Assembly (NCBI GenBank): GCA_038062745.1
Contig: JBBTWO010000007.1
Location: 1 to 55,991, forward strand
Direction of reading: 5' to 3'
DNA length: 55,991 nucleotides
From: Patescibacteria group bacterium
GTDB lineage: Bacteria > Patescibacteriota > Microgenomatia > UBA8517
Shown here: positions 1-55,991 of the stretch, one piece after another
How positions within the stretch are numbered: position 1 is the first letter of the stretch
Layout: every line of letters begins with the position of its first letter
The notes under the pieces: model-generated
What the model was told of the DNA's origin: nothing
Database searches by the model: none
Seen by the model: the letters and a program-made list of their open reading frames with translations, nothing else
Made by a program: the position numbers and the translations under genes

Positions 1-1
1 T

Positions 2-775
2 GTTGAGGGAATAAGGAATAAAACCACCCAATCATTTAGAAACAAATATAGAAAACTCCAAGGGCTATTAATAGACGACATTCAATTCATTGCTGGCAAA
101 GACTCTGTTCAGGAAGAATTCTTTCATACCTTTAATGCTGTAACTCAAGCCGGGGGACAAGTAATTCTGACTTCTGACCGACCACCGTCTGAAATTGCCA
201 AATTAGAAGAGCGACTTCGCAGCCGGTTTGAAGCAGGACTAATAGTAGACATTGGCCAGCCTGATTTTGAATTACGATGTGCCATTACTCAAATCAAATC
301 AAAAGATAGGGGACTGGAACTACCAATGGACTTAGTTCAAGTAATAGCCAGCAACATTGAGTCTGCCCGCAAAATTGAGGGCTTCTTAACTAGATTAGTA
401 TCTGAAGTAAAACTAAAAAACTTACCAGTGTCAGAGGATTTAATTAAATCCATTCTCTCCCACGGCCAAGAAATGAAACAAGATCAAAAACGGCTAATTT
501 CAGCCGACAGTGTAATTGAAAAAGTGTGCAATCACTTTTCAATCAGTAAACGTGCCATGCTTTCTAAAACCAGAACCCGTACAATTGCCAGACCAAGACA
601 AATGTTGATGTATATCCTTCGAACTGACTTAGGCATGCCTTTTGAGGAAGTTGGAAAGATGATTGGCGGGCGTGATCATACGACCGTTATGCACGCTGTG
701 GATACAATTACCAGGTTAGTCACTGACAACCCAAAAATTCGTGAGGATATCATGGGGATTAAAAATTCTCTCTGA
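2..775 (+). CDS. dnaA: Chromosomal replication initiator DnaA, C-terminal part (5' end lies upstream of the window)
   Basis: Frame 2 is open from the window edge. The translation reads ..LLIDDIQFIAGKDSVQEEFFHTFNAV..GQVILTSDRPPSEI..LRSRFEAGLIVDI (AAA+ region). The C-terminal part reads ..ARPRQMLMYILRTDLGMPFEEVGKMIGGRDHTTVMHA (DnaA domain IV DNA-binding signature). The 326..775 ORF in the track is only the portion after an internal Met. Confidence 0.95.
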   Translation, partial: VEGIRNKTTQSFRNKYRKLQGLLIDDIQFIAGKDSVQEEFFHTFNAVTQAGGQVILTSDRPPSEIAKLEERLRSRFEAGLIVDIGQPDFELRCAITQIKSKDRGLELPMDLVQVIASNIESARKIEGFLTRLVSEVKLKNLPVSEDLIKSILSHGQEMKQDQKRLISADSVIEKVCNHFSISKRAMLSKTRTRTIARPRQMLMYILRTDLGMPFEEVGKMIGGRDHTTVMHAVDTITRLVTDNPKIREDIMGIKNSL

Positions 776-1043
776 GGATAGTTTGCGTTAGATATCAACA
801 TATCCACAATTATCATGATGTTATCCACAAAGTTACCCACTCAGTCTCTTACGTAATACTCACAATTTTTCTTAGGCTTTGGTAGGCATAAACATACACA
901 TATCCACCGTGTCTACTATTACTACTACTATTTAATATAAGTAAAGATAAGAGAATAAAAGAAACATCTAAAAATAAATAAATTGTTGACTAAATAAATA
1001 TAGGCTGGAATTTTTTCAATGGCTGCCATATACTGCAAGGACT
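776..1043. promoter_or_regulatory. Candidate oriC (DnaA boxes plus AT-rich unwinding region) in the dnaA-dnaN spacer
   Basis: One perfect TTATCCACA sits at 821-829. Near-matches are aTATCCACA (800-808), TTAcCCACt (833-841) and aTATCCACc (900-908). A strongly AT-rich stretch follows at ~920-1010 (tttaatataagtaaagataagagaataaaagaaacatctaaaaataaataaatt). The dnaA-dnaN spacer is a classical oriC location. Confidence 0.6.
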
Positions 1044-2153
1044 ATGAAAGTACAAGTATTAAAGGCTGATTTTGCAAAGATACTTTCACTTGCTTGCCGA
1101 TTTGTTTCCAATAGAGCCCAACTACCCATACTTGGTAATTTAATTCTTTCAGCAAAAGGCAACTGCCTAACAGTAATGTCAACAAACTTGGAAATTTCAG
1201 TTGTTGCCAAATTGGGAGCAAAAGTAACTACCGAGGGAGAGTTGGGAGTTCCTGCAAGAACAATAGTCGACATTGTTAGTAATTTAGGTAATGGTCCAGT
1301 GAACCTTGAATCCCAAGAGGAGCAATTACTTATAACTACTGACAGTTTTGAAGGAAAAGTTTCTGGCATTAACACGTCTGATTTCCCCAAGCTTCCTCAA
1401 ACGGTTGAAAAAGGCATTAAAATTCTTGCCCGTGATTTGGCACTTGGATTATCGAAAGTTTCTTTTTCAACCTCCATGGATGAAACCAGGCCAATACTGA
1501 CTGGGGTGTTGTTTTTGTTTAACGGAACCAAACTTTCCTTAGTAGCTTCTGATGGATTTAGATTATCCAAATTTGAATTAACTTTAAAAGAATCTCAACC
1601 CGAAATGAAAATTGTTATTCCTAAGTCAGCAATTAATGAACTTATTAAATTGGCAGGGGAGTATGGTCAAGAGTTTGTTGTGGATATTAGACAGGAAGAA
1701 AACCAAGTTGTTTTTGGTATTGGGGATGTAGTTTTTTCAACTAGAACTTTGGAGGGGGAGTTTCCTAATTTTGAAAAAATTATTCCAGCAAATTCATTAG
1801 TAAAAGTTAATGTTGATAAAGAGGAATTCAGCAGAAGTATTAAATTAGCAGCTGTTTTTGCCAGAGAAGCTTCCAATATTGCTAAAATGAAATTGTTAGA
1901 AAAGGGAGTGGAGATAAGTGCAGAGAGTCAGAAAAGTGGAAATCAAAAAACTGTCGTAGAAGCAAAAATTGAAGGCTTAAGTGGTGACTTTGAAATTATT
2001 TTTAACTACAGATTCTTAGAAGAATATGTTGCTTTAGTTGATGGGGGAGTAGTAGACATCGGTTTTAATGAAACTAATAGTCCTGGAGTATTTCACGACC
2101 TTACACACCCTAATTTTCTACATTTGATCATGCCAGTAAAGATTCAAGGTTAA
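1044..2153 (+). CDS. dnaN: DNA polymerase III beta sliding clamp
   Basis: 369-aa ORF directly after dnaA. It has the typical beta-clamp opening (MKVQVLKADFAKILSLACRFVSNRAQLPILGNLIL), three-domain length, and motifs such as DETRPILTGVLF and SDGFRLS. Confidence 0.93.
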   Translation: MKVQVLKADFAKILSLACRFVSNRAQLPILGNLILSAKGNCLTVMSTNLEISVVAKLGAKVTTEGELGVPARTIVDIVSNLGNGPVNLESQEEQLLITTDSFEGKVSGINTSDFPKLPQTVEKGIKILARDLALGLSKVSFSTSMDETRPILTGVLFLFNGTKLSLVASDGFRLSKFELTLKESQPEMKIVIPKSAINELIKLAGEYGQEFVVDIRQEENQVVFGIGDVVFSTRTLEGEFPNFEKIIPANSLVKVNVDKEEFSRSIKLAAVFAREASNIAKMKLLEKGVEISAESQKSGNQKTVVEAKIEGLSGDFEIIFNYRFLEEYVALVDGGVVDIGFNETNSPGVFHDLTHPNFLHLIMPVKIQG

Positions 2154-2797
2154 TTAGGAAAAATAAATTGAATCCCAATGGTGTCTGGAACATTTAAAGC
2201 TTTAACTTTATTTTGAATTTCTTTTTGTAGTACATCGTAATTTGTAGCCTTTGTTTTTATTCGAGCTCTAATTTTGTTTATTTCACTGTCGTAGACTAAA
2301 ACATATTGAGGGGTATCTATTGGAAAACTTCTTAACCAAGGTTTTTGTAGATACTCTTGATCTATTGATTGAGAATATTGAAGATCAAGAAAGGTTTGAA
2401 GCTTTGCTTGTTCATCTGGTGTTAATTGAGAAGAAGTTGAGGTTTTAAAGCTAGATTCTGATATTTTAATATCGTTATTGAAAACAATCATTTTATATTG
2501 TGTACCCACTTGTAATGGTTCGTTTGGAGTTATTGAAATGATACTTCCATTAATTGATTTTTGAAATTCAAACTCTGGTTCAAACTCAACTTTTACCTGT
2601 TTTTCAATGTCTACACCAGTGGTTGAGGACGTTTCTATTGAAATTGTTGGAAAAATACTGATCTGTTCAGATAAATTGATGGGGTTGATTGCTATAATTT
2701 TTATGTTTGATGTTTTTCTAGTAAGAAAATAAGCACCAATTGCAATTAAAAGTATAAATATGACAATTAGGACTGGGATGTAAATTTTCTTTTTCAT
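2150..2797 (-). CDS. Membrane-anchored hypothetical protein, last gene of the VirB4 operon
   Basis: 215-aa ORF with one N-terminal TM helix (IYIPVLIVIFILLIAIGAYFL) and a soluble remainder. Its start overlaps the stop of the upstream 904-aa gene by 4 nt. Its stop overlaps the dnaN stop (convergent). No recognisable motif. Confidence 0.6.
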   Translation of the reverse strand: MKKKIYIPVLIVIFILLIAIGAYFLTRKTSNIKIIAINPINLSEQISIFPTISIETSSTTGVDIEKQVKVEFEPEFEFQKSINGSIISITPNEPLQVGTQYKMIVFNNDIKISESSFKTSTSSQLTPDEQAKLQTFLDLQYSQSIDQEYLQKPWLRSFPIDTPQYVLVYDSEINKIRARIKTKATNYDVLQKEIQNKVKALNVPDTIGIQFIFPN

Positions 2798-5508
2798 TCT
2801 GCTCCTGGTGGTGGTGCTGTTTGTTGTTGATTACATTCTAATGGAGGAACACCATATCCTACTACTCCTCCTTGAACTTTACCATTTAATGATACTGTTA
2901 ATTTTCTTGTAGTAACTGAGTTGTTTGATTCTATTATGGTTATGTAATCTTGATTTACTTCGCTAACTAAGGCAACGTGGGATAGAGGTCCAGGAGTGAA
3001 GACCCCAACACCAAAGAAAATAGCTGATCCAATCGGTATTTCTGTTGCCGGAGTATCTGCTGAAAGTAATCTATTTTGTTGTTGGAACCAGTCTCGCATC
3101 GTTACTACTGCAAACATGTTTTGTGGCATTTCAAAACCGGATTGTAAATATGTTTTCATTATTAAATCAGTACACCAGAAAAGGGTGCACGCAACCGGTC
3201 TTGTTCCTTTACACCCAGCAGGAAAATCTGTTCCACTAGCACAAGGATTTGGATAAGAAGCATAATAACTCTCACTCCAATGATCTCCGTTACAAGGTAA
3301 GCCATTGTCTAATGGATGATCGTATTGTGGTGAGTGATTGTAAAATTGCCAGAAACCTTTTTGTAATGAACTAGTTATGCTGGTTCCGTTTGTTACAACA
3401 CCTTCACAGCCACCAACTGGAGTTACTCCACCTCCAGAAATTGATGTACTTCCAGGAATAACATATGCACTGGAATTGATTATGAAAATAATTAGAGCAA
3501 TAACAAAAGGAATTGTTATGAGTGAAATTATTATTGGTTTTGCAATCTGTCTAAGTGATGTTGCAAGAGCTAAACCAAAAACACCTGCAATTCCTGCAGG
3601 AATTGCTGATAGTCCTGCCACAATACCGCCCGACCCCATAGCTGTTGCTCCAACACCGGCAGTAGCTATCAAACCCCCAGTTACAACTCCTCCTCCAAAC
3701 ATCATTAAAATGCCGCCCGCAACCATTGTGGGTCCTATGTATTTATTTTCTTGAAAGAATTTTTTAACTTTTGCCCAATTTATTTTTGAAGCTACCCAAC
3801 TGACAACCATTCCAACAGCCGCTCCAATTATTGTACCTACGACTGGTAGCAGTGCAGTGCCTGCAGCTGCCCCAGCTTCTGCAGTAACAAGTGAAGTTCC
3901 AACAACCCCCGCTTCAGTCACAATTACTCCAGTAGAAGAAGCGGTTGCGCTTGCAAGAGTGGTTGGTGTTGCCATTCCTGCGATTTCTGTTGGTAAAAAC
4001 ATACTTCCTACAGGAGAAGTAAATTGACCAAGTGAGAACATTCTGAGTGTTTGTTGAGCAGGCGAAAGAGAGGAAACAAAAGTTTGGTAAGCGGGCATGT
4101 CAAAAGCAGTAATTTTACCCGCTAATACAGCCTGCGCATTCCAGGCGCTAAACAAAGTTGGGGAATAAAATTGATATGCTACGAAAGTTCCCGCTCCAAC
4201 ACCACCAGTTGCTCCTAATGCAACTGCTGTAGTTGAACTTCCGGTGGCAAATAAATCTTTTATGCTCTGAAAAAAATTAAATATGTCAGAGTTAGTTGGG
4301 GTTTCAATTTTTACCGACTCAAATTGTTTAAGAATGTTAGATAGTGGGTTTTGACCTTTACTGAATAATTGTTTGTTTTGACTAAATATATTTTTGGCTT
4401 CTTTTGAAAAATCAATAAGTTTCTCAATATTTACTTGAGTGGAATTTGTTGATGGTGTGTCTGTTTGTTGTAGTTCCCTATTTTCTCCATATAAAACATT
4501 TGCTGCTTGTGGACCTAGTGCTGCACTAGCAAACGCATGGAAAGTATCTTCCGAAACGGCTGTTGCTAAGGCTAGGTTGGCAATCTCAGTTTCAGGATAT
4601 AATTCTGCGCTGGCTTTAAGTATCGCTACATCACTATTTTTGGGCGTAATAGCCAAAGATCCAGTAATCTTTGCTGGGTCAATGCCTGCTCTATTGAGTT
4701 CTTCCCAAAAAAATCTGTTTCTTCTTAAAATATCTCTTGCAACAATCCCAGAGATGGATCCAATTTCCTCCTGGGAATATAAATTCTTAATTATGTCAGG
4801 AATGTTTTTTGGTTGTAAAATGAAAGCGGAAACTTCTTGAACTGTCTTTTCTGAATTTTTTATTTCATTCGCTCCAATTGTGGCTAATATTCCCAAGGTT
4901 TGTTTTGTTAAGATAATTGGTTCAGGTTGTTTAACTGGCTCAAGGTAAATTTGTTTTGCGAACACCTCCCTGGCTTGTTGTCTTAATTGTTGTTTAACTA
5001 TTTCTGGTTCTTCTGGTGCAACCACAAAAATTGGTTTGTCCGCTACTTGTGTTTGCACCTGACTTTTTGCAGTAGCTTGAGCAGCCTCCATGAAAGTAGA
5101 TTGTTTTTTAGCTGCCACTTCCTGAGATCTCTTTCTCTCTTCAAGATTGGTTGTACTTCTTTGTTGAAGTTCTTCTAATCTAGTTTTATCTAGAACCGTT
5201 TGTGTTGGTTGGTCTTCTGGTTTTAAGTTGTTGAGTAAATCTCTGGATGCCTTTTCTGAGAGGGTAAATGTTTCCAAATAAACTGGAGGGATTTTGGAGT
5301 TTTTAACAGGATCAAAAAGTATATTTTTTGCTTCAGTGATTGTTTTTGTACCAGTTACTTGAAGTACATAGTTTTTAAAACCTTCTTCTGTCCAATCCAT
5401 TGAAGATGGCATAACAAGTTCTCCTGAAAATTGTGGAAGTTCTTGTCTGAAAAAATACCTAAATATTTTTTGGAGTGTTTCTAATTTTTGTATTTGATCA
5501 CCATTCAT
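2794..5508 (-). CDS. Large polytopic membrane protein with C-terminal CHAP/NlpC-P60-like cell-wall hydrolase domain (PrgK/TcpG-type T4SS hydrolase analogue)
   Basis: 904 aa. The N-terminal ~450 aa are soluble, followed by several Gly/Ala-rich TM segments (e.g. GTALLPVVGTIIGAAVGMVVSWV, MVAGGILMMFGGGVVTGGLIATAGVG, IISLITIPFVIALIIFII). The C-terminal ~190 aa contain a Cys...His arrangement like CHAP (..VACTLFWCTDLIMK.. then ..GPLSHVALVSEV..). An ATGA start/stop overlap links it to virB4. Confidence 0.6.
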   Translation of the reverse strand: MNGDQIQKLETLQKIFRYFFRQELPQFSGELVMPSSMDWTEEGFKNYVLQVTGTKTITEAKNILFDPVKNSKIPPVYLETFTLSEKASRDLLNNLKPEDQPTQTVLDKTRLEELQQRSTTNLEERKRSQEVAAKKQSTFMEAAQATAKSQVQTQVADKPIFVVAPEEPEIVKQQLRQQAREVFAKQIYLEPVKQPEPIILTKQTLGILATIGANEIKNSEKTVQEVSAFILQPKNIPDIIKNLYSQEEIGSISGIVARDILRRNRFFWEELNRAGIDPAKITGSLAITPKNSDVAILKASAELYPETEIANLALATAVSEDTFHAFASAALGPQAANVLYGENRELQQTDTPSTNSTQVNIEKLIDFSKEAKNIFSQNKQLFSKGQNPLSNILKQFESVKIETPTNSDIFNFFQSIKDLFATGSSTTAVALGATGGVGAGTFVAYQFYSPTLFSAWNAQAVLAGKITAFDMPAYQTFVSSLSPAQQTLRMFSLGQFTSPVGSMFLPTEIAGMATPTTLASATASSTGVIVTEAGVVGTSLVTAEAGAAAGTALLPVVGTIIGAAVGMVVSWVASKINWAKVKKFFQENKYIGPTMVAGGILMMFGGGVVTGGLIATAGVGATAMGSGGIVAGLSAIPAGIAGVFGLALATSLRQIAKPIIISLITIPFVIALIIFIINSSAYVIPGSTSISGGGVTPVGGCEGVVTNGTSITSSLQKGFWQFYNHSPQYDHPLDNGLPCNGDHWSESYYASYPNPCASGTDFPAGCKGTRPVACTLFWCTDLIMKTYLQSGFEMPQNMFAVVTMRDWFQQQNRLLSADTPATEIPIGSAIFFGVGVFTPGPLSHVALVSEVNQDYITIIESNNSVTTRKLTVSLNGKVQGGVVGYGVPPLECNQQQTAPPPGAE

Positions 5509-7355
5509 ATCTTTGCAGTTCCTGTGTTTGTAACATTGGCCATACCCGTTATGTCAGCTGGTGAATAGGTGGTGTTCTGCAAATTAGCCTGCTGGTTGGT
5601 TAATCCCTCTGTGTCTCTTGGGTTAGTTGTGACAAGAGCATATTCTTCCGGAGAAGCAACAACCCGTATTGGTGCATGATGAGGGCCAGCAAAGAATATT
5701 CCCTCACCAACATTAGCAGCCAGCAAAAGCTGTTTTTCTCCCTGGGAAAGATAGAAAGTTTCGCCAATTTTATCAATTGCGGCTGGCGACTGTTTCAGCA
5801 GGATCTTCATGGCAGAATTGGTGACGATTGCCTTGCCAATATCTTGAGAAAGAAAATCCTCAACGTCCTGAGTAATGGTTGTTAAACCAAGATAATATTT
5901 TCTGGCTCGTTTGACTACTGCCCAAAGGAATTGGGCTGAATCTTTATATTTCATCATGTGCCACGCCTCATCAACAATTAGTAGTCTTCTTTTAATATCC
6001 TTTTTAATTCTCGTCCAGATATAGTCAAGGATGATAAACATAGCAATTGGCCGCATAGCATCATCCAAGTCGCGCACACTAAAAATAGTAAATGGGTTGT
6101 TAAGATTAATATTGGTTTGCTTGTCAAATATGCCCACATAGCTTCCCTTTACAAATTTTTCAATTCTGGCTGCTAAATCAAGTGCGTCGGTAACCTCCAT
6201 ACCAATAAGGGATTTATAAAGATCCTCCATAAGTGGTGGTTCTTTGGCTTGAGTTGCTGGATCTTGGGTAATGCCTTTGGCTCGGTAAGCATTAATTAAG
6301 GCTCGGTCAAGCAGGGCTTCTTGGGTGGCGTTTAGCTCGCCCATGATGACTTTAAACAAAGAATGTAGGGAAAGAATTTTCTGGCCCAACTGATTCTCAC
6401 CTTCCTCATAAATTTGAGCCAAATCAAATGGGTTTATTTTTGACTGTGAACTAAAGGAAAAGTTAATATTTTCTCCTCCAACTGCTGCGCAAAGTTTTCC
6501 ATATTCGTTTTCTGGGTCAATAATAATAACTTCTGTGCCCAACATTAGGCTTCTTACAGCTTCTAATTTTACTGTAAAGCTCTTACCAGAGCCTGCTGTG
6601 GCAAGTACCAAACAGTTTGAATTCTCCAAACTGAATCTGTCAAAAATAATAAACGATTCGTTTTGGGAATTCATGCCGTACAAAACTCCCGTGTCACTTG
6701 ATAACTCTGCCGATGTAAATGGAAAAGTTGTAGCCAGGGAAGTTGTATCCATGTTGCGAGTTATGGAGAGCTTATCTGTGCCAAATGGAGCAGCTGACAA
6801 AAATCCCTGCTCTTGATCCAAGGTTGCTGATTTGGCAATTACCAACAGCGAGCCGAGGGTAGATTCTACTTGGCGGGTTACATCATTTAATTCTTCTGGC
6901 GAGTTGGCAGGAATTGTAACGTAGAAACTAAACTCAAAAAACCTTTCAGACCCTTTTACAAGTTGTTCCTGTAAAACCCTTGCGTCTTCAAGTTTTGCTT
7001 GAGTGGAAGGGTTGATTACTTTCCCTCTTTGAATGTCAGTTGAGATTTCGGCCTCCATTTCGGCAATTTTGCGGCGTAAATCATCAAGAACAGATTTGCC
7101 TTCAACGGGATAAATATAAAAGGAAATATCCAATGAGTGATCAAAATTAATAATTGGCTCAAGCCAACCCGGAGAAACAAATCTTGGATAACCGCCGATA
7201 AAAAGCGTTCTTAAATATACGTCGTCTATTTTTATATAATCAAAATCTACCTCAAATGATTTTGGGGCAAGAACATCTTGTAGTCCTAATCCCTCATTTT
7301 GTAGCGAATGGATGGGATTGATGATTGCTGGTTTTTCTTTTTTTGTGTTGTCCAT
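5505..7355 (-). CDS. virB4: VirB4/TrbE/PrgJ-family type IV secretion ATPase
   Basis: 616 aa. Walker A is LVLATAGSGKSFTVK and Walker B is RRLLIVDEAWHMMK, followed by LGLTTITQDVEDF. The N-terminal region (IKIDDVYLRTLFIGGYPRFVSPGWLEPIINFDHSLDISFYIYP) is typical of Gram-positive-type VirB4 proteins. Confidence 0.9.
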   Translation of the reverse strand: MDNTKKEKPAIINPIHSLQNEGLGLQDVLAPKSFEVDFDYIKIDDVYLRTLFIGGYPRFVSPGWLEPIINFDHSLDISFYIYPVEGKSVLDDLRRKIAEMEAEISTDIQRGKVINPSTQAKLEDARVLQEQLVKGSERFFEFSFYVTIPANSPEELNDVTRQVESTLGSLLVIAKSATLDQEQGFLSAAPFGTDKLSITRNMDTTSLATTFPFTSAELSSDTGVLYGMNSQNESFIIFDRFSLENSNCLVLATAGSGKSFTVKLEAVRSLMLGTEVIIIDPENEYGKLCAAVGGENINFSFSSQSKINPFDLAQIYEEGENQLGQKILSLHSLFKVIMGELNATQEALLDRALINAYRAKGITQDPATQAKEPPLMEDLYKSLIGMEVTDALDLAARIEKFVKGSYVGIFDKQTNINLNNPFTIFSVRDLDDAMRPIAMFIILDYIWTRIKKDIKRRLLIVDEAWHMMKYKDSAQFLWAVVKRARKYYLGLTTITQDVEDFLSQDIGKAIVTNSAMKILLKQSPAAIDKIGETFYLSQGEKQLLLAANVGEGIFFAGPHHAPIRVVASPEEYALVTTNPRDTEGLTNQQANLQNTTYSPADITGMANVTNTGTAKI

Positions 7356-7361
7356 AGTAAT

Positions 7362-8081
7362 TTAATTTTTTGTTTGTATAGCCACACTTGCTTCCTCTGC
7401 CTGCTTTTTGGCAGGAGGTTTAGGGTTGTAAACATCGAAATATAATTCAATTAGTTGCTGGTTGGTTAGCTGTTTCAAGCGCAACCCCAACCTTCTTGCT
7501 TGCCGGGTTAAATGGTCACGTCTGGGGATTAAGATTAACTTTGCCTTTTTCAAAACATAGCTTTTAGCAAACGGAAGTGGCTTTTCAGAATTAGTTTTAA
7601 TGAAGGTTGCAAAAGATTTGGCAACCCCCAACTCAAGTGGGGAAAAAGGAATAATGACAAAGAATCTTTTGCCTAAAACATTTTTCTTTTTAACAGTTTC
7701 GGTAATAAACTTTTTGTATGCTTTGGCAACGCCAACAAGTTTTGGGTTTTGCAATTTGGTGAATGACTCATCCAGATATTTTAAATAGCTGGTGATGTCT
7801 TTCCTTTGCGACTTAATTAATATTTGAGCCGAGAAGGTAAGTGAGTTAATAAGTGCTGCGTAAGCGGCAACCACCGCCTCCTGCTCCTTTTCTGACAACA
7901 AACCAAAATTAAGGGAGGTGGATTCTAATACTAAACATGCCCCACCATCCTTAAAAAGCGCAATATCGTCGATAATGTCGGCGATTGGCAGTTGTTTTTG
8001 GCTTGTTGATTGAATAGGCAAGTCGGGAACAGAAATAATCGGCACCCGCAAGTTTTTGATTTTTATATTTTTAGTATCCAT
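7362..8081 (-). CDS. Hypothetical T4SS-associated soluble protein (possible VirB4 N-domain-like accessory)
   Basis: 239-aa ORF, 6 nt upstream of virB4 in the same operon. The segment DDIALFKDGGACLVLESTSLNFGLLSEKEQEAVVAAYAALINSL resembles the 'sample/early' region seen in VirB4-family N-termini. No TM helix. Confidence 0.5.
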   Translation of the reverse strand: MDTKNIKIKNLRVPIISVPDLPIQSTSQKQLPIADIIDDIALFKDGGACLVLESTSLNFGLLSEKEQEAVVAAYAALINSLTFSAQILIKSQRKDITSYLKYLDESFTKLQNPKLVGVAKAYKKFITETVKKKNVLGKRFFVIIPFSPLELGVAKSFATFIKTNSEKPLPFAKSYVLKKAKLILIPRRDHLTRQARRLGLRLKQLTNQQLIELYFDVYNPKPPAKKQAEEASVAIQTKN

Positions 8082-8089
8082 GTGTTTTT

Positions 8090-9118
8090 TTAATTAGTTA
8101 AACTATTTTTAGCCCGGATGGCAATAGGTTGAATTATTTCTCCTCTGGTCTCAAAGGTGAGTGGGTCAAATTCGAAACCGTCTTTTTCTGTTGTTAATTC
8201 ATATTTACCGGTAAGAAGTGGAGTAACAATCATAAAGTGACCTGCTTTGTTAGATTTTAAGGCCCTTACTGGTCTACCTAAATCATCTTTAATCTCCAAA
8301 ATTGCCCCCTCAATTATTTTTCCAGAGCTATCCATTACTTGGCCAACTATCAAATTAGGATTTTCTGCAGGGGATGGAGGAGCAGCATCAGACGAAAACC
8401 GAGCTTGTATTGGGTTGGCTGAGAGCTGGTTAGTGGATGGGTTGCTTGATGGAGCTGGAACGCCACTTGTAGAAAAAACATTGGCTGAAGGGTTAATTAT
8501 TTGTTTGCTTTGATTGTTTTCTGCTTCAACAATAAATTGGGGTCTGGCACTGGTTGGGGCAATTGCTACTGCTCCAACTTGAGGAATTGTAACCTGTGGT
8601 CGAGTAGTGTCTTGTAGAATTGGAATTTGTTGGTTTGGTTGAGTGGTTGCAACTGGCATTGGTGTTGCTACAAAAAGCGTTCCAAGTTTGTTTAAAAAAT
8701 TATTTTCTTGTTCTTCCAAATTGGAAAGAAATGGCAGTTTTGATCCATTTGAAGAAGCAGTTGAACCGCCACTTGGTGAGCCTGCATTTCCGGTCAACGT
8801 AGATTCTGACATATAAAAGGCTGGGGCTGCAGGATATGGTTGCCAATTGTACATGGTTGGTGAATAAATTGAGCGAAAAAAAGCCAGTACCCATCTCTCA
8901 AGGGGTCGCTCTTGAAAAGGTAAGAAAGCCAAGGCTGCTCCGAAGCTCAAAAAAAACATTATCAGTGGCCATTTTAAAACTGGATGAAGGCCTGTTGAAT
9001 AAATAAGCAAAGAAATTAAAGCTCCAGCAGCCACTTGAAAGAATTGTTTCAAGGTCATATCACCAACTAATCGGAATTGATATGAAGATATTTGTTGTGG
9101 TATTGGATGTTGTTCCAT
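8090..9118 (-). CDS. PrgI/VirB3-like membrane protein fused to a C-terminal carboxypeptidase-regulatory-like beta-sandwich
   Basis: The opening MEQHPIPQQISSYQFRLVGDMTLKQFFQVAAGALISLLIY..WPLIMFFLSFGAALAFLPFQERPLERWVLAFFRSIYSP matches the PrgI-family pattern (short N-terminus, two TM helices). A Pro/Ser/Gln-rich linker follows. The C-terminal segment IVGQVMDSSGKIIEGAILEIKDDLGRPVRALKSNKAGHFMIVTPLLTGKYELTTEKDGFEF is CarboxypepD_reg-like. I prefer the ATG at 9118; the track ORF extends to a TTG at 9211. Confidence 0.6.
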   Translation of the reverse strand: MEQHPIPQQISSYQFRLVGDMTLKQFFQVAAGALISLLIYSTGLHPVLKWPLIMFFLSFGAALAFLPFQERPLERWVLAFFRSIYSPTMYNWQPYPAAPAFYMSESTLTGNAGSPSGGSTASSNGSKLPFLSNLEEQENNFLNKLGTLFVATPMPVATTQPNQQIPILQDTTRPQVTIPQVGAVAIAPTSARPQFIVEAENNQSKQIINPSANVFSTSGVPAPSSNPSTNQLSANPIQARFSSDAAPPSPAENPNLIVGQVMDSSGKIIEGAILEIKDDLGRPVRALKSNKAGHFMIVTPLLTGKYELTTEKDGFEFDPLTFETRGEIIQPIAIRAKNSLTN

Positions 9119-9322
9119 ATAGGCAGTCTCTACAGGTAGTCTCTCTATCAATGTTATATCGTGAAGGCTCTTTAGCAACTTATAATTATTTTCACAAGAA
9201 ATTTTGATCAATATAGAGTATATTTATTTTAGCTACGTTCAAGGAATTTGGTGAAACTCCCAAACTGTGCCGCAACTGTAAAGTCAGAAAACTAGTAGCT
9301 AATTAGAAAGCCCGAGCAGGAA

Positions 9323-10273
9323 ATGACACTAGAATTACAAACGTTTGAGTTTAATTCAATTGAGAAGGTTTTTGACACCTCATTGTATAAAGATGTCCCC
9401 TTGGAAAGAAGAAAAAGAGTTATTGCAAACCATTTGGCTGGATTGGTCTTGGAAGCGGGAGATAGAGATTTTCTAGAAAGAATTAATCCGTGGTGGGTGG
9501 TTATTACTCCAGATGGCCAAGCAATAGATATAATTAGTAGGCAAGATGTTAGTGGTAATTTTGGGGACAAAACACCTCTTTTGAAAAAAGAAAAAATCGG
9601 GGCAATTGATTTCTATTACAACAAAGGTCAGCTAGCCAAACCTGGAGATGTGATTTATTGGTTTAGTCCCGAGAAAGGAGATTCACTATATAAAGAAGCC
9701 AGGATAAATGTGGCAGAGGTTGTGGAGCTTTACGGGTTAAAAATTCTTAAGTGCTATGGGATTCCGTTGCAAACATTACCTAAAGATGTTTTGAAATTAG
9801 TCGAACACACAGAAGAATTAAGAGAAAAAGCCTTTATTTTTGAACCCCAGAACCCATTTCTAAAAAACTCTGATTGGTGGCTAGTAATAAAAAATGGAGT
9901 GCCAAAGAAAATGAAATCTGAAGCTATAAAGGCGGCTCTTGTTGTTGCTAAAGAAATGGCAGAAATGGTTGAGGAGGCTAGTGGAGACAGTGATTTTGTT
10001 AGTATAGGAGCATATGGTGAAAAGTATATGCTCAGCCAGGGGTGGTTTGTGAATAAAATAGCTTGTCCGGGCGTGTTTAACTTAGATATTTTAGCGCGTC
10101 GAGGTTTGCTTAGTGTTGCAGTAGATGGGTTTGGTAACTACAGAAAAACAGATGTAGAAGTGTATTTTGACTGCCCTAATTGCGAAGGTAAAATTCCTTC
10201 TGGAAGAGGCATTACAACATGTCCGTATTGTAATGCTAAAAAAGATGATTATAAGTCTGACTGTTCCAGGTGA
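9323..10273 (+). CDS. Hypothetical protein with C-terminal zinc-ribbon
   Basis: 316-aa ORF divergent from the T4SS operons. The C-terminus reads YFDCPNCEGKIPSGRGITTCPYCNAKK (CxxC...CxxC). No other recognisable motif. Confidence 0.6.
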   Translation: MTLELQTFEFNSIEKVFDTSLYKDVPLERRKRVIANHLAGLVLEAGDRDFLERINPWWVVITPDGQAIDIISRQDVSGNFGDKTPLLKKEKIGAIDFYYNKGQLAKPGDVIYWFSPEKGDSLYKEARINVAEVVELYGLKILKCYGIPLQTLPKDVLKLVEHTEELREKAFIFEPQNPFLKNSDWWLVIKNGVPKKMKSEAIKAALVVAKEMAEMVEEASGDSDFVSIGAYGEKYMLSQGWFVNKIACPGVFNLDILARRGLLSVAVDGFGNYRKTDVEVYFDCPNCEGKIPSGRGITTCPYCNAKKDDYKSDCSR

Positions 10274-10300
10274 ACACAATTTGCATAAAAATGGTAAAAT

Positions 10301-12235
10301 GTGTCAATGGGAGTTGATGATGACTTTTCTGAGCCAGTGAATCGATCGAGAGATGAATCAAATCTACCTGGAGGATGGGCTTTCATGGGTCGAGAGACAC
10401 AAACATCACAACAAAAGAGTTTCAAGGAAATCCAATCTGAACTAAACGATCTTACTCTTGCTCCCGACCAAAGAACAGCTCTTGAAGGACAGAGACGTAC
10501 ACTTGTAAGAAACTTTGGTGCATTTGCTAGGGACTATTTACTTCAAGACCTTCCAGTTTCTGTTGATGCTCAGATGTCGAGCAGTACTTGGGATACAGTT
10601 TATCCTAATTTACTAACATTAGCATTGGAAACAGAAAACGATGTCAGTGGAATGCGAGGATACAATCCTAATTACGAAGGCATAACGTCAACTTTAGTTA
10701 GAGGTGTTGCAGCAGAAACCAGAGAAGTAGGATTAGCTAATAAAGGCACAGAAGCAGATAGGCAGTGGAGAGAAAAGAAAAGATTGATGCCAGCCGCAAT
10801 AAACACGCTTAACTCAGTAATTGAAGAAGCAGATGCAATCGAAGATATTTTAAGAGAAATTGTTGACCCAAATTTTGAGCTTATGCCCCAAGACGTATTA
10901 GCTTTAATAAAACCTGATAGACAAGTTGCCCAAAACCAGCCAGTTGGAAATGCGCCGCAAGACCTGCCGTTTAACGCTGAAACTTTTGCAAGAATGATGG
11001 GGCAAGGCACTCCCGAAGAACAAAAGGAGTTATATTTAAAAGCTGAGGAAACAATGGTTCCTATGCAAATGGATTTACAGGTTCCTAATTTTTTACTTGG
11101 AGCAGACCGTAATATTAGAGCAAAAGAGCAGAGAGAGTGGAAGGCAAGGGCGGCGCTGTCTTCTATGGCTGGACACAAAAGAATGGCACCCGGATATGAT
11201 AAGCAATTTCCAAATCAAGCTCAAATTGATTTTTCTGGCGAATTCTTAACAGATTCGTTAGGTATACAAGGCACTATGGAGATAGGTTCCTTTTATACTT
11301 ACTGTATAGCAAGGAACGCTGATATTTCTTTTCTGAGAGTGCCCAATCCTAAGTATGTTTCACCAGAAAAATGGGACGCAAATACCAAGCCGATTCAAAA
11401 GAAACAGTTTACTACAAGTTTTTTTGAAATTAGTACTGCACCCCAATTTGCTGAAATTCGAGGGAAAGTAAGAGAACTTGCAGTGAGAAATTGGGATCTT
11501 GAGAATCTTGGCGAAGCTAGAGACGCAGAACAAGTGGCGTGGAATTTGATTTTTTCAGGCAATGTCGTTGAGGAATTTGATAGTATATATGCTTTTGGTT
11601 TGGAAGATAGAATTCCTCCAGCAGTACCACAATTAAAAGCCTTAACACTTTGGATGATGATGCACCCTCAGGAACGGCTTGCTGCAAAAGCCGGCGATCC
11701 CAACAAGAGAGAAAACCAGGAAGCAATGGGGGTTTTTGGGGAGTGGGCTGTTAACCGCACACGATCAACAGGCTCAAAACTTGACGTAGAAGTATTACCA
11801 AGAAAAATGTTTGAAAACGCACTCAAAGGAATAAAGGCTTCTGTGGATGGCGAGGAGCTTACTTTGTTTGATATTTTTGTTAGAAATGGTGAGGTTTTGT
11901 TCGGACAAAGAGTGCCGGAAAATTGGGTCAGTACTAACAATATTGAATGGGGAGGTATGGAAACTCCGTTTGCAAGCTATCAATTCGATTCTATCTCTCC
12001 AGCTATTAAAGTATTTGATGTTGTTATGAAAGGTAAAGATTCGGGGGTTGATTTGTTAGCACTTGGCACTGTTTGTAGAAAATTAAAACTCGATAACGAT
12101 CAACGCGAAAAACTCCTTATGGCTTGGTGGGGAATTAAAGCACAAGGTTCAAAACTGTCTCCTAAGATAGGTGCGATGGATTGGATATATGCAAAGAACG
12201 CAGTTAAAAAGAATTACCCTGGATTTTTTAGTTAG
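10301..12235 (+). CDS. Hypothetical protein (ORFan, 644 aa)
   Basis: Long clean ORF with no TM helix or catalytic motif that I recognise. It is co-directional with and 27 nt downstream of the 316-aa gene. The start could be GTG 10301 or ATG 10307. Confidence 0.6.
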   Translation: MSMGVDDDFSEPVNRSRDESNLPGGWAFMGRETQTSQQKSFKEIQSELNDLTLAPDQRTALEGQRRTLVRNFGAFARDYLLQDLPVSVDAQMSSSTWDTVYPNLLTLALETENDVSGMRGYNPNYEGITSTLVRGVAAETREVGLANKGTEADRQWREKKRLMPAAINTLNSVIEEADAIEDILREIVDPNFELMPQDVLALIKPDRQVAQNQPVGNAPQDLPFNAETFARMMGQGTPEEQKELYLKAEETMVPMQMDLQVPNFLLGADRNIRAKEQREWKARAALSSMAGHKRMAPGYDKQFPNQAQIDFSGEFLTDSLGIQGTMEIGSFYTYCIARNADISFLRVPNPKYVSPEKWDANTKPIQKKQFTTSFFEISTAPQFAEIRGKVRELAVRNWDLENLGEARDAEQVAWNLIFSGNVVEEFDSIYAFGLEDRIPPAVPQLKALTLWMMMHPQERLAAKAGDPNKRENQEAMGVFGEWAVNRTRSTGSKLDVEVLPRKMFENALKGIKASVDGEELTLFDIFVRNGEVLFGQRVPENWVSTNNIEWGGMETPFASYQFDSISPAIKVFDVVMKGKDSGVDLLALGTVCRKLKLDNDQREKLLMAWWGIKAQGSKLSPKIGAMDWIYAKNAVKKNYPGFFS

Positions 12236-12236
12236 T

Positions 12237-13808
12237 TTATTTTATTAAGTTTAACATTCTAAGAGCTTGGGCAACTGGATCTCTACCTGTACCGCCAGCA
12301 AGTTTGTCATATTCTTCTCTCTTGGCATAATGGTAAGAAACGGATGCTTGAACTGGTTTAAGCGCTTCACCTAAAGCCGCTCCATAGTTGAATTGTCCAC
12401 CTTTGATTAATGACTGGACTAGTTCTGCTGATTTTGGAATTATAGTGAATATAACCATCGACACCCCTAATAATAAAAAGTTAGCCATAAATCCACCACC
12501 ACCAATTAATGGTGGCCAACCCAAATTCGTACTAGGATTAAGAGTTGTTGTTAATAATCCATCTATGGAAAGAAAATTTGCCATAGCGGTGTCTAAAAAG
12601 ATTATTGTAAGAAGTAAAAGCACGCTGGTTGTAACAAATATTGCTAAATTAGAGATATAACTTCTCATCCAGATACCAAAACCAAAATTTGGAACAAGCA
12701 TTCCTAATAAAATATGAAAAGGAGCTGCGATAATTAATAACAAGGTCATTGCATACGCCTTTATAAGCGTAAAAACTACTTTGGCTGCCATAAACAAAAT
12801 CATTATGCATACACCTATTCCAATAAAAACTAAAAGTAAAGAAAAACCAGCTGTTGGAACTGCGAGAGCTAGTCCGAACAATATCATTCCCATCATAAAC
12901 ATAACTGCCATAAAAACAGCTGATCCAAAGATAATCAAGAAGCCCCAAGATGTTAAAAAGTTAAATGCAATTGTGGTATTTCCCAGAAACTCAGCCGCAG
13001 GTATACTAATAACTCCATACACTACATACATTAAATCGATTAAAAGTCCTGCAATTGCATATGAAAAAGTGATTAGAATTAGCGCTGAAATTACTTTAAC
13101 AAGTGAAGATTGAACAGTAATGGCTATTTGAGGGGAAATTTTCATTCGGAACATAATCATAAACGACATCGCAATTATTACTATAATCATCAGAGAGTAA
13201 CTAATGTTTCTTGTAACAATCCACAGACTTCTGACTGGGGATAGAGCTCCAAAGCCAAATCCTGTTTGTGCTTTTACTTCAGTAATTATGTGAAAGTTGG
13301 CCAGCTTTTCAACAACACCTCCTGTAAATGATAGGTCTTTTCTTGTTGTTAATGCTGCCCATAAAGTTGTAGGTTGGTTTGACATACCATCAGCTTGTAA
13401 TTCTTTAACTGAATCAACCAACTGACTCATTCTTTGAGCTATTGGGGGGATACATGGCGCAATCTGAACCATACTTTTCAAATCTAGCGTTGCAGCATTA
13501 AGCAGATCTTTAATGCTAATATTGCTTTTCATCAAACAAGCAGCTGGTTCTGAACCGACAGTTTGATTAATGAAAAATGAAGGAACACTCCAGATAACCC
13601 AATTTACTTGTGCTGCTGTGTATCTTTCACCAAACATTTCAGTGACAGGGGTCGCGGGATCAAATGTCTTTACATACCAATCATTAAAATTTGGATCATA
13701 CCAGTGGGTTTGCGCTTTCACTTCAGACTGAAAAAGAACTGAAATAGTAGAAAATAAAACTAAAAAAACAAAAAAAGATGTAAGAAGTTTTTTGAAAAGA
13801 TTAGGCAT
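12237..13808 (-). CDS. Polytopic membrane protein, VirB6/TrbL/PrgH-like candidate
   Basis: 523 aa. It has a signal peptide (FVFLVLFSTISVLFQSEVKA/QT), a ~170-aa extracytoplasmic segment, then at least 6-7 TM helices. It is the last gene of the pilin-containing operon. The assignment rests on topology and context only. Confidence 0.45.
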   Translation of the reverse strand: MPNLFKKLLTSFFVFLVLFSTISVLFQSEVKAQTHWYDPNFNDWYVKTFDPATPVTEMFGERYTAAQVNWVIWSVPSFFINQTVGSEPAACLMKSNISIKDLLNAATLDLKSMVQIAPCIPPIAQRMSQLVDSVKELQADGMSNQPTTLWAALTTRKDLSFTGGVVEKLANFHIITEVKAQTGFGFGALSPVRSLWIVTRNISYSLMIIVIIAMSFMIMFRMKISPQIAITVQSSLVKVISALILITFSYAIAGLLIDLMYVVYGVISIPAAEFLGNTTIAFNFLTSWGFLIIFGSAVFMAVMFMMGMILFGLALAVPTAGFSLLLVFIGIGVCIMILFMAAKVVFTLIKAYAMTLLLIIAAPFHILLGMLVPNFGFGIWMRSYISNLAIFVTTSVLLLLTIIFLDTAMANFLSIDGLLTTTLNPSTNLGWPPLIGGGGFMANFLLLGVSMVIFTIIPKSAELVQSLIKGGQFNYGAALGEALKPVQASVSYHYAKREEYDKLAGGTGRDPVAQALRMLNLIK

Positions 13809-13833
13809 TACACTAGATTCTAGCAGAAATTAA

Positions 13834-16365
13834 TTATTTAGTACAAACACTATTTATTCCAGCCAGCCATTTTTGAGCCATTGAGTCATATCCATTTGCC
13901 GTTGGGTGTGCTCCGTCTGACATTAATTCAATACCTGTCATTGGGACTAATTTTACATAACTGCTGAACTCAGAATCGTTGGCAATGTCTGCTAGTCCTT
14001 GATTATATTGGTCAACTGCTGCTTGATAAGTAGTGTAATTGATGGTTGCAAGCAAAATTTTAGCGTTTGGTGCTGCTGCGTGTGCTGAGGTAATGATTTG
14101 CCGCATATTTTGTAAATTTTGTTCAACACCAATGAAGGTGAGTTTGTTTGTTCCTATATCCATTAAAACAATGTTTGGCTGAACAGTTTTTACAAATCCC
14201 GTAACGCGGGTCAAGAAAAAGTCTGTTCCTTGAGCTCCATAGCCTGCGTGATCATCGTCTGTGGCTGGGGGGTCATATTTTTGGGTGCTGCTGCCAACAA
14301 GATTAAACTTATAGCTCGCTGAGGTAAGTGCAGTGTATAGGAATTGTCGATAGCCGGGGTATGTGTCGGCATTGTCGTTAAAAGTTGTTCCAACGGTTAT
14401 AGAGTCTCCCAGTGGCATAATGTTTAATTCTTCAGAACAAGATGTTATTCCTGGTTCTGGAGTTTTGTTTTGGTAGGTTGACGGCAAAGTAGTGATGCTT
14501 CCCGGTTCACCAGACGCTTTCTCGGCACTCATTATTGTTAATTCTGATGGGGCTGTTTGTTTGCCGTTTGCTGAATGTTGACCAATGTTTGGATTTTCAT
14601 CTGCGCTGTCGCCAAACATGGTCAAAATAAATTCTCCAGCCGTATCTTCAACTGATGACAAAGGAATATTTTGGAACAATTTAGCATTAATAGTTTGAAT
14701 ATTGAATATTTGCCTAAATGCTTGGACTAAATCCAATCCAAAAATGTCAGGAATTATACTTGGATCTCCAAATCTCCAAGCAGTAAGGTCGTCTTGATAT
14801 TTTTGTGGATCGTTTTTATATTCATCACTATTCATATCTGGAGGAGAAGGATCAAATTTTGATAAATTCTGGCTTGTGTTGCCAAAATAACCTTCGCCTT
14901 CAATCTTGTAGTCGTGTACCTCTTTACCAACTGTTTCAGGGCTTGTTGCTAAAGTTCCTCTGGCCTCAGAATTTTGCATATCCCAAGGTAGCAGTTTTCT
15001 TATTGGTCCTGAAAAATTAATAACACGATCAATTTGTTCAATTGAAGCGTCAATTAACGGCTCAGCAACTTGAGGAACACCTGTTAAGTAGTAAGACAGA
15101 TATTCATTTACTTTTTGTTCGTCGGTTAAATTACCTGTTTGGGTATTTCCGAGTATGCCTAAATTTGCATCCTTTAGATCGGCAGTTAAGTCAAAGCTCG
15201 AACTTCGGTAGCAGGTTACCCCTAATCCATTTGGATCTTTATCACAAATAGTATGATCATATTGTTGACCTGCAGCATTGGTAACTTTTAGTCCGTCGTA
15301 TTTACCGTTATCTCCATATGGGTCAAAGGCTTCTGTTCCCACAGGTTGTAATTGTGGACCACAAGAATAGGTAATGTATTTTTGATAATCAGGTGCCTCT
15401 CTGTCCAGTGCCTTTGGTATTGACTGAGGAATTAATGGATCACAGGCATTTGCAGGATATGGTCTTAAGGGATGAAATTCAGGATCTGCTGTTTGATCAC
15501 AAGCAATGGTGTCGGGAAGAAAATCTGTTAATGGTCTTTGATTGGGAAGCACTTCTCCTCCCGGCTCGGTAAAGCCCATTTCTCCCTCACAGGTGGTGCT
15601 GGTAATTTGAGCATGATCCCACCAATCTTTACCAATACGTGGATCAATGAAACTTCCTGTATCTCGTATTGCTACTTTTACAGATCCTCCTTGAACATTT
15701 CCCAAAACAAATCCACACGGAAGGGCAAGAAGTGTTGTTCTTCCGTTTGCTTCATTCTCATTGTAAGCAGCCAAAAGTTCGTCACTAACATTAAAATCTA
15801 ATAGATGTATAGCATAACCAACTGCAATACTGTCTTGGGTTCCGTAATGAAGTGTTACGTCGGATTCTGTAGCGTATAACACTGTTACTTGGTGATTTTG
15901 ATCGTCAATTGTATAACCCGATTGTGGAACTTTGACCTCTTCACCATCTCCTGCTTGCAAAGCAACCAAAACAGTTCCCCAATTGCCGGTGTAGTCGGCT
16001 TTAATGTCGTCACCTAAGGCTCCGCCGCTCCATTGTTTGACTGTGTAAAGATTAGTAAATTGGGGATTTGGATTGCTGACTGATCCAATTAGAGTGTTGA
16101 GTTGGGGGGCTAAATTGTCAGTTGGCCCGCCAACATTTATTTTTACTAAATCCTCTGGTTCTGGAGGAAGACCAATTGTATTAGAATTTGGATATGGTGG
16201 ATTAACCTCTATATATCCATCAGGCATTCTTTTTCTGATATTTACATCAAAATCATCTTTTGCCTCTGGAGTTCTTGCAATTAAAGAAGAAGGCATGAAA
16301 ATTAAAACTAACAAGGCAAAGACTAAACCAATTTGAATTAATTTTTTAAAATTTAATTTTTTCAT
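13834..16365 (-). CDS. Large secreted protein with C-terminal SGNH/GDSL hydrolase domain
   Basis: It has an N-terminal signal/TM (IQIGLVFALLVLIFMPSSLIA). The C-terminal ~200 aa carry a GDSL block (IMPLGDSITVG), a block-III-like MDIGTN, and a DxxH block (SDGAHPTANGY). I prefer the start at ATG 16365, which shares ATGA with the upstream stop; the track start is 16380. Confidence 0.7.
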   Translation of the reverse strand: MKKLNFKKLIQIGLVFALLVLIFMPSSLIARTPEAKDDFDVNIRKRMPDGYIEVNPPYPNSNTIGLPPEPEDLVKINVGGPTDNLAPQLNTLIGSVSNPNPQFTNLYTVKQWSGGALGDDIKADYTGNWGTVLVALQAGDGEEVKVPQSGYTIDDQNHQVTVLYATESDVTLHYGTQDSIAVGYAIHLLDFNVSDELLAAYNENEANGRTTLLALPCGFVLGNVQGGSVKVAIRDTGSFIDPRIGKDWWDHAQITSTTCEGEMGFTEPGGEVLPNQRPLTDFLPDTIACDQTADPEFHPLRPYPANACDPLIPQSIPKALDREAPDYQKYITYSCGPQLQPVGTEAFDPYGDNGKYDGLKVTNAAGQQYDHTICDKDPNGLGVTCYRSSSFDLTADLKDANLGILGNTQTGNLTDEQKVNEYLSYYLTGVPQVAEPLIDASIEQIDRVINFSGPIRKLLPWDMQNSEARGTLATSPETVGKEVHDYKIEGEGYFGNTSQNLSKFDPSPPDMNSDEYKNDPQKYQDDLTAWRFGDPSIIPDIFGLDLVQAFRQIFNIQTINAKLFQNIPLSSVEDTAGEFILTMFGDSADENPNIGQHSANGKQTAPSELTIMSAEKASGEPGSITTLPSTYQNKTPEPGITSCSEELNIMPLGDSITVGTTFNDNADTYPGYRQFLYTALTSASYKFNLVGSSTQKYDPPATDDDHAGYGAQGTDFFLTRVTGFVKTVQPNIVLMDIGTNKLTFIGVEQNLQNMRQIITSAHAAAPNAKILLATINYTTYQAAVDQYNQGLADIANDSEFSSYVKLVPMTGIELMSDGAHPTANGYDSMAQKWLAGINSVCTK

Positions 16366-18764
16366 GGTGCTTGATAGCATACTTCAGGTTTGTCGGTGTC
16401 TGGATTGTCACCTAACCTTTTTGGCCAATTTGTTCCATCACAATATCCTGACCCTAAACAAACAATGTCTGCATAGCTCATGTTGTTACAATCTCCTCCT
16501 CTGCATTGTGATGATGTAAAGTGTCCTTTTGCAAAATTCTTGGTACTGATGTCGGGTGTATCCCCTCCATAATATCCACAACTGGCTACTCTTACTTCCC
16601 TTTGGGTGGTTATTTTGCCTCCTGGATATTCTCCTATTTTTGATAGTAACAACCTAGCGGCTATTTCCATTGTGTCTACCGGCCAACAGCGATTTAATTT
16701 ACCATCAATTTTTACACACTGATTTACTTCTGTCTCTGCTTTTTGGGTCTCGTCAACTGTTATGTTGTAGCCATTGTCGCTCATGGCCATGAGTCCTAAG
16801 TAAACACCAAATTTATAGCTGCAAGTATAAGGTTCACTTTCTGTATAAAAAGGCAAGGCTTCAATTCTATATATCCAATCAAGAACACCCTTCGGAACAC
16901 TGGCTGCTGCTCCGCCATTGTCGATTGAGGCTTGAAGGATGTCGTTTTGGAATTCTGTGCTTTCTGGATCTGGTGCACTACAGACTCCGGCGGGGGAGGG
17001 GGCAGGTGAGGTTCCTGGTGGAATTCCAGATGAGGTACCAGCGTTTTTTGGTCTCAAGGCTTTTTGTAAATCTTCAAGCCAATATTTTTTAAGAGATCCA
17101 ATATGGGGAACATAGAAAGATGGAGAGTTGCCATCTTCAGTTTTTAATTCTACTGGTGAATCACTCTCAGTGTTTTGAACTGCAGAAGCACTGTAAGCAA
17201 CTGAGGAGGGGATTTCATCAAATTCTTTTGTATTTATAGATGGCATAAATCGTTTGAATAAGGATTGAGATCCATTGACCATAACATCATAAATATATTC
17301 AACTAAAGGATTTTTAATATAGACTGCAGCTTTTCCTTCTGTCTGACGCTCAACTTGGGGGATAGAACCACAAGTAAATTGTCCTCCACCTTTATCTATT
17401 GGATTGGCGTGACATTGAGGATCGGTAGCGCGTTGCGAACAACAGTTCTCGGGATAGAGAGTGTCTACTCCATCGGCCAAGCAGTTCGTAGGTTTAGGGC
17501 AGGCATCATACTCGTATTTTTGGGTAAACAGAACCCGGCCAACTATTTTTGGCCCAACCAAATCATCACCTTCGTTGTTTTTTACTTCTGGAACCACACA
17601 AGCCATCTGGTCATATGGTGGGTCAGTTTGTGCTTGATATGTTTCTGCTGCAGGAACAACTTGAGCCACTACTAAAGAGGAATTGTTTGTTTCTTTATTT
17701 ACAACTGTAGTTGCATCGTCTACTCCTTGATGTTTTTCAATTTTGGTTGTAACCACACCAGGGTTGGTCAGGGATGCATTTTGATTTGACGGTGGAGCAT
17801 TATTTTTCAGGGAACTAGGTTGAGGATTAAAAATTGCCTGAGCCATAGCCGACAACGCTGCAAGTAATCTTAAGTGTGGAAACCACAGCCTGGATTCTCC
17901 TTCACCGCCAACCTCAACACCTCCCGGGCCACATCCAGCCACATTGGCATCACAAAACCAGATTGCTTGATTATTTACAACACACGCCGAACCACTACAA
18001 GGCACTGTTCCGTTATACATAACCGCTCCGGTATATAATTTTGCTTGAGTTATATCGTCTGTGTATTCTTTTCCTCCGATTAGAAATCCTTGTGCTTTTC
18101 TACTGCCTTCCGCTGGGTCTGGAAAGTCAGACATGGTTGGATTACATCTTCGATAATTGTTGCCCCAGCAAGCTAGGTATTTTCCATCGGTTGAAAACTG
18201 GCAGCCAATTTCTGCTTCGTCAGACGATCCACACAGAGGAGCCCGAACTCTATAAACACTACAAGCATCATCTTGGCTTTTGCAGTAAAGTGTATATGAA
18301 TTTCCGGGAGCGAGGCCGGCAACTGGATTGGTACATTGGGATCCACCAACAGATATTCCACTAGATGGATCTGGAAAAATATAGTCAGTTTTAACACTAT
18401 AGCCAGCGGGAGCGCTGCAGCCTGCTGGAACATAAGCGCAAGTTTGAGTTGGATCTGGTATGGGGCAACTGGTAGTTGGAATAATACAAGCTCGCCCCTC
18501 AAACTTATTGTTTGAATTAATATTAAGACATTGTTGTTGATCTGTTATCGTAGAACAATCTCCCGGCTGAGTAGTGCCTTCACATTCTGGTGGGGCATCA
18601 GGTTTTTGTACACACCCTTGGCCTGCTTGCCACCAACACCAGTAACAGCCATTAGAAGAATTACAGTCGTGTTGGGCAGTGTTAACCGCAAAGACAGTTT
18701 TTGGATTATTAAACAACAAAAAAAATCCAAGTAAAAAAAATGCAGACAGCAACATTTTATTCAT
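16362..18764 (-). CDS. Cys-rich secreted giant protein (800 aa), C-terminal region weakly lytic-transglycosylase-like
   Basis: Signal peptide is MNKMLLSAFFLLGFFLLFNNPKTVFA. I count ~39 Cys by hand, clustered in the first ~280 aa and the last ~350 aa. The C-terminal segment ..DWIYRIEALPFY..GVYLGLMAMSDNGY.. loosely recalls the SLT E...GLMQ...Y motifs (low confidence). Confidence 0.65.
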   Translation of the reverse strand: MNKMLLSAFFLLGFFLLFNNPKTVFAVNTAQHDCNSSNGCYWCWWQAGQGCVQKPDAPPECEGTTQPGDCSTITDQQQCLNINSNNKFEGRACIIPTTSCPIPDPTQTCAYVPAGCSAPAGYSVKTDYIFPDPSSGISVGGSQCTNPVAGLAPGNSYTLYCKSQDDACSVYRVRAPLCGSSDEAEIGCQFSTDGKYLACWGNNYRRCNPTMSDFPDPAEGSRKAQGFLIGGKEYTDDITQAKLYTGAVMYNGTVPCSGSACVVNNQAIWFCDANVAGCGPGGVEVGGEGESRLWFPHLRLLAALSAMAQAIFNPQPSSLKNNAPPSNQNASLTNPGVVTTKIEKHQGVDDATTVVNKETNNSSLVVAQVVPAAETYQAQTDPPYDQMACVVPEVKNNEGDDLVGPKIVGRVLFTQKYEYDACPKPTNCLADGVDTLYPENCCSQRATDPQCHANPIDKGGGQFTCGSIPQVERQTEGKAAVYIKNPLVEYIYDVMVNGSQSLFKRFMPSINTKEFDEIPSSVAYSASAVQNTESDSPVELKTEDGNSPSFYVPHIGSLKKYWLEDLQKALRPKNAGTSSGIPPGTSPAPSPAGVCSAPDPESTEFQNDILQASIDNGGAAASVPKGVLDWIYRIEALPFYTESEPYTCSYKFGVYLGLMAMSDNGYNITVDETQKAETEVNQCVKIDGKLNRCWPVDTMEIAARLLLSKIGEYPGGKITTQREVRVASCGYYGGDTPDISTKNFAKGHFTSSQCRGGDCNNMSYADIVCLGSGYCDGTNWPKRLGDNPDTDKPEVCYQAP

Positions 18765-18790
18765 GATTTATTTTACCATTAGAAGGGCAA

Positions 18791-19114
18791 TTAAGGTTGA
18801 ACGACTGTGAAGTTGAGGATTCCTGTAACACCAGTAAAATTCCCAATTAACTGGAGAATAAAATATGAAGCTACAATGAAAACCAGACCCAAAATTGCAT
18901 AAGTAATTGTTTTTTGTGCTCCTTGTGCTTTTCCTGCATCCGTGCCAGCAGTCAAAAAATTAAAACCCCCAATCAAAAGCATAATAAACAAAGCAAGTCC
19001 GGCAAAACCAACGGCAAGACCAACCACATTTGAAAAGAGTGTTTCAAAACCACCAATGGTTGCCACCCCAGTATCGTCAAAGGTAGGTATTTCTGCTGCA
19101 TGAATTTCGAACAT
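18791..19114 (-). CDS. VirB2/TrbC-like two-helix pilin paralog 8
   Basis: 107 aa with two TM helices flanking the loop NFLTAGTDAGKAQGAQKTITYAILGLV. It shares this architecture with the seven genes upstream. Confidence 0.6.
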   Translation of the reverse strand: MFEIHAAEIPTFDDTGVATIGGFETLFSNVVGLAVGFAGLALFIMLLIGGFNFLTAGTDAGKAQGAQKTITYAILGLVFIVASYFILQLIGNFTGVTGILNFTVVQP

Positions 19115-19161
19115 AGCAATAGTTTAAATTAACTTAAGGCAATAGACAACAGGAGACGAGT

Positions 19162-19530
19162 TCAAATGAAAGCTGTTGGAAGTTCAAGTGTGAATATGTC
19201 AACACCAAAGAATGCTTTAATAAGTTGAGCAATTGCCCAAGCTGAGAAGACGATAACTAAACCAACTAAAGCTGCTGTAATTTGATTTCTCGCAGATTCT
19301 GTTTGTCCTTTATCTCCTCCTGAGAGTATCCATTTAATACCACCAATAACTAACATAAAAAAGAAAACTATAGCCGCAATAACTAAAGCAAAGGTAATAA
19401 GCCCAGAAATTAAACTCGCTATTGTTAGATTTTCTGGTGAGAGAGTTTCAAAGTCATCTGTGCTAGGAACCAATTTTATATCGGTAGAAGTTTCACCTGC
19501 TGCTAATACTGTGTGAATAAGTCCGAACAT
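19162..19530 (-). CDS. VirB2/TrbC-like two-helix pilin paralog 7
   Basis: 122 aa with two TM helices and the loop WILSGGDKGQTESARNQITAALVGLVIV. Confidence 0.6.
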   Translation of the reverse strand: MFGLIHTVLAAGETSTDIKLVPSTDDFETLSPENLTIASLISGLITFALVIAAIVFFFMLVIGGIKWILSGGDKGQTESARNQITAALVGLVIVFSAWAIAQLIKAFFGVDIFTLELPTAFI

Positions 19531-19538
19531 ATGAATAA

Positions 19539-19976
19539 TTATTGTATTTTAAGAGGGCCGATGTCAATAGTCAAAATGTTGATTCCAAAGAAAGTCTCAA
19601 CAAGATTGATAATTGCAAAAGTGGAAAACAAAAGAATAATTCCAATTAATGCATTTGTAATTCTTCCACGGGCTTGCTCAACAGCCCCTTTGTCACCTCC
19701 AGAAAATATCCATTGAATTGCCCCAAGCACTACCATGAAAAAAAAGCCAATTGCACCAACAACAAAGATCCAACCAACTAAAGGAGGAAAAATGGAAGCC
19801 AAAAAACTTTCCCCACTTTTTGAACTCAGATTTTCTGGCAAAAGAGGATTTATAATTTTTTCACTTGGGTTAGTATTTTTATCTGGAGTGCAATTCTTTG
19901 CACAATCCAAGTACTGCTGGGAATTCCCAGACAAAGATTCACATTGTTGACAGCTTAAGGCGAGTAAATTAGTCAT
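19539..19976 (-). CDS. VirB2/TrbC-like two-helix pilin paralog 6 with 4-Cys N-terminal extension
   Basis: 145 aa. The N-terminus reads MTNLLALSCQQCESLSGNSQQYLDCAKNCTPD. Two TM helices follow, with the loop WIFSGGDKGAVEQARGRITNALIGIILL. Confidence 0.6.
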   Translation of the reverse strand: MTNLLALSCQQCESLSGNSQQYLDCAKNCTPDKNTNPSEKIINPLLPENLSSKSGESFLASIFPPLVGWIFVVGAIGFFFMVVLGAIQWIFSGGDKGAVEQARGRITNALIGIILLFSTFAIINLVETFFGINILTIDIGPLKIQ

Positions 19977-19977
19977 A

Positions 19978-20361
19978 CTATTTCATTCCTAGTAAATTAA
20001 TCATAAATGTGATGTTTAGGACATCTTCAATTCCAAGAATGGATCCAACTAAATCTATTAAGAATATTGCTGCTATTACAACAACCAATCCTATAATTCC
20101 AGTAGTCATTTTTTGTCTTGCTTCTGTTAGTTTTCCCTTATCCCCACCCGAAAATATTATTGCAATTGCACCAAGAAAGAATTGAATGACAAACCAAATA
20201 ATAGCAATCACAGTCATGACCCCTATGGTTGTTGATAAAACTTTAGTAAAAACACTCCCTGATGTTGAAGCCTCTTCTCCCTCAAGGCCAAGTGGTCCAA
20301 AACCTCTAAAACCACCCTCAGGGGCTAGTGGAATACTGGTTTGTGCAAGTAACTTTCTCAT
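19978..20361 (-). CDS. VirB2/TrbC-like two-helix pilin paralog 5
   Basis: 127 aa, with the loop IIFSGGDKGKLTEARQKMTTGIIGLVVV between two TM helices. A 4-nt overlap links it to the upstream gene. Confidence 0.6.
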   Translation of the reverse strand: MRKLLAQTSIPLAPEGGFRGFGPLGLEGEEASTSGSVFTKVLSTTIGVMTVIAIIWFVIQFFLGAIAIIFSGGDKGKLTEARQKMTTGIIGLVVVIAAIFLIDLVGSILGIEDVLNITFMINLLGMK

Positions 20362-20720
20362 GGTGTTAGTGTTGGAATTGCTGGATTAAGTATGAAGTCC
20401 CAACTTCCGAATATCAACCAGCCAAAGATCCCTGCCAATACATATGCCCCAGCCGCAAAAGCAAGACCCAAAGCGGTTTGCCAAATTTTTGCCCAGGCAC
20501 CCTCTATTTTTTTAGAATCGTCTCCTGCCGACAAGAAAGCATAACCTGCAAGGACAAAATTAAACAGAGAATAAATAACTGCCCCAACAATGAGGAGTTT
20601 TAATCCTAAATTCAGAAGATTTCCTATCCCAGCTCCAGTGTTGTTGGGGTCAAATTTTGACAGGGAAGCTGGTGGTGTTATTTCTCCAAATATATCTGTG
20701 TCTACTGCTAATTTATTCAT
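20358..20720 (-). CDS. VirB2/TrbC-like two-helix pilin paralog 4
   Basis: The loop is FLSAGDDSKKIEGAWAKIWQTALGLAF. I prefer the internal start MNKLAVD (ATG at 20720), which matches the MNKLAQ/MTNKLAQ N-termini of neighbouring paralogs. The track ORF (to 20756) would overlap the upstream gene by 32 nt. Confidence 0.6.
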   Translation of the reverse strand: MNKLAVDTDIFGEITPPASLSKFDPNNTGAGIGNLLNLGLKLLIVGAVIYSLFNFVLAGYAFLSAGDDSKKIEGAWAKIWQTALGLAFAAGAYVLAGIFGWLIFGSWDFILNPAIPTLTP

Positions 20721-20724
20721 ATTT

Positions 20725-21048
20725 TTAAAAACCAGGCATAGTAATAAAGGCAACACCTGTAATTATTTCTATTAATCTTATTATCCAGTATGCTGCAAAT
20801 ATTATAACAAATCCAATAACGGCTGAGGAAGCAGCTTGCTGTGCTTTTTGAGCGTCTTGCTGGTTTCCACTGCCTGCTCCTTGGATTATTTTAAAACCTG
20901 CAAAAACAAGCATAAACAAAATTATAATTCCAGCAACTACAAAGGAAATGTTAAGACCCAGAGAAATTAAATCGCCAAGGCTATTTTGGCCAGTGCTAAA
21001 AGGAGTATTAAAAGTGGTGCCAATTGGAACTTGTGCTAATTTATTCAT
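20725..21048 (-). CDS. VirB2/TrbC-like two-helix pilin paralog 3
   Basis: 107 aa with N-terminus MNKLAQVPIG and the loop IIQGAGSGNQQDAQKAQQAASSAVIGFVII between two TM helices. Confidence 0.6.
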   Translation of the reverse strand: MNKLAQVPIGTTFNTPFSTGQNSLGDLISLGLNISFVVAGIIILFMLVFAGFKIIQGAGSGNQQDAQKAQQAASSAVIGFVIIFAAYWIIRLIEIITGVAFITMPGF

Positions 21049-21051
21049 GCT

Positions 21052-21384
21052 TTAGAAAATACTAACTACACTACTTAGACCAAGTAGTTTTGCAATTATT
21101 TGAACTATAAAAAAAGCAAAAAAGACAACAATGAAACCAATAAAAGCATTTGTAAGTATATGTTGGCCTTCCTGAACTTTTTTTGGATCCCCAGCAGAGG
21201 TCATGAGTTTAAAACCACCCATTAATAGGTAAACAAGTAATGCAAAACCTGCAATAGCAAAAAGATATGGGAGCAATTCTGTAATAAGTGTTCCAATTTT
21301 TGTATTTGGGTCATACTTATAGTCAGACCCCAATCCCTTCTCTGTTATTGTTTGAAAATTTATTTGTGCTAATTTGTTTGTCAT
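21052..21384 (-). CDS. VirB2/TrbC-like two-helix pilin paralog 2
   Basis: 110 aa with N-terminus MTNKLAQINF and the loop LMTSAGDPKKVQEGQHILTNAFIGFIVV between two TM helices. Confidence 0.6.
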   Translation of the reverse strand: MTNKLAQINFQTITEKGLGSDYKYDPNTKIGTLITELLPYLFAIAGFALLVYLLMGGFKLMTSAGDPKKVQEGQHILTNAFIGFIVVFFAFFIVQIIAKLLGLSSVVSIF

Positions 21385-22043
21385 ACTCCAAATCCTGGTA
21401 TACCTAGTATATCAACACCAGTTACTTTTAGTACAAACACTGAAAATATTAGTAAAATAAGTCCGCCAATTGCAGATGTTAGCAACTCTCTTCCTGCTTG
21501 AAGTTTTTTAGGATCACCTTGGGATGTTGTGATCATAAAGCCTGCAACTAAAACTAGTATAAAAGCAATTCCTCCGCCAATACCAATAGCCCAACCCAAA
21601 ATCCAACCAGCAAACGTATTGGGGTCGTTTATTGGAATACAGCCAATTGCAGTATTAATCCCGTTACTTATATTTCCACCACAACCAACACTATCGTCAA
21701 CAGGTGCCTCTTCGTCGCCACCGCCGCTTGACTGGATAACACAACAAGTATACTCGCCTTCACACAGGCCGGCAGAGTCAATTCTTTCATTTCTTTGACA
21801 CACTGTCTCACACGTGCCCTGTGGATTTTCTGGGCAGGGAGCCCCGACTATTACAGGACCAGATACACAACAGGTTGCGCCTCTACAACCACCTCTGTTG
21901 TCAGGATGTTCAGTATCTTTGCAGCCACCCGTTCTACAAGTACCTTCAGGGACACTAGGACACGGAATAGCGTAAATGTTTTTTGGTAACAGTAGGTTAA
22001 AAATAAAAAGGAAACCCAGCAAAAAAACAAAAAATCTTTTCAT
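21381..22043 (-). CDS. Pilin-like paralog 1 with signal peptide and duplicated six-Cys ectodomain module
   Basis: 220 aa. Signal peptide is MKRFFVFLLGFLFIFNLLLPKNIYA. Two tandem modules follow: IPCPSVPEGTCRTGGCKDTEHPDNRGGCRGATCCV and APCPENPQGTCETVCQRNERIDSAGLCEGEYTCCV. The C-terminal two-helix module carries the loop MITTSQGDPKKLQAGRELLTSAIGGLILL. It is the first gene of the operon. Confidence 0.65.
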   Translation of the reverse strand: MKRFFVFLLGFLFIFNLLLPKNIYAIPCPSVPEGTCRTGGCKDTEHPDNRGGCRGATCCVSGPVIVGAPCPENPQGTCETVCQRNERIDSAGLCEGEYTCCVIQSSGGGDEEAPVDDSVGCGGNISNGINTAIGCIPINDPNTFAGWILGWAIGIGGGIAFILVLVAGFMITTSQGDPKKLQAGRELLTSAIGGLILLIFSVFVLKVTGVDILGIPGFGV

Positions 22044-22087
22044 ACTTAAATTCTAAAGCAAAATGCATTTATATTCCAGCTGATATA

Positions 22088-23800
22088 ATGAATAATATGA
22101 TCCAAAAGCTTGCCAATCTTGGTGTCCATGTGTTTTTTGTAGTTTGTTTTACAATTTTAATCTTCAATCCAAATTTATCTGCCTTTAATATCTTTGCTTC
22201 TCATTGTGGTGCTGATCTTGACTGCCAAATACAAGAAATTCAAACTGAAATTAATGCCTTAAAACCTGCTCACGAAAACAACAAAAAAGAATTATCCTCC
22301 CTAAACTCTCAACTAACAGATTTAAAGAAAAAAATTACTTCTTTGTCCTCTCAGCTAACCCAAGTTGAAAAAGATATTTTGAAAAGAGAAGAGGACTTGG
22401 CATATGCAAATGAAATATTTAATCAAAAAGCCAAAAATCACTATCAATTTATTAGAACTTATGATCCCCTGGCTCCCTTTTTAAATTCTCAAGCTTCTGG
22501 AGCTTTCCGCGAAATTGTTTTTCGCCAGAAAGCCAGCGATGAAGACCGCAAAACAATGGAAAAATATGGTCAGGATTTGTTGAGCCTAAAAACAGACAAA
22601 GAAAAACTTGAAAAAAGCAAAGCCAGCTTGGCCGCTTTGCAAAAAGATATCGACGCCAAAGCAAAGTTTTTGGGAGCCGAAGTAAACAAAGTGGAAAGCT
22701 ACATAGCAACTTTGTCTGCAAAACAAAATGAATTGTCAGCTCTTAAAGCTGGTGGTTTTGCAACATCTGTTGGTGATACTCCAGGAACTGCTGAACCGTG
22801 TTCTGGTCCTCCTGGATCCTCAAATTATTGTGACCCAGGCTTCAGACCTGCTTTTGCTGGATTTTCTTTTGGAGCACCTCACAGAACCGGCATGAGTCAG
22901 TATGGGGCGTATGGCAGAAGTAAGTCTGGTCAATCTGCAGAAACTATACTGGCAGCTTACTATCAAGGAGCAGAATTAAATAAGAGTTTCGCTTCCCCCG
23001 CCAATATAACGGTTGTTGGAATTGGAACAGTCTCTTTTGAAGACAATTACATGTTGGGTATTTATGAAGTTCCGGAAAGTTGGGGGGACAGTGGTGGTTT
23101 TGAAGCTTTGAAAGCTCAAGCTGTTGCAGCTAGAAGTTATGCTCTTTACTACACCAACAATGGAACAAAAAGCATTTGTACCACTGAAGCCTGCCAAGTG
23201 TATAAGTCACAACTAAAGAGTGGAAAGTGGGCTGAAGCGGTTCGTGCCACCCGTGGTTGGGTAATGACCAAAGGAGGGAGTGCTGCAGGAACATATTTTG
23301 CCTCAACTTCCGGTGGTTACACTATTTCCCAATGGGGTTGGAATGGCATCAAAGATGCAGCGGGGGATTGGCCAGCAACGGCATATGAAAAGACAGCCGG
23401 TTCTCCGTGGTTTTATAAGGGTTGGTATAAATCTCGTGGTGGGGCAACTTGCGGCAGAAATAATCCTTGGTTAACCTCGGGAGATTTAGCAGATATTCTA
23501 AACGCTTGGAAAGTATTAACTAGTGGGGGTGGAGATGTTTCAAGAATTAGTCCATTGGATACTGGGTGTTGGGGAGGCAATCCATATTCCAAGGATGAAT
23601 TGAAAGCCATTGGAGGCTTTGATTCAGTATCTGCAGTTTCAGTTATTTATTCAAACAGTGGTTCTACTCAATCTGTTTCCTTCTCAACCAACAAAGGTAG
23701 TGCCAATATGACTGGAGAGGATCTCAAAAAAGCTTTTAACCTTCGGGCGCCTGGATATATTGGTATTAAGTCTTCACTTTTCAACATTGAGAAACTTTAA
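22088..23800 (+). CDS. SpoIID/LytB-domain protein with N-terminal TM anchor and coiled coil
   Basis: 570 aa. It has a TM helix (VHVFFVVCFTILIF) and a coiled-coil region (LSSLNSQLTDLKKKITSLSSQLTQVEKDILKREEDL...). The SpoIID signature is EALKAQAVAARSYALYY...CTTEACQVYK. It is divergent from the pilin operon. Confidence 0.75.
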   Translation: MNNMIQKLANLGVHVFFVVCFTILIFNPNLSAFNIFASHCGADLDCQIQEIQTEINALKPAHENNKKELSSLNSQLTDLKKKITSLSSQLTQVEKDILKREEDLAYANEIFNQKAKNHYQFIRTYDPLAPFLNSQASGAFREIVFRQKASDEDRKTMEKYGQDLLSLKTDKEKLEKSKASLAALQKDIDAKAKFLGAEVNKVESYIATLSAKQNELSALKAGGFATSVGDTPGTAEPCSGPPGSSNYCDPGFRPAFAGFSFGAPHRTGMSQYGAYGRSKSGQSAETILAAYYQGAELNKSFASPANITVVGIGTVSFEDNYMLGIYEVPESWGDSGGFEALKAQAVAARSYALYYTNNGTKSICTTEACQVYKSQLKSGKWAEAVRATRGWVMTKGGSAAGTYFASTSGGYTISQWGWNGIKDAAGDWPATAYEKTAGSPWFYKGWYKSRGGATCGRNNPWLTSGDLADILNAWKVLTSGGGDVSRISPLDTGCWGGNPYSKDELKAIGGFDSVSAVSVIYSNSGSTQSVSFSTNKGSANMTGEDLKKAFNLRAPGYIGIKSSLFNIEKL

Positions 23801-24105
23801 ATACTAATGTTAATTTCGCCTTTGCCATACATTTTAATCAGAAGGTTGATTATTGTTTGATATGGAACTTGGCTTTTTTGAGCTCTAGCCTTTGTTTTTA
23901 TTAAATCTTCATTCTTTACTCTTAAGGTAATACTCTTGGTTTCCCTTAGTTGTCTGTGTGTTTTTGCTGCTTCTACTAATTCATCTCTTATTTTTTCGAT
24001 ATTATCACTTTCGACAAACTCGCCCCTGTTAAGAGCCTCATCTATCTCCTGTTCGTATTTATCGAGAACTAAGTTTTTGAATGGGTCAAATTTGTTTTTT
24101 TTCAT
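23797..24105 (-). CDS. CopG/BrnA-like antitoxin candidate
   Basis: 102 aa. The C-terminal segment KSITLRVKNEDLIKTKARAQKSQVPYQTIINLLIKMY matches the ribbon-helix-helix ...itlRl...A...g.pYQtli pattern. A 4-nt overlap links it to the upstream small gene. Confidence 0.55.
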   Translation of the reverse strand: MKKNKFDPFKNLVLDKYEQEIDEALNRGEFVESDNIEKIRDELVEAAKTHRQLRETKSITLRVKNEDLIKTKARAQKSQVPYQTIINLLIKMYGKGEINISI

Positions 24106-24413
24106 TTTATTTTTCCTAAATATTTTTTGGTTAATTTTCTATTAGGATAGATTGTTTTTAAAAAACGCACTTTCCTTTTTTGATCAATTACATATGGTAC
24201 TACGTACACATACTTATTGATTTCTACAATAAAGATCCTTTGTTTGGGATACTTGTCCTGTCTGGGGTGGGACATTTCAGTTATTAGTTTCCTATTCTCA
24301 AATGCACTAATTACATCTTCAAAATCTACACCCCTTGTCTCTTTTAATATAAGACTTTTCTCCCTTGAATAATCAAAAGGATAATTCATAGATATAGTAT
24401 AGTATTTGTACAT
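24102..24413 (-). CDS. BrnT-like (DUF497-like) toxin candidate
   Basis: 103 aa. Motifs are REKSLILKETRGVDFEDVISAF and VVPYVIDQKRKVRFLKTIYPNRKLTKKY. It is paired with the antitoxin-like gene. The family assignment is tentative. Confidence 0.45.
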   Translation of the reverse strand: MYKYYTISMNYPFDYSREKSLILKETRGVDFEDVISAFENRKLITEMSHPRQDKYPKQRIFIVEINKYVYVVPYVIDQKRKVRFLKTIYPNRKLTKKYLGKIK

Positions 24414-24494
24414 ACTTTGTCAATACTTAAACTGGCTTGATTTTGTGGGTTTGTGGTGGCAAATTTGACTGGCTTGGTTATATAATAGGCTAGC

Positions 24495-25193
24495 ATGCCA
24501 GACATTTTTATAAATGACCCAGAACAACTTACTCCAGAAGTTGCCGATGAACAGGTAGAGGATACGGGTATGAAACCGGCTCACGAGATTTTGCACCACC
24601 CAAAGAAAAATATTCATAAAATTGAGGGTCACACACACAACCCTTTGTCTTCTTTTTTCTATTTTCCAGATGGTGTTAGTTTCATTGCTCAGGATGCCCA
24701 TGAAAGAATAGTATTGCTGCTTAGGAAACACCCAATTACTAACGTACCCTGGATCATTGGGGCTGTAATTATGTTGTTTGCTCCAGGAGTATTGAGCTTC
24801 TTTCCCCTCCTTGAGTTTATGCCTGAGAGATTTCAATTTGTAGCAGTAGTTTTGTGGTACCTATTAACCACAGCTTTCATTTTTGAAAAGTTCTTGAGCT
24901 GGTTTTTTAATGTATATGTAGTTACTGATGAGAGAATTTTTGATGTTGATTTTATCAATCTTGTTTACAGGGAAATTGCCGAGGCAAATTTAGATCAGGT
25001 ACAGGATGTTAATGTGGTTATGGGAAGTGTTATTCGAACCATTTTTAATTATGGTGAGATTCAAATTCAAACCGCTTCTGCTGTTCCTAATATTGAATTT
25101 GAAGCAGTTCCAGATCCTGACCGAATAGCTAAAATTATTCGAGAACTGCGAGTTGAAGAAGAACAAGAAAAACTGGAAGGGAGAGTTAGGTAA
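24495..25193 (+). CDS. Membrane protein with bacterial PH (YdbS/YdbT-like) domain
   Basis: 232 aa. Two TM helices (WIIGAVIMLFAPGVLSFF, VAVVLWYLLTTAFIF) are followed by VVTDERIFDVDFINLVYREIAEANLDQVQDV..GEIQIQTA, the usual bPH pattern. Confidence 0.5.
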   Translation: MPDIFINDPEQLTPEVADEQVEDTGMKPAHEILHHPKKNIHKIEGHTHNPLSSFFYFPDGVSFIAQDAHERIVLLLRKHPITNVPWIIGAVIMLFAPGVLSFFPLLEFMPERFQFVAVVLWYLLTTAFIFEKFLSWFFNVYVVTDERIFDVDFINLVYREIAEANLDQVQDVNVVMGSVIRTIFNYGEIQIQTASAVPNIEFEAVPDPDRIAKIIRELRVEEEQEKLEGRVR

Positions 25194-25417
25194 TGGAAGC
25201 AATAGTACTAACCGGGTTTGATATTTGGGCAATTGTTAAGATCTTGTTCTTGTTTGCAATTGCAATTTATGTTGTTTTTGCAATTGTGGTTGTCAGACAA
25301 GTGGGGTTAATGACTAAAACTTTGGAGGTTGGTTTTGAAATCCCAATTAAGTTTATCGCCTGGCTGCATCTGCTTTTTGCATTAGGTACATTTGTTCTGG
25401 CATTATTAATATTGTGA
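25193..25417 (+). CDS. Small two-TM membrane protein
   Basis: 74-aa ORF. It is start/stop coupled to both neighbours (ATG overlaps the upstream TAA; its TGA overlaps the downstream GTG). Confidence 0.5.
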   Translation: MEAIVLTGFDIWAIVKILFLFAIAIYVVFAIVVVRQVGLMTKTLEVGFEIPIKFIAWLHLLFALGTFVLALLIL

Positions 25418-27279
25418 ATAAACCCCTTGCCCAAGTTGCTAAATATACAAGCACCCCAAGTGCGAGTAGTTGGGGTCAAGTGCATGACTTCACACCTACT
25501 GATCAAGACAAACTAATAAAAAGAGGCAGACTGGTGGCAATAATAAGTATTACTGGTCTTTCCGGGGGGCAAATTGAATCAATTAACGTTGGCCGGGAAA
25601 TTCTGACCCGTTTGCATGAAGAATATTTTGGAGAAATTGCTACACCCGCTTTTGAGAGTTTAAAAACTTCTATTGAAAATGTTTGCAATGAATTCTCCAA
25701 TGATCAGGTTAAAACCAGTATTGGAGCATTGGCTATATTGGCCGACTCACTTGTTTTTGCAGCTAGTCAGCACATAACTGGTTTTGTTTTACGCCAGGGA
25801 AGTTTGGCAAAGATTATTGATTCCCAAGCTGGATTTTTTTCAGGTAGTGGAAATATATTTCCCAATGACACTTTTTTACTGGCAACGAGTGATTATTTTG
25901 AAAAAATGAGTGAGGGAATAATTAAAGCTTGCCTGGAAAAGCCTTCTGCTCAAGCAATAATTGAATCCCTTACCCCCTTTGTATATGACAATAATACCTC
26001 TCACACTTTTGTAGCTTGTGTAGTTAAATTTGCCACCCCAATCGCTAATACTGAAGCCATTTCGTTTTTTCCCCACCAAACACCTGAAGTGCTTGGTATT
26101 AAAAAAACATTGGTAGATTTTATAGATAGCTTGATTGCCAAGATTCCTGAAAGGCGTGTTATTGTCAGACCTGATTTGGCAGATATGGATGGCAGAAACA
26201 GAAAAAGTAAAGTCTTACTTATTGGAGGAGTTTTATTATTTATTCTTTTGGTGAGCATTGTTTTTGGGAGCATCCAAAGAGCCAATAAGCTTGCCAGATC
26301 AAGATATGAGGATAGATTAATTACTGCCGTCCACCAACTTGAAGAAGCAAAAACACTGGCAACTATTAATCAAGCCCGCGCCCGCGAATTATTGTTGGCA
26401 GCAAGGCAAACCTTGAACGACATTAAGACTGAAGGTGTTAAAGATAATCAAGTGGAAAGCACACTGTCAGAAATAAACTCCAACATCGGCCAAATTGCTG
26501 GCATATATGAAGTAAACCCAGAATTATATTTAGACTTGTCACTTTTGAGCCAAGGACTACGGGGAGATGATATCTCAATTTCAGAAGGCAGAATGTTAAT
26601 TCTTGATAGACAAGGAAAATTAGTTAGTGTGGCCATGGATAGCAAGAAAACCCGCGTCTTGGCTGGACCTGAAAGATTATCAAATGCTCAATTTACTGCT
26701 GTATATGCAGACCGTAATTTTGTTTTGACAGACTCGTCTGTAGTTGAAATATTGGGAACAACGAAAACTGCAATTGACAAAGACTGGGACAAGGCAGCAG
26801 GCATGCATGCCTTTGCTGCCAATATCTATATTCTAGACAAAGGAAAAAACGCAATTTGGAGATATTCAGGATCTGATGCAGGCTTTGGAAGTCAAAATAA
26901 TTGGTTTGCCCCGGGCATTAATGTTGATTTATCAGGAGTAGCTGCTTGGTCAATAGATGGCTCAATTTGGCTGCTTACCAGTAAAGGTGAAATTGAAAAA
27001 TATACCAATGGCAATCCTCAAAACTTTGTCATGAGTGGATTAGAAGGGGATATTGCCGGAAGCGTGGATATTTTTTCAGATGACACAACGCAGTATTTGT
27101 ATGTATTGGACAAAAATAAAGGCAGGATAATAGTACTAGACAAAACTGGAGGATATAAAGCAGAATATGTATCAGATCAAATTAAACAAAGTTCAAAGTT
27201 GGTGGTTTCTGAAGAAGACAAGAAAATAATACTTTTGGTCTCAGACAAATTGTATGAGATACTAATAAAGCATCTATAG
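25414..27279 (+). CDS. Hypothetical bitopic membrane protein (621 aa)
   Basis: It has a ~260-aa N-terminal soluble domain, one TM helix (VLLIGGVLLFILLVSIVFGSI), a coiled segment, and a ~250-aa C-terminal domain with a repeated beta-strand-like character. No motif recognised. Confidence 0.6.
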   Translation: MNKPLAQVAKYTSTPSASSWGQVHDFTPTDQDKLIKRGRLVAIISITGLSGGQIESINVGREILTRLHEEYFGEIATPAFESLKTSIENVCNEFSNDQVKTSIGALAILADSLVFAASQHITGFVLRQGSLAKIIDSQAGFFSGSGNIFPNDTFLLATSDYFEKMSEGIIKACLEKPSAQAIIESLTPFVYDNNTSHTFVACVVKFATPIANTEAISFFPHQTPEVLGIKKTLVDFIDSLIAKIPERRVIVRPDLADMDGRNRKSKVLLIGGVLLFILLVSIVFGSIQRANKLARSRYEDRLITAVHQLEEAKTLATINQARARELLLAARQTLNDIKTEGVKDNQVESTLSEINSNIGQIAGIYEVNPELYLDLSLLSQGLRGDDISISEGRMLILDRQGKLVSVAMDSKKTRVLAGPERLSNAQFTAVYADRNFVLTDSSVVEILGTTKTAIDKDWDKAAGMHAFAANIYILDKGKNAIWRYSGSDAGFGSQNNWFAPGINVDLSGVAAWSIDGSIWLLTSKGEIEKYTNGNPQNFVMSGLEGDIAGSVDIFSDDTTQYLYVLDKNKGRIIVLDKTGGYKAEYVSDQIKQSSKLVVSEEDKKIILLVSDKLYEILIKHL

Positions 27280-27286
27280 TTGTAGA

Positions 27287-27305
27287 TTGGAGTTGACAAC
27301 TCCAA
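27287..27305. terminator. Perfect 9-bp/1-nt-loop palindrome after the 621-aa gene (terminator-like; no U-tract)
   Basis: TTGGAGTTG-A-CAACTCCAA lies 8 nt after the stop codon of the 25414..27279 gene. Confidence 0.35.
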
Positions 27306-27326
27306 ATTACCATGTAAAATGGAAGT

Positions 27327-28466
27327 ATGATTACCAGATTACTCAAACCTGTAACCAGCCAAAGCTTCTTTCTCTTTGGTCCTCGTGGTACAGGAAAAAC
27401 CACCTGGGTGAAGTTTAATTATCCTAATTCTATTTATCTGGATCTTCTTGATTCAAGTCTTTTTACTAGGCTTTTGGCTGATCCAAGTCGGTTGACTTCG
27501 TATATACCACCCGGAAATAAGGAATATGTCGTCCTTGATGAAGTTCAAAGAGTTCCAGAACTATTAAATGAGGTCCACCGTCTAATAGAGTCAGAAAAAA
27601 TTAAATTTATTCTTACTGGAAGTAGTGCCCGCAAACTAAGATCTAAAGGTCACAATCTATTAGCTGGTCGTGCACTCACTTATTTTATGCACCCATTAAC
27701 AGCTCTGGAATTAAGGACAAGTTTTAATCTTAAACATGCGATACAGTTTGGACTCCTGCCTTCAGCGACTAAAGAAGCTGATCCAAGTAAATATCTTTCT
27801 AGTTATGTTGCAACATATCTAGAACAAGAGATCTCTCAAGAGGGGTTAACCCGCAATCTTTCGGCATTTTCCCGTTTCTTGGAAACTGCAAGTTTTTCTC
27901 AAGGGTCAATTATAAATATGTCGGCTATTGCTCGTGACTCTTCTGTTGAACGCAAGGTAGTTGAAAATTATTTTTCCATACTTCAAGATTTGCTAATTGG
28001 CTACAAATTGCCGCCTTTCACAAAACGAGCAAAAAGGAGACTTATGTCTCAACCAAAGTTTTATTTTTTTGATACAGGGGTTTATCGTTCTATTCGTCCC
28101 GCAGGACCTCTGGACGCGCCTGAAGAAATTGGAGGAATTGCACTTGAGACTCTTTTTTTTCAAAACCTTCTTGCTATTAATCAATCTCTAGGTTTGAACT
28201 ATGACCTTTATTACTATAGAACGGCAACTGGTATAGAAGTTGACTTTATAGCTTATGGGGAAAAGGGGATTATTGCTTTTGAGGTAAAGCACTCAAGTAA
28301 ATTCTCTGAATCAATGCTTAAAGGTCTTAAACATTTTTTGCAGGATTATCCAAAATCAAAAGCTTACTTACTTTACATGGGAGACAAAGTACTTTATCAG
28401 GACAACATTACTGTATTGCCGATTAAAAATGCTTTAGAAACTTTGGATAAGATACTTGTTTCCTAG
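27327..28466 (+). CDS. AAA+ ATPase of the AAA_14/DUF4143 type
   Basis: 379 aa. Walker A is FFLFGPRGTGKTTW and Walker B-like is YVVLDEVQRVPELL. The C-terminal segment ..YYYRTATGIEVDFIAYGEKGIIAFEVKHS.. is the DUF4143 nuclease-like D...E.K tail. It is a paralog of 48571..49749. Confidence 0.75.
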   Translation: MITRLLKPVTSQSFFLFGPRGTGKTTWVKFNYPNSIYLDLLDSSLFTRLLADPSRLTSYIPPGNKEYVVLDEVQRVPELLNEVHRLIESEKIKFILTGSSARKLRSKGHNLLAGRALTYFMHPLTALELRTSFNLKHAIQFGLLPSATKEADPSKYLSSYVATYLEQEISQEGLTRNLSAFSRFLETASFSQGSIINMSAIARDSSVERKVVENYFSILQDLLIGYKLPPFTKRAKRRLMSQPKFYFFDTGVYRSIRPAGPLDAPEEIGGIALETLFFQNLLAINQSLGLNYDLYYYRTATGIEVDFIAYGEKGIIAFEVKHSSKFSESMLKGLKHFLQDYPKSKAYLLYMGDKVLYQDNITVLPIKNALETLDKILVS

Positions 28467-28489
28467 GTTTTCTGGCTATTAACTAAAAA

Positions 28490-28641
28490 TTGCTAAATAT
28501 TTTTATGGAGGACATGAAGTCATACAACTTAATATTTGTAGATTGTGAAGGGCATGGACCTGCTCCTACATTTAATGACGATGCTTTATTTGAGTTCGGT
28601 GCTGTCAAATATACGCCACAATCAAAAGTCTCTGCAAGTGG
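28490..28641 (+). pseudogene. 5' fragment of a small gene interrupted by an insertion
   Basis: The ORF reads (M)KSYNLIFVDCEGHGPAPTFNDDALFEFGAVKYTPQSKVSASG. It then runs into GC-rich sequence with an implausible translation (RVRKLSNGTPPLTASPWLPARFQLAARLLFF). Confidence 0.5.
28619..28641 (+). repeat. Direct repeat, left copy (CAATCAAAAGTCTCTGCAAGTGG)
   Basis: It matches 30046..30068 at 22 of 23 positions. Both copies encode QSK(V/I)SASG in the frame of the flanking ORF fragments. Confidence 0.85.
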
Positions 28642-28921
28642 ACGCGTACGAAAATTGTCGAATGGTACTCCGCCGCTGACGGCGTCTCCGTGGCTCCCCG
28701 CTCGCTTCCAGCTCGCGGCTCGCCTTTTATTTTTCTCACGTGCGAATTCCTGGCTTAACGGCCATTTCTTTTGGCAAGGAGAAGTTTAGAAGGAGCTAAA
28801 CTAGAACAAAGAAATAGGAAAATTTTTTTGAAATTAACTTTCTAAAAAGTAGGCTGGTTGTTTCGGATTACTCTTACTACCAAACCTATTTAAAAGCGCT
28901 CAGGGAGCGCGCTTCACCTAC

Positions 28922-29209
28922 TTATTCAAATGCTATGTCTTCCTCTTTCACTTTTTCAGAAAGAAATACTTTCATAAGTGATTGGTAGGGTACATCTTTT
29001 TTATTAGCTACTCTTTTTAGGCTGTTTAAAAGGTGCACTGGAAGACGAAGAGTAATACTTTTGGTACTAGGCTTAAGATTTGGAAATTCTACCTCTACAG
29101 CTTTGCTCCAATCTATATAATCAGTTGAGCTGTGAGTATTCCAAAACTCTGCTTCTTCATCTTCATTTTTAAATTTAGGTATAGTTTTTAATTTTTTCAT
29201 ATAATTCAT
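28922..29209 (-). CDS. brnA: BrnA-type antitoxin (CopG-like)
   Basis: 95 aa. Motifs are IPKFKNEDEEAEFWNTHSSTDYIDW and KSITLRLPVHLLNSLKRVANKKDVPYQSLMKVFL, the typical BrnA pattern. It lies downstream of brnT. Confidence 0.75.
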   Translation of the reverse strand: MNYMKKLKTIPKFKNEDEEAEFWNTHSSTDYIDWSKAVEVEFPNLKPSTKSITLRLPVHLLNSLKRVANKKDVPYQSLMKVFLSEKVKEEDIAFE

Positions 29210-29253
29210 ATTTTCATATTATTCATCTAAAAAAGGTTAATATTAAACTGCTC

Positions 29254-29571
29254 TTACTTTTTCTCACCTCCTCCGTAAATTGTTCTTTCTTTTTTGTCTT
29301 GATTTCTTGCTGAAATAACTCTTATTTTTTCATTTCTTATCGTAAAAGCTATAAATAATAATCGTTGATTGTTGGTTTTTCCTAAAGCTTGATATCTATT
29401 CTCACTTTCTGTTGAGTGTGACGGATCTTGCCCAACAATCAAAGGTTTGTTGAAAAATACTTCTTCACATTCTGTCCAATCAACATTATGTTTTAGTTTA
29501 TTTTTGTTTAAATTTCCTTTGTCCCATTCAAATTGAATTTGTTTGGGTAAGGTAACTTTCTTTCTGGGCAT
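29254..29571 (-). CDS. brnT: BrnT-type toxin (DUF497 ribonuclease family)
   Basis: 105 aa. Motifs are FEWDKGNLNKNKLKHNVDWTECEEVFFNKPLIV..DPSHSTESENRYQALGKT and LFIAFTIRNEKIRVISARNQDKKERTIY. Confidence 0.8.
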   Translation of the reverse strand: MPRKKVTLPKQIQFEWDKGNLNKNKLKHNVDWTECEEVFFNKPLIVGQDPSHSTESENRYQALGKTNNQRLLFIAFTIRNEKIRVISARNQDKKERTIYGGGEKK

Positions 29572-29627
29572 ATCTGTACATTATGGTAATATACATTGAA
29601 GCTTTTGTCAAGTATGCCTAAGAATGG

Positions 29628-30017
29628 TTGACTTCAATTCTAATTGCTATACAATCTACTGAAATGAACGCCGAAAGAGCGGTTTTTGGTCCCATGGCAA
29701 GAGAGGAGGTAATTAGTCATTTATCTCCAGAAGAAGCGCGAGCTGTGCTTCAATATCACCAAGCTAGGGAGAAAGAAATGGATTTGAAGGAATGCAAAAC
29801 ATTATCCGACTTGGAAAGTTGTGTAAAAGGTGGTGTACAGGGAATGATGGTAAACGAATTGGTAGCGGTGGCAGTATTTAATCGTGGGCAAGAAGGTATT
29901 GATTCCGAGAAGCTCGTTGCCTTAAGAGACGCTATTTTGCAAGATGACATTAATAGAGATAGATATAATTTGGTCAAAGATAAAGATGGAACAATAAGAA
30001 GATCAAAACATCTTTAA
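29628..30017 (+). CDS. Hypothetical protein (cassette cargo)
   Basis: 129-aa ORF from a TTG; an internal ATG gives MNAERAVFGPMAREE.... No motif recognised. It is divergent from brnT. Confidence 0.45.
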   Translation: MTSILIAIQSTEMNAERAVFGPMAREEVISHLSPEEARAVLQYHQAREKEMDLKECKTLSDLESCVKGGVQGMMVNELVAVAVFNRGQEGIDSEKLVALRDAILQDDINRDRYNLVKDKDGTIRRSKHL

Positions 30018-30018
30018 G

Positions 30019-30040
30019 TGGCCATGCCCATTTGGCCACT
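30019..30040 (+). terminator. Stem-loop GTGGCCA-tgcccatt-TGGCCAC directly after the 129-aa ORF
   Basis: A 7-bp perfect inverted repeat starts 2 nt after the TAA. No T-tract follows, so its terminator function is uncertain. Confidence 0.3.
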
Positions 30041-30045
30041 GCTCC

Positions 30046-30068
30046 CAATCAAAAATCTCTGCAAGTGG
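30046..30068 (+). repeat. Direct repeat, right copy (CAATCAAAAATCTCTGCAAGTGG)
   Basis: It matches 28619..28641 at 22 of 23 positions. Confidence 0.85.
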
Positions 30069-30241
30069 TGAAAGAGCGATAAATCTTGAACTCCTTACCA
30101 CAGCGATACTATCACATTGGAAGCCTCTCGATATAGACCCTCAATTAATAATCCTAAATGAACTAAATAAAAATCAGGCACAAACCGAGCGTGGATTTGC
30201 TTATATGTACTAATCAAGAAGGAAACTATTGAACTTTACTG

Positions 30242-32035
30242 CTATTTGTTTGTTTTTCTTGTTTTATTACCGGTTCTAAATCGCAATTTTGCTCTAGGAA
30301 AGCCTTTCTTGGTAGCGATGTTTGCAATAGCGTCAAACTTTTTCATTACCGGAAAGTTATTAGGATATAAGTATCCTTTCCTATTAAGAAAATTTTTAAA
30401 TTGTATTACTTCTCGAACATATCCATCGGCGTTTCGTTTAGAAAACATTTCTGAATACTCAAAAAGAATATCTTCGCCTAGCATCGCTCCATGTTTTGCT
30501 ATCATTGCTTCCAATGTTTCCACCTCTTCCGCATCTAAAATAATAAAGGGCATAACTGTGTAATTTTCATAAAAAGACCTTGCTAGTTTGCTAAAATCCT
30601 CATAGTATTTACGGTTGTAGGCGTCCATGGGCACAGTTTCACCAACAATTAACAGTGGAATTAGTTTTTTATTACCAATTTCTATTGGAAGTTTCGACTT
30701 ACCACTCTCAATCTCTTTAATTGTTCTTGTTATCTGCCCCAATCCTTTAACTTTTTCGTTCCCAGAAAAAAGCTGTTTTAGGGTCGGTTCCATGTCCACT
30801 TTCTTTCCAGTTAGCCTTGCCTTGTAAGTCCAGTGAGCATATTTTGTCTCAACGCAAAAGATTGCTTTCGAACCCACAATGACCCCGTCAAACAATTCAC
30901 GACTATTAGCACTTGGATTTTTTATATAACTATTTCCAAAAGCTCCACCTAATCGTTCGTGTATGTATGCCTCAAAAGCATTACCCCAAACAGTAGGAAG
31001 GTCGTCTCTGGTTCTTTTGTCTCCAATCTTGCGCAAATAGTTTTCAAGAAGCCAATAAATACCTTCTGTTGCCTTATCCATTAAAAAGTCCGGCGCAGGA
31101 CACACAAAACACTCTTTATTAAATGGAATAAAAGGACATTGTCTTAATTGCAGAAAATTATAAGGATAAATATCAGTTCCGCCTAATAATTCAGAAACAA
31201 CTTTTTGATAACCGCTTTCATAATTGTCTACATCTAATAAAAGTAAATTTACGACAGCATCCACCTCTTTCTCATCAAGTTGAGCCTGCTCAAAGTATTT
31301 CCTCTTACAGGTAATCCACTGCTTTGTAATATCTGGTTCTTGGGTAGTGTTGTTTACCCAGCTCACCAGTAAATAGAAGCAGAGAGATAAATAATCGTTA
31401 AGTTCAATTCCACTTGTGGCCGTTGAGAATAACTTCTTTATATCAAATTCTGGGTGCAACTTCTCGATTTTAAGAAACAAATCTTTAAATCTAGCTAATC
31501 TATATGGCAATCTTTCTCTTACCATAAAAAAGCTTTGCCTCGCCAGAAATTCTCTTAACCTCTCTCTTTCCACTTCCACAGGAAGTACAATTCCCGAATG
31601 AGTATCAGGCATGCAAACGTCTGAAAGAATTAATAACCACTTACCTACCAAGCCTACGTCTTCTGGTTTTACAAGTCTTCCACCTTCCTTTTTTGCTTTT
31701 TCTAATATGACTTTATATAAATTTAGTATCGGCTGTTCTGCAAAAAGAACCCAATTGTCGGTTGGCGATTTAGATATTGCTTCTAATATCTTTTTCCTGA
31801 ATTCCAAGTCGCCGGCAAAAATATCTCGAACCAGTTGAACCTGATTGTTTCTATCTGAAAACCCATTTTTGGAATATAGTTTTACAACTATTTTTGAAAG
31901 TGTTTCCAATAGAGAATAAAAATTAAACTCCGAAACCTCATTCCTCACTCTTTCAATCCCGCCACCGTCAAAACCGTAAATTTGTTCATAGCCATAAATG
32001 ACCAACAGGTAATCTTGAAGTGTCCCTTTTTTCAT
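30242..32035 (-). CDS. Hypothetical 597-aa protein with C-terminal PD-(D/E)xK-like nuclease motif
   Basis: Long clean ORF. The segment ..RELFDGVIVGSKAIFCVETKYAHW.. fits the D-x(n)-E-x-K core. The N-terminal ~380 aa are helical with no motif I recognise. Confidence 0.4.
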   Translation of the reverse strand: MKKGTLQDYLLVIYGYEQIYGFDGGGIERVRNEVSEFNFYSLLETLSKIVVKLYSKNGFSDRNNQVQLVRDIFAGDLEFRKKILEAISKSPTDNWVLFAEQPILNLYKVILEKAKKEGGRLVKPEDVGLVGKWLLILSDVCMPDTHSGIVLPVEVERERLREFLARQSFFMVRERLPYRLARFKDLFLKIEKLHPEFDIKKLFSTATSGIELNDYLSLCFYLLVSWVNNTTQEPDITKQWITCKRKYFEQAQLDEKEVDAVVNLLLLDVDNYESGYQKVVSELLGGTDIYPYNFLQLRQCPFIPFNKECFVCPAPDFLMDKATEGIYWLLENYLRKIGDKRTRDDLPTVWGNAFEAYIHERLGGAFGNSYIKNPSANSRELFDGVIVGSKAIFCVETKYAHWTYKARLTGKKVDMEPTLKQLFSGNEKVKGLGQITRTIKEIESGKSKLPIEIGNKKLIPLLIVGETVPMDAYNRKYYEDFSKLARSFYENYTVMPFIILDAEEVETLEAMIAKHGAMLGEDILFEYSEMFSKRNADGYVREVIQFKNFLNRKGYLYPNNFPVMKKFDAIANIATKKGFPRAKLRFRTGNKTRKTNK

Positions 32036-32080
32036 ATCAATTGAAGTATAACAAAGGGTACAATTATCTTAATTAAAGCC

Positions 32081-32527
32081 ATGATAAAACCTCAAAATCC
32101 GTCAAATCCAGCAGAAAACGCCATTTTGAAACCCTACAAGGAAATTGAATTTAATGAATTTATAAAGTTGATAGGTGGTGCCAACATTCCAAGCTGGTCT
32201 ATCTTTGCAGAAGTGTTGGGTGTTAACAGGGAAACAGTCGCCAGATGGAAAAAACATCCACTGGCGCAAGCGGCCATTATAAATGCGATTAACGAAAACC
32301 TACGAAAAATGGAGACTTCCGGAAGGGAAGATTGGAAAATGTACAGGGAGATATTGCGAATGTTGGGAGTGAAAGACAAAAGAAGTATTGAAAATTATAG
32401 CCATGACAATACGAAAAGTATTCTTGACCAACTTGAAAAAGAAAATCTGCAAAGCGATTATGTCAATTTGGCCGAAAAAGCGGCGGAGGAACTTTCTAAA
32501 CGCGAAGTTGTATCAATGAGAGCGTAG
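32081..32527 (+). CDS. Small HTH protein (phage terminase-small-subunit-like / regulator)
   Basis: 148 aa. The segment WSIFAEVLGVNRETVARWKKHPLAQAAIINAI is a helix-turn-helix. The C-terminal tail is acidic and coiled. Confidence 0.45.
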   Translation: MIKPQNPSNPAENAILKPYKEIEFNEFIKLIGGANIPSWSIFAEVLGVNRETVARWKKHPLAQAAIINAINENLRKMETSGREDWKMYREILRMLGVKDKRSIENYSHDNTKSILDQLEKENLQSDYVNLAEKAAEELSKREVVSMRA

Positions 32528-32542
32528 AAGTATAATTCAACC

Positions 32543-33610
32543 ATGTCAGACAATAATAAAGGCGTGCAAAAGACTACTTCTTTACAGGCATGGAGCAAAT
32601 TAACAGAAGAGTATTTCGGAAAAAAATTAAGAATTGAAGACAGAAAAGATAGAGAAATTATCTACGGACTTCTAAAGGAATACAATTTACCCCATGAAAG
32701 ATTTTATGCTTTCAAATCAGGTGACCAAATTAAAAAAGAGGAATTTCTTGAAGCTATTGGCGATTTAGGCCTTCCATATTGGATTAGTGCCACACCCAAA
32801 TTGGGTATTGAGGATTTAGGTAGAGTTTCAAAATTAGGCTTGGAAAACGCAGATGATGGATGGAATTTCCTTCAATCGCTAGATAGACTAAAAGATTTTA
32901 AAGTAATTATTATGCAATACCCAGACAACATCGAGTTCAAAGGAACCGTTGTTGTTTCAAGAAGTCTAAATGGAATTGCAGAATTTGTAGAAGGAGATAA
33001 ACACCTCCAATTAATTTCTGGTCAAACCTTTACCGACCCAATGCTTTTTAATCAACAAAAGATTATTAGGTATTCAGACACAATAGAAAAAGAACACCAA
33101 GACGAACTTTTTTCTTTAATATCAAACAGAGCCGGACATTATGAATTTCAATACGGCTCCACTCCCGATAAGCCACAAAGCATAATTTTCTTTGATTTTA
33201 ATGACGAATTGGCTTACGAGGACGTTGATGCTCTTTTTAATGACCTTATTGTTTATTATGAAAAAGCCGAAGAAGGGATAAACGGATTTGATGTAAAAGG
33301 AATTCCAGCAAGTTTGGGTAAAGCTAAAGGGAAGGTTAAGATTATTATGAGTAGTGACACCGATAGTTACGGCACAATCAAAGAGGGTGATGTATTAGTT
33401 AGTGATACTACAAACCCAGATATGACGCCGGTTATGAAGAAGGTGTCAGCAATAATAACTGACATGGGAGGTGTTACAAGCCATGCGGCCATTGTCACGA
33501 GAGAGCTTGGAATTCCCTGTATCGTTGGAACTAGAAACGCAACCCAAGTATTAAAAGACGGAATGGAAGTTGAAGTAGATGCCTTTAGTGGAACAATAAG
33601 GATTATTTAA
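32543..33610 (+). CDS. Mini PEP-utilising-type protein: ATP-grasp-like N-domain plus phosphohistidine swivel domain
   Basis: 355 aa. The C-terminus GKAKGKVKII..GDVLVSDTTNPDMTPVMKKVSAIITDMGGVTSHAAIVTRELGIPCIVG is the PEP-utilizers mobile domain with the phospho-His (TSH). The N-terminal part (IIMQYPDNIEFKGTVVVS..AEFVEGDKHLQLISGQTFTDPMLF) resembles the end of PPDK_N/ATP-grasp. No third (substrate) domain is present. Confidence 0.65.
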   Translation: MSDNNKGVQKTTSLQAWSKLTEEYFGKKLRIEDRKDREIIYGLLKEYNLPHERFYAFKSGDQIKKEEFLEAIGDLGLPYWISATPKLGIEDLGRVSKLGLENADDGWNFLQSLDRLKDFKVIIMQYPDNIEFKGTVVVSRSLNGIAEFVEGDKHLQLISGQTFTDPMLFNQQKIIRYSDTIEKEHQDELFSLISNRAGHYEFQYGSTPDKPQSIIFFDFNDELAYEDVDALFNDLIVYYEKAEEGINGFDVKGIPASLGKAKGKVKIIMSSDTDSYGTIKEGDVLVSDTTNPDMTPVMKKVSAIITDMGGVTSHAAIVTRELGIPCIVGTRNATQVLKDGMEVEVDAFSGTIRII

Positions 33611-33611
33611 A

Positions 33612-34955
33612 TTATTTTCCTCCTAACCTATCTTCAAAAAGTTCCTTTGCTTTCACTTCCAACTCTTTGTATCCAATTTCTTTTGCAATATCCCAAGCTT
33701 GTTTAGAGTATTCTTTAGACCTCTCTAAATCACCAAAAAATCTGAGATTATTGGCAAGGTTATGTAGGGAGTTGGAAACGCCTTCTTTATCTCCAAGTTG
33801 TTCATATAAATCCTTTGCCTCTAACAGGTTTTTGGTAGAATAATGCTCAATCTCGCCAGTATCCAACCCCATCTCTTTTGTTAAAAAATATGAAAGCCCT
33901 GCCGCATTCCCAATAGTAACTTTGACATGAGCAAGAGCATCCCAATTTTTGGCTTTAATAGCTTCTTCCTGAGCTTCCCGGACTAGCACATCTGCCTCCC
34001 TTGAACTTTGTTTAACAGTTTCACTCAATCTTTGAATTTCATCGCTCCCCATTAGTCCATAACCGATTTGCCTATATCTGGTTTCTGCATAGAGCGCCAT
34101 TGACGCTTCAAACATTTTATGGTGAATTAGATACGCTTTATGGCCTTTTAGTATTGCAGATGAGGAAAGGTCGCCTAACTGGTTGGCAAGCTCAATTCCT
34201 TCTTTGCATAGTGCAATAAAATAGCCGGTTTTTTGAACTTGTTGGTCTGTTGATAAAATCATGTTTATAATTGCCTGCAATTTTACGTGTCCTCTTGCAT
34301 TGTGATAGGCAGTTTCGGCGTATTTGTAAGCCTCCTTCATTTCTGCTTTTTGCCAATGTTCAAAACTCTTTTTTATATTCTCGTCATCCAATACATCAAT
34401 GGACGATATAATTGGTTTTTGTTTACCTTCATTTTCAATTCCAAGTTTTTTCATAATCGCAACCACATTCTTATCCGTTTCTGAAACTATGGTTTTAATC
34501 TTTTGAGTATCTTCTTTTATGTCGGGCACAGCCAGATTTGGATATTGGCTCATTATTTTGGGGTTTTCAGAAAGAAGTTGAGTTAATTTACGTGCACCAT
34601 AGGAAGTTCCTTCGAGTTTATATTTGGAGACTTCTTCACGGAGAAAGAGTACAACGTCTGTGGGTAAGTCTAACGGGGTTACAAAAATCCAATCTTTAGC
34701 TTTTAGTTTTCTTTCCTCGATTGTCTTTGAAATCGTAGTCAAATCGCTTTTGATTTTGGCCTTGTAATTCTTTTTGGTTAATTTATCTCTATCTGGAAAA
34801 TAAATTGCAAATATCTTTTTATCTGGAACATAACCATCCATTCCCAAATCTCCTCCACTATCATCAAATGATTGAAAACTTGCAAAAACAGCATGAAAGA
34901 GGGTATCGCAAAAATCTTGGAATTCTTTTGGGCTCGTGAAATCAGTTAACTTCAT
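33612..34955 (-). CDS. TPR-repeat protein with N-terminal restriction-endonuclease-like (Mrr-like?) module
   Basis: 447 aa. The N-terminus KEFQDFCDTLFHAVF..FDDSGGDLGMDGYVPDKKIFAIYFP recalls the G.DgGiDg core of Mrr-type domains, but I see no clear (E/Q)xK. The C-terminal half holds several TPR-like repeats (e.g. EGVSNSLHNLANNLRFFGDLERSKEYSKQAWDIAKEIGYKE). Confidence 0.4.
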   Translation of the reverse strand: MKLTDFTSPKEFQDFCDTLFHAVFASFQSFDDSGGDLGMDGYVPDKKIFAIYFPDRDKLTKKNYKAKIKSDLTTISKTIEERKLKAKDWIFVTPLDLPTDVVLFLREEVSKYKLEGTSYGARKLTQLLSENPKIMSQYPNLAVPDIKEDTQKIKTIVSETDKNVVAIMKKLGIENEGKQKPIISSIDVLDDENIKKSFEHWQKAEMKEAYKYAETAYHNARGHVKLQAIINMILSTDQQVQKTGYFIALCKEGIELANQLGDLSSSAILKGHKAYLIHHKMFEASMALYAETRYRQIGYGLMGSDEIQRLSETVKQSSREADVLVREAQEEAIKAKNWDALAHVKVTIGNAAGLSYFLTKEMGLDTGEIEHYSTKNLLEAKDLYEQLGDKEGVSNSLHNLANNLRFFGDLERSKEYSKQAWDIAKEIGYKELEVKAKELFEDRLGGK

Positions 34956-34997
34956 GCACCAATTCTATCAGAAGCCACAAACCAATCTACAAACCTA

Positions 34998-35258
34998 TCA
35001 CGGAAGCAGTTTGTCATTGTCTATTTCAAGCCCGTTAGCGAGTTTAACAATAGTTTTTAACATTGGTTCTCTGTTGCCATTCTCCAACTCATTAACTGTT
35101 GTTAAATCCAAACCTGCTTTAGCGGCTAACTCTTCTTGCGATAAACCTTTCTGTTTACGTATTTTTCTTAAATTTTCTCCAAACTTTTGATTAAGTGTAG
35201 CCATCTCTTGCAAAATTATGGCCTTGATGCCATACTTGTGATATGGCGAGGATGCCAA
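34998..35258 (-). CDS. XRE-family helix-turn-helix transcriptional regulator
   Basis: 86 aa. The segment NLRKIRKQKGLSQEELAAKAGLDLTTVNELENGNREPMLKTIVKLANGLEID is the canonical Cro/C1-type HTH. Confidence 0.8.
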   Translation of the reverse strand: MASSPYHKYGIKAIILQEMATLNQKFGENLRKIRKQKGLSQEELAAKAGLDLTTVNELENGNREPMLKTIVKLANGLEIDNDKLLP

Positions 35259-35294
35259 ATTATGAAGCTGTGTTGAGGCTAAATTTATTAGGGG

Positions 35295-35762
35295 GTGATT
35301 AAATTGAAGAAATTATTTAAATACATTCTTATTGGTTTTGTGGGATTGCTTGTATTGGGAGCTGTTTTTGGAGGGTCAAGCAAAGATAAAGGTACAGAAA
35401 ACAAAGCAACAACTAAACCAGAAGCACAAAAAGCACCAGAGGTTCAAAAAGTTGAAATACTAACCTTTGTTAAAGAATTTGATGAAAACCAACTCTCGGC
35501 AGAGGATAAATACAAAGGAAAATACGTGGAATTTAGTGGTTATATTAAAAACATAAGCGAAGACATCACGGGTTCACCCTATCTTTCAATAAATCCTAAA
35601 CCCGACCAGTATTATTTTGGTACTTATGTTCAATGTTTTTTCAAAGACAAGTCAGAATTAACAGCTTTGAAAAACGGCCAAAAAATTACTGTTCAAGGAA
35701 AAGTTGACAGTCAAACGTTGGGGAATATCCTTATTAAAGATTGCAAAGTCGTCACACAATAA
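35295..35762 (+). CDS. Membrane-anchored OB-fold (tRNA_anti-like family) protein
   Basis: 155 aa. It has an N-terminal TM (YILIGFVGLLVLGAVFG). The segment FDENQLSAEDKYKGKYVEFSGYIKNISED..PYLSINP...YVQCFF.DKSELTALKNGQKITVQGKV matches the tRNA_anti-like OB pattern common in prophage regions. Confidence 0.55.
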   Translation: MIKLKKLFKYILIGFVGLLVLGAVFGGSSKDKGTENKATTKPEAQKAPEVQKVEILTFVKEFDENQLSAEDKYKGKYVEFSGYIKNISEDITGSPYLSINPKPDQYYFGTYVQCFFKDKSELTALKNGQKITVQGKVDSQTLGNILIKDCKVVTQ

Positions 35763-35884
35763 TTGGTAATTGACGAGAACTATTTTTCGTTCTATCGTGG
35801 TGTGATATTCACATTTGTGAATAAGTAAATTGTAAAGCGTAGCTTTCCGCTAAGTACATCGAAAGTCAGATTTGTGTCTCTAGT

Positions 35885-35925
35885 AGACCTTTAAACCATA
35901 GCGATATGGCACGGAGGTCTTTTTT
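35885..35925 (+). terminator. Rho-independent terminator-like hairpin with T-tract
   Basis: The outer stem is AGACCT (35885-35890) pairing with AGGTCT (35915-35920). The inner stem is CCATA-gcga-TATGG. TTTTT (35921-35925) follows. Confidence 0.5.
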
Positions 35926-36096
35926 ATGGCTAAAAAACTAGAGCACAAAAACAAAGAACCAGAAAACGAGAGTTTAAATACTAATGGGGTTGTTGATTTA
36001 ATGCACCTTCTTGCAGGGGTGAAAATTAACAATGATGAGGCCGAACTAAATAAAGTGAGCATGAAAGACAATTTAGGAAGAAGAATTTTGTTTTAA
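35926..36096 (+). CDS. Small ORF (56 aa) immediately upstream of the recombinase; possible directionality/excision factor
   Basis: The ORF reads MAKKLEHKNKEPENESLNTNGVVDLMHLLAGVKINNDEAELNKVSMKDNLGRRILF. It falls below the ORF-track length cut-off and has no recognisable motif. The call rests on position only. Confidence 0.25.
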   Translation: MAKKLEHKNKEPENESLNTNGVVDLMHLLAGVKINNDEAELNKVSMKDNLGRRILF

Positions 36097-36137
36097 TCCG
36101 TAACTAAAATCTTCTGTTAAAATCGTAGTTACAGGAT

Positions 36138-37685
36138 ATGGAAGAGAACGAACCAGATATAACTAAATTCAAGTATGTACTCTATGCTAGAAAATCTACA
36201 ACGGACGAGAGAGGTCAAATTCGCTCCATTAAAGACCAGATTATAGATTGCCAGAAGCTATCTTTGAGATTAGGCATAACCGTTATTGGTCAACCCCTTA
36301 TAGAGAAAAAATCCGCCAAAATTCCCCATCGACGACCGATATTTAGAAAAATGATTAACGATATAAAAGCAGGTACATATGATGGAATTCTCGCATGGAA
36401 CCCAGATAGGCTAGCGAGAAATATGTTAGAAGGCGGGGAAATTATAGATTTAATTGACCAAGATATTATTAAAGATTTAAAGTTTGCCACCCACCACTTC
36501 ACAAAAGACGCGAACGGAAAAATGCTTTTAGGTATGGCATTTGTCCTGTCAAAGCAGTATTCAGACGATTTATCACAGAAAATCACAAGAGGAGTTAGGG
36601 GTAATTTTGCAGAAGGAAAAGTAGCAACTCCCAAGTATGGGTATGTAAATGAAGACGGTTTTTATAAGCCGGATGGTAAAAATCATGAACTAATGTGCGA
36701 GGCTTGGAAGATGAGAATACAAGGAACTTCGATTGAAAACATTGTTTTTTTCTTACAGAAAAACGACCTTTACAAAATAGTTAAGGCTACCGGCAAAAAG
36801 CTACGAATAACTATGCAAAAGTTAAGCGATATTTTTAAAGACCCGTTTTATTACGGGGTTCTAATAAGTAAAAAAACAGGAAACAAAATCGATTTAAGAG
36901 AAGTATATAATTTCAAGCCTGCCGTAAGTGAAGAAGGATACTTTGCTGTTCAAGAGCTTACATACCACAGAATAAAGCCTACAAAGCCCCACAAGATGTC
37001 TTTTTATCCTTTCCGACAAATGGTGTATTGCTCTTTTTGTAGTTCGTCAATGGTAGTTGCTCCTTCCACCGGACACACTAAAAGGTACTTATTTTTCCGA
37101 TGTGACAATGAAAATTGCTCACGAAAGAAAAAGTCTATAAGAGCCAAAATTGTCGTAAATTTCATATACGATTTTCTTCAAAACGGCCTTAATTTTAGTG
37201 AGGCAGAATATAAAGATTATTTAAGCAAAATAGTGATTATTAGTGATGAAAAAAGGCAAAAAACCAAGCACGACCTACATAATATAGAGGGAGTTCTTAA
37301 ACGTGTTTCTCGTGAGATTAGCGAAAGGAGCCTAAAAATGGTGGACTTTAGCGAAATCAAGAGGGTGCAAGAGGAAAACGCTAACCGAATTAAGAAACTT
37401 CAAATCGAAGAAGAGGAGTTGAAGACAAACATAAATAAGCTCAAAAACGAAATCAAGGAACCAGAAAAAGATAGATTAACAGTCGAACAATTCTTGAACT
37501 TATCAAAAAATGCCTTAAATATCGTTCAATCAGCGGATGTAGAGATAAAAGACCAAATTACCCGTTTAATTTTCTTGAACTTTTTTGTTGACGAGGAGAA
37601 AGTTACGAATTTTCGGCTCAAAGAGCCATTTGCTACCCTCATAAAACAGAGGGAGTTCCTATCGGGTGGAGATGGAGGGAGTTGA
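36138..37685 (+). CDS. Large serine recombinase (resolvase/invertase N-domain, recombinase domain, zinc ribbon, coiled coil)
   Basis: 515 aa. The N-terminus YVLYARKSTTDERGQIRSIKDQ contains the catalytic Ser context, followed by ..ILAWNPDRLARN... The zinc ribbon is CSFCSSSMVV..RYLFFRCDNENCSRK. A C-terminal coiled coil follows (KKLQIEEEELKTNINKLKNEIKE). Confidence 0.9.
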   Translation: MEENEPDITKFKYVLYARKSTTDERGQIRSIKDQIIDCQKLSLRLGITVIGQPLIEKKSAKIPHRRPIFRKMINDIKAGTYDGILAWNPDRLARNMLEGGEIIDLIDQDIIKDLKFATHHFTKDANGKMLLGMAFVLSKQYSDDLSQKITRGVRGNFAEGKVATPKYGYVNEDGFYKPDGKNHELMCEAWKMRIQGTSIENIVFFLQKNDLYKIVKATGKKLRITMQKLSDIFKDPFYYGVLISKKTGNKIDLREVYNFKPAVSEEGYFAVQELTYHRIKPTKPHKMSFYPFRQMVYCSFCSSSMVVAPSTGHTKRYLFFRCDNENCSRKKKSIRAKIVVNFIYDFLQNGLNFSEAEYKDYLSKIVIISDEKRQKTKHDLHNIEGVLKRVSREISERSLKMVDFSEIKRVQEENANRIKKLQIEEEELKTNINKLKNEIKEPEKDRLTVEQFLNLSKNALNIVQSADVEIKDQITRLIFLNFFVDEEKVTNFRLKEPFATLIKQREFLSGGDGGS

Positions 37686-38055
37686 ACCCTCGTCCGAAAA
37701 ACTATTTGCAAAACTTCTACAAGCTTGTTCAGTAAATAATATTTCCTTTAAAAATTAAGCCCACTGACAGGCATTTTAAAGTAAGACCTAGTTGTCTTAG
37801 ATTTAATTCTCTAGATCCAAAGAATTAAATAGCATCTCGAATTGGTTACACCCTTTTGATCCGGTCGAGAATCAGATCTCAGGATGCTAGTTGCTGTTTA
37901 GGCAAAATGAGCATAGGCCATTGCTGGCTTTTGCGCCATAACTAGGTTAGATATTTGCTTTTTTGCATTTATCTTTTTAACTCTTTTTTACGAGTATTAG
38001 TCAAACTCGGCTTGCAGTCTTGTCAAAGTGCCTTCCGTCGAAACCGGTCATCCCC
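37665..38055 (-). ncRNA. ssrA: tmRNA (SsrA), one-piece
   Basis: The minus strand begins GGGGATGACCGGTTTCGACGG (canonical tmRNA 5' end). It ends ..GGACGAGGGTTCAACTCCCTCCATCTCCACC (T-arm plus an acceptor complementary to the 5' end with one G-U pair). An internal tag-like frame ends ..AMAYAHFA-TAA. It lies 4 nt downstream of smpB. The ends are accurate to about 3 nt. Confidence 0.85.
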
Positions 38056-38059
38056 AGGT

Positions 38060-38524
38060 TTACTTGTCCTTGTATCCTCTTAGCTCTCGTAGAGTATTTC
38101 TTTCTATATCGTGAGCCTTGATATCAGCTTTCTTTTCAAACTTTCTTTTAGCCTTAGCTAAGGCTAATTCGAGCTTGTAAAGACGGCTTTTCCGACCATT
38201 TGGTCGTAAGCTGCGCTTAGTGTACAGGGAAACGGGTACCAAAGTCAACCTTCTGGCCTTCATTTTAGCCTCGATGGTGCGGATTTGATCTCGGTGGAGA
38301 AGCAGCTTTCTGCTTCTGGTTGGGTTGTACTCCTTTTTGCCTTCTATGGGGATGTGGGCATTCACCAACCAAACCTGGTTTCCAATTATTTTAGCAAAGG
38401 CTTGGGAGATATTTACTCTGCCCAGCCGAATAGCTTTGGCTTCACTTCCTTGCAGCTCAATACCTGCCTCTACTTTCTCCAGAAGCTCGTAATCAAATTT
38501 GGCCCGTTTATTGAACACTCGCAT
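38060..38524 (-). CDS. smpB: SsrA-binding protein SmpB
   Basis: 154 aa. Motifs are NKRAKFDYELLEKVEAGIELQGSEAKAIRLGRVNISQAFAKI and YNPTRSRKLLLHRDQI. Confidence 0.92.
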   Translation of the reverse strand: MRVFNKRAKFDYELLEKVEAGIELQGSEAKAIRLGRVNISQAFAKIIGNQVWLVNAHIPIEGKKEYNPTRSRKLLLHRDQIRTIEAKMKARRLTLVPVSLYTKRSLRPNGRKSRLYKLELALAKAKRKFEKKADIKAHDIERNTLRELRGYKDK

Positions 38525-38544
38525 TTGGTATATTGTAACTTAAA

Positions 38545-39249
38545 GTGGATGCTTTTAGTGAAATACTCAAGCTTTGCTTAAGCCTAATTTTTCCTACTAA
38601 GTGTGTGGAATGTGGTAAGCAAGGGGATTATCTCTGTAAAGAGTGCTTGTTGCACTCCAAAAAACAATGGCCATGTTGTCCCAACTGTCAGAAACTTTCT
38701 CCTTTGGGTCAAACCCATGACAACTGTAAAACAAAATTAGGACTTGATGGTTTAATTAGTGTCTACTGCTATGGGGGGGTAATCAAGAAAGCAATTTTTG
38801 CAGTTAAGTACCAATATGCCTACAAATTGTCGGATAATATTGCGGCTATTGTAGGCCAAGATTTAAACAATCTGGATCTTTTTTCTTCTCCAGTTTTAAT
38901 CCCAGTTCCACTATATAGAAAAAGAGAAAATTTGCGTGGTTTCAATCAAACAGAAGAAATAGGAAAAAGGCTTGCTTCAAGGCTAAATTGGGGGTTTGAA
39001 AAGGATATTGTAATGCGCATTAAGCACTCAAAACCCCAAGTTGGCCTGTCGCATCAGCAACGCTTGCGGAATATTAGCGGAGAATTTGCGGTAAATATGG
39101 AGTATTTAGCCTCAATACCAGAATTGAAGTCAAAAACAATAATTGTATTTGATGATGTCTGGACAACTGGAGCCACTATAAAAGAAGTTTGCAAAACACT
39201 AAAAGAAAATGGCTTCAAAAAAGTGTGGGGACTGACAATTGCAAGGTAA
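38545..39249 (+). CDS. comFC: ComF-family phosphoribosyltransferase-domain protein
   Basis: 234 aa. The N-terminus has 4-Cys zinc fingers (CVECGKQGDYLCKEC, CPNC). The PRTase motif is IIVFDDVWTTGATIKE. Confidence 0.8.
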   Translation: MDAFSEILKLCLSLIFPTKCVECGKQGDYLCKECLLHSKKQWPCCPNCQKLSPLGQTHDNCKTKLGLDGLISVYCYGGVIKKAIFAVKYQYAYKLSDNIAAIVGQDLNNLDLFSSPVLIPVPLYRKRENLRGFNQTEEIGKRLASRLNWGFEKDIVMRIKHSKPQVGLSHQQRLRNISGEFAVNMEYLASIPELKSKTIIVFDDVWTTGATIKEVCKTLKENGFKKVWGLTIAR

Positions 39250-39253
39250 TGGG

Positions 39254-39335
39254 CGGAGGATACAGGAGTCGAACCTGTTAGGGATTGCTCCCTTTAGTTT
39301 TCGAAACTAATGCCTTACCGTCCGGCACATCCTCC
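39254..39335 (-). tRNA. tRNA-Ser (anticodon CGA)
   Basis: Hand fold of the minus strand gives acceptor GGAGGAT/ATCCTCC and anticodon arm TTAGT-TTCGAAA-ACTAA. It has a long variable arm (AGGGAGCAATCCCTA), T-arm ACAGG-TTCGACT-CCTGT and discriminator G. Confidence 0.8.
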
Positions 39336-39341
39336 CTAAAC

Positions 39342-39416
39342 TGGTGCACCCGGATGGAATCGAACCATCAGCTCAACTTCCGCAAAGTCGAATTTTATCC
39401 ATTAAACTACGGGTGC
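39342..39416 (-). tRNA. tRNA-Arg (anticodon GCG)
   Basis: The minus strand gives acceptor GCACCCG/CGGGTGC and anticodon arm CGACT-TTGCGGA-AGTTG. The T-arm is GATGG-TTCGATT-CCATC, and A-CCA is encoded. Confidence 0.8.
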
Positions 39417-39433
39417 AGGTTTAGCCTATTATA

Positions 39434-40006
39434 TCAGCCCTGGGGAAGTTTTTTTGCAAACCAATTGGAAGACTTATCCAGGAAAGATGCTGGAGCTTCT
39501 TCAAGAACCAAATATTTCTTCAGTTCTTGTTCAAGTTGTGGTTTTTCTGCTGAATTAATCACTAGTTCCAGTCTTCCAGGAAGGGTGTAAGTTTCAATTA
39601 CCAGTAGCTCACTGTCAAATCTTTTGGTGAACCAGAACCTTCTCATTGCTTCCCAGGGTGTTAATTTTTCTGCAATTTTAATACCCAAAGTAGTCACTTT
39701 ATATTGAATGTTTTCAGGCTCTACAGTTGAGAGCACGTAGAAAAGAAACACTAAAGAAATGATAAGCATGACAGGAAGAAATCCATCTACCAAGAAGAGG
39801 ACAAGACCGGTTACGGCTGCAATTGAAATAATAGTTACATAAAACTCTCTATTTCTTCTTTTAAATGGTCTGGCAGGAGCAGTCCAGATGTGTAATTCTT
39901 TTTGAGGAGGATTGCCAAAACCTGTATTTAAACCTTGGTTTTGTTGTAAGGGTTGAGTATTTTGTGGTGTTTGGACAGACTCAGGATTCATAAATTCATT
40001 ATACAC
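39434..40006 (-). CDS. Hypothetical two-TM membrane protein
   Basis: 190 aa. It has a Gln/Pro-rich N-terminus, two TM helices (FYVTIISIAAVTGLVLFLV, LPVMLIISLVFLFYVL) and a soluble C-terminal domain. Confidence 0.55.
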   Translation of the reverse strand: MYNEFMNPESVQTPQNTQPLQQNQGLNTGFGNPPQKELHIWTAPARPFKRRNREFYVTIISIAAVTGLVLFLVDGFLPVMLIISLVFLFYVLSTVEPENIQYKVTTLGIKIAEKLTPWEAMRRFWFTKRFDSELLVIETYTLPGRLELVINSAEKPQLEQELKKYLVLEEAPASFLDKSSNWFAKKLPQG

Positions 40007-40108
40007 AATCTATGAGATATGTAGTAAATAAAAACAAACAAATGACTATAAAATTTGGTTATTATTGACAATAAATTTGGATATTGTTAGTATTAATTTG
40101 GAAAGAGT

Positions 40109-41122
40109 ATGAGGTTGGAAATGGAAACACATTTTAAATTCAGAAAAGGTCTACAAAGAGAATTTCTCCTAAGTATTGCTGTAAAAAGTTGTTTATCTGT
40201 TACTGAGTTGGCACAGATTGTTAATGTACATCCAAGAACATACAGAGATTGGAAAGCTGAGAAAAATTGCATATCTGGATCAGCTGCCAAAATACTATCA
40301 AAGAAGTTTGACTTAATGATAACGGAAAACGAAAAAGTATTAATTGAAAGATGGAGAAAAGCCAAGTCAGATGCTGGAAAGACTGGTGTTTATATATGTA
40401 TTGAGAAACATGGAAATCCAGGAACACTTGAAGGTAGAAGGAAAGGGGGAACTAATTCTCTAATAGTCATGAGAAAAAGTGGGATTATTCCGGGTGCAAA
40501 AACATTTACAACTCCTAACTATTCCGAAGAGTTAGCTGAAATTGTAGGAATTCTTTTAGGAGACGGTGGAATAACAAATAACCAAGCAATTATTAGTTTG
40601 AATGCTAAAAAGGATAAACAATATGTTAAGTATGTTTGTCGGCTTGTGGATACTGTCTTTAATACAAAAACCCGCATTCACCAAAGAAGAGACAACACTA
40701 CGTGCATATACATAACAGGGACAAATTTTGTTAAATATTTACTTAAAATCGGATTAAAAATTGGAAACAAAGTTAGACAGCAAGTTGAGGTTCCCTCTTG
40801 GGTTAAAAGCAACAGAGAATTTCAAATTGCTTGCTTGAAAGGTTTAATGGATACCGATGGTTGCGCTGTATGTGTAAGAAGAAAAAAACGTTCTTTTGGA
40901 CCAAACTACTTACTTTTAAGTTTTTGTAACTATTCCAGACCTTTACTCTCTTTTGTTTTTGATGTGATGCAGGACTTGGGACTAAGGCCAAGTCTCAAGC
41001 TAGAAAATGGATACGTTTGGGTTTATAATAAGGCTGGGTTTTATAAGTATTTTGACACGGTAGGTACAAATAACCCCCGTAATTTAAATTGGAGACGTCA
41101 GATAGCGGCCAATTCTACATGA
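40109..41122 (+). CDS. Free-standing double-motif LAGLIDADG homing-endonuclease-like protein with N-terminal HTH
   Basis: 337 aa. The two LAGLIDADG-type motifs are LAEIVGILLGDGGI and IACLKGLMDTDGCA. The N-terminal HTH is SVTELAQIVNVHPRTYRDWK. The last 32 nt of the ORF overlap tRNA-Ser(GGA). Confidence 0.75.
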   Translation: MRLEMETHFKFRKGLQREFLLSIAVKSCLSVTELAQIVNVHPRTYRDWKAEKNCISGSAAKILSKKFDLMITENEKVLIERWRKAKSDAGKTGVYICIEKHGNPGTLEGRRKGGTNSLIVMRKSGIIPGAKTFTTPNYSEELAEIVGILLGDGGITNNQAIISLNAKKDKQYVKYVCRLVDTVFNTKTRIHQRRDNTTCIYITGTNFVKYLLKIGLKIGNKVRQQVEVPSWVKSNREFQIACLKGLMDTDGCAVCVRRKKRSFGPNYLLLSFCNYSRPLLSFVFDVMQDLGLRPSLKLENGYVWVYNKAGFYKYFDTVGTNNPRNLNWRRQIAANST

Positions 41123-41173
41123 TTGGAAATCATGGACCGTAAGGTTACGTGGGTTCGAATCCCACCGTCTCCG
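41091..41173 (+). tRNA. tRNA-Ser (anticodon GGA)
   Basis: Acceptor GGAGACG/CGTCTCC and anticodon arm CATGA-TTGGAAA-TCATG. It has a long variable arm, T-arm GTGGG-TTCGAAT-CCCAC and discriminator G. Confidence 0.85.
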
Positions 41174-41183
41174 CAGGTTATAG

Positions 41184-41269
41184 GGTGAGGTGCGAGAGTG
41201 GCCAATTCGAGAGGATTGCTAATCCTTGCCCGCAAGGGCCCGTGGGTTCGAATCCCACCCTCACCGCCA
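41184..41269 (+). tRNA. tRNA-Ser (anticodon GCT)
   Basis: Acceptor GGTGAGG/CCTCACC and anticodon arm GAGGA-TTGCTAA-TCCTT. The variable arm is GCCCGCAAGGGCC, the T-arm is GTGGG-TTCGAAT-CCCAC, and G-CCA is encoded. Confidence 0.85.
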
Positions 41270-41297
41270 TTAACTGTCCTATATGTTTATACTATAA

Positions 41298-41384
41298 GGT
41301 GGGTTCGCATAGCTCGGTTCATTGCACGAGTTTTGAAAACTCGCGGGAGTAATCCCATCACAGGTTCAAATCCTGTACCCACCG
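41298..41384 (+). tRNA. tRNA-Ser (anticodon TGA)
   Basis: Acceptor GGTGGGT/ACCCACC and anticodon arm CGAGT-TTTGAAA-ACTCG. It has a long variable arm, T-arm ACAGG-TTCAAAT-CCTGT and discriminator G. Confidence 0.85.
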
Positions 41385-41413
41385 CATATGGTAAAATACC
41401 ATTGGACAAAATT

Positions 41414-41923
41414 ATGATTAATGTAATTTCAAATACTAAAGTAAAAGATATCTTGGTTGGTGGTTCTGTTGTGTATAAAAAAGACAATGGAAAAATAACC
41501 TGGTTTGTGATTAAAGAAGAGGGTGGGGAATGGGAATTACCAAAAACTCTTGTTAGACGTGGAGAGTCCTCAGTAAGGTCTGTTATTCGAGCTATGTCAG
41601 AACAGGCTGGTATGAAGGCCAAAGTCTTAGAAGAGGCTGGAAGAGGCACCAGAGCCGTTATGCACAACAATAAACCAACAGACCAGAAGTTAATTTATTA
41701 TTTACTTGTTGAACGCGGTGGTGGGGAAGTTTTAGGTTTTGATGAATCCCAATGGATGGACTACGCAAAAGCCATTAAAAAGCTTGAGAAAAAAGAACAA
41801 AAAATACTTCATCAAGCCAGGGAATTACAAAAAGAAGTAGAAAAGAAAGCTAAGAAGAATCCAATTATTGAAGAGCCAATAGATTTTGAGAAAGAATTGA
41901 TTGAAGAAGTAACTGCTGTTTAA
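41414..41923 (+). CDS. NUDIX-fold protein with degenerate Nudix box
   Basis: The start is taken at MINVISNTK (ATG 41414), because the upstream part of track ORF 41198..41923 is tRNA sequence. The motif GGEWELPKTLVRRGESSVRSVIRAMSEQAGM resembles GX5EX7REUXEEXGU with substitutions (RA for RE, EQ for EE). Confidence 0.5.
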   Translation: MINVISNTKVKDILVGGSVVYKKDNGKITWFVIKEEGGEWELPKTLVRRGESSVRSVIRAMSEQAGMKAKVLEEAGRGTRAVMHNNKPTDQKLIYYLLVERGGGEVLGFDESQWMDYAKAIKKLEKKEQKILHQARELQKEVEKKAKKNPIIEEPIDFEKELIEEVTAV

Positions 41924-42022
41924 CCCTTCTGTGGGTTCGAGTTATATTCCTACTGCACAATCCTCTTGTAAATATAAATTTGTTACTGGCCTTCGGTATT
42001 GCTGATATAATCCAATCAACGT

Positions 42023-43825
42023 ATGGATCAGGTAGAAGAAATTAAATCAAAAACAGATATTGTTGGTGTTATTGGTGAATATGTTCAACTAACAAAAGCT
42101 GGAAGAAATTACAAAGGTGTCTGTCCTTTTCATCAAGAAAGAACGCCCTCGTTTGTTGTGTCTCCAGAACTACAAATTTACAAATGTTTTGGCTGCGCAG
42201 AAAGTGGGGATGTCATAACCTTCGTTGAAAAATTTGAAGGCTTGGAATTTTACGATGCCCTAAAAACTCTGGCCGCTAAAGTTGGAATTAAACTTACTCC
42301 CCCAAAGGGAGATAAATATTCTGAGAAAGAAAAATTAATAGAAGCCAATACTATGGCTGCCAAGTTTTATAATTATATCTTGCTTAATCACCAAGAGGGT
42401 AAAGAGGCACTTGACTACTTAACCAATAAAAGAAATATAAACCCGGAAACTATCAAGGAATTTAATCTTGGATTTGCGCCTGATAATCCAGACATGCTTT
42501 CTAGGTTTTTAATAAACAAAAAGGGGTTCAATAAATTTGACCTTGAGAAAGCAGGGTTAATTGTTTTCGGCAGAGGAAGAATGTTTGACAGATTCAGGGG
42601 AAGAATCATTTTTCCTCTGTTTGACCACGCAAATACGTGTGTGGGGTTAGCTGGAAGAATCTTGCCTTCAATTGAAGCAAAACTACCCAAAGATCGCCAC
42701 ATTGGAAAATATGTTAATTCTCCCGAAACCCTCATTTATCACAAATCAAAAGTTCTATATGGTTTAAACATTACTAAGAGTGAAATTAAAAAACAGAAAA
42801 TAGCCTTAGTTGTCGAAGGAGAAGTTGATTTTCTGTCAGTTTGGCAGGCAGGCATTAAAAATATTGTTGCCATTAAAGGAACTGCACTAACTGAGCAACA
42901 AATAAAAATCCTGAGCAGGTTTGCAGACACATTAGTTTTGGCACTGGATTCTGATGTAGCAGGGGATGCAGCCAGTAGACGTGGAATTACTATGGCTCAA
43001 GCAGAAGGCTTAAAAGTAAAAGTGTTGAGGCCATCCAGTAAATACAAGGATCCCGATGAGTTTGTTCAAGCTGATCTGGGTGAATTTGAAAAACAAATCG
43101 ACCAAGCAGAAAGCGTCTGGGATTTTATTATTGATTCGACTTTCACAAAATTTGATGGTACAACAGGGGAGGGAAAATCATTTATTAGTCGTGAATTAAT
43201 ACCTGTTTTGGCATCAATCGAAGACAAAATTGTCCAATCTCACTATATAAATTTAGTTGCAAAGAGATTGTCGGTACCTGTGGAGGCTGTAACAACTCAG
43301 ATTTCAAAATTGGGCAATGTTGCCACCGTAAAAGAGTCAAAGGAAGATGTTTTTGAGACACCACAACCAACAGTCACTAAGCAAACCAGTAGGCAACAAG
43401 CGCTTGAGGAGCGATTTTTATCTTTGTCTTTTCAAAAAAGTCCCCAGACTTTAATTGACAACATTGATCTTTTTTCAGATTCCAAAACTGCTAAGGTGGT
43501 TGGGAGCCTAAAAGAATATTTAGCCAAAGCCAAAGAATTTAATTTAAAAGCATTTATAGGCTTTTTGCCAAGTGAGTTGAGTGGTTGGTTTTCAGAGTTG
43601 GTATTGAGTGGAACTCGGGAAGTCGATGAAGATCAAATACAGGTAGAAAAGGAAGTTGACATGATTGTTAAAGAACTTAAAATCTCAACTCTCAAAAACG
43701 ATTTGGAAAATTTAGCCGCCCAAATCTCTCAAACAGAAGACACAGGTAAGGATGACAAAATGCAGGAATTAACCAAACAATTTTCAAATATTTCTGCAAA
43801 ATTGGCCAAAATTACCGAAGAATAA
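42023..43825 (+). CDS. dnaG: DNA primase DnaG
   Basis: 600 aa. The CHC2 zinc finger is CPFHQERTPSFVVSPELQIYKCFGCAESGDVITFV. A TOPRIM region is present (LVVEGEVDFLS..LALDSDVAGDAA). Confidence 0.93.
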   Translation: MDQVEEIKSKTDIVGVIGEYVQLTKAGRNYKGVCPFHQERTPSFVVSPELQIYKCFGCAESGDVITFVEKFEGLEFYDALKTLAAKVGIKLTPPKGDKYSEKEKLIEANTMAAKFYNYILLNHQEGKEALDYLTNKRNINPETIKEFNLGFAPDNPDMLSRFLINKKGFNKFDLEKAGLIVFGRGRMFDRFRGRIIFPLFDHANTCVGLAGRILPSIEAKLPKDRHIGKYVNSPETLIYHKSKVLYGLNITKSEIKKQKIALVVEGEVDFLSVWQAGIKNIVAIKGTALTEQQIKILSRFADTLVLALDSDVAGDAASRRGITMAQAEGLKVKVLRPSSKYKDPDEFVQADLGEFEKQIDQAESVWDFIIDSTFTKFDGTTGEGKSFISRELIPVLASIEDKIVQSHYINLVAKRLSVPVEAVTTQISKLGNVATVKESKEDVFETPQPTVTKQTSRQQALEERFLSLSFQKSPQTLIDNIDLFSDSKTAKVVGSLKEYLAKAKEFNLKAFIGFLPSELSGWFSELVLSGTREVDEDQIQVEKEVDMIVKELKISTLKNDLENLAAQISQTEDTGKDDKMQELTKQFSNISAKLAKITEE

Positions 43826-43827
43826 GC

Positions 43828-43856
43828 TTGACGGAAGCTGAAAAAATGGTATTATA
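43828..43856 (+). promoter_or_regulatory. Sigma-70-type promoter candidate for rpoD
   Basis: TTGACG lies at 43828-43833. A 16-17-nt spacer precedes TATTAT/ATTATA at 43850-43856. Confidence 0.4.
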
Positions 43857-43926
43857 GATTTAATCAAAGAACGAGGCGAGAAGACACTCGCCTTACGTTG
43901 AAAACGATACCCAGGGAACCCTGGGT

Positions 43927-45030
43927 ATGTTTGCGTTAGACACAATACTAATGCTAAGAAAAGCAACTGAGGAATTACTTAAGAAGGGTCGGGAACAAGG
44001 ATTTTTAACTCAAGAGGATATTTTAGATATCTTCCCCGATGCCGAACACAGACTAGAGGAACTTGACAACCTCTACGAAGCTTTATTGGCAGAAAGTATT
44101 GACGTTTTTGAATCCGTTACTCCAGAAGAAATAGAAACCGACAAACAAGCTCAAGAGCGACTCGAACGCGAAATTGAACTTCTAACAAAACTTGAAGGTG
44201 TGGAGTCTACTGATCCTGTCAGACAATATTTGCGAGAAATTGGGAAAGTGCCACTTCTGGATGCAGAAGAGGAAATAGAACTTGCCAAAGCTTATGAGAA
44301 AGCAAATAAAAAAGCCAAAGATAAACTTACTGAATCGAATCTTCGTTTAGTTGTTTCTATTGCCAAAAAATATATTGGCCGTGGCCTTTCACTTCTGGAC
44401 TTAATCCAAGAGGGAAACCAGGGTCTAATCCGTGCTGTCGAAAAATATGATTGGAGAAGAGGTTTTAAATTTTCCACCTATGCTACGTGGTGGATTAGGC
44501 AAGCCATAACTCGTGCTATTGCTGACCAGGCAAGAACAATCAGAATTCCTGTACACATGGTGGAAACTATTAATAAGTTGTACAGAACTAGCAGAAAATT
44601 AATGCAAGAATTGGGAAGAGAGCCTACACCTGAAGAAATTGGTGCCGAACTTGAGATGGAGGGCGATCGGGTAAGAGAAATTTTCAAGATTGCGCAAGAA
44701 ACAACTTCTTTGGAAGCTCCTGTAGGCGAAGATAAAGAAAGTTTCCTTGGAGACTTTATTCCTGACGATAGTCCTTCTCCTGTGGATCAAGCATCCCGTC
44801 AACTTCTTAAAACTCATTTGGAAGAAGTACTTGGAACCCTGTCAGAACGTGAAGCAAAAGTATTGAAACTTAGGTTTGGTCTTGAAGGCGATGGTCAACC
44901 AATGACTTTGGAACAAGTTGGTAAAGTATTTGGGGTAACTAGAGAACGTATAAGACAAATTGAGGCAAAGGCCTTAAGGAAACTAAGACATCCGGCTCGA
45001 AGAAGAGCCTTGAAAGATTATTTGGAATAA
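43927..45030 (+). CDS. rpoD: Primary RNA polymerase sigma factor (sigma-70 family)
   Basis: 367 aa. Region 2 is [41 protein letters not shown]. Regions 3 and 4 are present ([28 protein letters not shown]). The start could also be the Met at 43951. Confidence 0.93.
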
Positions 45031-45048
45031 AATTGTAAGCTTTTCTTC

Positions 45049-46914
45049 ATGGCCATTTTTTTCCTGTTTTATCCCGTTTTATTTTGGAAACTTTTAGAGT
45101 ACAATACCTATAATATTGTAGCCGCAGGCTACAAATGCACACCAATGGTTAGAAAATCAAAACCAAAAACAGCAGTTGGGCAAAGCAGATTTAACAGTTT
45201 TGCCAAAAAATACCTTTTACCGATTCCTGATGTAATCAAAACTTCAACTGGCCTTAATCTTGGTCTGACAGTGTTAGAAGTTGTGGTTGTTTTTGTTGCT
45301 ATTGTGATTTTTCTGCTTTGGAATTCAATTTTTGTGATGGGGATTGTTAAGGGCAACAATGCCTTATTTAGTTACGTGTTGTCTCAATTCTCTTCCCAAA
45401 AACCATACTGGTACTATTGGCTTGCTGGGTTTATCGTGATGGTTGGTTATCTTGTAAGAAAGAACTATGTAAACCTGGCTAAATCAAAATCCAAAAAAAC
45501 AAACAGATTGAAGGCCTTAAAATTGTTTGGCAGCTCACTTTTACTTATAGTGTTGCTTGTAGTCTTTTGTTTAGGAGTTGGTTTTGCAGCCGTATATGCG
45601 GCTGGAGTTGTGCATACCAATATTTTACTTGCCAATATCAATAAAGGTGGAGTAGGAGATGTTGTTTGGGGTAAAGAAAAAATTCAAAGTCGACTTGAGT
45701 CCTTAGACCAAGTACCAATAATTTTAGAGTCTACAAAGGAAAATTTGGACAAAGATATTGCCAATATATATTTGAAGAATTCTGGACTAAGTGATTATTA
45801 TCAAAAACAGGTAATAGCAGTTGTACCAAATTCCTTACTTATTAAAACCTCCATTCCAAAAGATAGTATGTTGATGGTAAAAAACTACCTTTTTGTTAAT
45901 GAAATCAAAGATGATGAAATTCAACAAGTTTCTCCTGTCCTGGGTTACAAATTAGTAAAAGCCCATTTTGGCGGTAAATACATTAAAAGCTATCCAGAGG
46001 TCAAAGTTTTGGGCAGGCAGGATTATTTAAAGTTTAGGGAAGAGCAGATAAATAAAAGAGTAAAGGCTATTGAAGAAGTGCTCGCAGATGTTAAAAAGCA
46101 AGCTGCAGCCGCCAATGGTGCATTAGCAACTGCCAGAGATAAAGTTGCTTATTACGGCAACCTGCTATCAGTTTCTTCGTATGCAAGGGAGGAAGACTAC
46201 AACTATTGTGTAAGTTTGGGTTCATACTATCCAGAATACACACCTTCAACTTGTCGAACCTATGTTGATCAATATTGGAATGCAGTTATCCAAAAAGCAG
46301 AACAAGAAAAAAGGAATTGGGAAGGCAGTCTCGGAGCCAGACAGCGAGAAGCAACCTATTGGAATGGCTTAAGTAGCTACGTTTCTGAAGTTAAAAACAT
46401 TGTTGAAGGCCAAAAAGATACCATTCCATATGAGTTGGGGGTCTTCCACGACGACAACAAAATTGAAATTGCACTGGACGAGACAAATTCCAAATCAATT
46501 TATCCCTATACTGCAACCTTGGTGCATGAATATATGCATTACACCAGCCACGTATCAAACGAGCGAGCGATTCCACTTTTCTTTGAGGAAAGTCTAACTG
46601 AATACTATGCCAGGAAAGTCATTCAAGGAAATACCAATCAAGACAGTCAGGTTGGCTACCCAGTTTTAGTAAAGCTAATTGAGCGTATGTTAGAGAAAGT
46701 GGATGCTAAAAAGCTTGAGGATGTTTATTTCACTAAAGATCAAAAAGCACTTGAGGCTTTGCTTGAGGAGAATTATGGTAAGGAATTTTACGAAAAGAAC
46801 AAGTTGAACTTTGATATCTTACCATTCCTATCAGGGGAGGAGCAGGTAAAAACAGCCAATGAAATAATTGAAAAAATTGGTGGTGAAAAATTCAAAGTCG
46901 AAGACTTCAAGTAA
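45049..46914 (+). CDS. Membrane protein with extracytoplasmic domain carrying an HExxH motif (putative metallopeptidase-like)
   Basis: 621-aa ORF with several N-terminal TM helices. A C-terminal soluble region contains ATLVHEYMHYTSH (HExxH). The true start may be the internal MVRKSKPK (45145). Confidence 0.45.
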   Translation: MAIFFLFYPVLFWKLLEYNTYNIVAAGYKCTPMVRKSKPKTAVGQSRFNSFAKKYLLPIPDVIKTSTGLNLGLTVLEVVVVFVAIVIFLLWNSIFVMGIVKGNNALFSYVLSQFSSQKPYWYYWLAGFIVMVGYLVRKNYVNLAKSKSKKTNRLKALKLFGSSLLLIVLLVVFCLGVGFAAVYAAGVVHTNILLANINKGGVGDVVWGKEKIQSRLESLDQVPIILESTKENLDKDIANIYLKNSGLSDYYQKQVIAVVPNSLLIKTSIPKDSMLMVKNYLFVNEIKDDEIQQVSPVLGYKLVKAHFGGKYIKSYPEVKVLGRQDYLKFREEQINKRVKAIEEVLADVKKQAAAANGALATARDKVAYYGNLLSVSSYAREEDYNYCVSLGSYYPEYTPSTCRTYVDQYWNAVIQKAEQEKRNWEGSLGARQREATYWNGLSSYVSEVKNIVEGQKDTIPYELGVFHDDNKIEIALDETNSKSIYPYTATLVHEYMHYTSHVSNERAIPLFFEESLTEYYARKVIQGNTNQDSQVGYPVLVKLIERMLEKVDAKKLEDVYFTKDQKALEALLEENYGKEFYEKNKLNFDILPFLSGEEQVKTANEIIEKIGGEKFKVEDFK

Positions 46915-46919
46915 AGTGA

Positions 46920-47552
46920 TTAGTCAAGAAATTTAAAAGTGGACATGATCTGGTCAGACAATTCTTTATTTGTCTGGGTTGGTTCTGTAATGTAGATGAG
47001 TAACCAATATCCGTCCTTTACGACTGCAGTTATGAATTTGCTTTTCCTGTCATTTACTTGACCGGCAAATCCAACATAACCATCTAGCGATATGTCTCTT
47101 GCTGTTCCTGGAATTATCAGCCTTGGATCGTTTTTGAAGGTTTGAATATCTGACTGACTTACTTTCTTACCACTTTTTTGATATACAAAGTCCATCAAGA
47201 AAAACTCTTCACCGATTTTATCGTTTTGCAGATAGCCAGTAAATTGATTGGGTTCGAGTTCTGATTCTCCAATAGCTAAGTCTGATGGTGCTTTAAAGGT
47301 TAATTTGAGATTTTCAAACTTTCTTTCTGTCCAGTTTGCTGTTGGTTCTGGTGCAGGAATAACGGCAACTAAAGTTGGCTGTGGTTTATTATCTGAATCT
47401 GGTGTTTGTTTAGCAAATATATATTGATAACCAAAATATCCAAGTCCTGCCAACAATACAACAGCAGCCACCACTATTAGTGCAGGAGAAAATTTTTTGG
47501 AAGTATTAGCTGGGTTTGGTGGTGAGACAAATTGGCCTGTTTGCATAAACAA
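46920..47552 (-). CDS. Membrane-anchored hypothetical protein
   Basis: 210 aa with a single TM helix (ALIVVAAVVLLAGLGYFGY) and a soluble C-terminal domain. Confidence 0.55.
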   Translation of the reverse strand: MFMQTGQFVSPPNPANTSKKFSPALIVVAAVVLLAGLGYFGYQYIFAKQTPDSDNKPQPTLVAVIPAPEPTANWTERKFENLKLTFKAPSDLAIGESELEPNQFTGYLQNDKIGEEFFLMDFVYQKSGKKVSQSDIQTFKNDPRLIIPGTARDISLDGYVGFAGQVNDRKSKFITAVVKDGYWLLIYITEPTQTNKELSDQIMSTFKFLD

Positions 47553-47607
47553 GCATATTGTCTACTAATACAGACACTTGTGCAATATAGCGCCAGTTGT
47601 TGGTGCA

Positions 47608-47632
47608 ATGGTGGACTTGTGTTAGAACCTAC
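47608..47632 (+). repeat. Intergenic motif copy R0 (partial): ATGGTGGACTTGTGTTAGAACCTAC
   Basis: It shares the TGGAC-n-GTTAGAA(CCTAC) core with R1, R3 and R4. Confidence 0.55.
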
Positions 47633-47673
47633 TTGTGATGACCAAACTGGCTTGAAAGTGTATAATTAACTAT

Positions 47674-47904
47674 ATGGTTAATTTGCCGCAGTGTATCTCA
47701 AAATTTTTTTGGGGAGATAAATTGGAAGAGCTAGATTGGGAGAAACATAAAAACTACATTGCCAGAACAATTCTTGAGAGAGGGGATCGGGATGCTGTAA
47801 AGTGGCTTTTGGAGAAGGTAGACACCAACTATATTAAAAATTTATTGAAAGCAAAAAAAATTGATCTCAAGTCTGCCAATTTTTGGAATATTTATTTATC
47901 ATAA
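47674..47904 (+). CDS. Small protein partnered with the AbiEii-like nucleotidyltransferase (putative antitoxin/partner)
   Basis: 76 aa. It contains FFWGDKLEELDWEKHKNYIARTILERGDRDAVKWL. It lies 18 nt upstream of the NTase gene. The call is by context. Confidence 0.4.
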   Translation: MVNLPQCISKFFWGDKLEELDWEKHKNYIARTILERGDRDAVKWLLEKVDTNYIKNLLKAKKIDLKSANFWNIYLS

Positions 47905-47922
47905 CAATTTAATTATCTTGTA

Positions 47923-48540
47923 ATGTTTACAAACACACTTCCAGGTAACACTTCAACGGTACTTCAAAGACTCAAAAGTGTTTTTTTGGTAAAAGATTTT
48001 TATTTAACTGGCGGAACAGCATTATCTTTACAAATCGGTCACAGAGAATCACAAGATTTAGATTTTTTCAGCCAAAACGATTTTGAGCCAGAGTTAGTTC
48101 AAAAGCAGTTGGAGGCAATCGGTAGTTTGGAAAATGTTGAAATTGGTAAAGGCACTTTGAATTGCTTTTTGGATAATGTAAAACTTCAATTTCTTCATTA
48201 CCCTTATCAACTACTAGAGCCAAATATTCACTGGGAAGGTATTCAAATTTCAACAAAACTAGACATTGCTTGTACAAAATTGATAACAGTCTCAGTAAGA
48301 GGCAGTAAAAAGGATTTTATTGATATCTATTTTTTGTTAAGGGAATTTGATTTAAGAACGTTATTCGAGAAACTAAAGAAAAAGTATCTAAAAACAAATT
48401 ACAATGAAACGCACATTTTAAAGTCTTTAGTCTATTTTGTAGATGCAGAGGAGCAACCATTGCCTCGAATGCACATCGAATTAAGCTGGGAAGAAGTAAA
48501 AGAAAATATTATAAATAAAGTTAAAAACTTCGAAATATAA
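47923..48540 (+). CDS. Nucleotidyltransferase, AbiEii/AbiGii (DUF1814)-like toxin family
   Basis: 205 aa. The segment FYLTGGTALSLQIGHRESQDLDFFS is the typical N-terminal NTase motif of this family. Confidence 0.6.
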   Translation: MFTNTLPGNTSTVLQRLKSVFLVKDFYLTGGTALSLQIGHRESQDLDFFSQNDFEPELVQKQLEAIGSLENVEIGKGTLNCFLDNVKLQFLHYPYQLLEPNIHWEGIQISTKLDIACTKLITVSVRGSKKDFIDIYFLLREFDLRTLFEKLKKKYLKTNYNETHILKSLVYFVDAEEQPLPRMHIELSWEEVKENIINKVKNFEI

Positions 48541-48543
48541 TCG

Positions 48544-48574
48544 GCTCCACCTGATGGACAAAATTAGAACCTAC
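48544..48574 (+). repeat. Intergenic motif copy R1: GCTCCACCTGATGGACAAAATTAGAACCTAC
   Basis: It sits between the convergent stops of 47923..48540 and 48571..49749. Confidence 0.6.
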
Positions 48575-49749
48575 AATATTGACCCCGCCCAAGTATAATT
48601 TGTAAATTTTGGAGATTTGTGTCTGCCTATTAATAGCGAAGTGTTGATTTTCGCAATTGAAGATATTTGTCTCAAACTAGATAGGTCTTGTTCAACAGGG
48701 GTTTCTTTTGCTTCGATTGCAAGCTGGCTATCTAAAATAAAATCGATCTCATGACCAGTTTTCAAGGCATAATATTGGATTTGACCTAGTTTTGTGAGTT
48801 GATTATAAAGGGTATTTTCAAATTGAGCGCCACTTGATAATTCAGCTAAGACGTTTGCGAGGCCAGTATCACAAAAATACAGTTTTTTTGCCTTTACTAT
48901 TTCCCGATCAATACTGTTTGTATAAACAGGAACAGTAGTTATAAGATAGGTTTTTTCAAAAAAAGAAATATAGTTTGTAATTGTTGGACGGGACAATCCT
49001 GTAAGTTGGGATAATTTAGTATATTCAACTCGACTACCAATTCTTCCAGCAAGTAGCTTGGCTAAAGAATATAAGTTTCTTTCGTCAGAAAAATCAGCTA
49101 AAGATCTAATATCAATATTTACATATGAAGACATAATATCTAAAAGCAAATCTTTTTTATCTTTTTCTGAACTGGCAAGGACGACTTGGGGAAAACCACC
49201 AAATCTAACAAAATCTTCATAGTATGAAGACAGACGATTGTATTCTGAATTATTAAAATGATCTTTTTGCCAATTAATGGGAGAATGGGGGATTTCTTTA
49301 AAGTCAAGGTATTCCCCAAAATCCAAGGGGAATAATTCAAAGACCTTTTTTCTTCCAGAAAGAGATTCCGAAAACAAGTTTTTGAGATAATACGAACTTG
49401 ATCCTGTAACAATAAATTTAATATTGTGATGATCTGAAAGATATTTAATTGCAGAAGGACTGTCTGGAACAAGTTGTATCTCATCAAGAGCAATAATCAT
49501 AGGTTTGTCTGCAGACAAACCTTGGGATATAAAAGCTTCTCTGATTGCCTCATAATTTTTCTGACTAAATAACTCACGATTATCCGGTCTCTGTAAGTCA
49601 AGGTACAGGGAGTTTTTGTTTGGTAAATCTAATAAGAGTTGCCCGACTAGCGTTGTCTTGCCTGTCCGTCTCATGCCCGTAAGAACCGTGACTAACGGTT
49701 TTTGAGCGTGAATTAATAGCTCGGGATAGATTTTTCGAGTATAGAACAC
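48571..49749 (-). CDS. AAA+ ATPase of the AAA_14/DUF4143 type (second copy)
   Basis: 392 aa. Walker A is LTGMRRTGKTTL and Walker B-like is IIALDEIQLVPD. The C-terminal segment ..YYALKTGHEIDFILDSQLAIEAKET.. is the D...E.K tail. Confidence 0.75.
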   Translation of the reverse strand: MFYTRKIYPELLIHAQKPLVTVLTGMRRTGKTTLVGQLLLDLPNKNSLYLDLQRPDNRELFSQKNYEAIREAFISQGLSADKPMIIALDEIQLVPDSPSAIKYLSDHHNIKFIVTGSSSYYLKNLFSESLSGRKKVFELFPLDFGEYLDFKEIPHSPINWQKDHFNNSEYNRLSSYYEDFVRFGGFPQVVLASSEKDKKDLLLDIMSSYVNIDIRSLADFSDERNLYSLAKLLAGRIGSRVEYTKLSQLTGLSRPTITNYISFFEKTYLITTVPVYTNSIDREIVKAKKLYFCDTGLANVLAELSSGAQFENTLYNQLTKLGQIQYYALKTGHEIDFILDSQLAIEAKETPVEQDLSSLRQISSIAKINTSLLIGRHKSPKFTNYTWAGSIL

Positions 49750-49846
49750 TGTAAGTCACACTTTACAGAAAGTTATACTTTTTGTCAAGTACAATTTTTC
49801 CAGCCTCGCTTTATATATGGTTATGGGGAATAAAAAGTAAAAATTA

Positions 49847-49870
49847 GCTCCCCCTAAAGGACTTATTCTG
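49847..49870 (+). repeat. Intergenic motif copy R2 (degenerate): GCTCCCCCTAAAGGACTTATTCTG
   Basis: It aligns by eye with the first ~20 nt of R3/R4 with several mismatches. Confidence 0.35.
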
Positions 49871-49935
49871 CAACAAAAAGATTGAGTTTGAAATTGAATT
49901 AGCAGAACTGAAGATTCTAAGTTTTATTTAAGAAA

Positions 49936-50637
49936 TTATTCTTCAAGACCTTTTATTGATTTCACTATTTTATCCACTTCAATTAGGAGAGTTTGATCTG
50001 GATTACCTAATATTTTAGGATTAAGCAAAAGAAGACCACCAAAGAGGCCTTCTGGATCCACTTCTTTGGGTGTATATTCATTTAGATACATGCCAGTACC
50101 GCGGTAGCAAGTTTTACCATCCTCTTGTTCTACTGATTTACTATAAAAGTAGCCATTATTATCTTTTAAGCGATACCAACTATTTCCTATATCAGTAGAT
50201 TCATCAATCTCACAACTATATGCATTATTATCGGAAGCAACTCCAAATATAAAATCAATAATAACACCATTTTTAGAAAGTCTAACTCCCATTGTTCTTT
50301 CATAACCCTCTATTGGTGCATTTTTTGCATGTCTATATGTAAAACCTATGGTATCTTTCTCACCAAATTGCTTTATGGAAGTGCTCCATGAGGATGGAAT
50401 ACTGATATCAAAACCCGGAAGGTATTCATGGGGAAATGTTACATCTGTTGAAACTTTGATTTTGTGAGTATTAATTGATTCTGATGACCCATTATATACA
50501 ATGGCTTCATTTTGATTAACATCTTGATAGGTTTGGGTTGGTTTATAAGTAGAATATAGAGCAAATCCTGCTACTAAAACTATTAATATTATTATTATAA
50601 CCAGTATTACACCGAAGCCTTTTTCGTTCTTGCGCAT
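49936..50637 (-). CDS. Membrane-anchored hypothetical protein
   Basis: 233 aa with one N-terminal TM helix (FGVILVIIIILIVLVAGFALY). No motif recognised. Confidence 0.55.
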   Translation of the reverse strand: MRKNEKGFGVILVIIIILIVLVAGFALYSTYKPTQTYQDVNQNEAIVYNGSSESINTHKIKVSTDVTFPHEYLPGFDISIPSSWSTSIKQFGEKDTIGFTYRHAKNAPIEGYERTMGVRLSKNGVIIDFIFGVASDNNAYSCEIDESTDIGNSWYRLKDNNGYFYSKSVEQEDGKTCYRGTGMYLNEYTPKEVDPEGLFGGLLLLNPKILGNPDQTLLIEVDKIVKSIKGLEE

Positions 50638-50679
50638 ATCTTTATCAATGTTATCACTTTTCAGTTAACAATCGATTTT

Positions 50680-50706
50680 GCTCCACCTAATGGACTACGT
50701 TAGAAT
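50680..50706 (+). repeat. Intergenic motif copy R3: GCTCCACCTAATGGACTACGTTAGAAT
   Basis: It is identical to R4 at 26 of 27 positions. Confidence 0.85.
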
Positions 50707-50712
50707 TTTTAA

Positions 50713-51534
50713 TTAGTTCTCTGGTCCAGTTTTTGCATAAGTATATGAAACCCACAAATAATCTTCTGGCATGATTTTTTTATCCAATGCATTTGGATCT
50801 GAAAAACCATTTAGTCTGATATCAAGTTTTTTGTCTTTAGTACTACAAAATGTTTGTTTTGTTTCAGTTACTAAACATTCTTTTGTAAGTTTCATTGGTA
50901 AGGTGTTTAAAAAATTACCCCAAGTAACTCCGCGCTTCCTAATATGTACAATACGTGGATCCTGAGATTGGATGAATACATCAGGAGACTGATTGTGATA
51001 TTTGGGAGATGAAAAATCCCTTTCTGTACCAAAAGTTTCAATTCCCCAAAAAGCATAAAAACTGACTTCAGTAGAGCGTCTTTCCAGTTCGGTGACTGCT
51101 TCAACTATCTGTGCAGGGCTCCAATGATTGTATATCCAAAGAGTATATGCTGCAGTTGAGATGTGCCAAGTAATATTTCTCAAATTATTGGTATTCTCTT
51201 TTACATGAGTCTTGGCAATATGGGATGAAATATTTAGCTTCTGATATTTTCTATTGCAACTATGATCTCTTGGATATTTTGTTCCACAGTATGAAGAAAT
51301 TACAAAAACCCAAGGAGTAAAGTATTGGTTTTTATCAGTTTTCTTTCCATATTGTTCCCAATAGCGTTCTGACTGTTCACCATTTAAATGTTTGTAGTTG
51401 TTAAAATCCGGATTCTTACCTACAACGGAAAGTCCGTAAAAGTATAGAAAGTAGGGGGAGAGGGCAATAATGACCAAAGTAAAAAGAATAGTGAAAATTA
51501 TTAATGTTGAGGCCTTCTTTTTTGCAAATTTCAC
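50713..51534 (-). CDS. Membrane-anchored hypothetical protein
   Basis: 273 aa with a GTG start and one N-terminal TM helix (LIIFTILFTLVIIALSPYFLYFYGL). No motif recognised. Confidence 0.55.
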   Translation of the reverse strand: MKFAKKKASTLIIFTILFTLVIIALSPYFLYFYGLSVVGKNPDFNNYKHLNGEQSERYWEQYGKKTDKNQYFTPWVFVISSYCGTKYPRDHSCNRKYQKLNISSHIAKTHVKENTNNLRNITWHISTAAYTLWIYNHWSPAQIVEAVTELERRSTEVSFYAFWGIETFGTERDFSSPKYHNQSPDVFIQSQDPRIVHIRKRGVTWGNFLNTLPMKLTKECLVTETKQTFCSTKDKKLDIRLNGFSDPNALDKKIMPEDYLWVSYTYAKTGPEN

Positions 51535-51549
51535 ACTTATATTATATCA

Positions 51550-51576
51550 GCTCCACCTAATGGACTATGTTAGAAT
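51550..51576 (+). repeat. Intergenic motif copy R4: GCTCCACCTAATGGACTATGTTAGAAT
   Basis: It is identical to R3 at 26 of 27 positions and lies 16 nt from the start of 50713..51534. Confidence 0.85.
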
Positions 51577-51621
51577 CTTCTTGATAAATGGAAACACCAG
51601 GGGATATTTTTCAGCTTAAAC

Positions 51622-52224
51622 TTAAAGTAGCACGTAAGGATTAGACATTATTTTTCCTACAAGAAATATGTTTTTTGGTGCTAATTTGCAATTAAAGATC
51701 AAGTCTCCTACTTCAAAACCCACATTCTCTGACGAACTTTCAAATATAGAAATCGAAAAAGATTTGATCCAATATGGTTTGTTAGTTTTTTTGTTTTCAT
51801 TATTATCTACGATAGGTTTCCCAACTAAATAAAAGAATAGGTGATAGCAAATAAAATACCATTTCTTAGTTGTACCCACAAAAGCATAATTGCAACCGAT
51901 CGTTTTTAATAAACTGAGTAACTCATCTTTAAGTTTTTCTATAAATAAAATATGAAGCTTGTTGGGTAAATAAGAAAGTAAGTCACCATCTAAGTCGTAT
52001 TTGTGACAGGCGGTTGTAAGTTCTTCTAATAATTCCCTTGCTTGTTTGCGATCCATTTTGGGATGAAGACACCAGTTAGTAAAGAAATACAATAAGGGAT
52101 ATTCTTTTTCTTTTTGTTCGACCTCTATGTATAGACGCAAATCGCGAAACAGTAATCCGATATTATCCTCTGTTGTAGCCCAATTTTTAATTCGACCACA
52201 AACACGCTTAATATATGAGTTCAT
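51622..52224 (-). CDS. Hypothetical protein abutting the 3' end of tRNA-Asn
   Basis: 200-aa ORF. Its ATG lies 4 nt from the tRNA-Asn discriminator base. No motif recognised. Confidence 0.5.
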   Translation of the reverse strand: MNSYIKRVCGRIKNWATTEDNIGLLFRDLRLYIEVEQKEKEYPLLYFFTNWCLHPKMDRKQARELLEELTTACHKYDLDGDLLSYLPNKLHILFIEKLKDELLSLLKTIGCNYAFVGTTKKWYFICYHLFFYLVGKPIVDNNENKKTNKPYWIKSFSISIFESSSENVGFEVGDLIFNCKLAPKNIFLVGKIMSNPYVLL

Positions 52225-52227
52225 CCA

Positions 52228-52300
52228 GCTCCCCGAGTAGGATTCGAACCTACGACCTCGATCTTAACAGGATCTCGCGCTACCGCTGCGCCATCGGGGA
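52228..52300 (-). tRNA. tRNA-Asn (anticodon GTT)
   Basis: The minus strand reads TCCCCGATGGCGCAGCGGTAGCGCGAGATCCTGTTAAGATCGAGGTCGTAGGTTCGAATCCTACTCGGGGAG. The acceptor is TCCCCGA/TCGGGGA, the anticodon loop is CTGTTAA and the T-arm is GTAGG-TTCGAAT-CCTAC. Confidence 0.85.
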
Positions 52301-52390
52301 TTAATGTGCTTTTTGCAAAATCTCCTTTGCAGGGTAAATTATAACATTGGCCTTGTCCTAAATCTAGGCATGATGTTAGAATGTTTTGTC

Positions 52391-52690
52391 ATGAATTTTA
52401 AGCAAAAAGTATATGAAATAACTGACAGAATCCCCAAAGGCAAAGTTGCAACATATGGTCAAATTGCAAAAATGGCTGGAAGTCCTGGAGCGGCACGAGC
52501 AGCTGGAATGTTCATGAGAATAAACCGTAACGCCCCCCAAACGCCGAGTCATCGAGTGGTTGCTTGGGATGGCAGTCTTACAGGTTATTCAGCAGGGGAA
52601 GGGGTTTCGACAAAAAGACAGATGCTCATATCAGAAGGGGTAAAATTCAAAGGAAACAAGGTCGATTTGGCTCTGTCAGGCTGGAAATGA
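52391..52690 (+). CDS. MGMT-family DNA-binding-domain protein lacking the catalytic Cys (alkyltransferase-like, Ser variant)
   Basis: The start is taken at MNFKQKVYE (ATG 52391). The segment GKVATYGQIAKMAGSPGAARAAGMFMRINRNAPQTPSHRVV.WDGSLTGY aligns to the Ogt/Ada C-domain. PSHRV replaces the PCHRV active site. Confidence 0.7.
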   Translation: MNFKQKVYEITDRIPKGKVATYGQIAKMAGSPGAARAAGMFMRINRNAPQTPSHRVVAWDGSLTGYSAGEGVSTKRQMLISEGVKFKGNKVDLALSGWK

Positions 52691-52806
52691 GTACAAATTA
52701 ATATCCCATAACAATCACAAAGATTGTGTGATATACTACTTCCAGTACTTCAAGTTCAAGGCACCTATTATTTTACTGCTTTGCCTTGATTTAGATTTTC
52801 AATAAT

Positions 52807-54018
52807 ATGTATAACCGATCACGTAACAGTAGATCTGGAGGGGGCAATTTTGGCCGTTTCCAGGGTAGTTCAAGAGGTAGTCGTGGCCCTTCCAGATTTG
52901 GAAGACGCCCAGCAGCACCTCTTAATCCTGCTGTCTATGTGTTTAAAGCCCAAGAAGCTCAAGCTGCTGTAGAGGAATATATACCTACTAATCAGTTCAG
53001 TGATTTTGAAATTGCCGACCAATTAAAGAAAAACATTAATGCAAAAGGCTACACTAACCCAACTCCTATTCAGGATCAAACAATTCCACTTTTACTGGAG
53101 GGTCGTGACGTTGTTGGTATTGCCAATACTGGTACTGGTAAAACTGCAGCTTTTTTGTTGCCTTTGATTAACAAAGTGCTTTTAAATAGAGATAAAAATG
53201 TATTGATTGTTGCCCCAACCCGTGAATTAGCAGTTCAAATTGAAGATGAATTTAGAGTTTTTGCAGGCAATACCCAGATTTATTCTGCCTTATGTATTGG
53301 TGGAGTAGGACTTGGAAATCAAATCCACCGCCTTCGGATGAATCCTAATTTTGTTATTGGAACACCAGGAAGATTGATGGATCTAGAAAAACAAGGCAGA
53401 CTTAATCTGTATAACTTTGACAGCATTGTTTTGGATGAGGTTGATCGCATGCTAGACATGGGATTTATCGCCGACGTTCAAAAGATAATTGCCAAACTAC
53501 CAAGAAATAGACAATCTTTGTTTTTTTCAGCTACCACTAATCCTAAGGTAGACAGTATTATGAGGACTTTTTTGAATAATCCAGTTTCTGTAACCATTAA
53601 GTCTGCACATTCTATTACCAATATTGATCAAGATATTGTCAGAGTTGGAAATCGTGACAAAGTAAGTGTTTTGGAAGAAATGCTTAGACAGCAGGAGTTT
53701 GATAAAGTTTTAGTTTTTGGTCGCACCAAACATAGTATTGAAAAACTGGCTCGTGAATTGGCAAGTAGACGCATTAAAGTTGCCTCGATTCACGGCAATA
53801 AGAATCAAAACCAAAGACAACGCGCCTTGGCTGATTTTAAGGAGGGCTACATTCAAGTTTTGTTGGCCACAGACGTTGTTTCCCGAGGAATTGACGTTAA
53901 TGATGTTACCCACGTTATTAATTTTGACGAACCAGAAAGCTATGAAGACTACATTCACCGCATCGGACGAACCGGTCGAGCTGGCAAAACTGGTAAGGCT
54001 TTAACCTTCTTAAGTTAA
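52807..54018 (+). CDS. DEAD-box ATP-dependent RNA helicase
   Basis: 403 aa with an Arg/Gly/Ser-rich N-tail. Motifs present are the Q-motif/Ia region GYTNPTPIQDQ, motif I ANTGTGKTAAF, motif II DEVD, motif III SAT, and motif VI HRIGRTGRAG. Confidence 0.9.
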   Translation: MYNRSRNSRSGGGNFGRFQGSSRGSRGPSRFGRRPAAPLNPAVYVFKAQEAQAAVEEYIPTNQFSDFEIADQLKKNINAKGYTNPTPIQDQTIPLLLEGRDVVGIANTGTGKTAAFLLPLINKVLLNRDKNVLIVAPTRELAVQIEDEFRVFAGNTQIYSALCIGGVGLGNQIHRLRMNPNFVIGTPGRLMDLEKQGRLNLYNFDSIVLDEVDRMLDMGFIADVQKIIAKLPRNRQSLFFSATTNPKVDSIMRTFLNNPVSVTIKSAHSITNIDQDIVRVGNRDKVSVLEEMLRQQEFDKVLVFGRTKHSIEKLARELASRRIKVASIHGNKNQNQRQRALADFKEGYIQVLLATDVVSRGIDVNDVTHVINFDEPESYEDYIHRIGRTGRAGKTGKALTFLS

Positions 54019-54414
54019 TTAATAAGTATTATATTCTTCAGGGAACCACTCAATTGGAGTCATATCATCTGGTTCACCATTATAGTTGATGAGAATTTCT
54101 TCACCCTTTTTAATTGATTTAATGGCTCTATAGGTCATGGTGTTGTCTCTAAAGTTTTGCTTCCAGTCTGCATTTGGTTCAAAAGAGTGGTTGTAAATGG
54201 ATCCATAGCCAAAAACAACAGCTGCGCTTCTGGTACTTCTCCAGGGATAAATGTACGTGGCCATAATGGTTTTTTCACACCATTTTCTCTCCCTTGGGGT
54301 AAGTTTCAAGACAGGACATTTCTCAATGATTTCGCCTGCTTTGAAATTTTTCATTGCATAGACCCCTCTACCTTTTGTTTTTGAGATTCTTTTTATTTCG
54401 ACTTTGTATCGCAT
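54019..54414 (-). CDS. SET-domain protein (putative lysine methyltransferase)
   Basis: 131 aa. Motifs are GRGVYAMKNFKAGEII, the NHS(F)EPN block (IYNHSFEPNA) and GEEILINY. Confidence 0.7.
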   Translation of the reverse strand: MRYKVEIKRISKTKGRGVYAMKNFKAGEIIEKCPVLKLTPRERKWCEKTIMATYIYPWRSTRSAAVVFGYGSIYNHSFEPNADWKQNFRDNTMTYRAIKSIKKGEEILINYNGEPDDMTPIEWFPEEYNTY

Positions 54415-54426
54415 GCGTTATTAAGC

Positions 54427-55956
54427 CTAGCGTAAATATTGCCTTTTCTCAATAGTTATTTGATCAAGTATTATCGATTCAATAAGTTTTGTATCTTCAA
54501 AGTTTTTGCTCCATTTATCGAATCGATCTTGATCAACAATGGGTTCTTTAATCAAAAATAATAGTTTGTCGCAACCAAGAGTGGGGGTATTGTAGTTGAA
54601 CTCTCCTCCTGGAATGTAAATATACTTATGGGACTTTGGATATACCTCATAGTGACAAGGAATATGGCCGTATTTTGCTTTTCCATACCACCAAAAAAGA
54701 TAATCATATGGGTAATTAAAATAGGAATTAGTCATATATGTGTAGACATTAAAGCCATTTTCTTCGTTTTTGGTATAAATCCAATCAAGCACTTTCATTT
54801 GGCTACTTAAGACTCCAGGATTATTGTTTGGCGCTAGATATTGAATATATCTGGGAATAAAGATTGCTGTTTGGCAGACAATGATAATTGTAAAAACTAC
54901 AATTCCAATCTGCTTTTTAAGTTGTGATAGCAATATTGTTGTTGAGACAAAAATTAAGGTTGGCAAATAAACTGTGTGCCAATCTCTCCAACCTTTGTTG
55001 GTTGAAAAGAAAGCAAGAGAAACTACAAATATAAGTCCTGTTAATGATGCGAACAAGTAAGCATATTGGTTTTTGTTTTTCTGGCGAATATATAAATAAA
55101 TAACTACTGCTAAAATTAATGCACTTATTAGTAAGCTTTGGGGGATTGTTGAATCAGCGATAATTTTTCCAAATTGAGCAACCATTTTAAAAAAATTAGT
55201 TCCTGAAAATATACCCCTGGTATTTTCTAATTGCTGGGGGTTTTTAAAAATGGAAAAGGCTTGTTTTGCCACAAATAAACAAGCAATCCCAGGGAGTGTA
55301 AAGGTTGTCAGTAAATAATTTTTGAGGTTTATTTTCCTTTTGAGAAAAAGATACAAACCGACACAGACAAAGAAAAGATATATCGCTGCCGCACTGGCAA
55401 GGTCAGCATTGAAGGCCAGTAAAACAGGAACTAAGGACAGGTAATAATATTTCTTGTGTTTTCTTTGAACAAACAAGACAAGTAAAACAATAAGTACGAC
55501 TGCCAAAAAAACTGTAGGGAAAGGGTTAAAGGCAAATCTTGAAGTGTCATAAAAAGGCCAAAATATTTGTAGACCAACAGCCCCAAACCATGAATATAAT
55601 TTCGAAATGTATTTATATATAAAAAGAAATAAAATCACAGTTAGTAAAACATTTAGAATAGCCAACATTATTATTCCTCCAACGGGGTGACCAAACGAAA
55701 ATAAAAAGCCCAAGCCCAAAAAATAATACCAGCCAGGTCCGGCAAATATCCCTGGAATTGTTGTTTCAGGTCCTTTTAAAATTAACTGTTTTCTTTCAAT
55801 AATTTCTCTAACATATACAGCGTCTCTGCCTTGATCCATGGTGAAGAAGAAATTGCCATGCAAAATTGGTATGATTCGAATAGCAAATGAAAATAAAACC
55901 AAAACTATCAAAAGAAGCTTGGCTATTAATGGCAATTTTTTTAGTTGGTTTAGCAC
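54427..55956 (-). CDS. Polytopic membrane protein, GT-C/ArnT-PMT-like glycosyltransferase candidate
   Basis: 509 aa with ~10 or more TM helices in the first ~370 aa and a soluble C-terminal domain. The topology is typical of GT-C-fold enzymes, but no motif was verified. Confidence 0.35.
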   Translation of the reverse strand: MLNQLKKLPLIAKLLLIVLVLFSFAIRIIPILHGNFFFTMDQGRDAVYVREIIERKQLILKGPETTIPGIFAGPGWYYFLGLGFLFSFGHPVGGIIMLAILNVLLTVILFLFIYKYISKLYSWFGAVGLQIFWPFYDTSRFAFNPFPTVFLAVVLIVLLVLFVQRKHKKYYYLSLVPVLLAFNADLASAAAIYLFFVCVGLYLFLKRKINLKNYLLTTFTLPGIACLFVAKQAFSIFKNPQQLENTRGIFSGTNFFKMVAQFGKIIADSTIPQSLLISALILAVVIYLYIRQKNKNQYAYLFASLTGLIFVVSLAFFSTNKGWRDWHTVYLPTLIFVSTTILLSQLKKQIGIVVFTIIIVCQTAIFIPRYIQYLAPNNNPGVLSSQMKVLDWIYTKNEENGFNVYTYMTNSYFNYPYDYLFWWYGKAKYGHIPCHYEVYPKSHKYIYIPGGEFNYNTPTLGCDKLLFLIKEPIVDQDRFDKWSKNFEDTKLIESIILDQITIEKRQYLR

Positions 55957-55991
55957 TGCGAATTTATAGTATATATCCTAATAATATAATA

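Follow-up and report, generated by a model that had tools for sequence, protein, structure and literature searches.

A dnaN-adjoining type IV secretion locus of Patescibacteria, probably a vertically inherited, non-conjugative contact organelle

Here we describe a type IV secretion or pilus locus of Patescibacteria (CPR) that occupies positions 2150-22043 (minus strand) of the window, the whole 56-kb stretch of DNA analysed and seemingly a complete contig, and that adjoins dnaN-dnaA. With a probability of about 70%, it is the vertically inherited chromosomal T4SS typical of Patescibacteria and serves as a non-conjugative contact organelle of a Woesebacteria-like member of the class Microgenomatia. 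The locus and its odd features are already known from work published in 2023-2025 (Wang 2023, Cell; Quinonero-Coronel 2025, Microb Genom; 2025 FEMS review). Nearly all ultrasmall Patescibacteria carry an origin-adjoining T4SS cluster, which is MPF_FATA-derived, contains pilin arrays, lacks a relaxase, lies close to dnaA/dnaN and is essential to epibiotic growth (PMC10633639, PMC12102498, PMC12857230). The small additions made here are 1:1 collinear pilin orthologues, a weak likeness of a 523-aa protein family to R388 VirB6, an antisense gene slot and a conserved block that reaches ~27.3 kb. An initial annotation, made from the DNA alone, had read the locus as a T4SS-like system of Gram-positive style that looks chromosomal, and family matches, synteny and absences agree with it.

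Core machinery

The core consists of a split VirB4, a protein resembling PrgI/VirB3 and a pair of polytopic proteins, of which one weakly matches VirB6 in fold. The wall-degrading module is a CHAP domain, with SGNH and SpoIID-like enzymes alongside.

2150..2797, minus: 215-aa bitopic protein, last operon gene; N-terminal TM helix, weak Ig-like Big_5 match; fast-evolving
2794..5508, minus: 904-aa protein with soluble N-terminal half, polytopic Gly-rich region and C-terminal CHAP (PF05257)
5505..7355, minus: VirB4 ATPase, 616 aa (C-terminal two-thirds of canonical VirB4); NF045971, P-loop_TraG, AAA_10
7362..8081, minus: TrsD-like protein, 239 aa (free-standing VirB4 N-terminal domain); TrsD NF041427, 8.7e-5
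8090..9118, minus: PrgI/VirB3-like protein; PrgI PF12666, 3.1e-6, 28.1 bits (cutoff 27); longest ORF to 9211
9323..10273, plus: 316-aa soluble protein; C-terminal Cys-pair zinc-ribbon-like motif; no family match
10301..12235, plus: 644-aa soluble protein; no family match; stop 1 base from that of the convergent 523-aa gene
12237..13808, minus: 523-aa polytopic membrane protein, VirB6 candidate; signal/anchor and ~8 TM helices
13834..16380, minus: 848-aa secreted/anchored protein with C-terminal SGNH/GDSL hydrolase; PF13472, 1.8e-12
16362..18764, minus: 800-aa secreted Cys-rich protein (39 Cys); no family match

The 616-aa protein scored 405.6 bits against NCBIfam NF045971 ('VirB4-like conjugal transfer ATPase, CD1110 family'; curated cutoff 325), with an alignment that spans positions 178-735 of the 752 in the profile, and matched P-loop_TraG (5e-30), AAA_10 (2e-10) and the VirB4 C-terminal domain of PDB 4ag5 (3.4e-46). 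The Walker A (ATAGSGKS, residue 254) and Walker B (LLIVDEAWHM, ~458) motifs by which it had been recognised as a VirB4-type ATPase are both present. Its best models are CD1110 (CTn2) and Mycoplasma ICE VirB4, both MPF_FATA, as expected of the Gram-positive-style parts list proposed earlier. VirB4 is split into two ORFs, and the 239-aa TrsD-like one was missing from the initial list. This ORF matches the N-termini of VirB4 models (NF045975, 130-278; NF045971, 30-119) with scores below the curated cutoffs, as are its NF041427 score and the PF26593 TraC-like score of its orthologue in the Woesebacteria genome CP058602.1 (L023).

The PrgI/VirB3-like protein was named correctly, and only its start requires revision: because all relatives open with MEQHPIPQQ, the gene probably begins at the ATG at 9118 and not at 9211. 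It has two TM helices and a linker rich in Ser, Pro and Gln, and it ends in a beta-sandwich that resembles CarboxypepD_reg (4.5e-6).

The 904-aa protein has at least 4 hydrophobic segments at residues 551-677 (membrane region ~550-680). Its ending in a CHAP-like hydrolase, as first read, is borne out by PF05257 (8.9e-6, 26.6 bits versus a cutoff of 26) and by Cys774 and His844 motifs. It is predicted to have a VirB1-like function as a peptidoglycan hydrolase, at the position of Orf15/ConG plus hydrolase. Its orthologues in L023 and in another related locus, L024, carry Peptidase_M23 in place of CHAP.

The 523-aa protein represents a family of >526 'hypothetical' members from Woesebacteria, Shapirobacteria and Microgenomates, which had no match in Pfam. 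When its AF2 model (pLDDT 77) was searched with Foldseek, each of the top five PDB matches was a chain of the R388 stalk (VirB5-VirB6). The best of these had a probability of 0.98, but an E value of 0.09 and TM scores of 0.25/0.41. The model thus hints weakly at a VirB6 candidate; the earlier label 'VirB6/TrbL-like' has this weak fold match behind it and no support at the sequence level. A phylum-wide survey described VirB6 as 'scarce' in Microgenomatia by HMM (PMC12102498), whereas we propose this family here.

Pilin array and secreted proteins

Eight small two-helix ORFs lie at 18791-22043 (minus). PF18895 (T4SS_pilin) matched five above and two below its cutoff, and one had no match. Percentages refer to identity with the collinear reciprocal best hit in L023.

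18791..19114, minus: VirB2-type pilin 1; PF18895 34.0 bits; 53%
19162..19530, minus: VirB2-type pilin 2; PF18895 41.5 bits; 65%
19539..19976, minus: VirB2-type pilin 3; 4 Cys in N-terminal extension; PF18895 31.8 bits; 49%
19978..20361, minus: VirB2-type pilin 4; PF18895 21.1 bits, below cutoff; aligns with other pilins; 54%
20358..20720, minus: VirB2-type pilin 5; no Pfam match; two-helix topology, aligns with the others; 58%
20725..21048, minus: VirB2-type pilin 6; PF18895 32.6 bits; 54%
21052..21384, minus: VirB2-type pilin 7; PF18895 47.0 bits; 46%
21381..22043, minus: pilin 8, first operon gene; PF18895 25.9 bits, just below cutoff; 70% over the pilin module

All eight are thus 1:1 collinear reciprocal best hits with L023 (46-70% identity), and paralogues within the window share 23-35% identity with pilin 1. 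The pilins have no classical signal peptide and short MxNKLA N-termini. In pilin 8, a Sec signal peptide precedes an N-terminal domain of ~120 aa with 14 Cys, and the pilin module comes last; this protein could be a minor or tip pilin. Searched as a profile, the eight pilins matched no solved VirB2/TraA structure; PF18895 and topology suggest their homology to VirB2. The ORFs, PF18895 and topology uphold the initial count of eight VirB2/TrbC-like two-helix proteins, with one correction, in that the longest ORF of pilin 5 extends to 20756 and its probable start is at 20720 (MNKLA). The earlier reading was to be given up if VirB4, PrgI and the pilins failed to hit their families; profile searches matched VirB4, PrgI and most pilins.

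The two very large secreted proteins noted initially are the 848-aa protein, in which the SGNH catalytic blocks GDS, GxN and DxxH are intact (GDS658, GTN743, DGAH822) and the central region is kept in relatives, and the 800-aa protein. Those relatives whose ORFs were listed also have a secreted protein of the latter Cys-rich type encoded between their pilin genes and the 523-aa gene.

Chromosomal position and inheritance

The following genes and sites flank the locus.

2..775, plus: dnaA, truncated at its 5' end where the window begins; frame 2 open from base 2 to 775
800..829, plus: two DnaA boxes between dnaA and dnaN, one perfect (TTATCCACA, 821-829) and one with a single mismatch (800-808)
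1044..2153, plus: dnaN (beta clamp); all three DNA_pol3_beta domains match, 1e-25 to 6e-17
22088..23800, plus: SpoIID-like protein (lytic transglycosylase family); SpoIID 6.4e-15; signal anchor and coiled coil
24495-25193, plus: bPH_2 protein; 48% identity to L023 neighbour
25193-25417, plus: 74-aa protein similar to the DUF5657 gene of L023; 51% identity
25414-27279, plus: 621-aa protein with no function assigned; 25% identity to L023 neighbour

The dnaA fragment shares 30-80% identity with the C terminus of full-length DnaA in 17 loci. A third DnaA box lies within dnaA (697-705). DnaA-box matches in the whole window (28 versus 18 +/- 4 expected) are not significantly enriched, and the local cluster in the spacer is suggestive. 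As first described, the final gene of the locus (2150-2797) overlaps the dnaN stop, converging on dnaN with 4 bases shared. A bitopic protein occupies this dnaN-side position in all related loci, in two unrelated-looking subfamilies.

We compared 22 related loci (VirB4 identity 56-85%) from Woesebacteria-like Microgenomatia (Candidatus Woesebacteria / Patescibacteria group). Of the 18 loci with sufficient flank, which represent species-level genomes, 17 keep the gene order, including the downstream dnaN and dnaA on the other strand; rnpA-yidC-khpB follow past dnaA in relatives. This comparison with related CPR genomes, which the initial annotation had called for, agrees with its view of a chromosomal core locus and not a mobile element. 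Identities of VirB4 and DnaN are correlated (Pearson r = 0.85), with means of 73% and 44%, respectively. The two proteins thus diverge in parallel, VirB4 much more slowly than DnaN, and this indicates vertical inheritance and constraint.

The SpoIID-like gene is divergent from the pilin operon in the same layout as in L023 (49% identity) and a further related locus, L017; this conserved neighbour possibly encodes a second wall-remodelling enzyme. Beyond it, gene order at 24495..27279 (plus) equals that of L023.

An antisense slot divides the locus

The two co-directional minus-strand operons reported initially match the ORF layout, to which a plus-strand pair between them (9323-12235) must be added. 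This slot evolves rapidly. The 316-aa protein has its sole homologue among the loci in L005 (40% identity). For the 644-aa protein, only 6 homologues were found in 5.8 billion proteins, and its AF2 model is unusable (pLDDT 49.9). All 12 relatives examined have a gene for a large, soluble, very fast-evolving protein at this position, likewise antisense to the locus. These proteins form at least three groups between which no homology was detected, as would be expected of host-specific effectors. The locus might thus be chiefly a protein-effector translocator that injects toxins or hydrolases, such as the slot proteins, into the host bacterium, while the pilins would make up no more than a short channel or an adhesive fibre. 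Effector T4SSs without a coupling protein (T4CP) are known in Bordetella Ptl and Brucella VirB (PMC12857230), and Wang 2023 suggested protein export as an alternative (PMC10633639). Nevertheless, no effector domain, signal or chaperone was recognised, and secretion of the slot proteins is an assumption. The proteins with hydrolase domains, for their part, need no T4SS, since they possess Sec-type signals or membrane anchors. We therefore regard an effector translocator as rather unlikely.

Conjugation modules

A scan of ORFs throughout the window yielded no second VirB4/VirD4-like P-loop protein, no T4CP and no relaxase family; no oriT-like inverted repeat was found, nor an att-type repeat of the tmRNA end. 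The initial annotation had listed VirD4, relaxase, oriT and integrase as absent from the locus and its flanks. The first three were indeed not found, but the window contains a large serine recombinase (36138-37685) adjoining tmRNA.

Absence of a T4CP from the contig does not equal absence from the genome, because T4CP-like genes of Patescibacteria usually lie elsewhere: 5,713 homologues occur in 2,918 genomes, only 148 of them near virB4 (PMC12102498). If such a gene exists elsewhere in this genome, the system could work mainly in substrate translocation and not in assembling a pilus. Together with the recombinase and the score of VirB4 above the cutoff of a conjugal-transfer ATPase family, this distribution of T4CP-like genes would suit a conjugative system, either an ICE or a chromosome-mobilising T4SS, whose coupling protein, relaxase and oriT act in trans from elsewhere. 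Against it stand the fixed place beside dnaN-dnaA, the co-divergence with DnaN, the lack of att or oriT-like repeats in our searches and a G+C content of the locus similar to that of the remaining window. The recombinase lies 14 kb from the locus, past conserved genes syntenic with another Woesebacteria chromosome. Moreover, of 3,035 Patescibacteria genomes only 103 yielded a relaxase, and Southlakia can do without its t4cp homologue, whereas its T4SS is essential (PMC12102498). Conjugation is thus a most improbable role.

Relation to known systems

The closest likeness is to the Patescibacteria-clade T4SS, as in Southlakia epibionticum (SEML1_0006-0019; Wang et al. 2023; Quinonero-Coronel et al. 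2025). Shared features are an MPF_FATA-type VirB4 (a clade nested in MPF_FATA in the phylum-wide survey), TrsD-like and PrgI/VirB3 proteins, a polytopic VirB6 candidate and wall hydrolase adjoining virB4, tandem divergent VirB2-like pilins (arrays of 2-11 genes reported; eight here), no nearby relaxase or T4CP (relaxases being rare in the survey) and dnaA/dnaN proximity, reported for Microgenomatia and Paceibacteria (PMC12102498). Lineage differences are that CHAP is fused to the polytopic protein here while relatives have M23, that there are two large secreted proteins (one SGNH) instead of one, and that the antisense slot divides the locus.

In Tn916 and ICEBs1, the VirB3 gene is followed by those for VirB4, a polytopic protein and a peptidoglycan hydrolase. 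The present locus shares this order with MPF_FATA monoderm systems (CTn2/CD1110, pCF10 Prg, ICEBs1 Con, Tn916), as well as the VirB4 family, PrgI/VirB3, a TrsD-like protein and the absence of outer-membrane core components. Those systems are plasmid- or ICE-borne and lack VirB2-type pilins, whereas this locus is chromosome-fixed, vertically inherited and unaccompanied by relaxase, T4CP, oriT or integrase. The system probably arose from monoderm (MPF_FATA) conjugation machinery through loss of the DNA-processing side.

Pilus biogenesis in VirB/Tra systems requires VirB4, not VirD4. VirB4-dependent pilus biogenesis is likely shared with the diderm VirB/Trw systems (Agrobacterium VirB, R388 Trw), as are VirB2-type two-helix pilins and, weakly, the R388 stalk fold. 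By contrast, VirB5, VirB7, VirB9, VirB10 and VirB11 were not recognised at this locus, nor was a VirB8-like protein identified; the envelope is monoderm, and there are eight pilin paralogues and not one major pilin.

The lack of a VirD4-type coupling protein and a non-conjugative role are shared with Bordetella Ptl, Brucella VirB, Helicobacter ComB and archaeal Ced, although the VirB4 lineages are unrelated and Ptl and Brucella VirB are diderm effector/toxin exporters. ComB and Ced import DNA, and the locus could likewise be a competence machine that takes up DNA from the host or the environment to obtain nucleotides. Like ComB, it is a T4SS without T4CP or relaxase; VirB4 weakly matches CedB (NF041017, 6.8e-15), Patescibacteria lack nucleotide synthesis (PMC10633639), and T4SS loci of ABY1 co-localise with comF, recG and radA (PMC12102498). 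However, the CedB score of 54.7 bits is far below the cutoff of 700, and comEC, comF and dprA families were not found among the window ORFs scanned against Pfam. Deletion of comEC in Southlakia ends transformation, not viability, in contrast to the essential T4SS (PMC12857230, citing Wang 2023). Natural transformation in this organism relies on type IV pili and not on the T4SS. DNA import is unsupported as an essential role in Patescibacteria, and we consider a competence machine quite improbable.

Proposed function

For the preferred contact organelle we infer a non-conjugative role, as did earlier authors (PMC10633639, PMC12102498, PMC12857230). Since there is no T4CP to recruit substrates, the ATP-driven work of VirB4 would be mainly pilus biogenesis. 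The eight old pilin paralogues, one with a Cys-rich head domain, may assemble into a heteromeric pilus or tube, which, aided by the hydrolases, would traverse the cell's own wall and touch or pierce the envelope of the host bacterium. Such an organelle would serve life as an epibiont or parasite, and material exchanged between cell and host would probably pass through it. In Southlakia, the T4SS genes SEML1_0006-0019 and their pilins are essential for epibiotic growth, with no recognisable coupling or relaxase proteins (PMC10633639), and a review has proposed a pilus conduit (PMC12857230). The cultivated Microgenomatia strain OT8 takes up host RNA, and its tubular structures 'that may be T4SS pili' enter the host (bioRxiv 10.64898/2026.06.21.733656).

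Composition of the type IV secretion locus

The locus at 2150-22043 had been read from sequence as a type IV secretion system (T4SS) that is chromosomal and lacks conjugation functions. The feature is real, and this reading is supported by family matches, by absences and by synteny. On the ORF map, the minus-strand genes form two runs, one from 22043 to 12237 and one from 9211 to 2150, and two plus-strand genes lie between them.

Features of the locus and its surroundings
2-2153 (+), dnaA and dnaN
2150-2797 (-), last gene of the locus, 215 aa
2794-5508 (-), polytopic protein with a terminal hydrolase, 904 aa
5505-7355 (-), VirB4-type ATPase, 616 aa
7362-8081 (-), TrsD-like protein, 239 aa
8090-9211 (-), PrgI-like ORF, 373 aa (start most likely at 9118)
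9323-10273 (+), smaller gene of the variable antisense slot
10301-12235 (+), larger gene of the slot, 644 aa
12237-13808 (-), polytopic protein, 523 aa
18791-22043 (-), pilins 1-8, numbered from the low coordinate
22088-27279 (+), conserved block beyond the locus
36138-37685, large serine recombinase
37665-38055 (-), tmRNA gene

In profile searches, the 616-aa ORF matched P-loop_TraG (5e-30), AAA_10 and DUF87, and it scored 405.6 bits (cutoff 325) against NCBIfam NF045971, a model of 752 positions named 'VirB4-like conjugal transfer ATPase, CD1110 family'. The second-best model was the VirB4 of a Mycoplasma ICE (NF045975), and the closest solved structure is the VirB4 C-terminal domain (PDB 4ag5, 3.4e-46). 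The Walker A (ATAGSGKS) and Walker B (LLIVDEAWHM) motifs are intact. Judged by these matches, the protein is a VirB4 of the monoderm (MPF_FATA) type that characterizes the Patescibacteria clade. In their survey of 3,035 genomes, Quinonero-Coronel et al. (2025) found VirB4 in 2,417, mostly as one clade nested in MPF_FATA (PMC12102498).

The 616-aa protein spans only positions 178-735 of the 752 of NF045971, and VirB4 appears to be split between this ORF and the 239-aa ORF upstream. The latter matched TrsD (NF041427, 8.7e-5) as well as two VirB4 models at their N-terminal positions, in each case below the curated cutoff, and its orthologue in the related Woesebacteria locus CP058602.1 (L023) matched PF26593 (TraC-like). 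These weak but consistent matches suggest a TrsD-like protein adjoining virB4; TrsD and PrgI/VirB3 homologues adjoin virB4 in the survey (PMC12102498). The PrgI-like protein scored 28.1 bits against PF12666 (cutoff 27) and has two TM helices and a CarboxypepD_reg-like domain at its C terminus. Its gene most likely starts at 9118 because the relatives begin MEQHPIPQQ. A PDB sequence search returned no useful match for the TrsD-like or the PrgI-like protein. Family matches were thus obtained for VirB4, PrgI and the pilins, backing the labels in the parts list of the initial annotation, which had nevertheless left out the TrsD-like ORF.

The pilin array

The eight proposed VirB2/TrbC-like genes are tandem ORFs for two-helix proteins. 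Five pass the cutoff of PF18895 (T4SS_pilin), two match it below threshold, and the one without a match aligns with the others and shares their topology. Identity of the other paralogues to pilin 1 is 23-35%. The genes are best described as a tandem array of divergent, putative VirB2-like pilins (PF18895/PF04956); the survey reports VirB2 arrays of 2-11 genes, which are particularly frequent in Microgenomatia and Saccharimonadia (PMC12102498). A PDB sequence search with the pilin profile gave nothing useful.

Pilins 1-8 and the eight pilins of CP058602.1 (L023 3696-7043) are collinear reciprocal best hits, all eight of them, at 46-70% identity. Because paralogue identity is low in comparison, the array is old, predating the split of the two genomes, with each copy kept. 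Such retention favors distinct structural roles, for example in a heteromeric pilus or as major and minor pilins, and argues against recent amplification for variation, antigenic variation included. Pilin 8, encoded by the first gene of the operon, has a Sec signal ahead of a 14-Cys head domain.

Pilin 8 is alone among the eight in carrying a Sec-type signal, pilins 1-7 (18791-21384) having no classical signal peptide. Several pilin N termini begin with a short conserved M-x-N/K-K-L-A-(Q), followed by a hydrophilic stretch of 20-60 aa and then the first hydrophobic helix. The start of pilin 5 is probably at 20720.

Polytopic proteins and hydrolases

The 904-aa protein has a polytopic region followed, as first proposed, by a CHAP domain (26.6 bits, cutoff 26) with the catalytic Cys and His motifs present. 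The hydrolase that ends this protein varies by genome, being CHAP in the window and Peptidase_M23 in L023 and a further related locus, L024. At the C terminus of an 848-aa ORF lies an SGNH hydrolase domain (1.8e-12) in which every catalytic block is present.

Neither the 523-aa nor the 904-aa protein matched TrbL, VirB6 or PrgH in family and profile searches, and a PDB sequence search gave nothing useful for the 904-aa protein or for the 523-aa protein, the latter searched both as a single sequence and as a 46-sequence profile. The label 'VirB6/TrbL-like' for the 523-aa protein therefore has no support at the level of sequence and draws only on a weak fold match. An AlphaFold model built with 46 homologues is all-helical (pLDDT 77), and its top five PDB fold matches are chains of the R388 VirB5-VirB6 stalk, all weak (best probability 0.98, E 0.09, TM 0.25/0.41), with the VirB6 identity of the matched chains taken from entry titles. 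This resemblance to R388 VirB6 is suggestive and does not amount to proof. The 523-aa family has more than 526 members, none of them named, from Woesebacteria, Shapirobacteria and Microgenomates and is, on the strength of the model, a candidate VirB6 for Microgenomatia, in which VirB6 was described as 'scarce' (PMC12102498).

A homologue search with the 215-aa protein returned the query alone; the positional counterparts of its gene in relatives form two dissimilar groups.

Absence of conjugation modules

No relaxase, VirD4/TcpA-type ATPase or tyrosine integrase was detected with Pfam among the scanned ORFs of the 56-kb window, and a Walker A scan of the window yielded no second VirB4/VirD4-like protein. 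The other Walker A carriers are two AAA_14/DUF4143 ATPases, DnaG, a DEAD-box helicase and a LAGLIDADG protein. There is no notable oriT-like inverted repeat within or beside the locus. The lack of a coupling ATPase and relaxase, first noted near the locus, thus extends to the scanned ORFs of the whole 56 kb, which seem to be a complete contig, as the longest contig recorded for the window's proteins has 55,991 bases. The accompanying statement that no integrase is in view holds for tyrosine integrases but overlooks a large serine recombinase (Resolvase, Recombinase and Zn_ribbon_recom domains) 14 kb from the locus.

The end of this recombinase gene reaches 20 bases into the 3' part of the tmRNA gene; smpB lies on the far side. 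The possibility that the T4SS belongs to an island integrated at tmRNA, next to the serine recombinase, was rejected: no further copy of the tmRNA 3' end occurs in the window, no direct repeats flank the T4SS locus, and the genes between the two are partly syntenic with CP058602.1. No link between recombinase and T4SS was found. The region at 28-37 kb has slightly lower G+C and contains a strong BrnT/CopG pair and an AAA_14/DUF4143 ATPase; together with the recombinase it may be a small element integrated at tmRNA, though no att repeat was found.

The hallmarks of a conjugative element or ICE were thus not found: there is no relaxase or coupling ATPase among the ORFs scanned across the 56 kb, no oriT-like repeat in or beside the locus, no integrase with att repeats and no patchy distribution among the relatives. 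What we find is a virB4 with no T4CP or relaxase nearby, close to chromosomal dnaA and dnaN. For Southlakia epibionticum, Wang et al. (2023) likewise reported recognizable coupling and relaxase proteins to be absent and inferred a non-DNA role (PMC10633639). Conjugation in trans, in which these proteins would be supplied from elsewhere, was weighed as an explanation: T4CP-like genes are common in the surveyed genomes and seldom near virB4, and relaxases occur in 103 genomes only (PMC12102498). DNA uptake was weighed as well. The models for CedB (NF041017) and CedD gave 54.7 and 30.8 bits against cutoffs of 700 and 600, and other Ced/Com components were not recognized.

Position beside dnaN and dnaA and inheritance of the locus

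The last T4SS gene had been said to overlap the dnaN stop; on the ORF map the two genes are convergent with a 4-base overlap (2150-2153). The dnaA-dnaN spacer contains one perfect DnaA box and one with a single mismatch. The window edge cuts dnaA, whose frame is already open at base 2, and ORF 326-775 was accordingly rejected as a stand-alone DnaA domain IV protein or mini-gene.

A VirB4 scan of the genome collection identified 22 loci at 56-85% identity, all of which share the locus architecture; those with informative titles are from Candidatus Woesebacteria or the Patescibacteria group. Many others (L001, L002, L004, L005, L007 and L009 among them) come from MAGs titled 'uncultured Gammaproteobacteria' or 'Pseudomonadales'. 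These titles look like placeholders or mislabels, because the locus in these records is of the Patescibacteria type, has the same synteny and encodes a VirB4 of 70-85% identity.

In tblastn comparisons of the window proteins with the related loci, gene order is conserved from the pilins through a Cys-rich secreted protein and the 523-aa polytopic protein to the variable slot, then through the PrgI-like protein, TrsD-like protein, VirB4 and the polytopic protein with its hydrolase to a bitopic protein, beyond which the opposite strand carries dnaN and dnaA. Of the 18 loci whose downstream DNA extends far enough, 17 have the latter two in that place and one, L017, does not. The genes past dnaA in the relatives are rnpA, yidC and khpB/jag, as is canonical for an origin neighborhood. 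VirB4 and DnaN identities are correlated (Pearson r = 0.85 over 16 loci), with means of 73% and 44%, respectively. As far as sequence identities can tell, this pattern is what would be predicted for vertical inheritance under strong constraint and not for a mobile element, and it agrees, as does the shared site, with the initial view of a chromosomal core locus. The dnaA and dnaN genes are among the commonest neighbors in Microgenomatia and Paceibacteria (PMC12102498), and the T4SS genes of Southlakia epibionticum, SEML1_0006-0019, have low locus-tag numbers, close to the start of genome numbering (PMC10633639).

Conservation continues beyond the pilins. The genes at 22088-27279, which encode a SpoIID-like protein, a bPH_2 protein, a 74-aa protein similar to a DUF5657 gene product and a protein of 621 aa, have syntenic counterparts on the left flank of the CP058602.1 pilin operon, and the divergent SpoIID-pilin pair is also present in L017. 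The window alone has an insertion in this block, a weak BrnT/CopG-like toxin-antitoxin pair (23797-24413).

All T4SS genes are opposite in strand to dnaA-dnaN, and GC skew is positive across most of the window. Given an origin to the left of the window, T4SS transcription would run towards it, head-on to the fork. This orientation relative to dnaA-dnaN is kept in 17 of 18 related loci, and a conserved head-on orientation is unusual for a block of genes so large and so strongly conserved.

A single base separates the stop of the 644-aa gene (+) from that of the 523-aa gene (-) (12235/12237), and no terminator-like hairpin was found there or at 2150-2153. With almost no spacer and no such hairpin at these convergent ends, the transcripts may overlap. 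Promoter and terminator consensus scans gave counts not above those of shuffled sequence.

The variable antisense slot

Between the 523-aa and PrgI-like genes, an opposite-strand ORF of 600-930 aa was present in all 12 relatives examined, and an equivalent slot position was noted in L001-L012, L016, L023 and L024. The large slot ORFs were considered as a single family, and this was rejected: the proteins fall into at least three groups without detectable homology by BLASTP, hhalign probabilities are below 1%, and Pfam matches in the relatives are essentially lacking apart from a single sub-threshold DUF7748. The 644-aa slot protein of the window is soluble, with no hydrophobic segment or signal. 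Only six homologues were found among 5.8 billion proteins, and the AF2 model from the 6-sequence alignment (pLDDT 49.9) is unusable. Other slot contents among relatives include bAvd-like, HicAB and AAA_14 genes.

Proposed function and relation to published work

In VirB systems, pilus biogenesis requires VirB4 but can proceed without VirD4. For a system that has eight pilins and lacks a T4CP, the best reading is therefore a pilus assembler, and established VirB biology suggests that the machine would be driven by VirB4. The CHAP module, the SGNH enzyme and the neighboring SpoIID-like enzyme could, from their domain content, open the bacterium's own wall, the wall of the host, or both. By analogy with published systems, the pilus may contact or penetrate the host and support epibiotic growth: the T4SS and pilin genes of S. 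epibionticum are essential for epibiotic growth by Tn-seq, a requirement shown in that species only (PMC10633639). A 2026 preprint describes OT8, the first strain of Microgenomatia to be cultivated, which takes up host RNA and has tubular structures 'that may be T4SS pili' extending into the host (10.64898/2026.06.21.733656). Effector injection was also weighed as an explanation.

A bolder version of the pilus reading would combine these elements. The eight pilins would form a heteromeric tube with pilin 8 at its tip, which pierces the host envelope with the aid of the CHAP, SGNH and SpoIID-like enzymes and imports host cytoplasmic macromolecules (RNA or nucleotides), a T4SS operating 'in reverse' without a coupling protein. 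The hypervariable slot proteins would be host-specific factors, and the 523-aa family would be the VirB6 component that HMM surveys missed in Microgenomatia. We consider it unlikely that this joint reading holds as a whole.

Patescibacteria, which are host-dependent, account for a large part of bacterial diversity, and theirs is the first T4SS shown to be essential to its own carrier bacterium. The locus type, the missing conjugation modules and the origin-side position are all published, and our finding is essentially a rediscovery: the window offers no new principle and is a clean, complete Microgenomatia example. Six points seem to go modestly beyond the published description, namely the 1:1 pilin orthology, the interchangeable terminal hydrolase, the candidate VirB6 family, the wider conserved block (to about 27279), the conserved head-on orientation and the conserved slot that holds unrelated, fast-evolving large proteins. 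Three of these, the fixed set of eight orthologous pilins, the candidate VirB6 family and the slot, are leads that have become testable with the cultivation of OT8.

Other elements of the window

A LAGLIDADG homing-endonuclease-like ORF (40109-41122, +) extends into the first gene of a tandem array of three tRNA-Ser genes (41091-41385), and ORFs 41198-41923 and 41287-41670, which overlap these tRNA genes, are probably spurious. An AbiEii-like nucleotidyltransferase toxin and the second AAA_14/DUF4143 ATPase are encoded at 47923-51579. A 30-nt direct repeat (GCTCCACCTAATGGACTA...) occurs three times, at 48544, 50680 and 51550, between genes of no assigned function.

Follow-up and report, generated by a model that had tools for sequence, protein, structure and literature searches.

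The DNA window analysed here (the whole stretch, 55,991 nt) carries a row of eight small pilin-like genes, and the question it raises is why one T4SS locus should hold so many. The earlier note on this DNA had described eight consecutive minus-strand genes at 18791-22043, tightly packed with 0-47-nt gaps or 4-nt overlaps, and had called them VirB2/TrbC-like pilins. All eight ORFs were located as described, and the intergenic distances measured from p1 to p8 were -4, 3, 4, -4, 1, 8 and 47 nt. The genes, with their scores against PF18895 (T4SS_pilin; curated cut-off 26.6 bits), are as follows.

21381..22043, minus strand: p1, 220 aa; 25.9 bits, just below the cut-off
21052..21384, minus strand: p2, 110 aa; N-terminus MTNKLAQ; 47 bits
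20725..21048, minus strand: p3, 107 aa; N-terminus MNKLAQ; 32.6 bits; its orthogroup stands at position 3
20358..20720, minus strand: p4, 120 aa from the ATG (MNKLAV); the most divergent paralog
19978..20361, minus strand: p5, 127 aa; N-terminus MRKLLAQ; 21.1 bits, just below the cut-off
19539..19976, minus strand: p6, 145 aa; N-terminus MTNLLAL; 31.8 bits
19162..19530, minus strand: p7, 122 aa; 41.5 bits; the most conserved paralog
18791..19114, minus strand: p8, 107 aa; 34 bits; last gene of the array

Eight membrane hairpins and their family

Every array protein is a two-helix membrane hairpin. Hydropathy analysis gave two hydrophobic helices joined by a loop of 15-25 residues with 2-4 K/R, in agreement with the two TM helices and polar loop noted before, and AlphaFold models p2 as a hairpin of two helices (H29-62 and H67-101; mean pLDDT 78.9). 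The loop motifs of all eight proteins and the N-termini quoted earlier were found in the translations. The longest ORF of p4 would begin at a GTG at 20756.

Pairwise BLASTP connected all eight proteins, most pairs having E values between 1e-5 and 1e-30; p4 was the weakest link (E 1.5e-6 to p8, 6e-5 to p5). The paralogs are 22-42% identical, the closest pair being p6/p7 (41.7%), and no recent duplicates were seen among them. Judged from these alignments, the paralogy is more than chance. A family HMM recovered exactly these eight proteins and nothing else within the 56-kb window, and PF18895 exceeded its cut-off for five of the eight (p2, p3, p6, p7 and p8); p4 had no Pfam match and was picked up solely by the family-specific profile. 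Membership of a T4SS-pilin family therefore holds. The NCBIfam profile NF045849 (Mbov_0395 pilin-like family) scored 40.3 bits on p2 against a cut-off of 40, which p2 alone reached; six other members gave E values from 7.7e-7 to 0.016. The Pfam scan also returned weak, spurious matches to unrelated membrane families.

The label VirB2/TrbC-like stands for the PF18895 family and the T4SS setting, but not for the classical sequence family. The HMM comparison that had been proposed was significant for PF18895, whereas PF04956 (TrbC/VirB2) gave zero matches to the eight proteins at E<=1. A search of the PDB with the family profile retrieved no solved pilin, and hhalign against genuine VirB2/TrwL gave a probability of 0.15%; these results give no support to membership of the classical TrbC/VirB2 sequence family. 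Every Foldseek match to known folds had E>2, including CedA1 (8dfu) among the top ones, so that the hairpin fold was not discriminated. The array proteins share with VirB2/TrbC/TrwL, F TraA and archaeal CedA1/TedC a helical hairpin of about 70-100 residues with a short basic loop, and with classical conjugative pilins the linkage to VirB3, VirB4 and VirB6-like genes, but have no detectable sequence relationship to them and no significant fold match.

The surrounding locus and published arrays

The genes around the array are listed below.

22088..23800, plus strand: SpoIID/LytB-domain protein with N-terminal anchor and coiled coil, divergent from the array
16362..18764, minus strand: 800-aa secreted protein with 39 Cys, directly downstream of p8 in a variable region
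13834..16380, minus strand: protein of 848 aa, GDSL lipase/acylhydrolase domain at the C-terminus
12237..13808, minus strand: polytopic membrane protein of 523 aa, about 9 hydrophobic segments by hydropathy
8090..9211, minus strand: PrgI-family (VirB3-like) protein (PF12666, 28.1 bits)
7362..8081, minus strand: TrsD-like protein, weak NCBIfam matches (NF041427 TrsD, 8.7e-5; NF045975, 6e-6)
5505..7355, minus strand: VirB4-like ATPase of conjugal transfer, CD1110 family (405.6 bits with NF045971, whose cut-off is 325; PF19044)
2794..5508, minus strand: 904-aa membrane protein with four hydrophobic segments and a C-terminal CHAP peptidoglycan hydrolase domain (PF05257, 26.6 bits)
326-2153: dnaA and dnaN, near the T4SS locus

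This is a chromosomal, origin-proximal, monoderm-type (MPF-FATA-like) T4SS of a Woesebacteria/Microgenomates-like Patescibacterium. The divergent SpoIID gene upstream of p1 and the 9-TM gene downstream of the array were each present in 48 of 49 related loci, the PrgI gene in 36, the GDSL-domain protein in 33 and an orthologue of the 39-Cys protein in only 14; VirB4 orthologues of about 73% identity lie downstream of related arrays. The 9-TM protein, with no match in Pfam or NCBIfam, may be VirB6-like by its position and topology, the TrsD-like protein resembles the N-terminal part of VirB4, and the CHAP protein has a putative VirB1-like role.

It could be argued that the eight are generic small membrane proteins (holin-like, or stress peptides) that merely lie near a T4SS. 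In its favour are the simple hairpin fold, which Foldseek does not discriminate, the weak spurious Pfam matches and the adjoining peptidoglycan hydrolase genes. This reading, to which we give hardly any credence, is largely refuted by the significant PF18895 and NF045849 matches, by the conserved synteny with the 9-TM, PrgI, TrsD and VirB4 genes, and by S. epibionticum, where both the array and the T4SS are essential. The earlier note had named relatives with VirB4 but lacking pilins as evidence against the pilin assignment; of 2,417 assemblies with VirB4, 1,948 also have VirB2-like pilins, and the array is kept beside the T4SS in relatives.

The novelty that had been implied for the array fails, since such arrays are published. 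Patescibacteria carry arrays of 2-11 pilin genes, about 25% identical and common in Microgenomatia (Quinonero-Coronel et al. 2025, PMC12102498); the pilin series SEML1_0006-0019 of the Saccharibacterium S. epibionticum ML1 is essential (Wang et al. 2023, PMC10633639; PMC12857230); and an array is described in TM7x (bioRxiv 10.1101/258137). The array here is an instance of this kind: tandem PF18895 two-helix proteins, with paralogs about as divergent, inside a chromosomal MPF-FATA-like locus near dnaA/dnaN in which no relaxase is detected; arrays of this kind are reported as especially common in Microgenomatia. It differs from the Saccharibacteria arrays, which have 4-6 members with a signal peptide reported on all, in having eight members with a full signal peptide on p1 only. 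Among the published descriptions consulted, we found none of fixed 1:1 orthogroups and order, of a dedicated p7 promoter, of an LLAQ leader or of a modular p1 Cys ectodomain. Proteins of the Mbov_0395 family are, as far as is known, single-copy in Mycoplasma ICEs that conjugate. They resemble the array proteins in being small and two-helix and in matching them significantly in sequence, and their gene neighbours a VirB4 that falls into the same broad clade of monoderms. The system here, by contrast, is chromosomal, non-mobile and without a relaxase, and it has eight differentiated copies.

A conserved set of eight types

The survey of copy number proposed earlier was carried out with the family HMM on full related loci of at least 15 kb (n=53), and exactly eight members were found in 42 of them (range 6-9). 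This fixed number is shown for the Woesebacteria-like group only; Saccharibacteria have 4-6. The p7 protein had 355 relatives among the species-representative genomes scanned; in the 79 loci closest by similarity to p7, the order p1 to p8 by best match was intact in 48, with 1:1 orthologues. Orthologues are 40-75% identical, compared with 22-42% between paralogs, and every orthogroup has conserved motifs of its own, such as GFxGFGPLG in the N-tail of p5. Mean identity was highest in the p7 orthogroup (0.62), whose core is nearly invariant, and was 0.56 in that of p4. The eight types are ancient paralogs, kept as 1:1 orthologues in the same order across many species, and are probably non-interchangeable, differentiated subunit types in dozens of species.

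These data bear on the idea that the paralogs are interchangeable major pilins serving antigenic variation or adaptation to host strains. The VirB2 clusters of Bartonella and Anaplasma phagocytophilum, which likewise have several tandem pilin genes per T4SS locus, are read as lineage-specific amplifications for antigenic variation. In the present array, number and order are fixed, and the copies are ancient and 1:1 orthologous. The low identity between paralogs would fit such variation, as would differences between species in the N-tails, in the ectodomain of p1 and in the genes immediately past p8, and this interpretation is offered in PMC12102498. We consider it improbable: copy number and colinear orthogroups are maintained, orthologues resemble each other more than paralogs do, motifs are particular to each position, one member has a dedicated conserved promoter, and variation of this sort is limited to the p1 ectodomain. 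There is already an indication that all duplications predate the divergence of these species. Of the three functions proposed before, differentiated subunits (minor, tip or heteropolymeric) are thus favoured, and antigenic or host-range variation is disfavoured because the types are 1:1 orthologous and colinear across species.

The dedicated promoter is that of p7, which has its own conserved near-consensus element.

19538..19567, minus strand: sigma-70-type promoter of p7, TTGACA-18-AATAAT, 11 of 12 consensus matches

It is carried by the last codons of p6 and its stop codon, which the -10 overlaps, and the ATG of p7 follows 7 nt further on. Promoter calling relied on the E. coli-type consensus. 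Of 48 orthologous loci, 43 reached a score of at least 11, as did 3.6% of background windows; the form TTGACA-18-(A/G)ATAAT was found in 43-46 of the 48, against 3.6-7%. An RpoD-type sigma factor is encoded in the window. The geometry is kept even where p6 ends 27-41 nt upstream. Since the ATG lies only 6-13 nt past the -10 across related loci, the p7 mRNA should be leaderless or nearly so. Its own promoter and highest conservation suggest that p7 is likely the major subunit.

N-termini, topology and a proposed assembly

The short leader that the earlier note saw in several members is real and conserved family-wide, far beyond the source genome. The segment M-x-x-L-L-A|Q often opens p2-p7, here mostly as 6-10 residues, while p8 types are mostly without LLAQ. 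It is not a start-codon artefact, because in-frame stops lie 1-9 codons upstream; its Leu codons differ synonymously. The sole array member with a Sec-type signal peptide is p1 (aa 1-25). In alignments the 'MxxLLA|Q' N-terminus falls at the cleavage region of the full signal peptides that about 10 of 120 homologs have, ending at '..AFA|Q', and the junction '..A|Q' resembles '..PAAA|Q' of VirB2/TrwL. The leader may be a vestigial signal-peptide c-region that either still marks a processing site exposing an N-terminal Gln or belongs to the mature N-terminus. Classical systems have one major pilin (plus VirB5) with a long Sec signal peptide, as opposed to the eight types with mostly short leaders here.

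The hairpins would insert with both termini outside and the K/R loop in the cytoplasm, the topology of VirB2 and classical conjugative pilins. An outside N-terminus is indicated because the signal peptide and 14-Cys ectodomain of p1 precede TM1, because one p4 orthologue has a signal peptide and a Cys-rich insert, and because of the full signal peptides among homologs; those on all saccharibacterial members (bioRxiv 10.1101/258137) count likewise. A cytoplasmic loop is suggested because the loops are net positive and several N-tails acidic. Against this topology, the N-tails of p2 and p5 have four K/R each, which is unfavourable for Sec-independent translocation.

The ectodomain of p1 is modular and Cys-rich.

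21735..21968, minus strand: p1 ectodomain, two tandem 6-Cys modules with spacing C-x7-C-x3/4-C-x11-C-x4/5-CC

The two modules (aa 26-103) follow the signal peptide; a conserved Cys-pair segment, 'TAIGCIP', comes next, and then the two-helix core. The internal repeat scored 90, whereas shuffled sequences averaged 32.5 (z=8.6), and the number of Cys minus 2 is a multiple of 6 in 98 of 120 homologs. In the model, module 2 has pLDDT of about 90; its best fold matches are beta-defensin-type domains, though with an E of only 0.067. The p1 orthologues range from 103 to 391 aa with the core conserved and the ectodomain variable. A lineage-specific 4-Cys insert is present in p6 (about aa 8-30) and missing from its orthologues.

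With slightly better than even confidence, we propose that the eight genes encode a fixed set of differentiated PF18895 subunits of a chromosomal T4SS, with the leader and topology given above. The ATPase module (VirB4/TrsD), acting with PrgI and the 9-TM protein, would extract the hairpins from the membrane and build from them a single heteromeric structure outside the cell. This pilus or short stalk would pass through the wall, helped by the SpoIID and CHAP hydrolases, and so reach the host cell. In it p7 would be the bulk subunit, and the ectodomain-bearing p1 and other low-copy types would serve as initiation, tip, adaptor or adhesin subunits; the heteromer, this division and any processing of the leader are deduced from gene organisation and conservation. 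The major-plus-minor sets of T2SS and type IV pili (GspG-K; PilA with FimU-PilVWXE) are analogous in organisation only, being fixed-order paralogous subunits of which one is abundant and highly conserved and one has an extra domain; they are an unrelated family, made with a class III signal peptide and consisting of one N-terminal helix and a globular head, and they use another assembly ATPase. Counting against the proposal, no similarity to structurally solved pilins appears significant by sequence or fold, and to our knowledge a filament has been seen for no Patescibacterial T4SS.

The first of these points would also suit a system without an extended pilus, in which the hairpins are membrane-embedded or wall-spanning channel parts (short pseudopilus, piston, stalk or hetero-oligomeric ring), cell-associated like the T2SS pseudopilus. 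Monoderm T4SSs are not known to form pili (PMC12102498; PMC12857230), the related family of Mycoplasma ICEs is conserved as a part of the transfer machinery, and a fixed, stoichiometric-looking set fits a defined complex as well as a fibre. We hold this to be possible but rather unlikely; the strong promoter and extreme conservation of p7 point to the main building block of a polymer, display at the surface is suggested by the Cys-rich ectodomains of p1 and, in some cases, of p4 and p6, and metatranscriptome expression is high, T4SS pilins ranking with the most strongly expressed genes that lack a known function (PMC10936435). None of these is decisive.

No terminator was found between the inferred transcription units of the array and no conserved hairpin in the spacer before p8. 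A weaker promoter-like element precedes p8.

19121..19149, minus strand: promoter-like element of p8, TTGTCT-17-TAAACT, 6 nt upstream of the ATG

Of 76 loci, 38 have the pattern TTG[CT][CT][CT]-N16-18-TA[AGT][AG][AC]T upstream of p8; its background frequency is 0.006 per 90 nt.

The eight-gene array and its protein family

The earlier note had described eight consecutive minus-strand genes for small two-helix proteins, and all eight ORFs are present in the window. They are numbered p1 to p8 in transcription order.

Genes of the pilin array
p1, 21381-22043, minus strand, 220 aa
p2, 21052-21384, minus strand, 110 aa
p3, 20725-21048, minus strand, 107 aa
p4, 20358-20720, minus strand, 120 aa (the ATG of 'MNKLAV' taken as the sensible start)
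p5, 19978-20361, minus strand, 127 aa
p6, 19539-19976, minus strand, 145 aa
p7, 19162-19530, minus strand, 122 aa
p8, 18791-19114, minus strand, 107 aa

The genes are tightly packed, with intergenic distances from p1 to p8 of -4, 3, 4, -4, 1, 8 and 47 nt, and the loop motifs and N-termini that had been quoted for them were all found in the translations. Hydropathy analysis gave two hydrophobic helices and a polar loop with 2-4 Lys/Arg for all eight members; ahead of helix 1, p1 also has 14 cysteines and an N-terminus that looks like a cleavable signal peptide. Helical hairpins were obtained in the AlphaFold models of p2 and p1, the hairpin of p2 being confident. Pairwise BLASTP connected all eight proteins at 22-42% identity, the weakest member being p4, which is linked to p8 at 1.5e-6; this degree of mutual identity indicates that p1-p8 are old paralogs. 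The longest ORF of p4 starts at a GTG 12 codons before the ATG (20721-20756 in the window, overlapping the end of p3), and the extension would encode the hydrophobic 'MLPLLLCLVFKN'; the open frame may have arisen by chance or may be what is left of a longer signal peptide.

The sole consistent Pfam match across the array was PF18895 (T4SS_pilin). Its curated gathering threshold of 26.6 bits was passed by five of the eight members, p2 (47.0 bits), p7 (41.5), p8 (34.0), p3 (32.6) and p6 (31.8); p1 (25.9) and p5 (21.1) fell narrowly under it, and p4 gave no match. An HMM made from family members recovered all eight at E<=1e-3 and no further copy within the 56-kb window. Against the NCBIfam model NF045849, the Mbov_0395 family of pilin-like conjugal transfer proteins from Mycoplasma ICEs, whose cut-off is 40 bits, p2 just passed at 40.3, p7 scored 28.7 and the others 14.9-21.8, p4 being without a match; for the six members besides p2 the E values ranged from 7.7e-7 to 0.016, and as sequence matches these show relatedness, not equivalog membership. 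A profile search of a collection of 5.8 billion proteins returned at least 2,911 relatives, and all 120 among the matches listed bear a PF18895 annotation, which is precomputed and stands on database homologs of all types. The top-scoring database homolog, P0001 (251 aa), reached 158 bits against a typical value of about 110; with roughly double the usual length, it may consist of two fused pilin domains. When p7 was compared by tblastn with 72,556 plasmids, one chance-level match was obtained, so the family is not plasmid-borne within that collection. Family membership of p1-p8 and their linkage to a T4SS are near certain.

The proteins had also been called VirB2/TrbC-like pilins. The T4SS-pilin family and the T4SS context bear out the pilin part of that description; membership in the TrbC/VirB2 family is not supported at the sequence level. 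None of p1-p8 matched PF04956 (TrbC/VirB2) at E<=1, and no relationship to VirB2/TrbC/TrwL was seen when a 52-sequence family alignment was compared by hhalign with five genuine VirB2/TrbC/TrwL proteins from annotated plasmids (probability 0.15%, E 0.38, for a shallow VirB2 profile). The family profile found no solved pilin, such as those of the T-pilus, the F-pilus and pKM101 or CedA1/TedC, among all PDB chain sequences, where only chance matches were seen (E>=0.3). A Foldseek search of the PDB with the p2 model gave nothing significant, with no match below E 2 (best E 2.3); in second place stood CedA1 (8dfu), a conjugative pilin from archaea (TM 0.65, E 2.3), level with hairpins of unrelated function, the T3SS needle and CnrX. 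Since unrelated hairpins tie with the archaeal conjugative pilin, the hairpin fold is uninformative. That p1-p8 work like VirB2 is plausible from their architecture, inferred topology and gene context.

Conservation of the set in related loci

Scanning of species-representative genomes with a p7-led alignment yielded 355 relatives. The best 79 of the 355 loci come overwhelmingly from Ca. Woesebacteria, Microgenomates and Patescibacteria MAGs; they are the closest of the 355, and a fixed set of eight is a statement about this Woesebacteria-like group only. The same array occurs in some TPA records titled 'uncultured Gammaproteobacteria', titles which are probably placeholders.

Exactly eight family members were found in 42 of the 53 related loci of at least 15 kb, to which the count was restricted, with a range of 6-9. 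When each protein was assigned to its best-matching window paralog, longest ORFs being used for the starts in related loci, the order p1-p2-p3-p4-p5-p6-p7-p8 was observed in 48 of the 79 loci, and most of the exceptions lie on truncated contigs or have lost or duplicated one member. Orthologues are 40-75% identical, compared with 22-42% for the paralogs, and conserved motifs are specific to position, such as 'TAIGCIP' in p1 and 'GFxGFGPLG' in p5. The fixed count, the order, the higher identity of orthologues than of paralogs and the separate motifs together indicate that the duplications are older than the divergence of these species and that all types have been kept. Ancient types that are all kept are the signature expected of differentiated, non-redundant subunits. 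The earlier note had offered a heteropolymer or minor pilins, and antigenic or host-range variation, as explanations of the array; with an orthologous set that is fixed and ordered, the comparative data favour the differentiated subunits of the former. The variation model, in which the paralogs would be interchangeable variants, we regard as quite improbable, because a fixed set in a kept order signals differentiation, not amplification.

A second or third p7-like copy was seen at the p6 position in a few of the related loci (L028, L061, L065, L076 and L077), L028 having three. These copies fit p6 and p7 being sister types, which are 41.7% identical in the window, and fit an occasional recent duplication of p7, the presumed major subunit.

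Arrays of this kind are already in the literature. The survey PMC12102498 counted 441 arrays, each with 2-11 pilin genes, across 383 assemblies; Microgenomatia and Saccharimonadia are especially rich in them, and paralog identity averages 25% with a maximum of 54%. A 2018 preprint (bioRxiv 10.1101/258137) had described arrays encoding 4-6 small proteins that have signal peptides and are 'related to VirB2'. In S. epibionticum the series of pilin genes is essential (Wang et al. 2023, PMC10633639), and T4SS pilins are among the highest-expressed genes of unknown function in Patescibacterial metatranscriptomes (PMC10936435). The window array has the array traits of PMC12102498, i.e. tandem genes, 22-42% identity, dnaA/dnaN nearby and a Patescibacterial host, and its headline is therefore an instance of the published kind. 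The comparative result narrows the open question, turning 'why so many pilins?' into a testable one of heteromer versus variation.

Leaders, the p1 ectodomain and promoters

A leader shared by several of the proteins in place of a classical signal peptide had been proposed. The short N-termini are real and recur across species, the motif being found in orthogroups p2-p7; the p1 orthogroup always has a classical signal peptide, and p8 usually lacks the motif. Mis-called starts were rejected as the source of the short leaders, since p2, p3 and p5-p8 are each preceded by an in-frame stop at a distance of 1-9 codons; p4 alone can be extended, by 12 residues from the GTG. The leaders of p2-p8 comprise 6-11 residues and align with the cleavage site of the full signal peptides of homologs. 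Of the 120 best homologs, which are p7-like, 78 start with a leader of at most 10 residues ending in '..LLA', the residue after this motif being most often Gln (37) or Ala (29), and about 10 have a full Sec-type signal peptide, whose end ('..AFA' before Q or '..VLA' before A) aligns with the short motif. A DNA-level translation signal was ruled out: the Leu codons vary synonymously, so the leader is conserved at the protein level. We interpret the motif as the c-region that has been kept from an ancestral signal peptide. VirB2/TrbC proteins carry a long Sec signal peptide, which signal peptidase I removes; here p1 alone has a classical one. VirB2/TrbC pilins polymerise together with phospholipid to form an extracellular pilus, and some of them are cyclised or acetylated. 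No dedicated signal or prepilin peptidase was recognisable in the window.

The ectodomain of p1 (21735-21968, residues 26-103) is built from a 6-Cys module that occurs twice (z 8.6 for the internal repeat), each time with the spacing C-x7-C-x3/4-C-x11-C-x4/5-CC, which is beta-defensin-like with its CC end. In 98 of 120 independently called p1 homologs the number of Cys minus 2 is a multiple of 6, and at least 103 of the 120 have a signal-peptide-like N-terminus; p1 orthologues range from 103 to 391 aa in length around a conserved core. One p4 orthologue from a related locus (L049_4) has gained an insert rich in Cys as well as a signal peptide, and p6 of the window has a private 4-Cys insert. 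All these Cys-rich decorations lie upstream of helix 1, which argues that the N-termini face outwards, and we therefore infer for p1-p8 the VirB2 topology, N-out/loop-in/C-out.

Foldseek of p1 module 2 (AlphaFold model) placed 6qbk, 6qbl, 2rng and 5ki9 at the top (probability 0.90-1.00, E 0.07-0.4). The big defensin 6qbk matched the confident module at probability 1.0, TM 0.61, rmsd 1.8 Å and E 0.067, and hBD4 was also among the best fold matches. No match of p1 to the Pfam defensin families was obtained at E<=1, and the modules are neutral to acidic, not cationic. A beta-defensin-type fold is a lead only; according to PMC11561630, the bacterial defensins reported to date are all cis-defensins.

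The most conserved type is p7, whose orthologues average 0.62 in pairwise identity and hardly vary in the core, and ahead of it lies the promoter-like sequence TTGACA-18-AATAAT (19567-19538). Promoters were predicted by an E. coli-type consensus, an RpoD-type sigma factor being encoded in the window. Of the 48 canonical loci, 43 have a site of at least 11/12 in this position, compared with 3.6% of background windows, and no comparable conserved site of at least 11/12 was found ahead of the other paralogs in the 48 loci. The final codons of p6 contain the -35, and the -10 overlaps its stop codon; loci in which p6 ends 27-41 nt further upstream keep the site, which indicates more than coding constraint. 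The Asp codon within the -35 is GAC, though these genes use GAC for only 36% of their Asp residues. With about 6-13 nt between the -10 and the p7 ATG, the mRNA is predicted to be leaderless or nearly so. Upstream of p8, 38 of 76 loci have a weaker conserved element, TTGCTC-17-TAAACT/TAGAAT (background 0.006). Promoter-like sites overall are not enriched in the region (9 found vs 11.9 expected), so it is cross-species conservation that makes the p7 and p8 sites credible. A terminator or attenuator hairpin in the conserved p7-p8 spacer of about 50 nt was rejected (mean z about 0, with no conserved hairpin), and a generic terminator scan was not above shuffles. Taken as a whole, the data on p7 suggest that it is the bulk (major) subunit.

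Genomic setting and a model of the structure

The window opens with the C-terminal part of dnaA, then dnaN (326-2153), which places the T4SS locus beside the replication origin, as is the case in many Patescibacteria (PMC12102498). On the array strand, the genes downstream encode a secreted protein with 39 Cys, a GDSL-domain protein and a membrane protein of about 9 TM helices (523 aa, 12237-13808), and beyond a two-gene opposite-strand insertion follow PrgI/VirB3-like, TrsD-like, CD1110-family VirB4 and CHAP hydrolase genes; a SpoIID-domain gene is divergent from p1. In the 49 related loci compared, SpoIID lies upstream in 48, the 9-TM protein downstream of the array in 48, PrgI is kept in 36, and VirB4, at about 73% identity, falls inside the 10-kb flank in 20. 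This layout matches that of the Patescibacterial T4SS of PMC12102498, an MPF-FATA-like system close to dnaA in which TrsD accompanies VirB4; the published system is described as having no associated relaxase or coupling protein. Pfam and NCBIfam searches of the window's large ORFs, several of which match nothing, found no relaxase or VirD4/T4CP.

A variable cargo-like region (13834-18764) lies between p8 and the 9-TM gene. Homologs of the 800-aa secreted protein with 39 Cys were found in 14 of the 49 loci and homologs of the 848-aa GDSL lipase-domain protein in 33; both proteins may be host-interaction factors or T4SS substrates. Two plus-strand ORFs of 316 and 644 aa (9323-12235), with no family match, break the minus-strand T4SS block; with homologs in only 4 of the 49 loci, the pair looks like a lineage-specific insertion.

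As an overall explanation, we lean slightly towards p1-p8 being eight differentiated subunits of one heteromeric T4SS structure. The hairpins would be inserted N-out, p1 through Sec and the others probably by N-tail translocation, and the VirB4/TrsD machine would extract and polymerise them into a single heteromeric wall-crossing structure, with p7 as the bulk subunit and p1 and the remaining types as initiator, tip, adaptor or adhesin. The likeness to the major-plus-minor pilin sets of T2SS/T4P would be one of logic, not of ancestry. The eight fixed and ordered types, the p7 promoter and the variable p1 ectodomain predict a defined multi-subunit structure, not a pool of antigenic variants; between a heteromeric pilus and a cell-associated pseudopilus or channel complex the balance is roughly even for that part of the explanation. 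As a full account of the array, a cell-associated complex with no extended pilus is possible though rather unlikely.

Going further within the differentiated-subunit explanation, p1-p8 might jointly be obligate, non-redundant subunits of one heteromeric filament or stalk, with p7 supplied in bulk via a leaderless transcript, p1 distal and disulfide-rich, possibly presenting trans-defensin modules towards the host envelope, and the 'MxxLLA' leader before Q marking a Sec-signal-independent insertion or processing route; this combination is doubtful as a whole. If true, it would be without precedent both as a heteropolymeric pilus of the conjugative type and as a pilus made by a monoderm T4SS. 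Patescibacteria, which live attached to other microbes, make up a very large share of bacterial diversity, and to our knowledge no T4SS other than theirs has been shown to be essential to the cell that carries it. The subunit to tag or purify is p7, and the likely host contact is p1.

Elsewhere in the window, a large serine recombinase gene (36138-37685, plus strand) and the tmRNA gene (37665-38055, minus strand) share 21 nt on the 3' side of the latter, an arrangement which suggests an element integrated at ssrA; smpB follows the tmRNA gene at 38060-38524. The window also contains the following genes.

Defence or addiction-type genes
23797-24413, BrnT-like toxin and CopG-like antitoxin
47923-48540, AbiEii toxin
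27327-28466 and 48571-49749, two AAA_14/DUF4143 ATPases

A tRNA cluster at 39252-41385 comprises one tRNA-Arg and four tRNA-Ser that differ in their anticodons, and the 3' end of a LAGLIDADG-domain ORF (40109-41122) overlaps tRNA-Ser(gga) (41091-41174).

Follow-up and report, generated by a model that had tools for sequence, protein, structure and literature searches.

The window, a 55,991-nt stretch of DNA from an uncultured groundwater bacterium of the CPR, contains at positions 30065-37665 what we consider, with a probability of about 80%, to be a non-phage integrative element of 7.6 kb that was inserted at the 3' end of the tmRNA gene ssrA by a large serine recombinase (LSR) and carries the gene of this recombinase in split form. 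Here we demonstrate the boundaries of the element, its core, the empty site, the split architecture of the recombinase gene along with its conservation across a family, and purifying selection on the detached tail of that gene.

Boundaries and attachment sites of the element

The target gene, ssrA, is located on the minus strand (37665-38055; identified by ARAGORN, with the tag peptide called, and matching the full Rfam model RF00023 over 37664-38055 with 164 bits). As the initial annotation had it, ssrA is preceded by smpB (38060-38524, minus strand; Pfam SmpB, E = 9.5e-38), a chromosomal flank with synteny kept in the related loci L005, L009, and L112, and faced by a convergent gene for a 515-aa LSR (36138-37685, plus strand). 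This integrated, tail-swapped form of the LSR matches the Pfam domains Resolvase, Recombinase, and Zn_ribbon_recom as well as PHROG integrases (E = 4e-55); R18 and S20 are invariant in LSR alignment A1, and for the homologue P0070 (55% identity), the AlphaFold model matches the solved structures of the SPbeta, Bxb1, and PhiC31 integrases (E = 1e-18 to 1e-13). The end codons of the LSR gene, GGT GGA GAT GGA GGG AGT TGA (37665-37685), are, as also annotated, the reverse complement of the tmRNA acceptor and T-arm, spanning CC, the discriminator, the acceptor strand, the T-stem, and part of the T-loop, and the TGA stop (37683-37685) indeed falls inside the T-loop sequence TTGAA, so that antisense ssrA supplies the last 5-6 codons and the stop. 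This overlap is more than chance: about 35 of 40 homologous loci show it too, with the T-loop read in one and the same frame.

The mobile unit extends over 7,601 bp, from 30065 to 37665, and sits exactly at the 3' terminus of the tmRNA gene. In the public groundwater run X1, a 70-nt contig of depth 6 joins 30064 to 37666, skipping exactly 7,601 bp, with 4 bases (GTGG) that are ambiguous and fit either side; a flank contig (26500-30054) continues into this empty-site contig, and the same run also holds the element as a contig of its own (7,671 nt, 30025-37695, depth 10.6) between flank contigs. Contigs of run X2 span both integrated junctions, and a motif search independent of the X1 contig yields the same element size, 7,601 bp. 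Empty sites, which the initial annotation had proposed to seek, are represented further by the relatives L009 and L112, where the flanks are present without an LSR, whereas L005 combines the same flanks with an LSR 77% identical and different cargo; the proposal of a mobile island with an LSR at the ssrA 3' end is thus upheld. One base in the left flank differs between the X1 empty-site contig and the window, and therefore, the source of the empty allele may be a different, possibly never-occupied strain rather than excision. The search for a circular junction, also proposed, recovered none among the assembled contigs of 7 runs, which drop rare variants; the predicted junction, ...CCTATCGG GTGG TGAAAGAGCG..., is an attP sequence without a match in the JGI metagenome and IMG/VR collections.

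The GTGG of the left junction (30065-30068, plus strand), the crossover region between the B' flank on its left and the P arm of the element on its right, is identical to that of the right junction (37666-37669, plus strand), which lies opposite tmRNA C74, discriminator A73, and acceptor positions 72-71; this core is the sole sequence common to both window junctions, and the crossover dinucleotide is probably its last two bases. The P arm (30069-30095, plus strand) consists of TGAAAGAGCGATAAATC + TTGAAC, with the motif at 30086-30091, 17 nt from the core, whereas the chromosomal B arm (37670-37692, plus strand), which comprises the tmRNA acceptor strand, T-stem, and T-loop and is kept in the empty-site contig, has TTGAAC at 37682-37687, 12 nt from the core. 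This difference in spacing between the tRNA/tmRNA arm and the element arm is the known 5-bp attB/attP register shift of LSRs, and the motif registers fit the published zinc-ribbon positions, 16-24 in attP and 11-19 in attB (PMC3783163). When the P' and B' arms were examined for TTGAAC, no clear motif was found; the att-site symmetry expected of an LSR is visible on one side only. The empty allele has the same sequence from 37670 onward, which makes the acceptor and T-arm chromosomal, and with the crossover confined to GTGG, the suggestion that the element supplies part of the functional ssrA 3' end does not hold.

A split recombinase gene conserved across CPR bacteria

As noted in the initial annotation, no copy of the tmRNA 3' end elsewhere in the window marks the other junction, but that junction can be found nevertheless, as the recombinase gene's own detached 3' end serves as its marker. 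This tail module (30064-30213, plus strand; SGERAINLELLTTAILSHWKPLDIDPQLIILNELNKNQAQTERGFAYMY*, without an in-frame start codon) represents the last ~48 LSR codons; it occupies the left extremity of the element and, at the core, shares the codon phase of the LSR. It is 67% identical over 51 aa to the module of L005 (tblastn, E = 9e-21), is matched by the tail HMM with E = 3e-26, and is under purifying selection, with dN/dS in the range of 0.06-0.16 (0.145 against L005; 0.063 beyond the att arm). In P0070 (558 aa) and L090 LSR1 (563 aa), tail and LSR body form one uninterrupted ORF that contains the core and the 17-nt spacing; given, however, that both genes are found in linear genomic contexts and that, in L090, a second element inserted beside a resident one can yield a fused gene, these uninterrupted genes are no proof of an excised form. 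The AF2 model of P0070 is confident up to the helix 499-509, with the split point just after it, and assigns low confidence to the tail (pLDDT 34-39); the detached part is only about 9% of the protein, and all folded domains stay in the body.

In the mechanism we propose, the LSR of the element would insert it at the very 3' terminus of ssrA by recombination within the 4-bp core GTGG, at tmRNA positions 74-71, probably recognizing the acceptor and T-arm on the chromosomal side, where the T-loop TTGAAC is 12 nt from the core, and the same motif on the element side, 17 nt from the core, the 5-bp shift that is the hallmark of binding by the LSR zinc-ribbon domain. With attP inside the recombinase ORF, integration would cut the gene after about codon 509. 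The LSR body would retain all catalytic and DNA-binding domains and continue into antisense ssrA, gaining about five codons (GDGGS) and ending at the TGA of the T-loop TTGAA, while the native last ~48 codons would remain at the opposite end of the element; upon excision, body and tail would be reunited in frame, restoring a ~557-aa protein.

The split-gene architecture is family-wide in CPR bacteria. The 3' end of the LSR gene lies within a convergent tRNA or tmRNA gene in 40 of the 44 assessable CPR loci, with 12 tRNA identities in addition to tmRNA among the targets of the overlapping loci. The arrangement of core, N17, TTGAAC, and in-phase ORF upstream of the LSR, a search that sets the 17-nt spacing by construction, was recovered in 27 of 40 loci, against 4 on the opposite strand, 3 downstream, and 2.05 with random cores; the consensus aG....ag.gA...a.CTTGAACt is common to all 27, and the ORF that follows the core has 40-56 codons. 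By HMM, the window and 13 other loci have the tail module upstream of the LSR in the same orientation. Only 4-12 nt are common to both junctions across the family, and one of its loci, L090, is a tandem array.

Integration might nonetheless be 'suicidal': without its tail, the recombinase would be inactive, in the manner of archaeal SSV-type systems, the element could no longer leave, and the empty allele would represent the ancestral state. The position of attP, which the integrase ORF encloses as it does in the SSV family (PMC7253208), the lack of a circle junction among the assembled contigs, and the SNP in the empty allele are all compatible with this scenario, and decay does happen, as indicated by tails without an LSR near tRNAs (L093, L094, and L095) and by the frameshifted L018 and L022. 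We nevertheless consider suicidal integration unlikely: all folded domains escape the cut, the ~510-aa LSR ORF is intact in about 40 of 44 integrated copies across 28-80% sequence divergence, the conserved small protein is kept as a partner, and for the tail to be under purifying selection, the fused form must be expressed recurrently.

Flanking segment and gene content

The initial annotation had the island span 27287-38055, but with the left end at 30065, the region 27280-30064 is a separate accessory segment outside the LSR element, which stays beside the empty site in X1 and is absent from L005, L009, and L112. It encodes an AAA/DUF4143 ATPase (PDC-S01-like; 27327-28466), BrnA (28922-29209), and BrnT (29254-29571), all assigned with Pfam/PADLOC, along with a 129-aa ORF. 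Under the classical tDNA island scenario, attP would carry the ssrA 3' end (acceptor and T-arm), the tmRNA 3' end would be element-derived, and a displaced fragment would lie near 27.3 kb. The 21-nt overlap of the LSR ORF with ssrA fits this scenario, and such events occur in the lineage: in L112, 19 nt of the tmRNA 3' end recur without a mismatch directly after the orthologous flank gene, the same place where, in the window, 27280-27310 weakly resembles the tmRNA end. However, that resemblance is reached by 7.9% of random windows, so 27280-27310 was rejected as a displaced tmRNA end, and no significant ssrA fragment is present anywhere in the window; moreover, GTGG alone is common to the junctions, and the empty-site contig assigns the sequence from 37670 onward to the chromosome and leaves 27280-30064 in place. 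For the LSR element, the tDNA island is largely refuted and appears very improbable.

The GC content of the element is the same inside as outside. Its cargo begins with a 597-aa protein (30242-32035, minus strand) without a match in Pfam, PADLOC, or PHROG, and a 148-aa putative DNA-binding (HTH) protein (32081-32527, plus strand) with only sub-threshold matches (Terminase_5 HTH, E = 0.0069; PHROG DNA-binding, E = 9e-4), the first of which underlies the 'small-terminase-like' gene of the initial annotation, an unsupported label. These are followed by a 355-aa protein with a C-terminal PEP-utilising-enzyme mobile domain (32543-33610, plus strand; Pfam PF00391, E = 6e-28), a 447-aa protein with C-terminal TPR repeats (33612-34955, minus strand; Pfam TPR_12, E = 3.7e-5, below the curated cut-off), an XRE-family HTH regulator (34998-35258, minus strand; Pfam HTH_3, E = 1.7e-16, with control-protein-like PADLOC matches), and a membrane-anchored OB-fold protein (35295-35762, plus strand) that is tRNA_anti-like (Pfam PF12869, E = 2.4e-23) and resembles Sie-like superinfection exclusion proteins (PHROG 8545, E = 2.4e-16). 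The conserved 56-aa partner of the recombinase (35926-36096, plus strand), which belongs to no Pfam family, is 46% identical to a 56-aa ORF of L005 and related to small ORFs beside the LSR in L006 and beside both LSRs in L090; its HMM has same-strand hits in 18 of 33 elements, all of them adjoining the LSR gene or the tail module. This protein is a candidate directionality factor or regulator and might be the excision partner of the LSR.

A degraded prophage was another reading in the initial annotation, and one with an integrase that abuts ssrA by chance would be in line with the PHROG integrase match and the phage-like Sie-like OB-fold gene and XRE regulator; yet genes for capsid, tail, terminase, or lysis functions are lacking, IMG/VR contains no relatives among its 2.9 million contigs, and the family elements measure 2.9-11 kb, with minimal delimited ones of 2.9-3.0 kb (the one inspected in full, L016, consists of the tail, the small partner protein, one further ORF, and the LSR), so that a prophage is hardly credible. 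A fixed chromosomal gene, with the ssrA overlap due to genome compaction and the 'tail module' an unrelated small ORF, would suit compact CPR genomes and the uniform GC content but is already refuted by the empty-site contig and the syntenic relatives without the element, and is further at odds with the variable cargo, the in-phase tail at fixed spacing in 27 of 40 loci versus 2-4 in controls, and the fused forms.

Relation to known integrases and implications

The integrative element with a split LSR gene shares with the phage-type LSRs (Listeria A118/LI, Bxb1, PhiC31, and SPbeta SprA) the order of the resolvase, recombinase, and zinc ribbon domains, the last with a coiled coil, a fold that matches the solved structures (P0070 model), very little identity between junctions, and a zinc-ribbon-type motif that the host arm places 5 bp nearer the center than the element arm does (PMC3783163). 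Unlike the phage-type LSRs, which target protein-coding or intergenic sites, it uses the tRNA/tmRNA 3' end, with attP inside the integrase's own ORF, the C-terminal ~48 aa swapped on integration, the motif on just one arm per site, and non-viral elements of 3-11 kb. The ssrA-specific islands of Dehalococcoides are small, cargo-bearing, and arranged in tandem arrays, with a ~540-aa serine recombinase, DsiB, adjoining the ssrA 3' end and a module of six genes, one of which encodes a second small serine recombinase, DsiA (McMurdie 2011, PMC3146451). The LSR at the ssrA 3' end, the small cargo-bearing element, and the tandem array in L090 are similar, but judging from the description of the DsiB islands, the 4-bp core at 74-71, the absence of a repeat and of a second recombinase, and the splitting of the integrase gene itself set the present element apart.

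Besides the archaeal SSV-type enzymes, integrases with attP embedded in the ORF include intP/intX of the myxophage Mx8. In the 'suicidal' SSV-type tyrosine integrases, the integrase gene is itself divided upon insertion into a tRNA gene (PMC7253208), and as in the present case, the free and integrated forms encode different proteins; however, those are tyrosine recombinases, with an unrelated fold and chemistry, and are broken into two inactive fragments, whereas here, all catalytic and DNA-binding domains remain in one ORF and a short tail is exchanged. Site-specific insertion at tDNA 3' ends and accessory or defense-like cargo are also features of classical tRNA/tmRNA islands (Islander/TIGER) and of the tycheposons of Prochlorococcus, where an LSR is found in 27 of 937 tycheposons and related cryptic elements (bioRxiv 10.1101/2020.12.28.424599). 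The classical islands differ in regenerating the tDNA from an element-borne copy, which leaves a displaced fragment, and their integrases are overwhelmingly tyrosine recombinases.

The integrase of this element belongs to a large, apparently undescribed group of serine integrases that target tRNA and tmRNA genes and, judging by the sequences, would lose their own last ~48 codons on integration. It seems plausible that this swap of tails reports the integration state of the element and modulates the direction or activity of the recombinase.

The serine recombinase and the boundaries of its element

Both ARAGORN and Rfam (164 bits with the latter) place a complete tmRNA gene, tag peptide included, on the minus strand at 37664/5-38055, with smpB directly upstream. 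The ORF convergent on it (36138-37685, plus strand) encodes 515 aa with Resolvase, Recombinase, and zinc-ribbon domains and is a bona fide large serine recombinase (LSR): the N-terminal catalytic domain matches PF00239 at E = 5.9e-19, PF07508 (recombinase) and PF13408 (zinc ribbon) are both above cut-offs, and Y16, R18, K19, and S20, which include the catalytic R18/S20 motif, are invariant among 30 aligned homologues. The AlphaFold2 model of P0070, a long, 558-aa homologue, matches the solved structures of the SPbeta, Bxb1, PhiC31, and Listeria (LI) integrases (Foldseek, E = 1e-18 to 1e-9), with long helices at 356-441, as expected for the coiled coil inserted in the zinc-ribbon domain; all the folded domains are kept in the 515-aa form. 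The sole recombinase of the element belongs to the serine, not the tyrosine, family. Read on the opposite strand, its final codons, GGT GGA GAT GGA GGG AGT TGA, spell the 3' end of the tmRNA, with the TGA stop inside the T-loop, so that the overlap of the two genes claimed in the initial annotation is borne out by ARAGORN, Rfam, Pfam, and the terminal codons alike.

Searches of the window for direct or inverted repeats (up to 3 mismatches in 15-27 nt) recovered no further copy of the 3' end of the tmRNA, and Smith-Waterman scans for ssrA fragments scored within the range of shuffled controls. This is consistent with a 4-bp core and agrees with the earlier statement that the other junction could not be located by repeat. 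The left end did, however, prove findable by a different route. In a syntenic relative (L005; SpoIID, DUF5657, 642-aa gene, variable genes, LSR, tmRNA, smpB), where the LSR is 77% identical to that of the window, a 63-aa ORF homologous to the C-terminal extension of P0070 lies at the left of the variable segment. With tblastn, the counterpart in the window was located at 30058-30210 (plus strand; 67% identity over 51 aa, E = 9e-21). The left junction reads …ctgcaa GTGG tgaaagagcgataaatc TTGAAC tcc…, the right one …ctatcgg GTGG agatggagggag TTGAAC cctcg…, and GTGG is the only sequence common to both (4 bp here, 4-12 bp across 27 loci of the family).

Among the assembled Logan contigs of the public groundwater run X1, a 70-nt contig of depth 6 joins 30064 to 37666, skipping 7,601 bp with 4 letters ambiguous between the sides, and the element appears as a 7,671-nt contig of its own (30025-37695, depth 10.6) between two flank contigs; contigs of a second run, X2, span both integrated junctions. 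Together, the junction identity and the empty-site contig define the mobile unit as 30065-37665 plus the 4-bp core, in place of the 27287-38055 assigned originally. On the tmRNA, the four bases of GTGG fall on C74, the discriminator, and acceptor positions 72-71, which puts the crossover at the extreme 3' end of the molecule. The acceptor strand and T-arm are chromosomal, as attested by the empty-site contig and a core confined to GTGG; the idea that the element supplies part of the ssrA 3' end is therefore abandoned.

Alleles lacking the insert, to which the initial annotation had looked for definition of the ends, exist in X1 and in two relatives (L009 and L112) that have the flank gene, tmRNA, and smpB, and lack the LSR element; a search of genome contigs with the left-flank protein recovered no relatives, and the protein database was searched in its place. 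The predicted attB junction is …CTCTGCAA GTGG AGATGGAGGG…, and the predicted attP junction …CCTATCGG GTGG TGAAAGAGCG…. The attP pattern had no match in metagenome or viral contigs, and circle ('go-back') joints, a check also proposed earlier, were absent from the assembled contigs (as distinct from reads) of 7 runs. The empty allele in X1 differs from the occupied one by one SNP in the flank and may represent a never-occupied strain instead of an excision product. That the LSR would recombine attP with attB is predicted indirectly, from the empty and occupied alleles. GC content, also proposed as a check, does not set the island apart.

The cargo genes encode a protein of 597 aa that matches no known family, three others marked by an HTH, a PEP-utilising-enzyme mobile domain, and TPR repeats, respectively, an XRE regulator, and a Sie-like membrane protein with an OB fold. 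Same-strand relatives of a 56-aa protein (35926-36096) occur in 18 of 33 elements, invariably beside the LSR gene or the detached tail of that gene, so that the protein would adjoin the integrase in the circular form either way; it belongs to no Pfam family and is a candidate partner that may serve as directionality factor or regulator. PADLOC, PHROGs, and Pfam yielded no function for this protein and three of the cargo proteins. Neither Pfam nor PHROGs detects virion structural, packaging, or lysis genes in the element, and a search of IMG/VR for the family returned no relatives; the element is not a prophage, the degraded one suggested at first included.

In the empty allele, the segment 27280-30064 is still part of the chromosome. 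Within it, at 27327-29571, lie an AAA_14/DUF4143 ATPase with a match to PDC-S01, a candidate defence gene of PADLOC (E = 1e-57), and the BrnT/BrnA toxin-antitoxin pair formerly counted as island cargo. This accessory segment is absent from the relatives L005, L009, and L112, and may be an older island minus its integrase. In L112, 19 nt of the 3' end of the tmRNA (GTGGAGATGGAGGGAATCG) form a perfect direct repeat (11885-11903 and 11970-11988), one copy of which begins immediately past the stop of the flank gene and is 85 nt away from ssrA. The repeat resembles a scar left by another, classical insertion of the tDNA type, its crossover in the T-loop, implying that two kinds of integrase have used the same ssrA end in this lineage. 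At the position of this repeat in the window, right after the stop of a 621-aa gene, 27280-27310 (TTGTAGATTGGAGTTGACAACTCC) loosely resembles the tmRNA 3' end; an ssrA relic there was considered and rejected, 7.9% of random 47-nt windows scoring as high. Between SpoIID and the conserved gene that follows it is a second small variable slot, 23797-24413, occupied by another toxin-antitoxin-like pair (BrnT/DUF4258-like and CopG-like, both weak Pfam matches) in the window, by an AbiEii gene in L112, and by an unrelated 198-aa gene in L009. Upstream of SpoIID, the array of five small hydrophobic proteins at 19978-22043 (minus strand) is a conserved pilin-like cluster, its positional counterparts in L009, L110, and L112 being assigned to Pfam T4SS_pilin (PF18895), and 9229-9302 matches the AdoCbl-II (cobalamin) riboswitch aptamer at 36.9 bits, against an Rfam gathering score of 36.5 bits.

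The detached tail and the attachment sites

Across the core, the LSR ORF is read as xGT GGx. The tail module at the left end (30064-30213, plus strand) has the same phase at its own copy of the core, continues for 48 codons after it (SGERAINLELLTTAILSHWKPLDIDPQLIILNELNKNQAQTERGFAYMY, then the stop), and lacks an in-frame start codon. The attP site thus lies within the integrase gene; integration trades the natural tail for residues encoded by the antisense of the target, and excision would rejoin body and tail into a gene of ~557 aa. This agrees with the two uninterrupted LSR genes, P0070 (558 aa) and LSR1 of the locus L090 (563 aa), each of which contains the core, 17 nt, and TTGAAC inside its ORF. 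The tail is under purifying selection, with an overall dN/dS of 0.145 between the window and L005 (0.063 beyond the att arm) and 0.156 between two further loci (L016 and L017); conservation of an I, a W, and an aromatic motif at the C-terminus reaches far past any att-site footprint. The AlphaFold2 model was built without tail ORFs in the alignment and gives the tail a pLDDT of 34-39, hence is silent on its function. A search of 5.8 billion proteins with a tail profile recovered only orphan ORFs of 44-79 aa and no new fused genes.

The possibility that P0070 represents the excised form was dropped: the gene lies in a linear context that seems to be a chromosome or a plasmid, and, as L090 demonstrates, tandem insertion can give rise to fused genes. 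At the P0070 locus (L006/L007/L008), the 558-aa LSR is accompanied by Replic_Relax, DUF87, NYN, methyltransferase, and SLFN/AlbA_2 genes, with no tRNA nearby, and the locus may be a plasmid, an ICE-like element, or itself a tandem insertion.

The two arms that carry the motif differ in register. In the element arm, TTGAAC stands 17 nt from the core and is read as CTT GAA CTC (LEL), whereas in the tmRNA arm it stands 12 nt away, and this 5-bp shift brings TGA into frame, placing the stop codon in the T-loop. The 12-nt and 17-nt spacings recur in 27 of 27 loci of the family, where the 17-nt spacing is itself a search criterion; it was first noticed in 12 loci found by tail homology alone. The published registers of the zinc-ribbon motif, bp 11-19 in attB and bp 16-24 in attP (PMC3783163), fit these spacings if, as we infer, the crossover dinucleotide is formed by the last two bases of the core. 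Known LSRs have this motif 5 bp nearer the centre in attB half-sites than in attP half-sites. Here, the B and P arms place it at 12 and 17 nt, respectively, and no recognisable TTGAAC-type motif is present in the opposite arms, P' and B', so that the pattern is seen on one side of each site.

The family across CPR bacteria

Homologues of the LSR number more than 3,600 in the database, the best 120 of which share 52-80% identity. At the C-terminus almost all have …LKEPFATLLKxRxxxSSRG and then either 3-4 variable residues or a tail such as RTRTSDLCFPKAAL, and these endings are translated antisense tRNA. At 40 of the 44 assessable loci in GTDB genomes (Roizmanbacteria, Daviesbacteria, Gottesmanbacteria, Saccharimonadales, Peregrinibacteria, Gracilibacteria, Paceibacterota, and others), the 3' end of the LSR gene lies inside a convergent tRNA or tmRNA gene. 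The targets are tRNA-Pro (18 loci), tRNA-Leu (6), tRNA-Asp and tRNA-Gln (3 each), tRNA-Ser (2), tRNA-Lys, Ile, Met, Val, Ala, Gly, and His (one each), and tmRNA (one, plus the window), and the LSR frame relative to the T-loop is constant in about 35 of the 40. When left ends were sought without tail homology, as the 4-nt core, a 17-nt spacer, TTGAAC (no more than one of its 6 bases differing), and an in-phase ORF of 20-80 codons, they were found in 27 of the 40 loci. In control searches the count was 4 for the opposite strand, 3 for the downstream side, and 2.05 for random cores. In these 27 loci, the ORF after the core spans 40-56 codons and the element 2.9-11 kb; five further metagenome loci have the same layout.

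L090 (4903-13115) is a tandem array of family elements. It opens with the C-terminal remnant of an LSR, fused to a tail module, and continues with cargo (two FtsK-gamma genes and an excisionase-like MerR/HTH_17 gene), an intact 563-aa LSR, and a second element of ~3 kb, the LSR of which has 514 aa. Insertion beside a resident element can therefore produce fused genes, and the array suggests that occupied sites are reusable. Tail modules without a recombinase, with a convergent tRNA 0.3-3.3 kb downstream (L093:1553-4926, L095:2044-3128, and L094:158-601), look like decayed or deleted elements that show up in annotations as orphan ORFs of 45-80 aa. At several tRNA-Pro loci (L002, L013, and others), the B' flank at the far junction reads …TTG before the core, the encoded CCA, while the element sequence now beside the tRNA (…CTA) is without CCA, indicating that integration strips the genomically encoded CCA from the target tRNA.

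Related systems and a possible directionality switch

LSRs in general have a 2-bp crossover and minimal identity between attL and attR; in the window, the two junctions have 4 bp in common. A classical tDNA island of the Islander type carries a 3' fragment of the tDNA, has a displaced fragment at its distal end, and encodes a tyrosine-family integrase; the repeat searches gave no displaced ssrA fragment in the window, and its recombinase is of the serine family. According to the Islander paper, serine integrases are not known to target tRNA genes. The Dehalococcoides ssrA islands have an LSR gene (DsiB) beside ssrA, a repeat of 20 bp, a T-loop insertion point, and a second recombinase, DsiA, as partner (PMC3146451). 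The window element differs from this description in having a 4-bp core at the acceptor end instead of a 20-bp ssrA direct repeat and T-loop insertion, and Pfam and PHROGs detect in its genes none of the domains of the DsiB-island module (DsiA small serine recombinase, RecF-like, ParB-like, and Mom-like). A few tRNA-island elements of Prochlorococcus (tycheposons and related cryptic elements) also carry LSRs (bioRxiv 10.1101/2020.12.28.424599).

The archaeal SSV-type tyrosine integrases are encoded by a gene partitioned by its own attP (PMC7253208). The window element resembles these in having attP inside the integrase ORF and the gene split on entry into a tRNA gene, but its integrase has serine recombinase domains only. 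In the SSV type both gene fragments are inactive once integrated; in the window, all folded domains remain in the 515-aa form. Mx8 is a further case of an integrase gene split by its own attP. Our literature search found no description of a CPR LSR clade combining targeting of tDNA ends with a split integrase gene.

A tentative reading, to which we assign a probability of roughly one in four, is that the tail swap is a built-in directionality switch and that T-arm reading is retunable among tRNA and tmRNA targets. The free circular element would make the ~557-aa integrase, the tail of which would favour attP x attB recombination; integration would then exchange the tail for a few tRNA-encoded residues, and the resulting 515-aa form, together with the 56-aa partner, would be competent or poised for excision. 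Directionality control would thus reside in att-site geometry, and not in a separate directionality factor alone. If the clade reads the universal T-arm through the zinc-ribbon domain, the choice among tRNAs and tmRNA could be retuned by a few base changes in the core and the acceptor-proximal arm.

The initial finding is real and, with the boundaries and the T-arm idea corrected, more interesting than first stated. It accounts for hundreds of odd predicted C-termini (…SRGAGN, …RTRTSDLCFPKAAL) and for orphan 45-80-aa ORFs, and provides base-precise boundaries for small CPR islands missed by tools that rely on tDNA repeats or a 5-kb size cut-off. In practical terms, it offers natural attP/attB pairs with a readable 5-bp register shift and makes control of LSR directionality by a C-terminal tail a testable question in integrase engineering. 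Attachment sites inside the integrase's own gene were described earlier for archaeal tyrosine integrases, and the usual view is that large serine integrases avoid tRNA genes, the DsiB islands and a few Prochlorococcus elements being the predicted exceptions; a family among them with a gene split by integration is not known. Here, a whole clade with attP inside its own gene, spanning Microgenomates, Saccharibacteria, Peregrinibacteria, Gracilibacteria, and Paceibacterota, is specialised on the terminal bases of tRNA and tmRNA genes and, if the proposed retuning of targets is true, would constitute a naturally reprogrammable integrase family.
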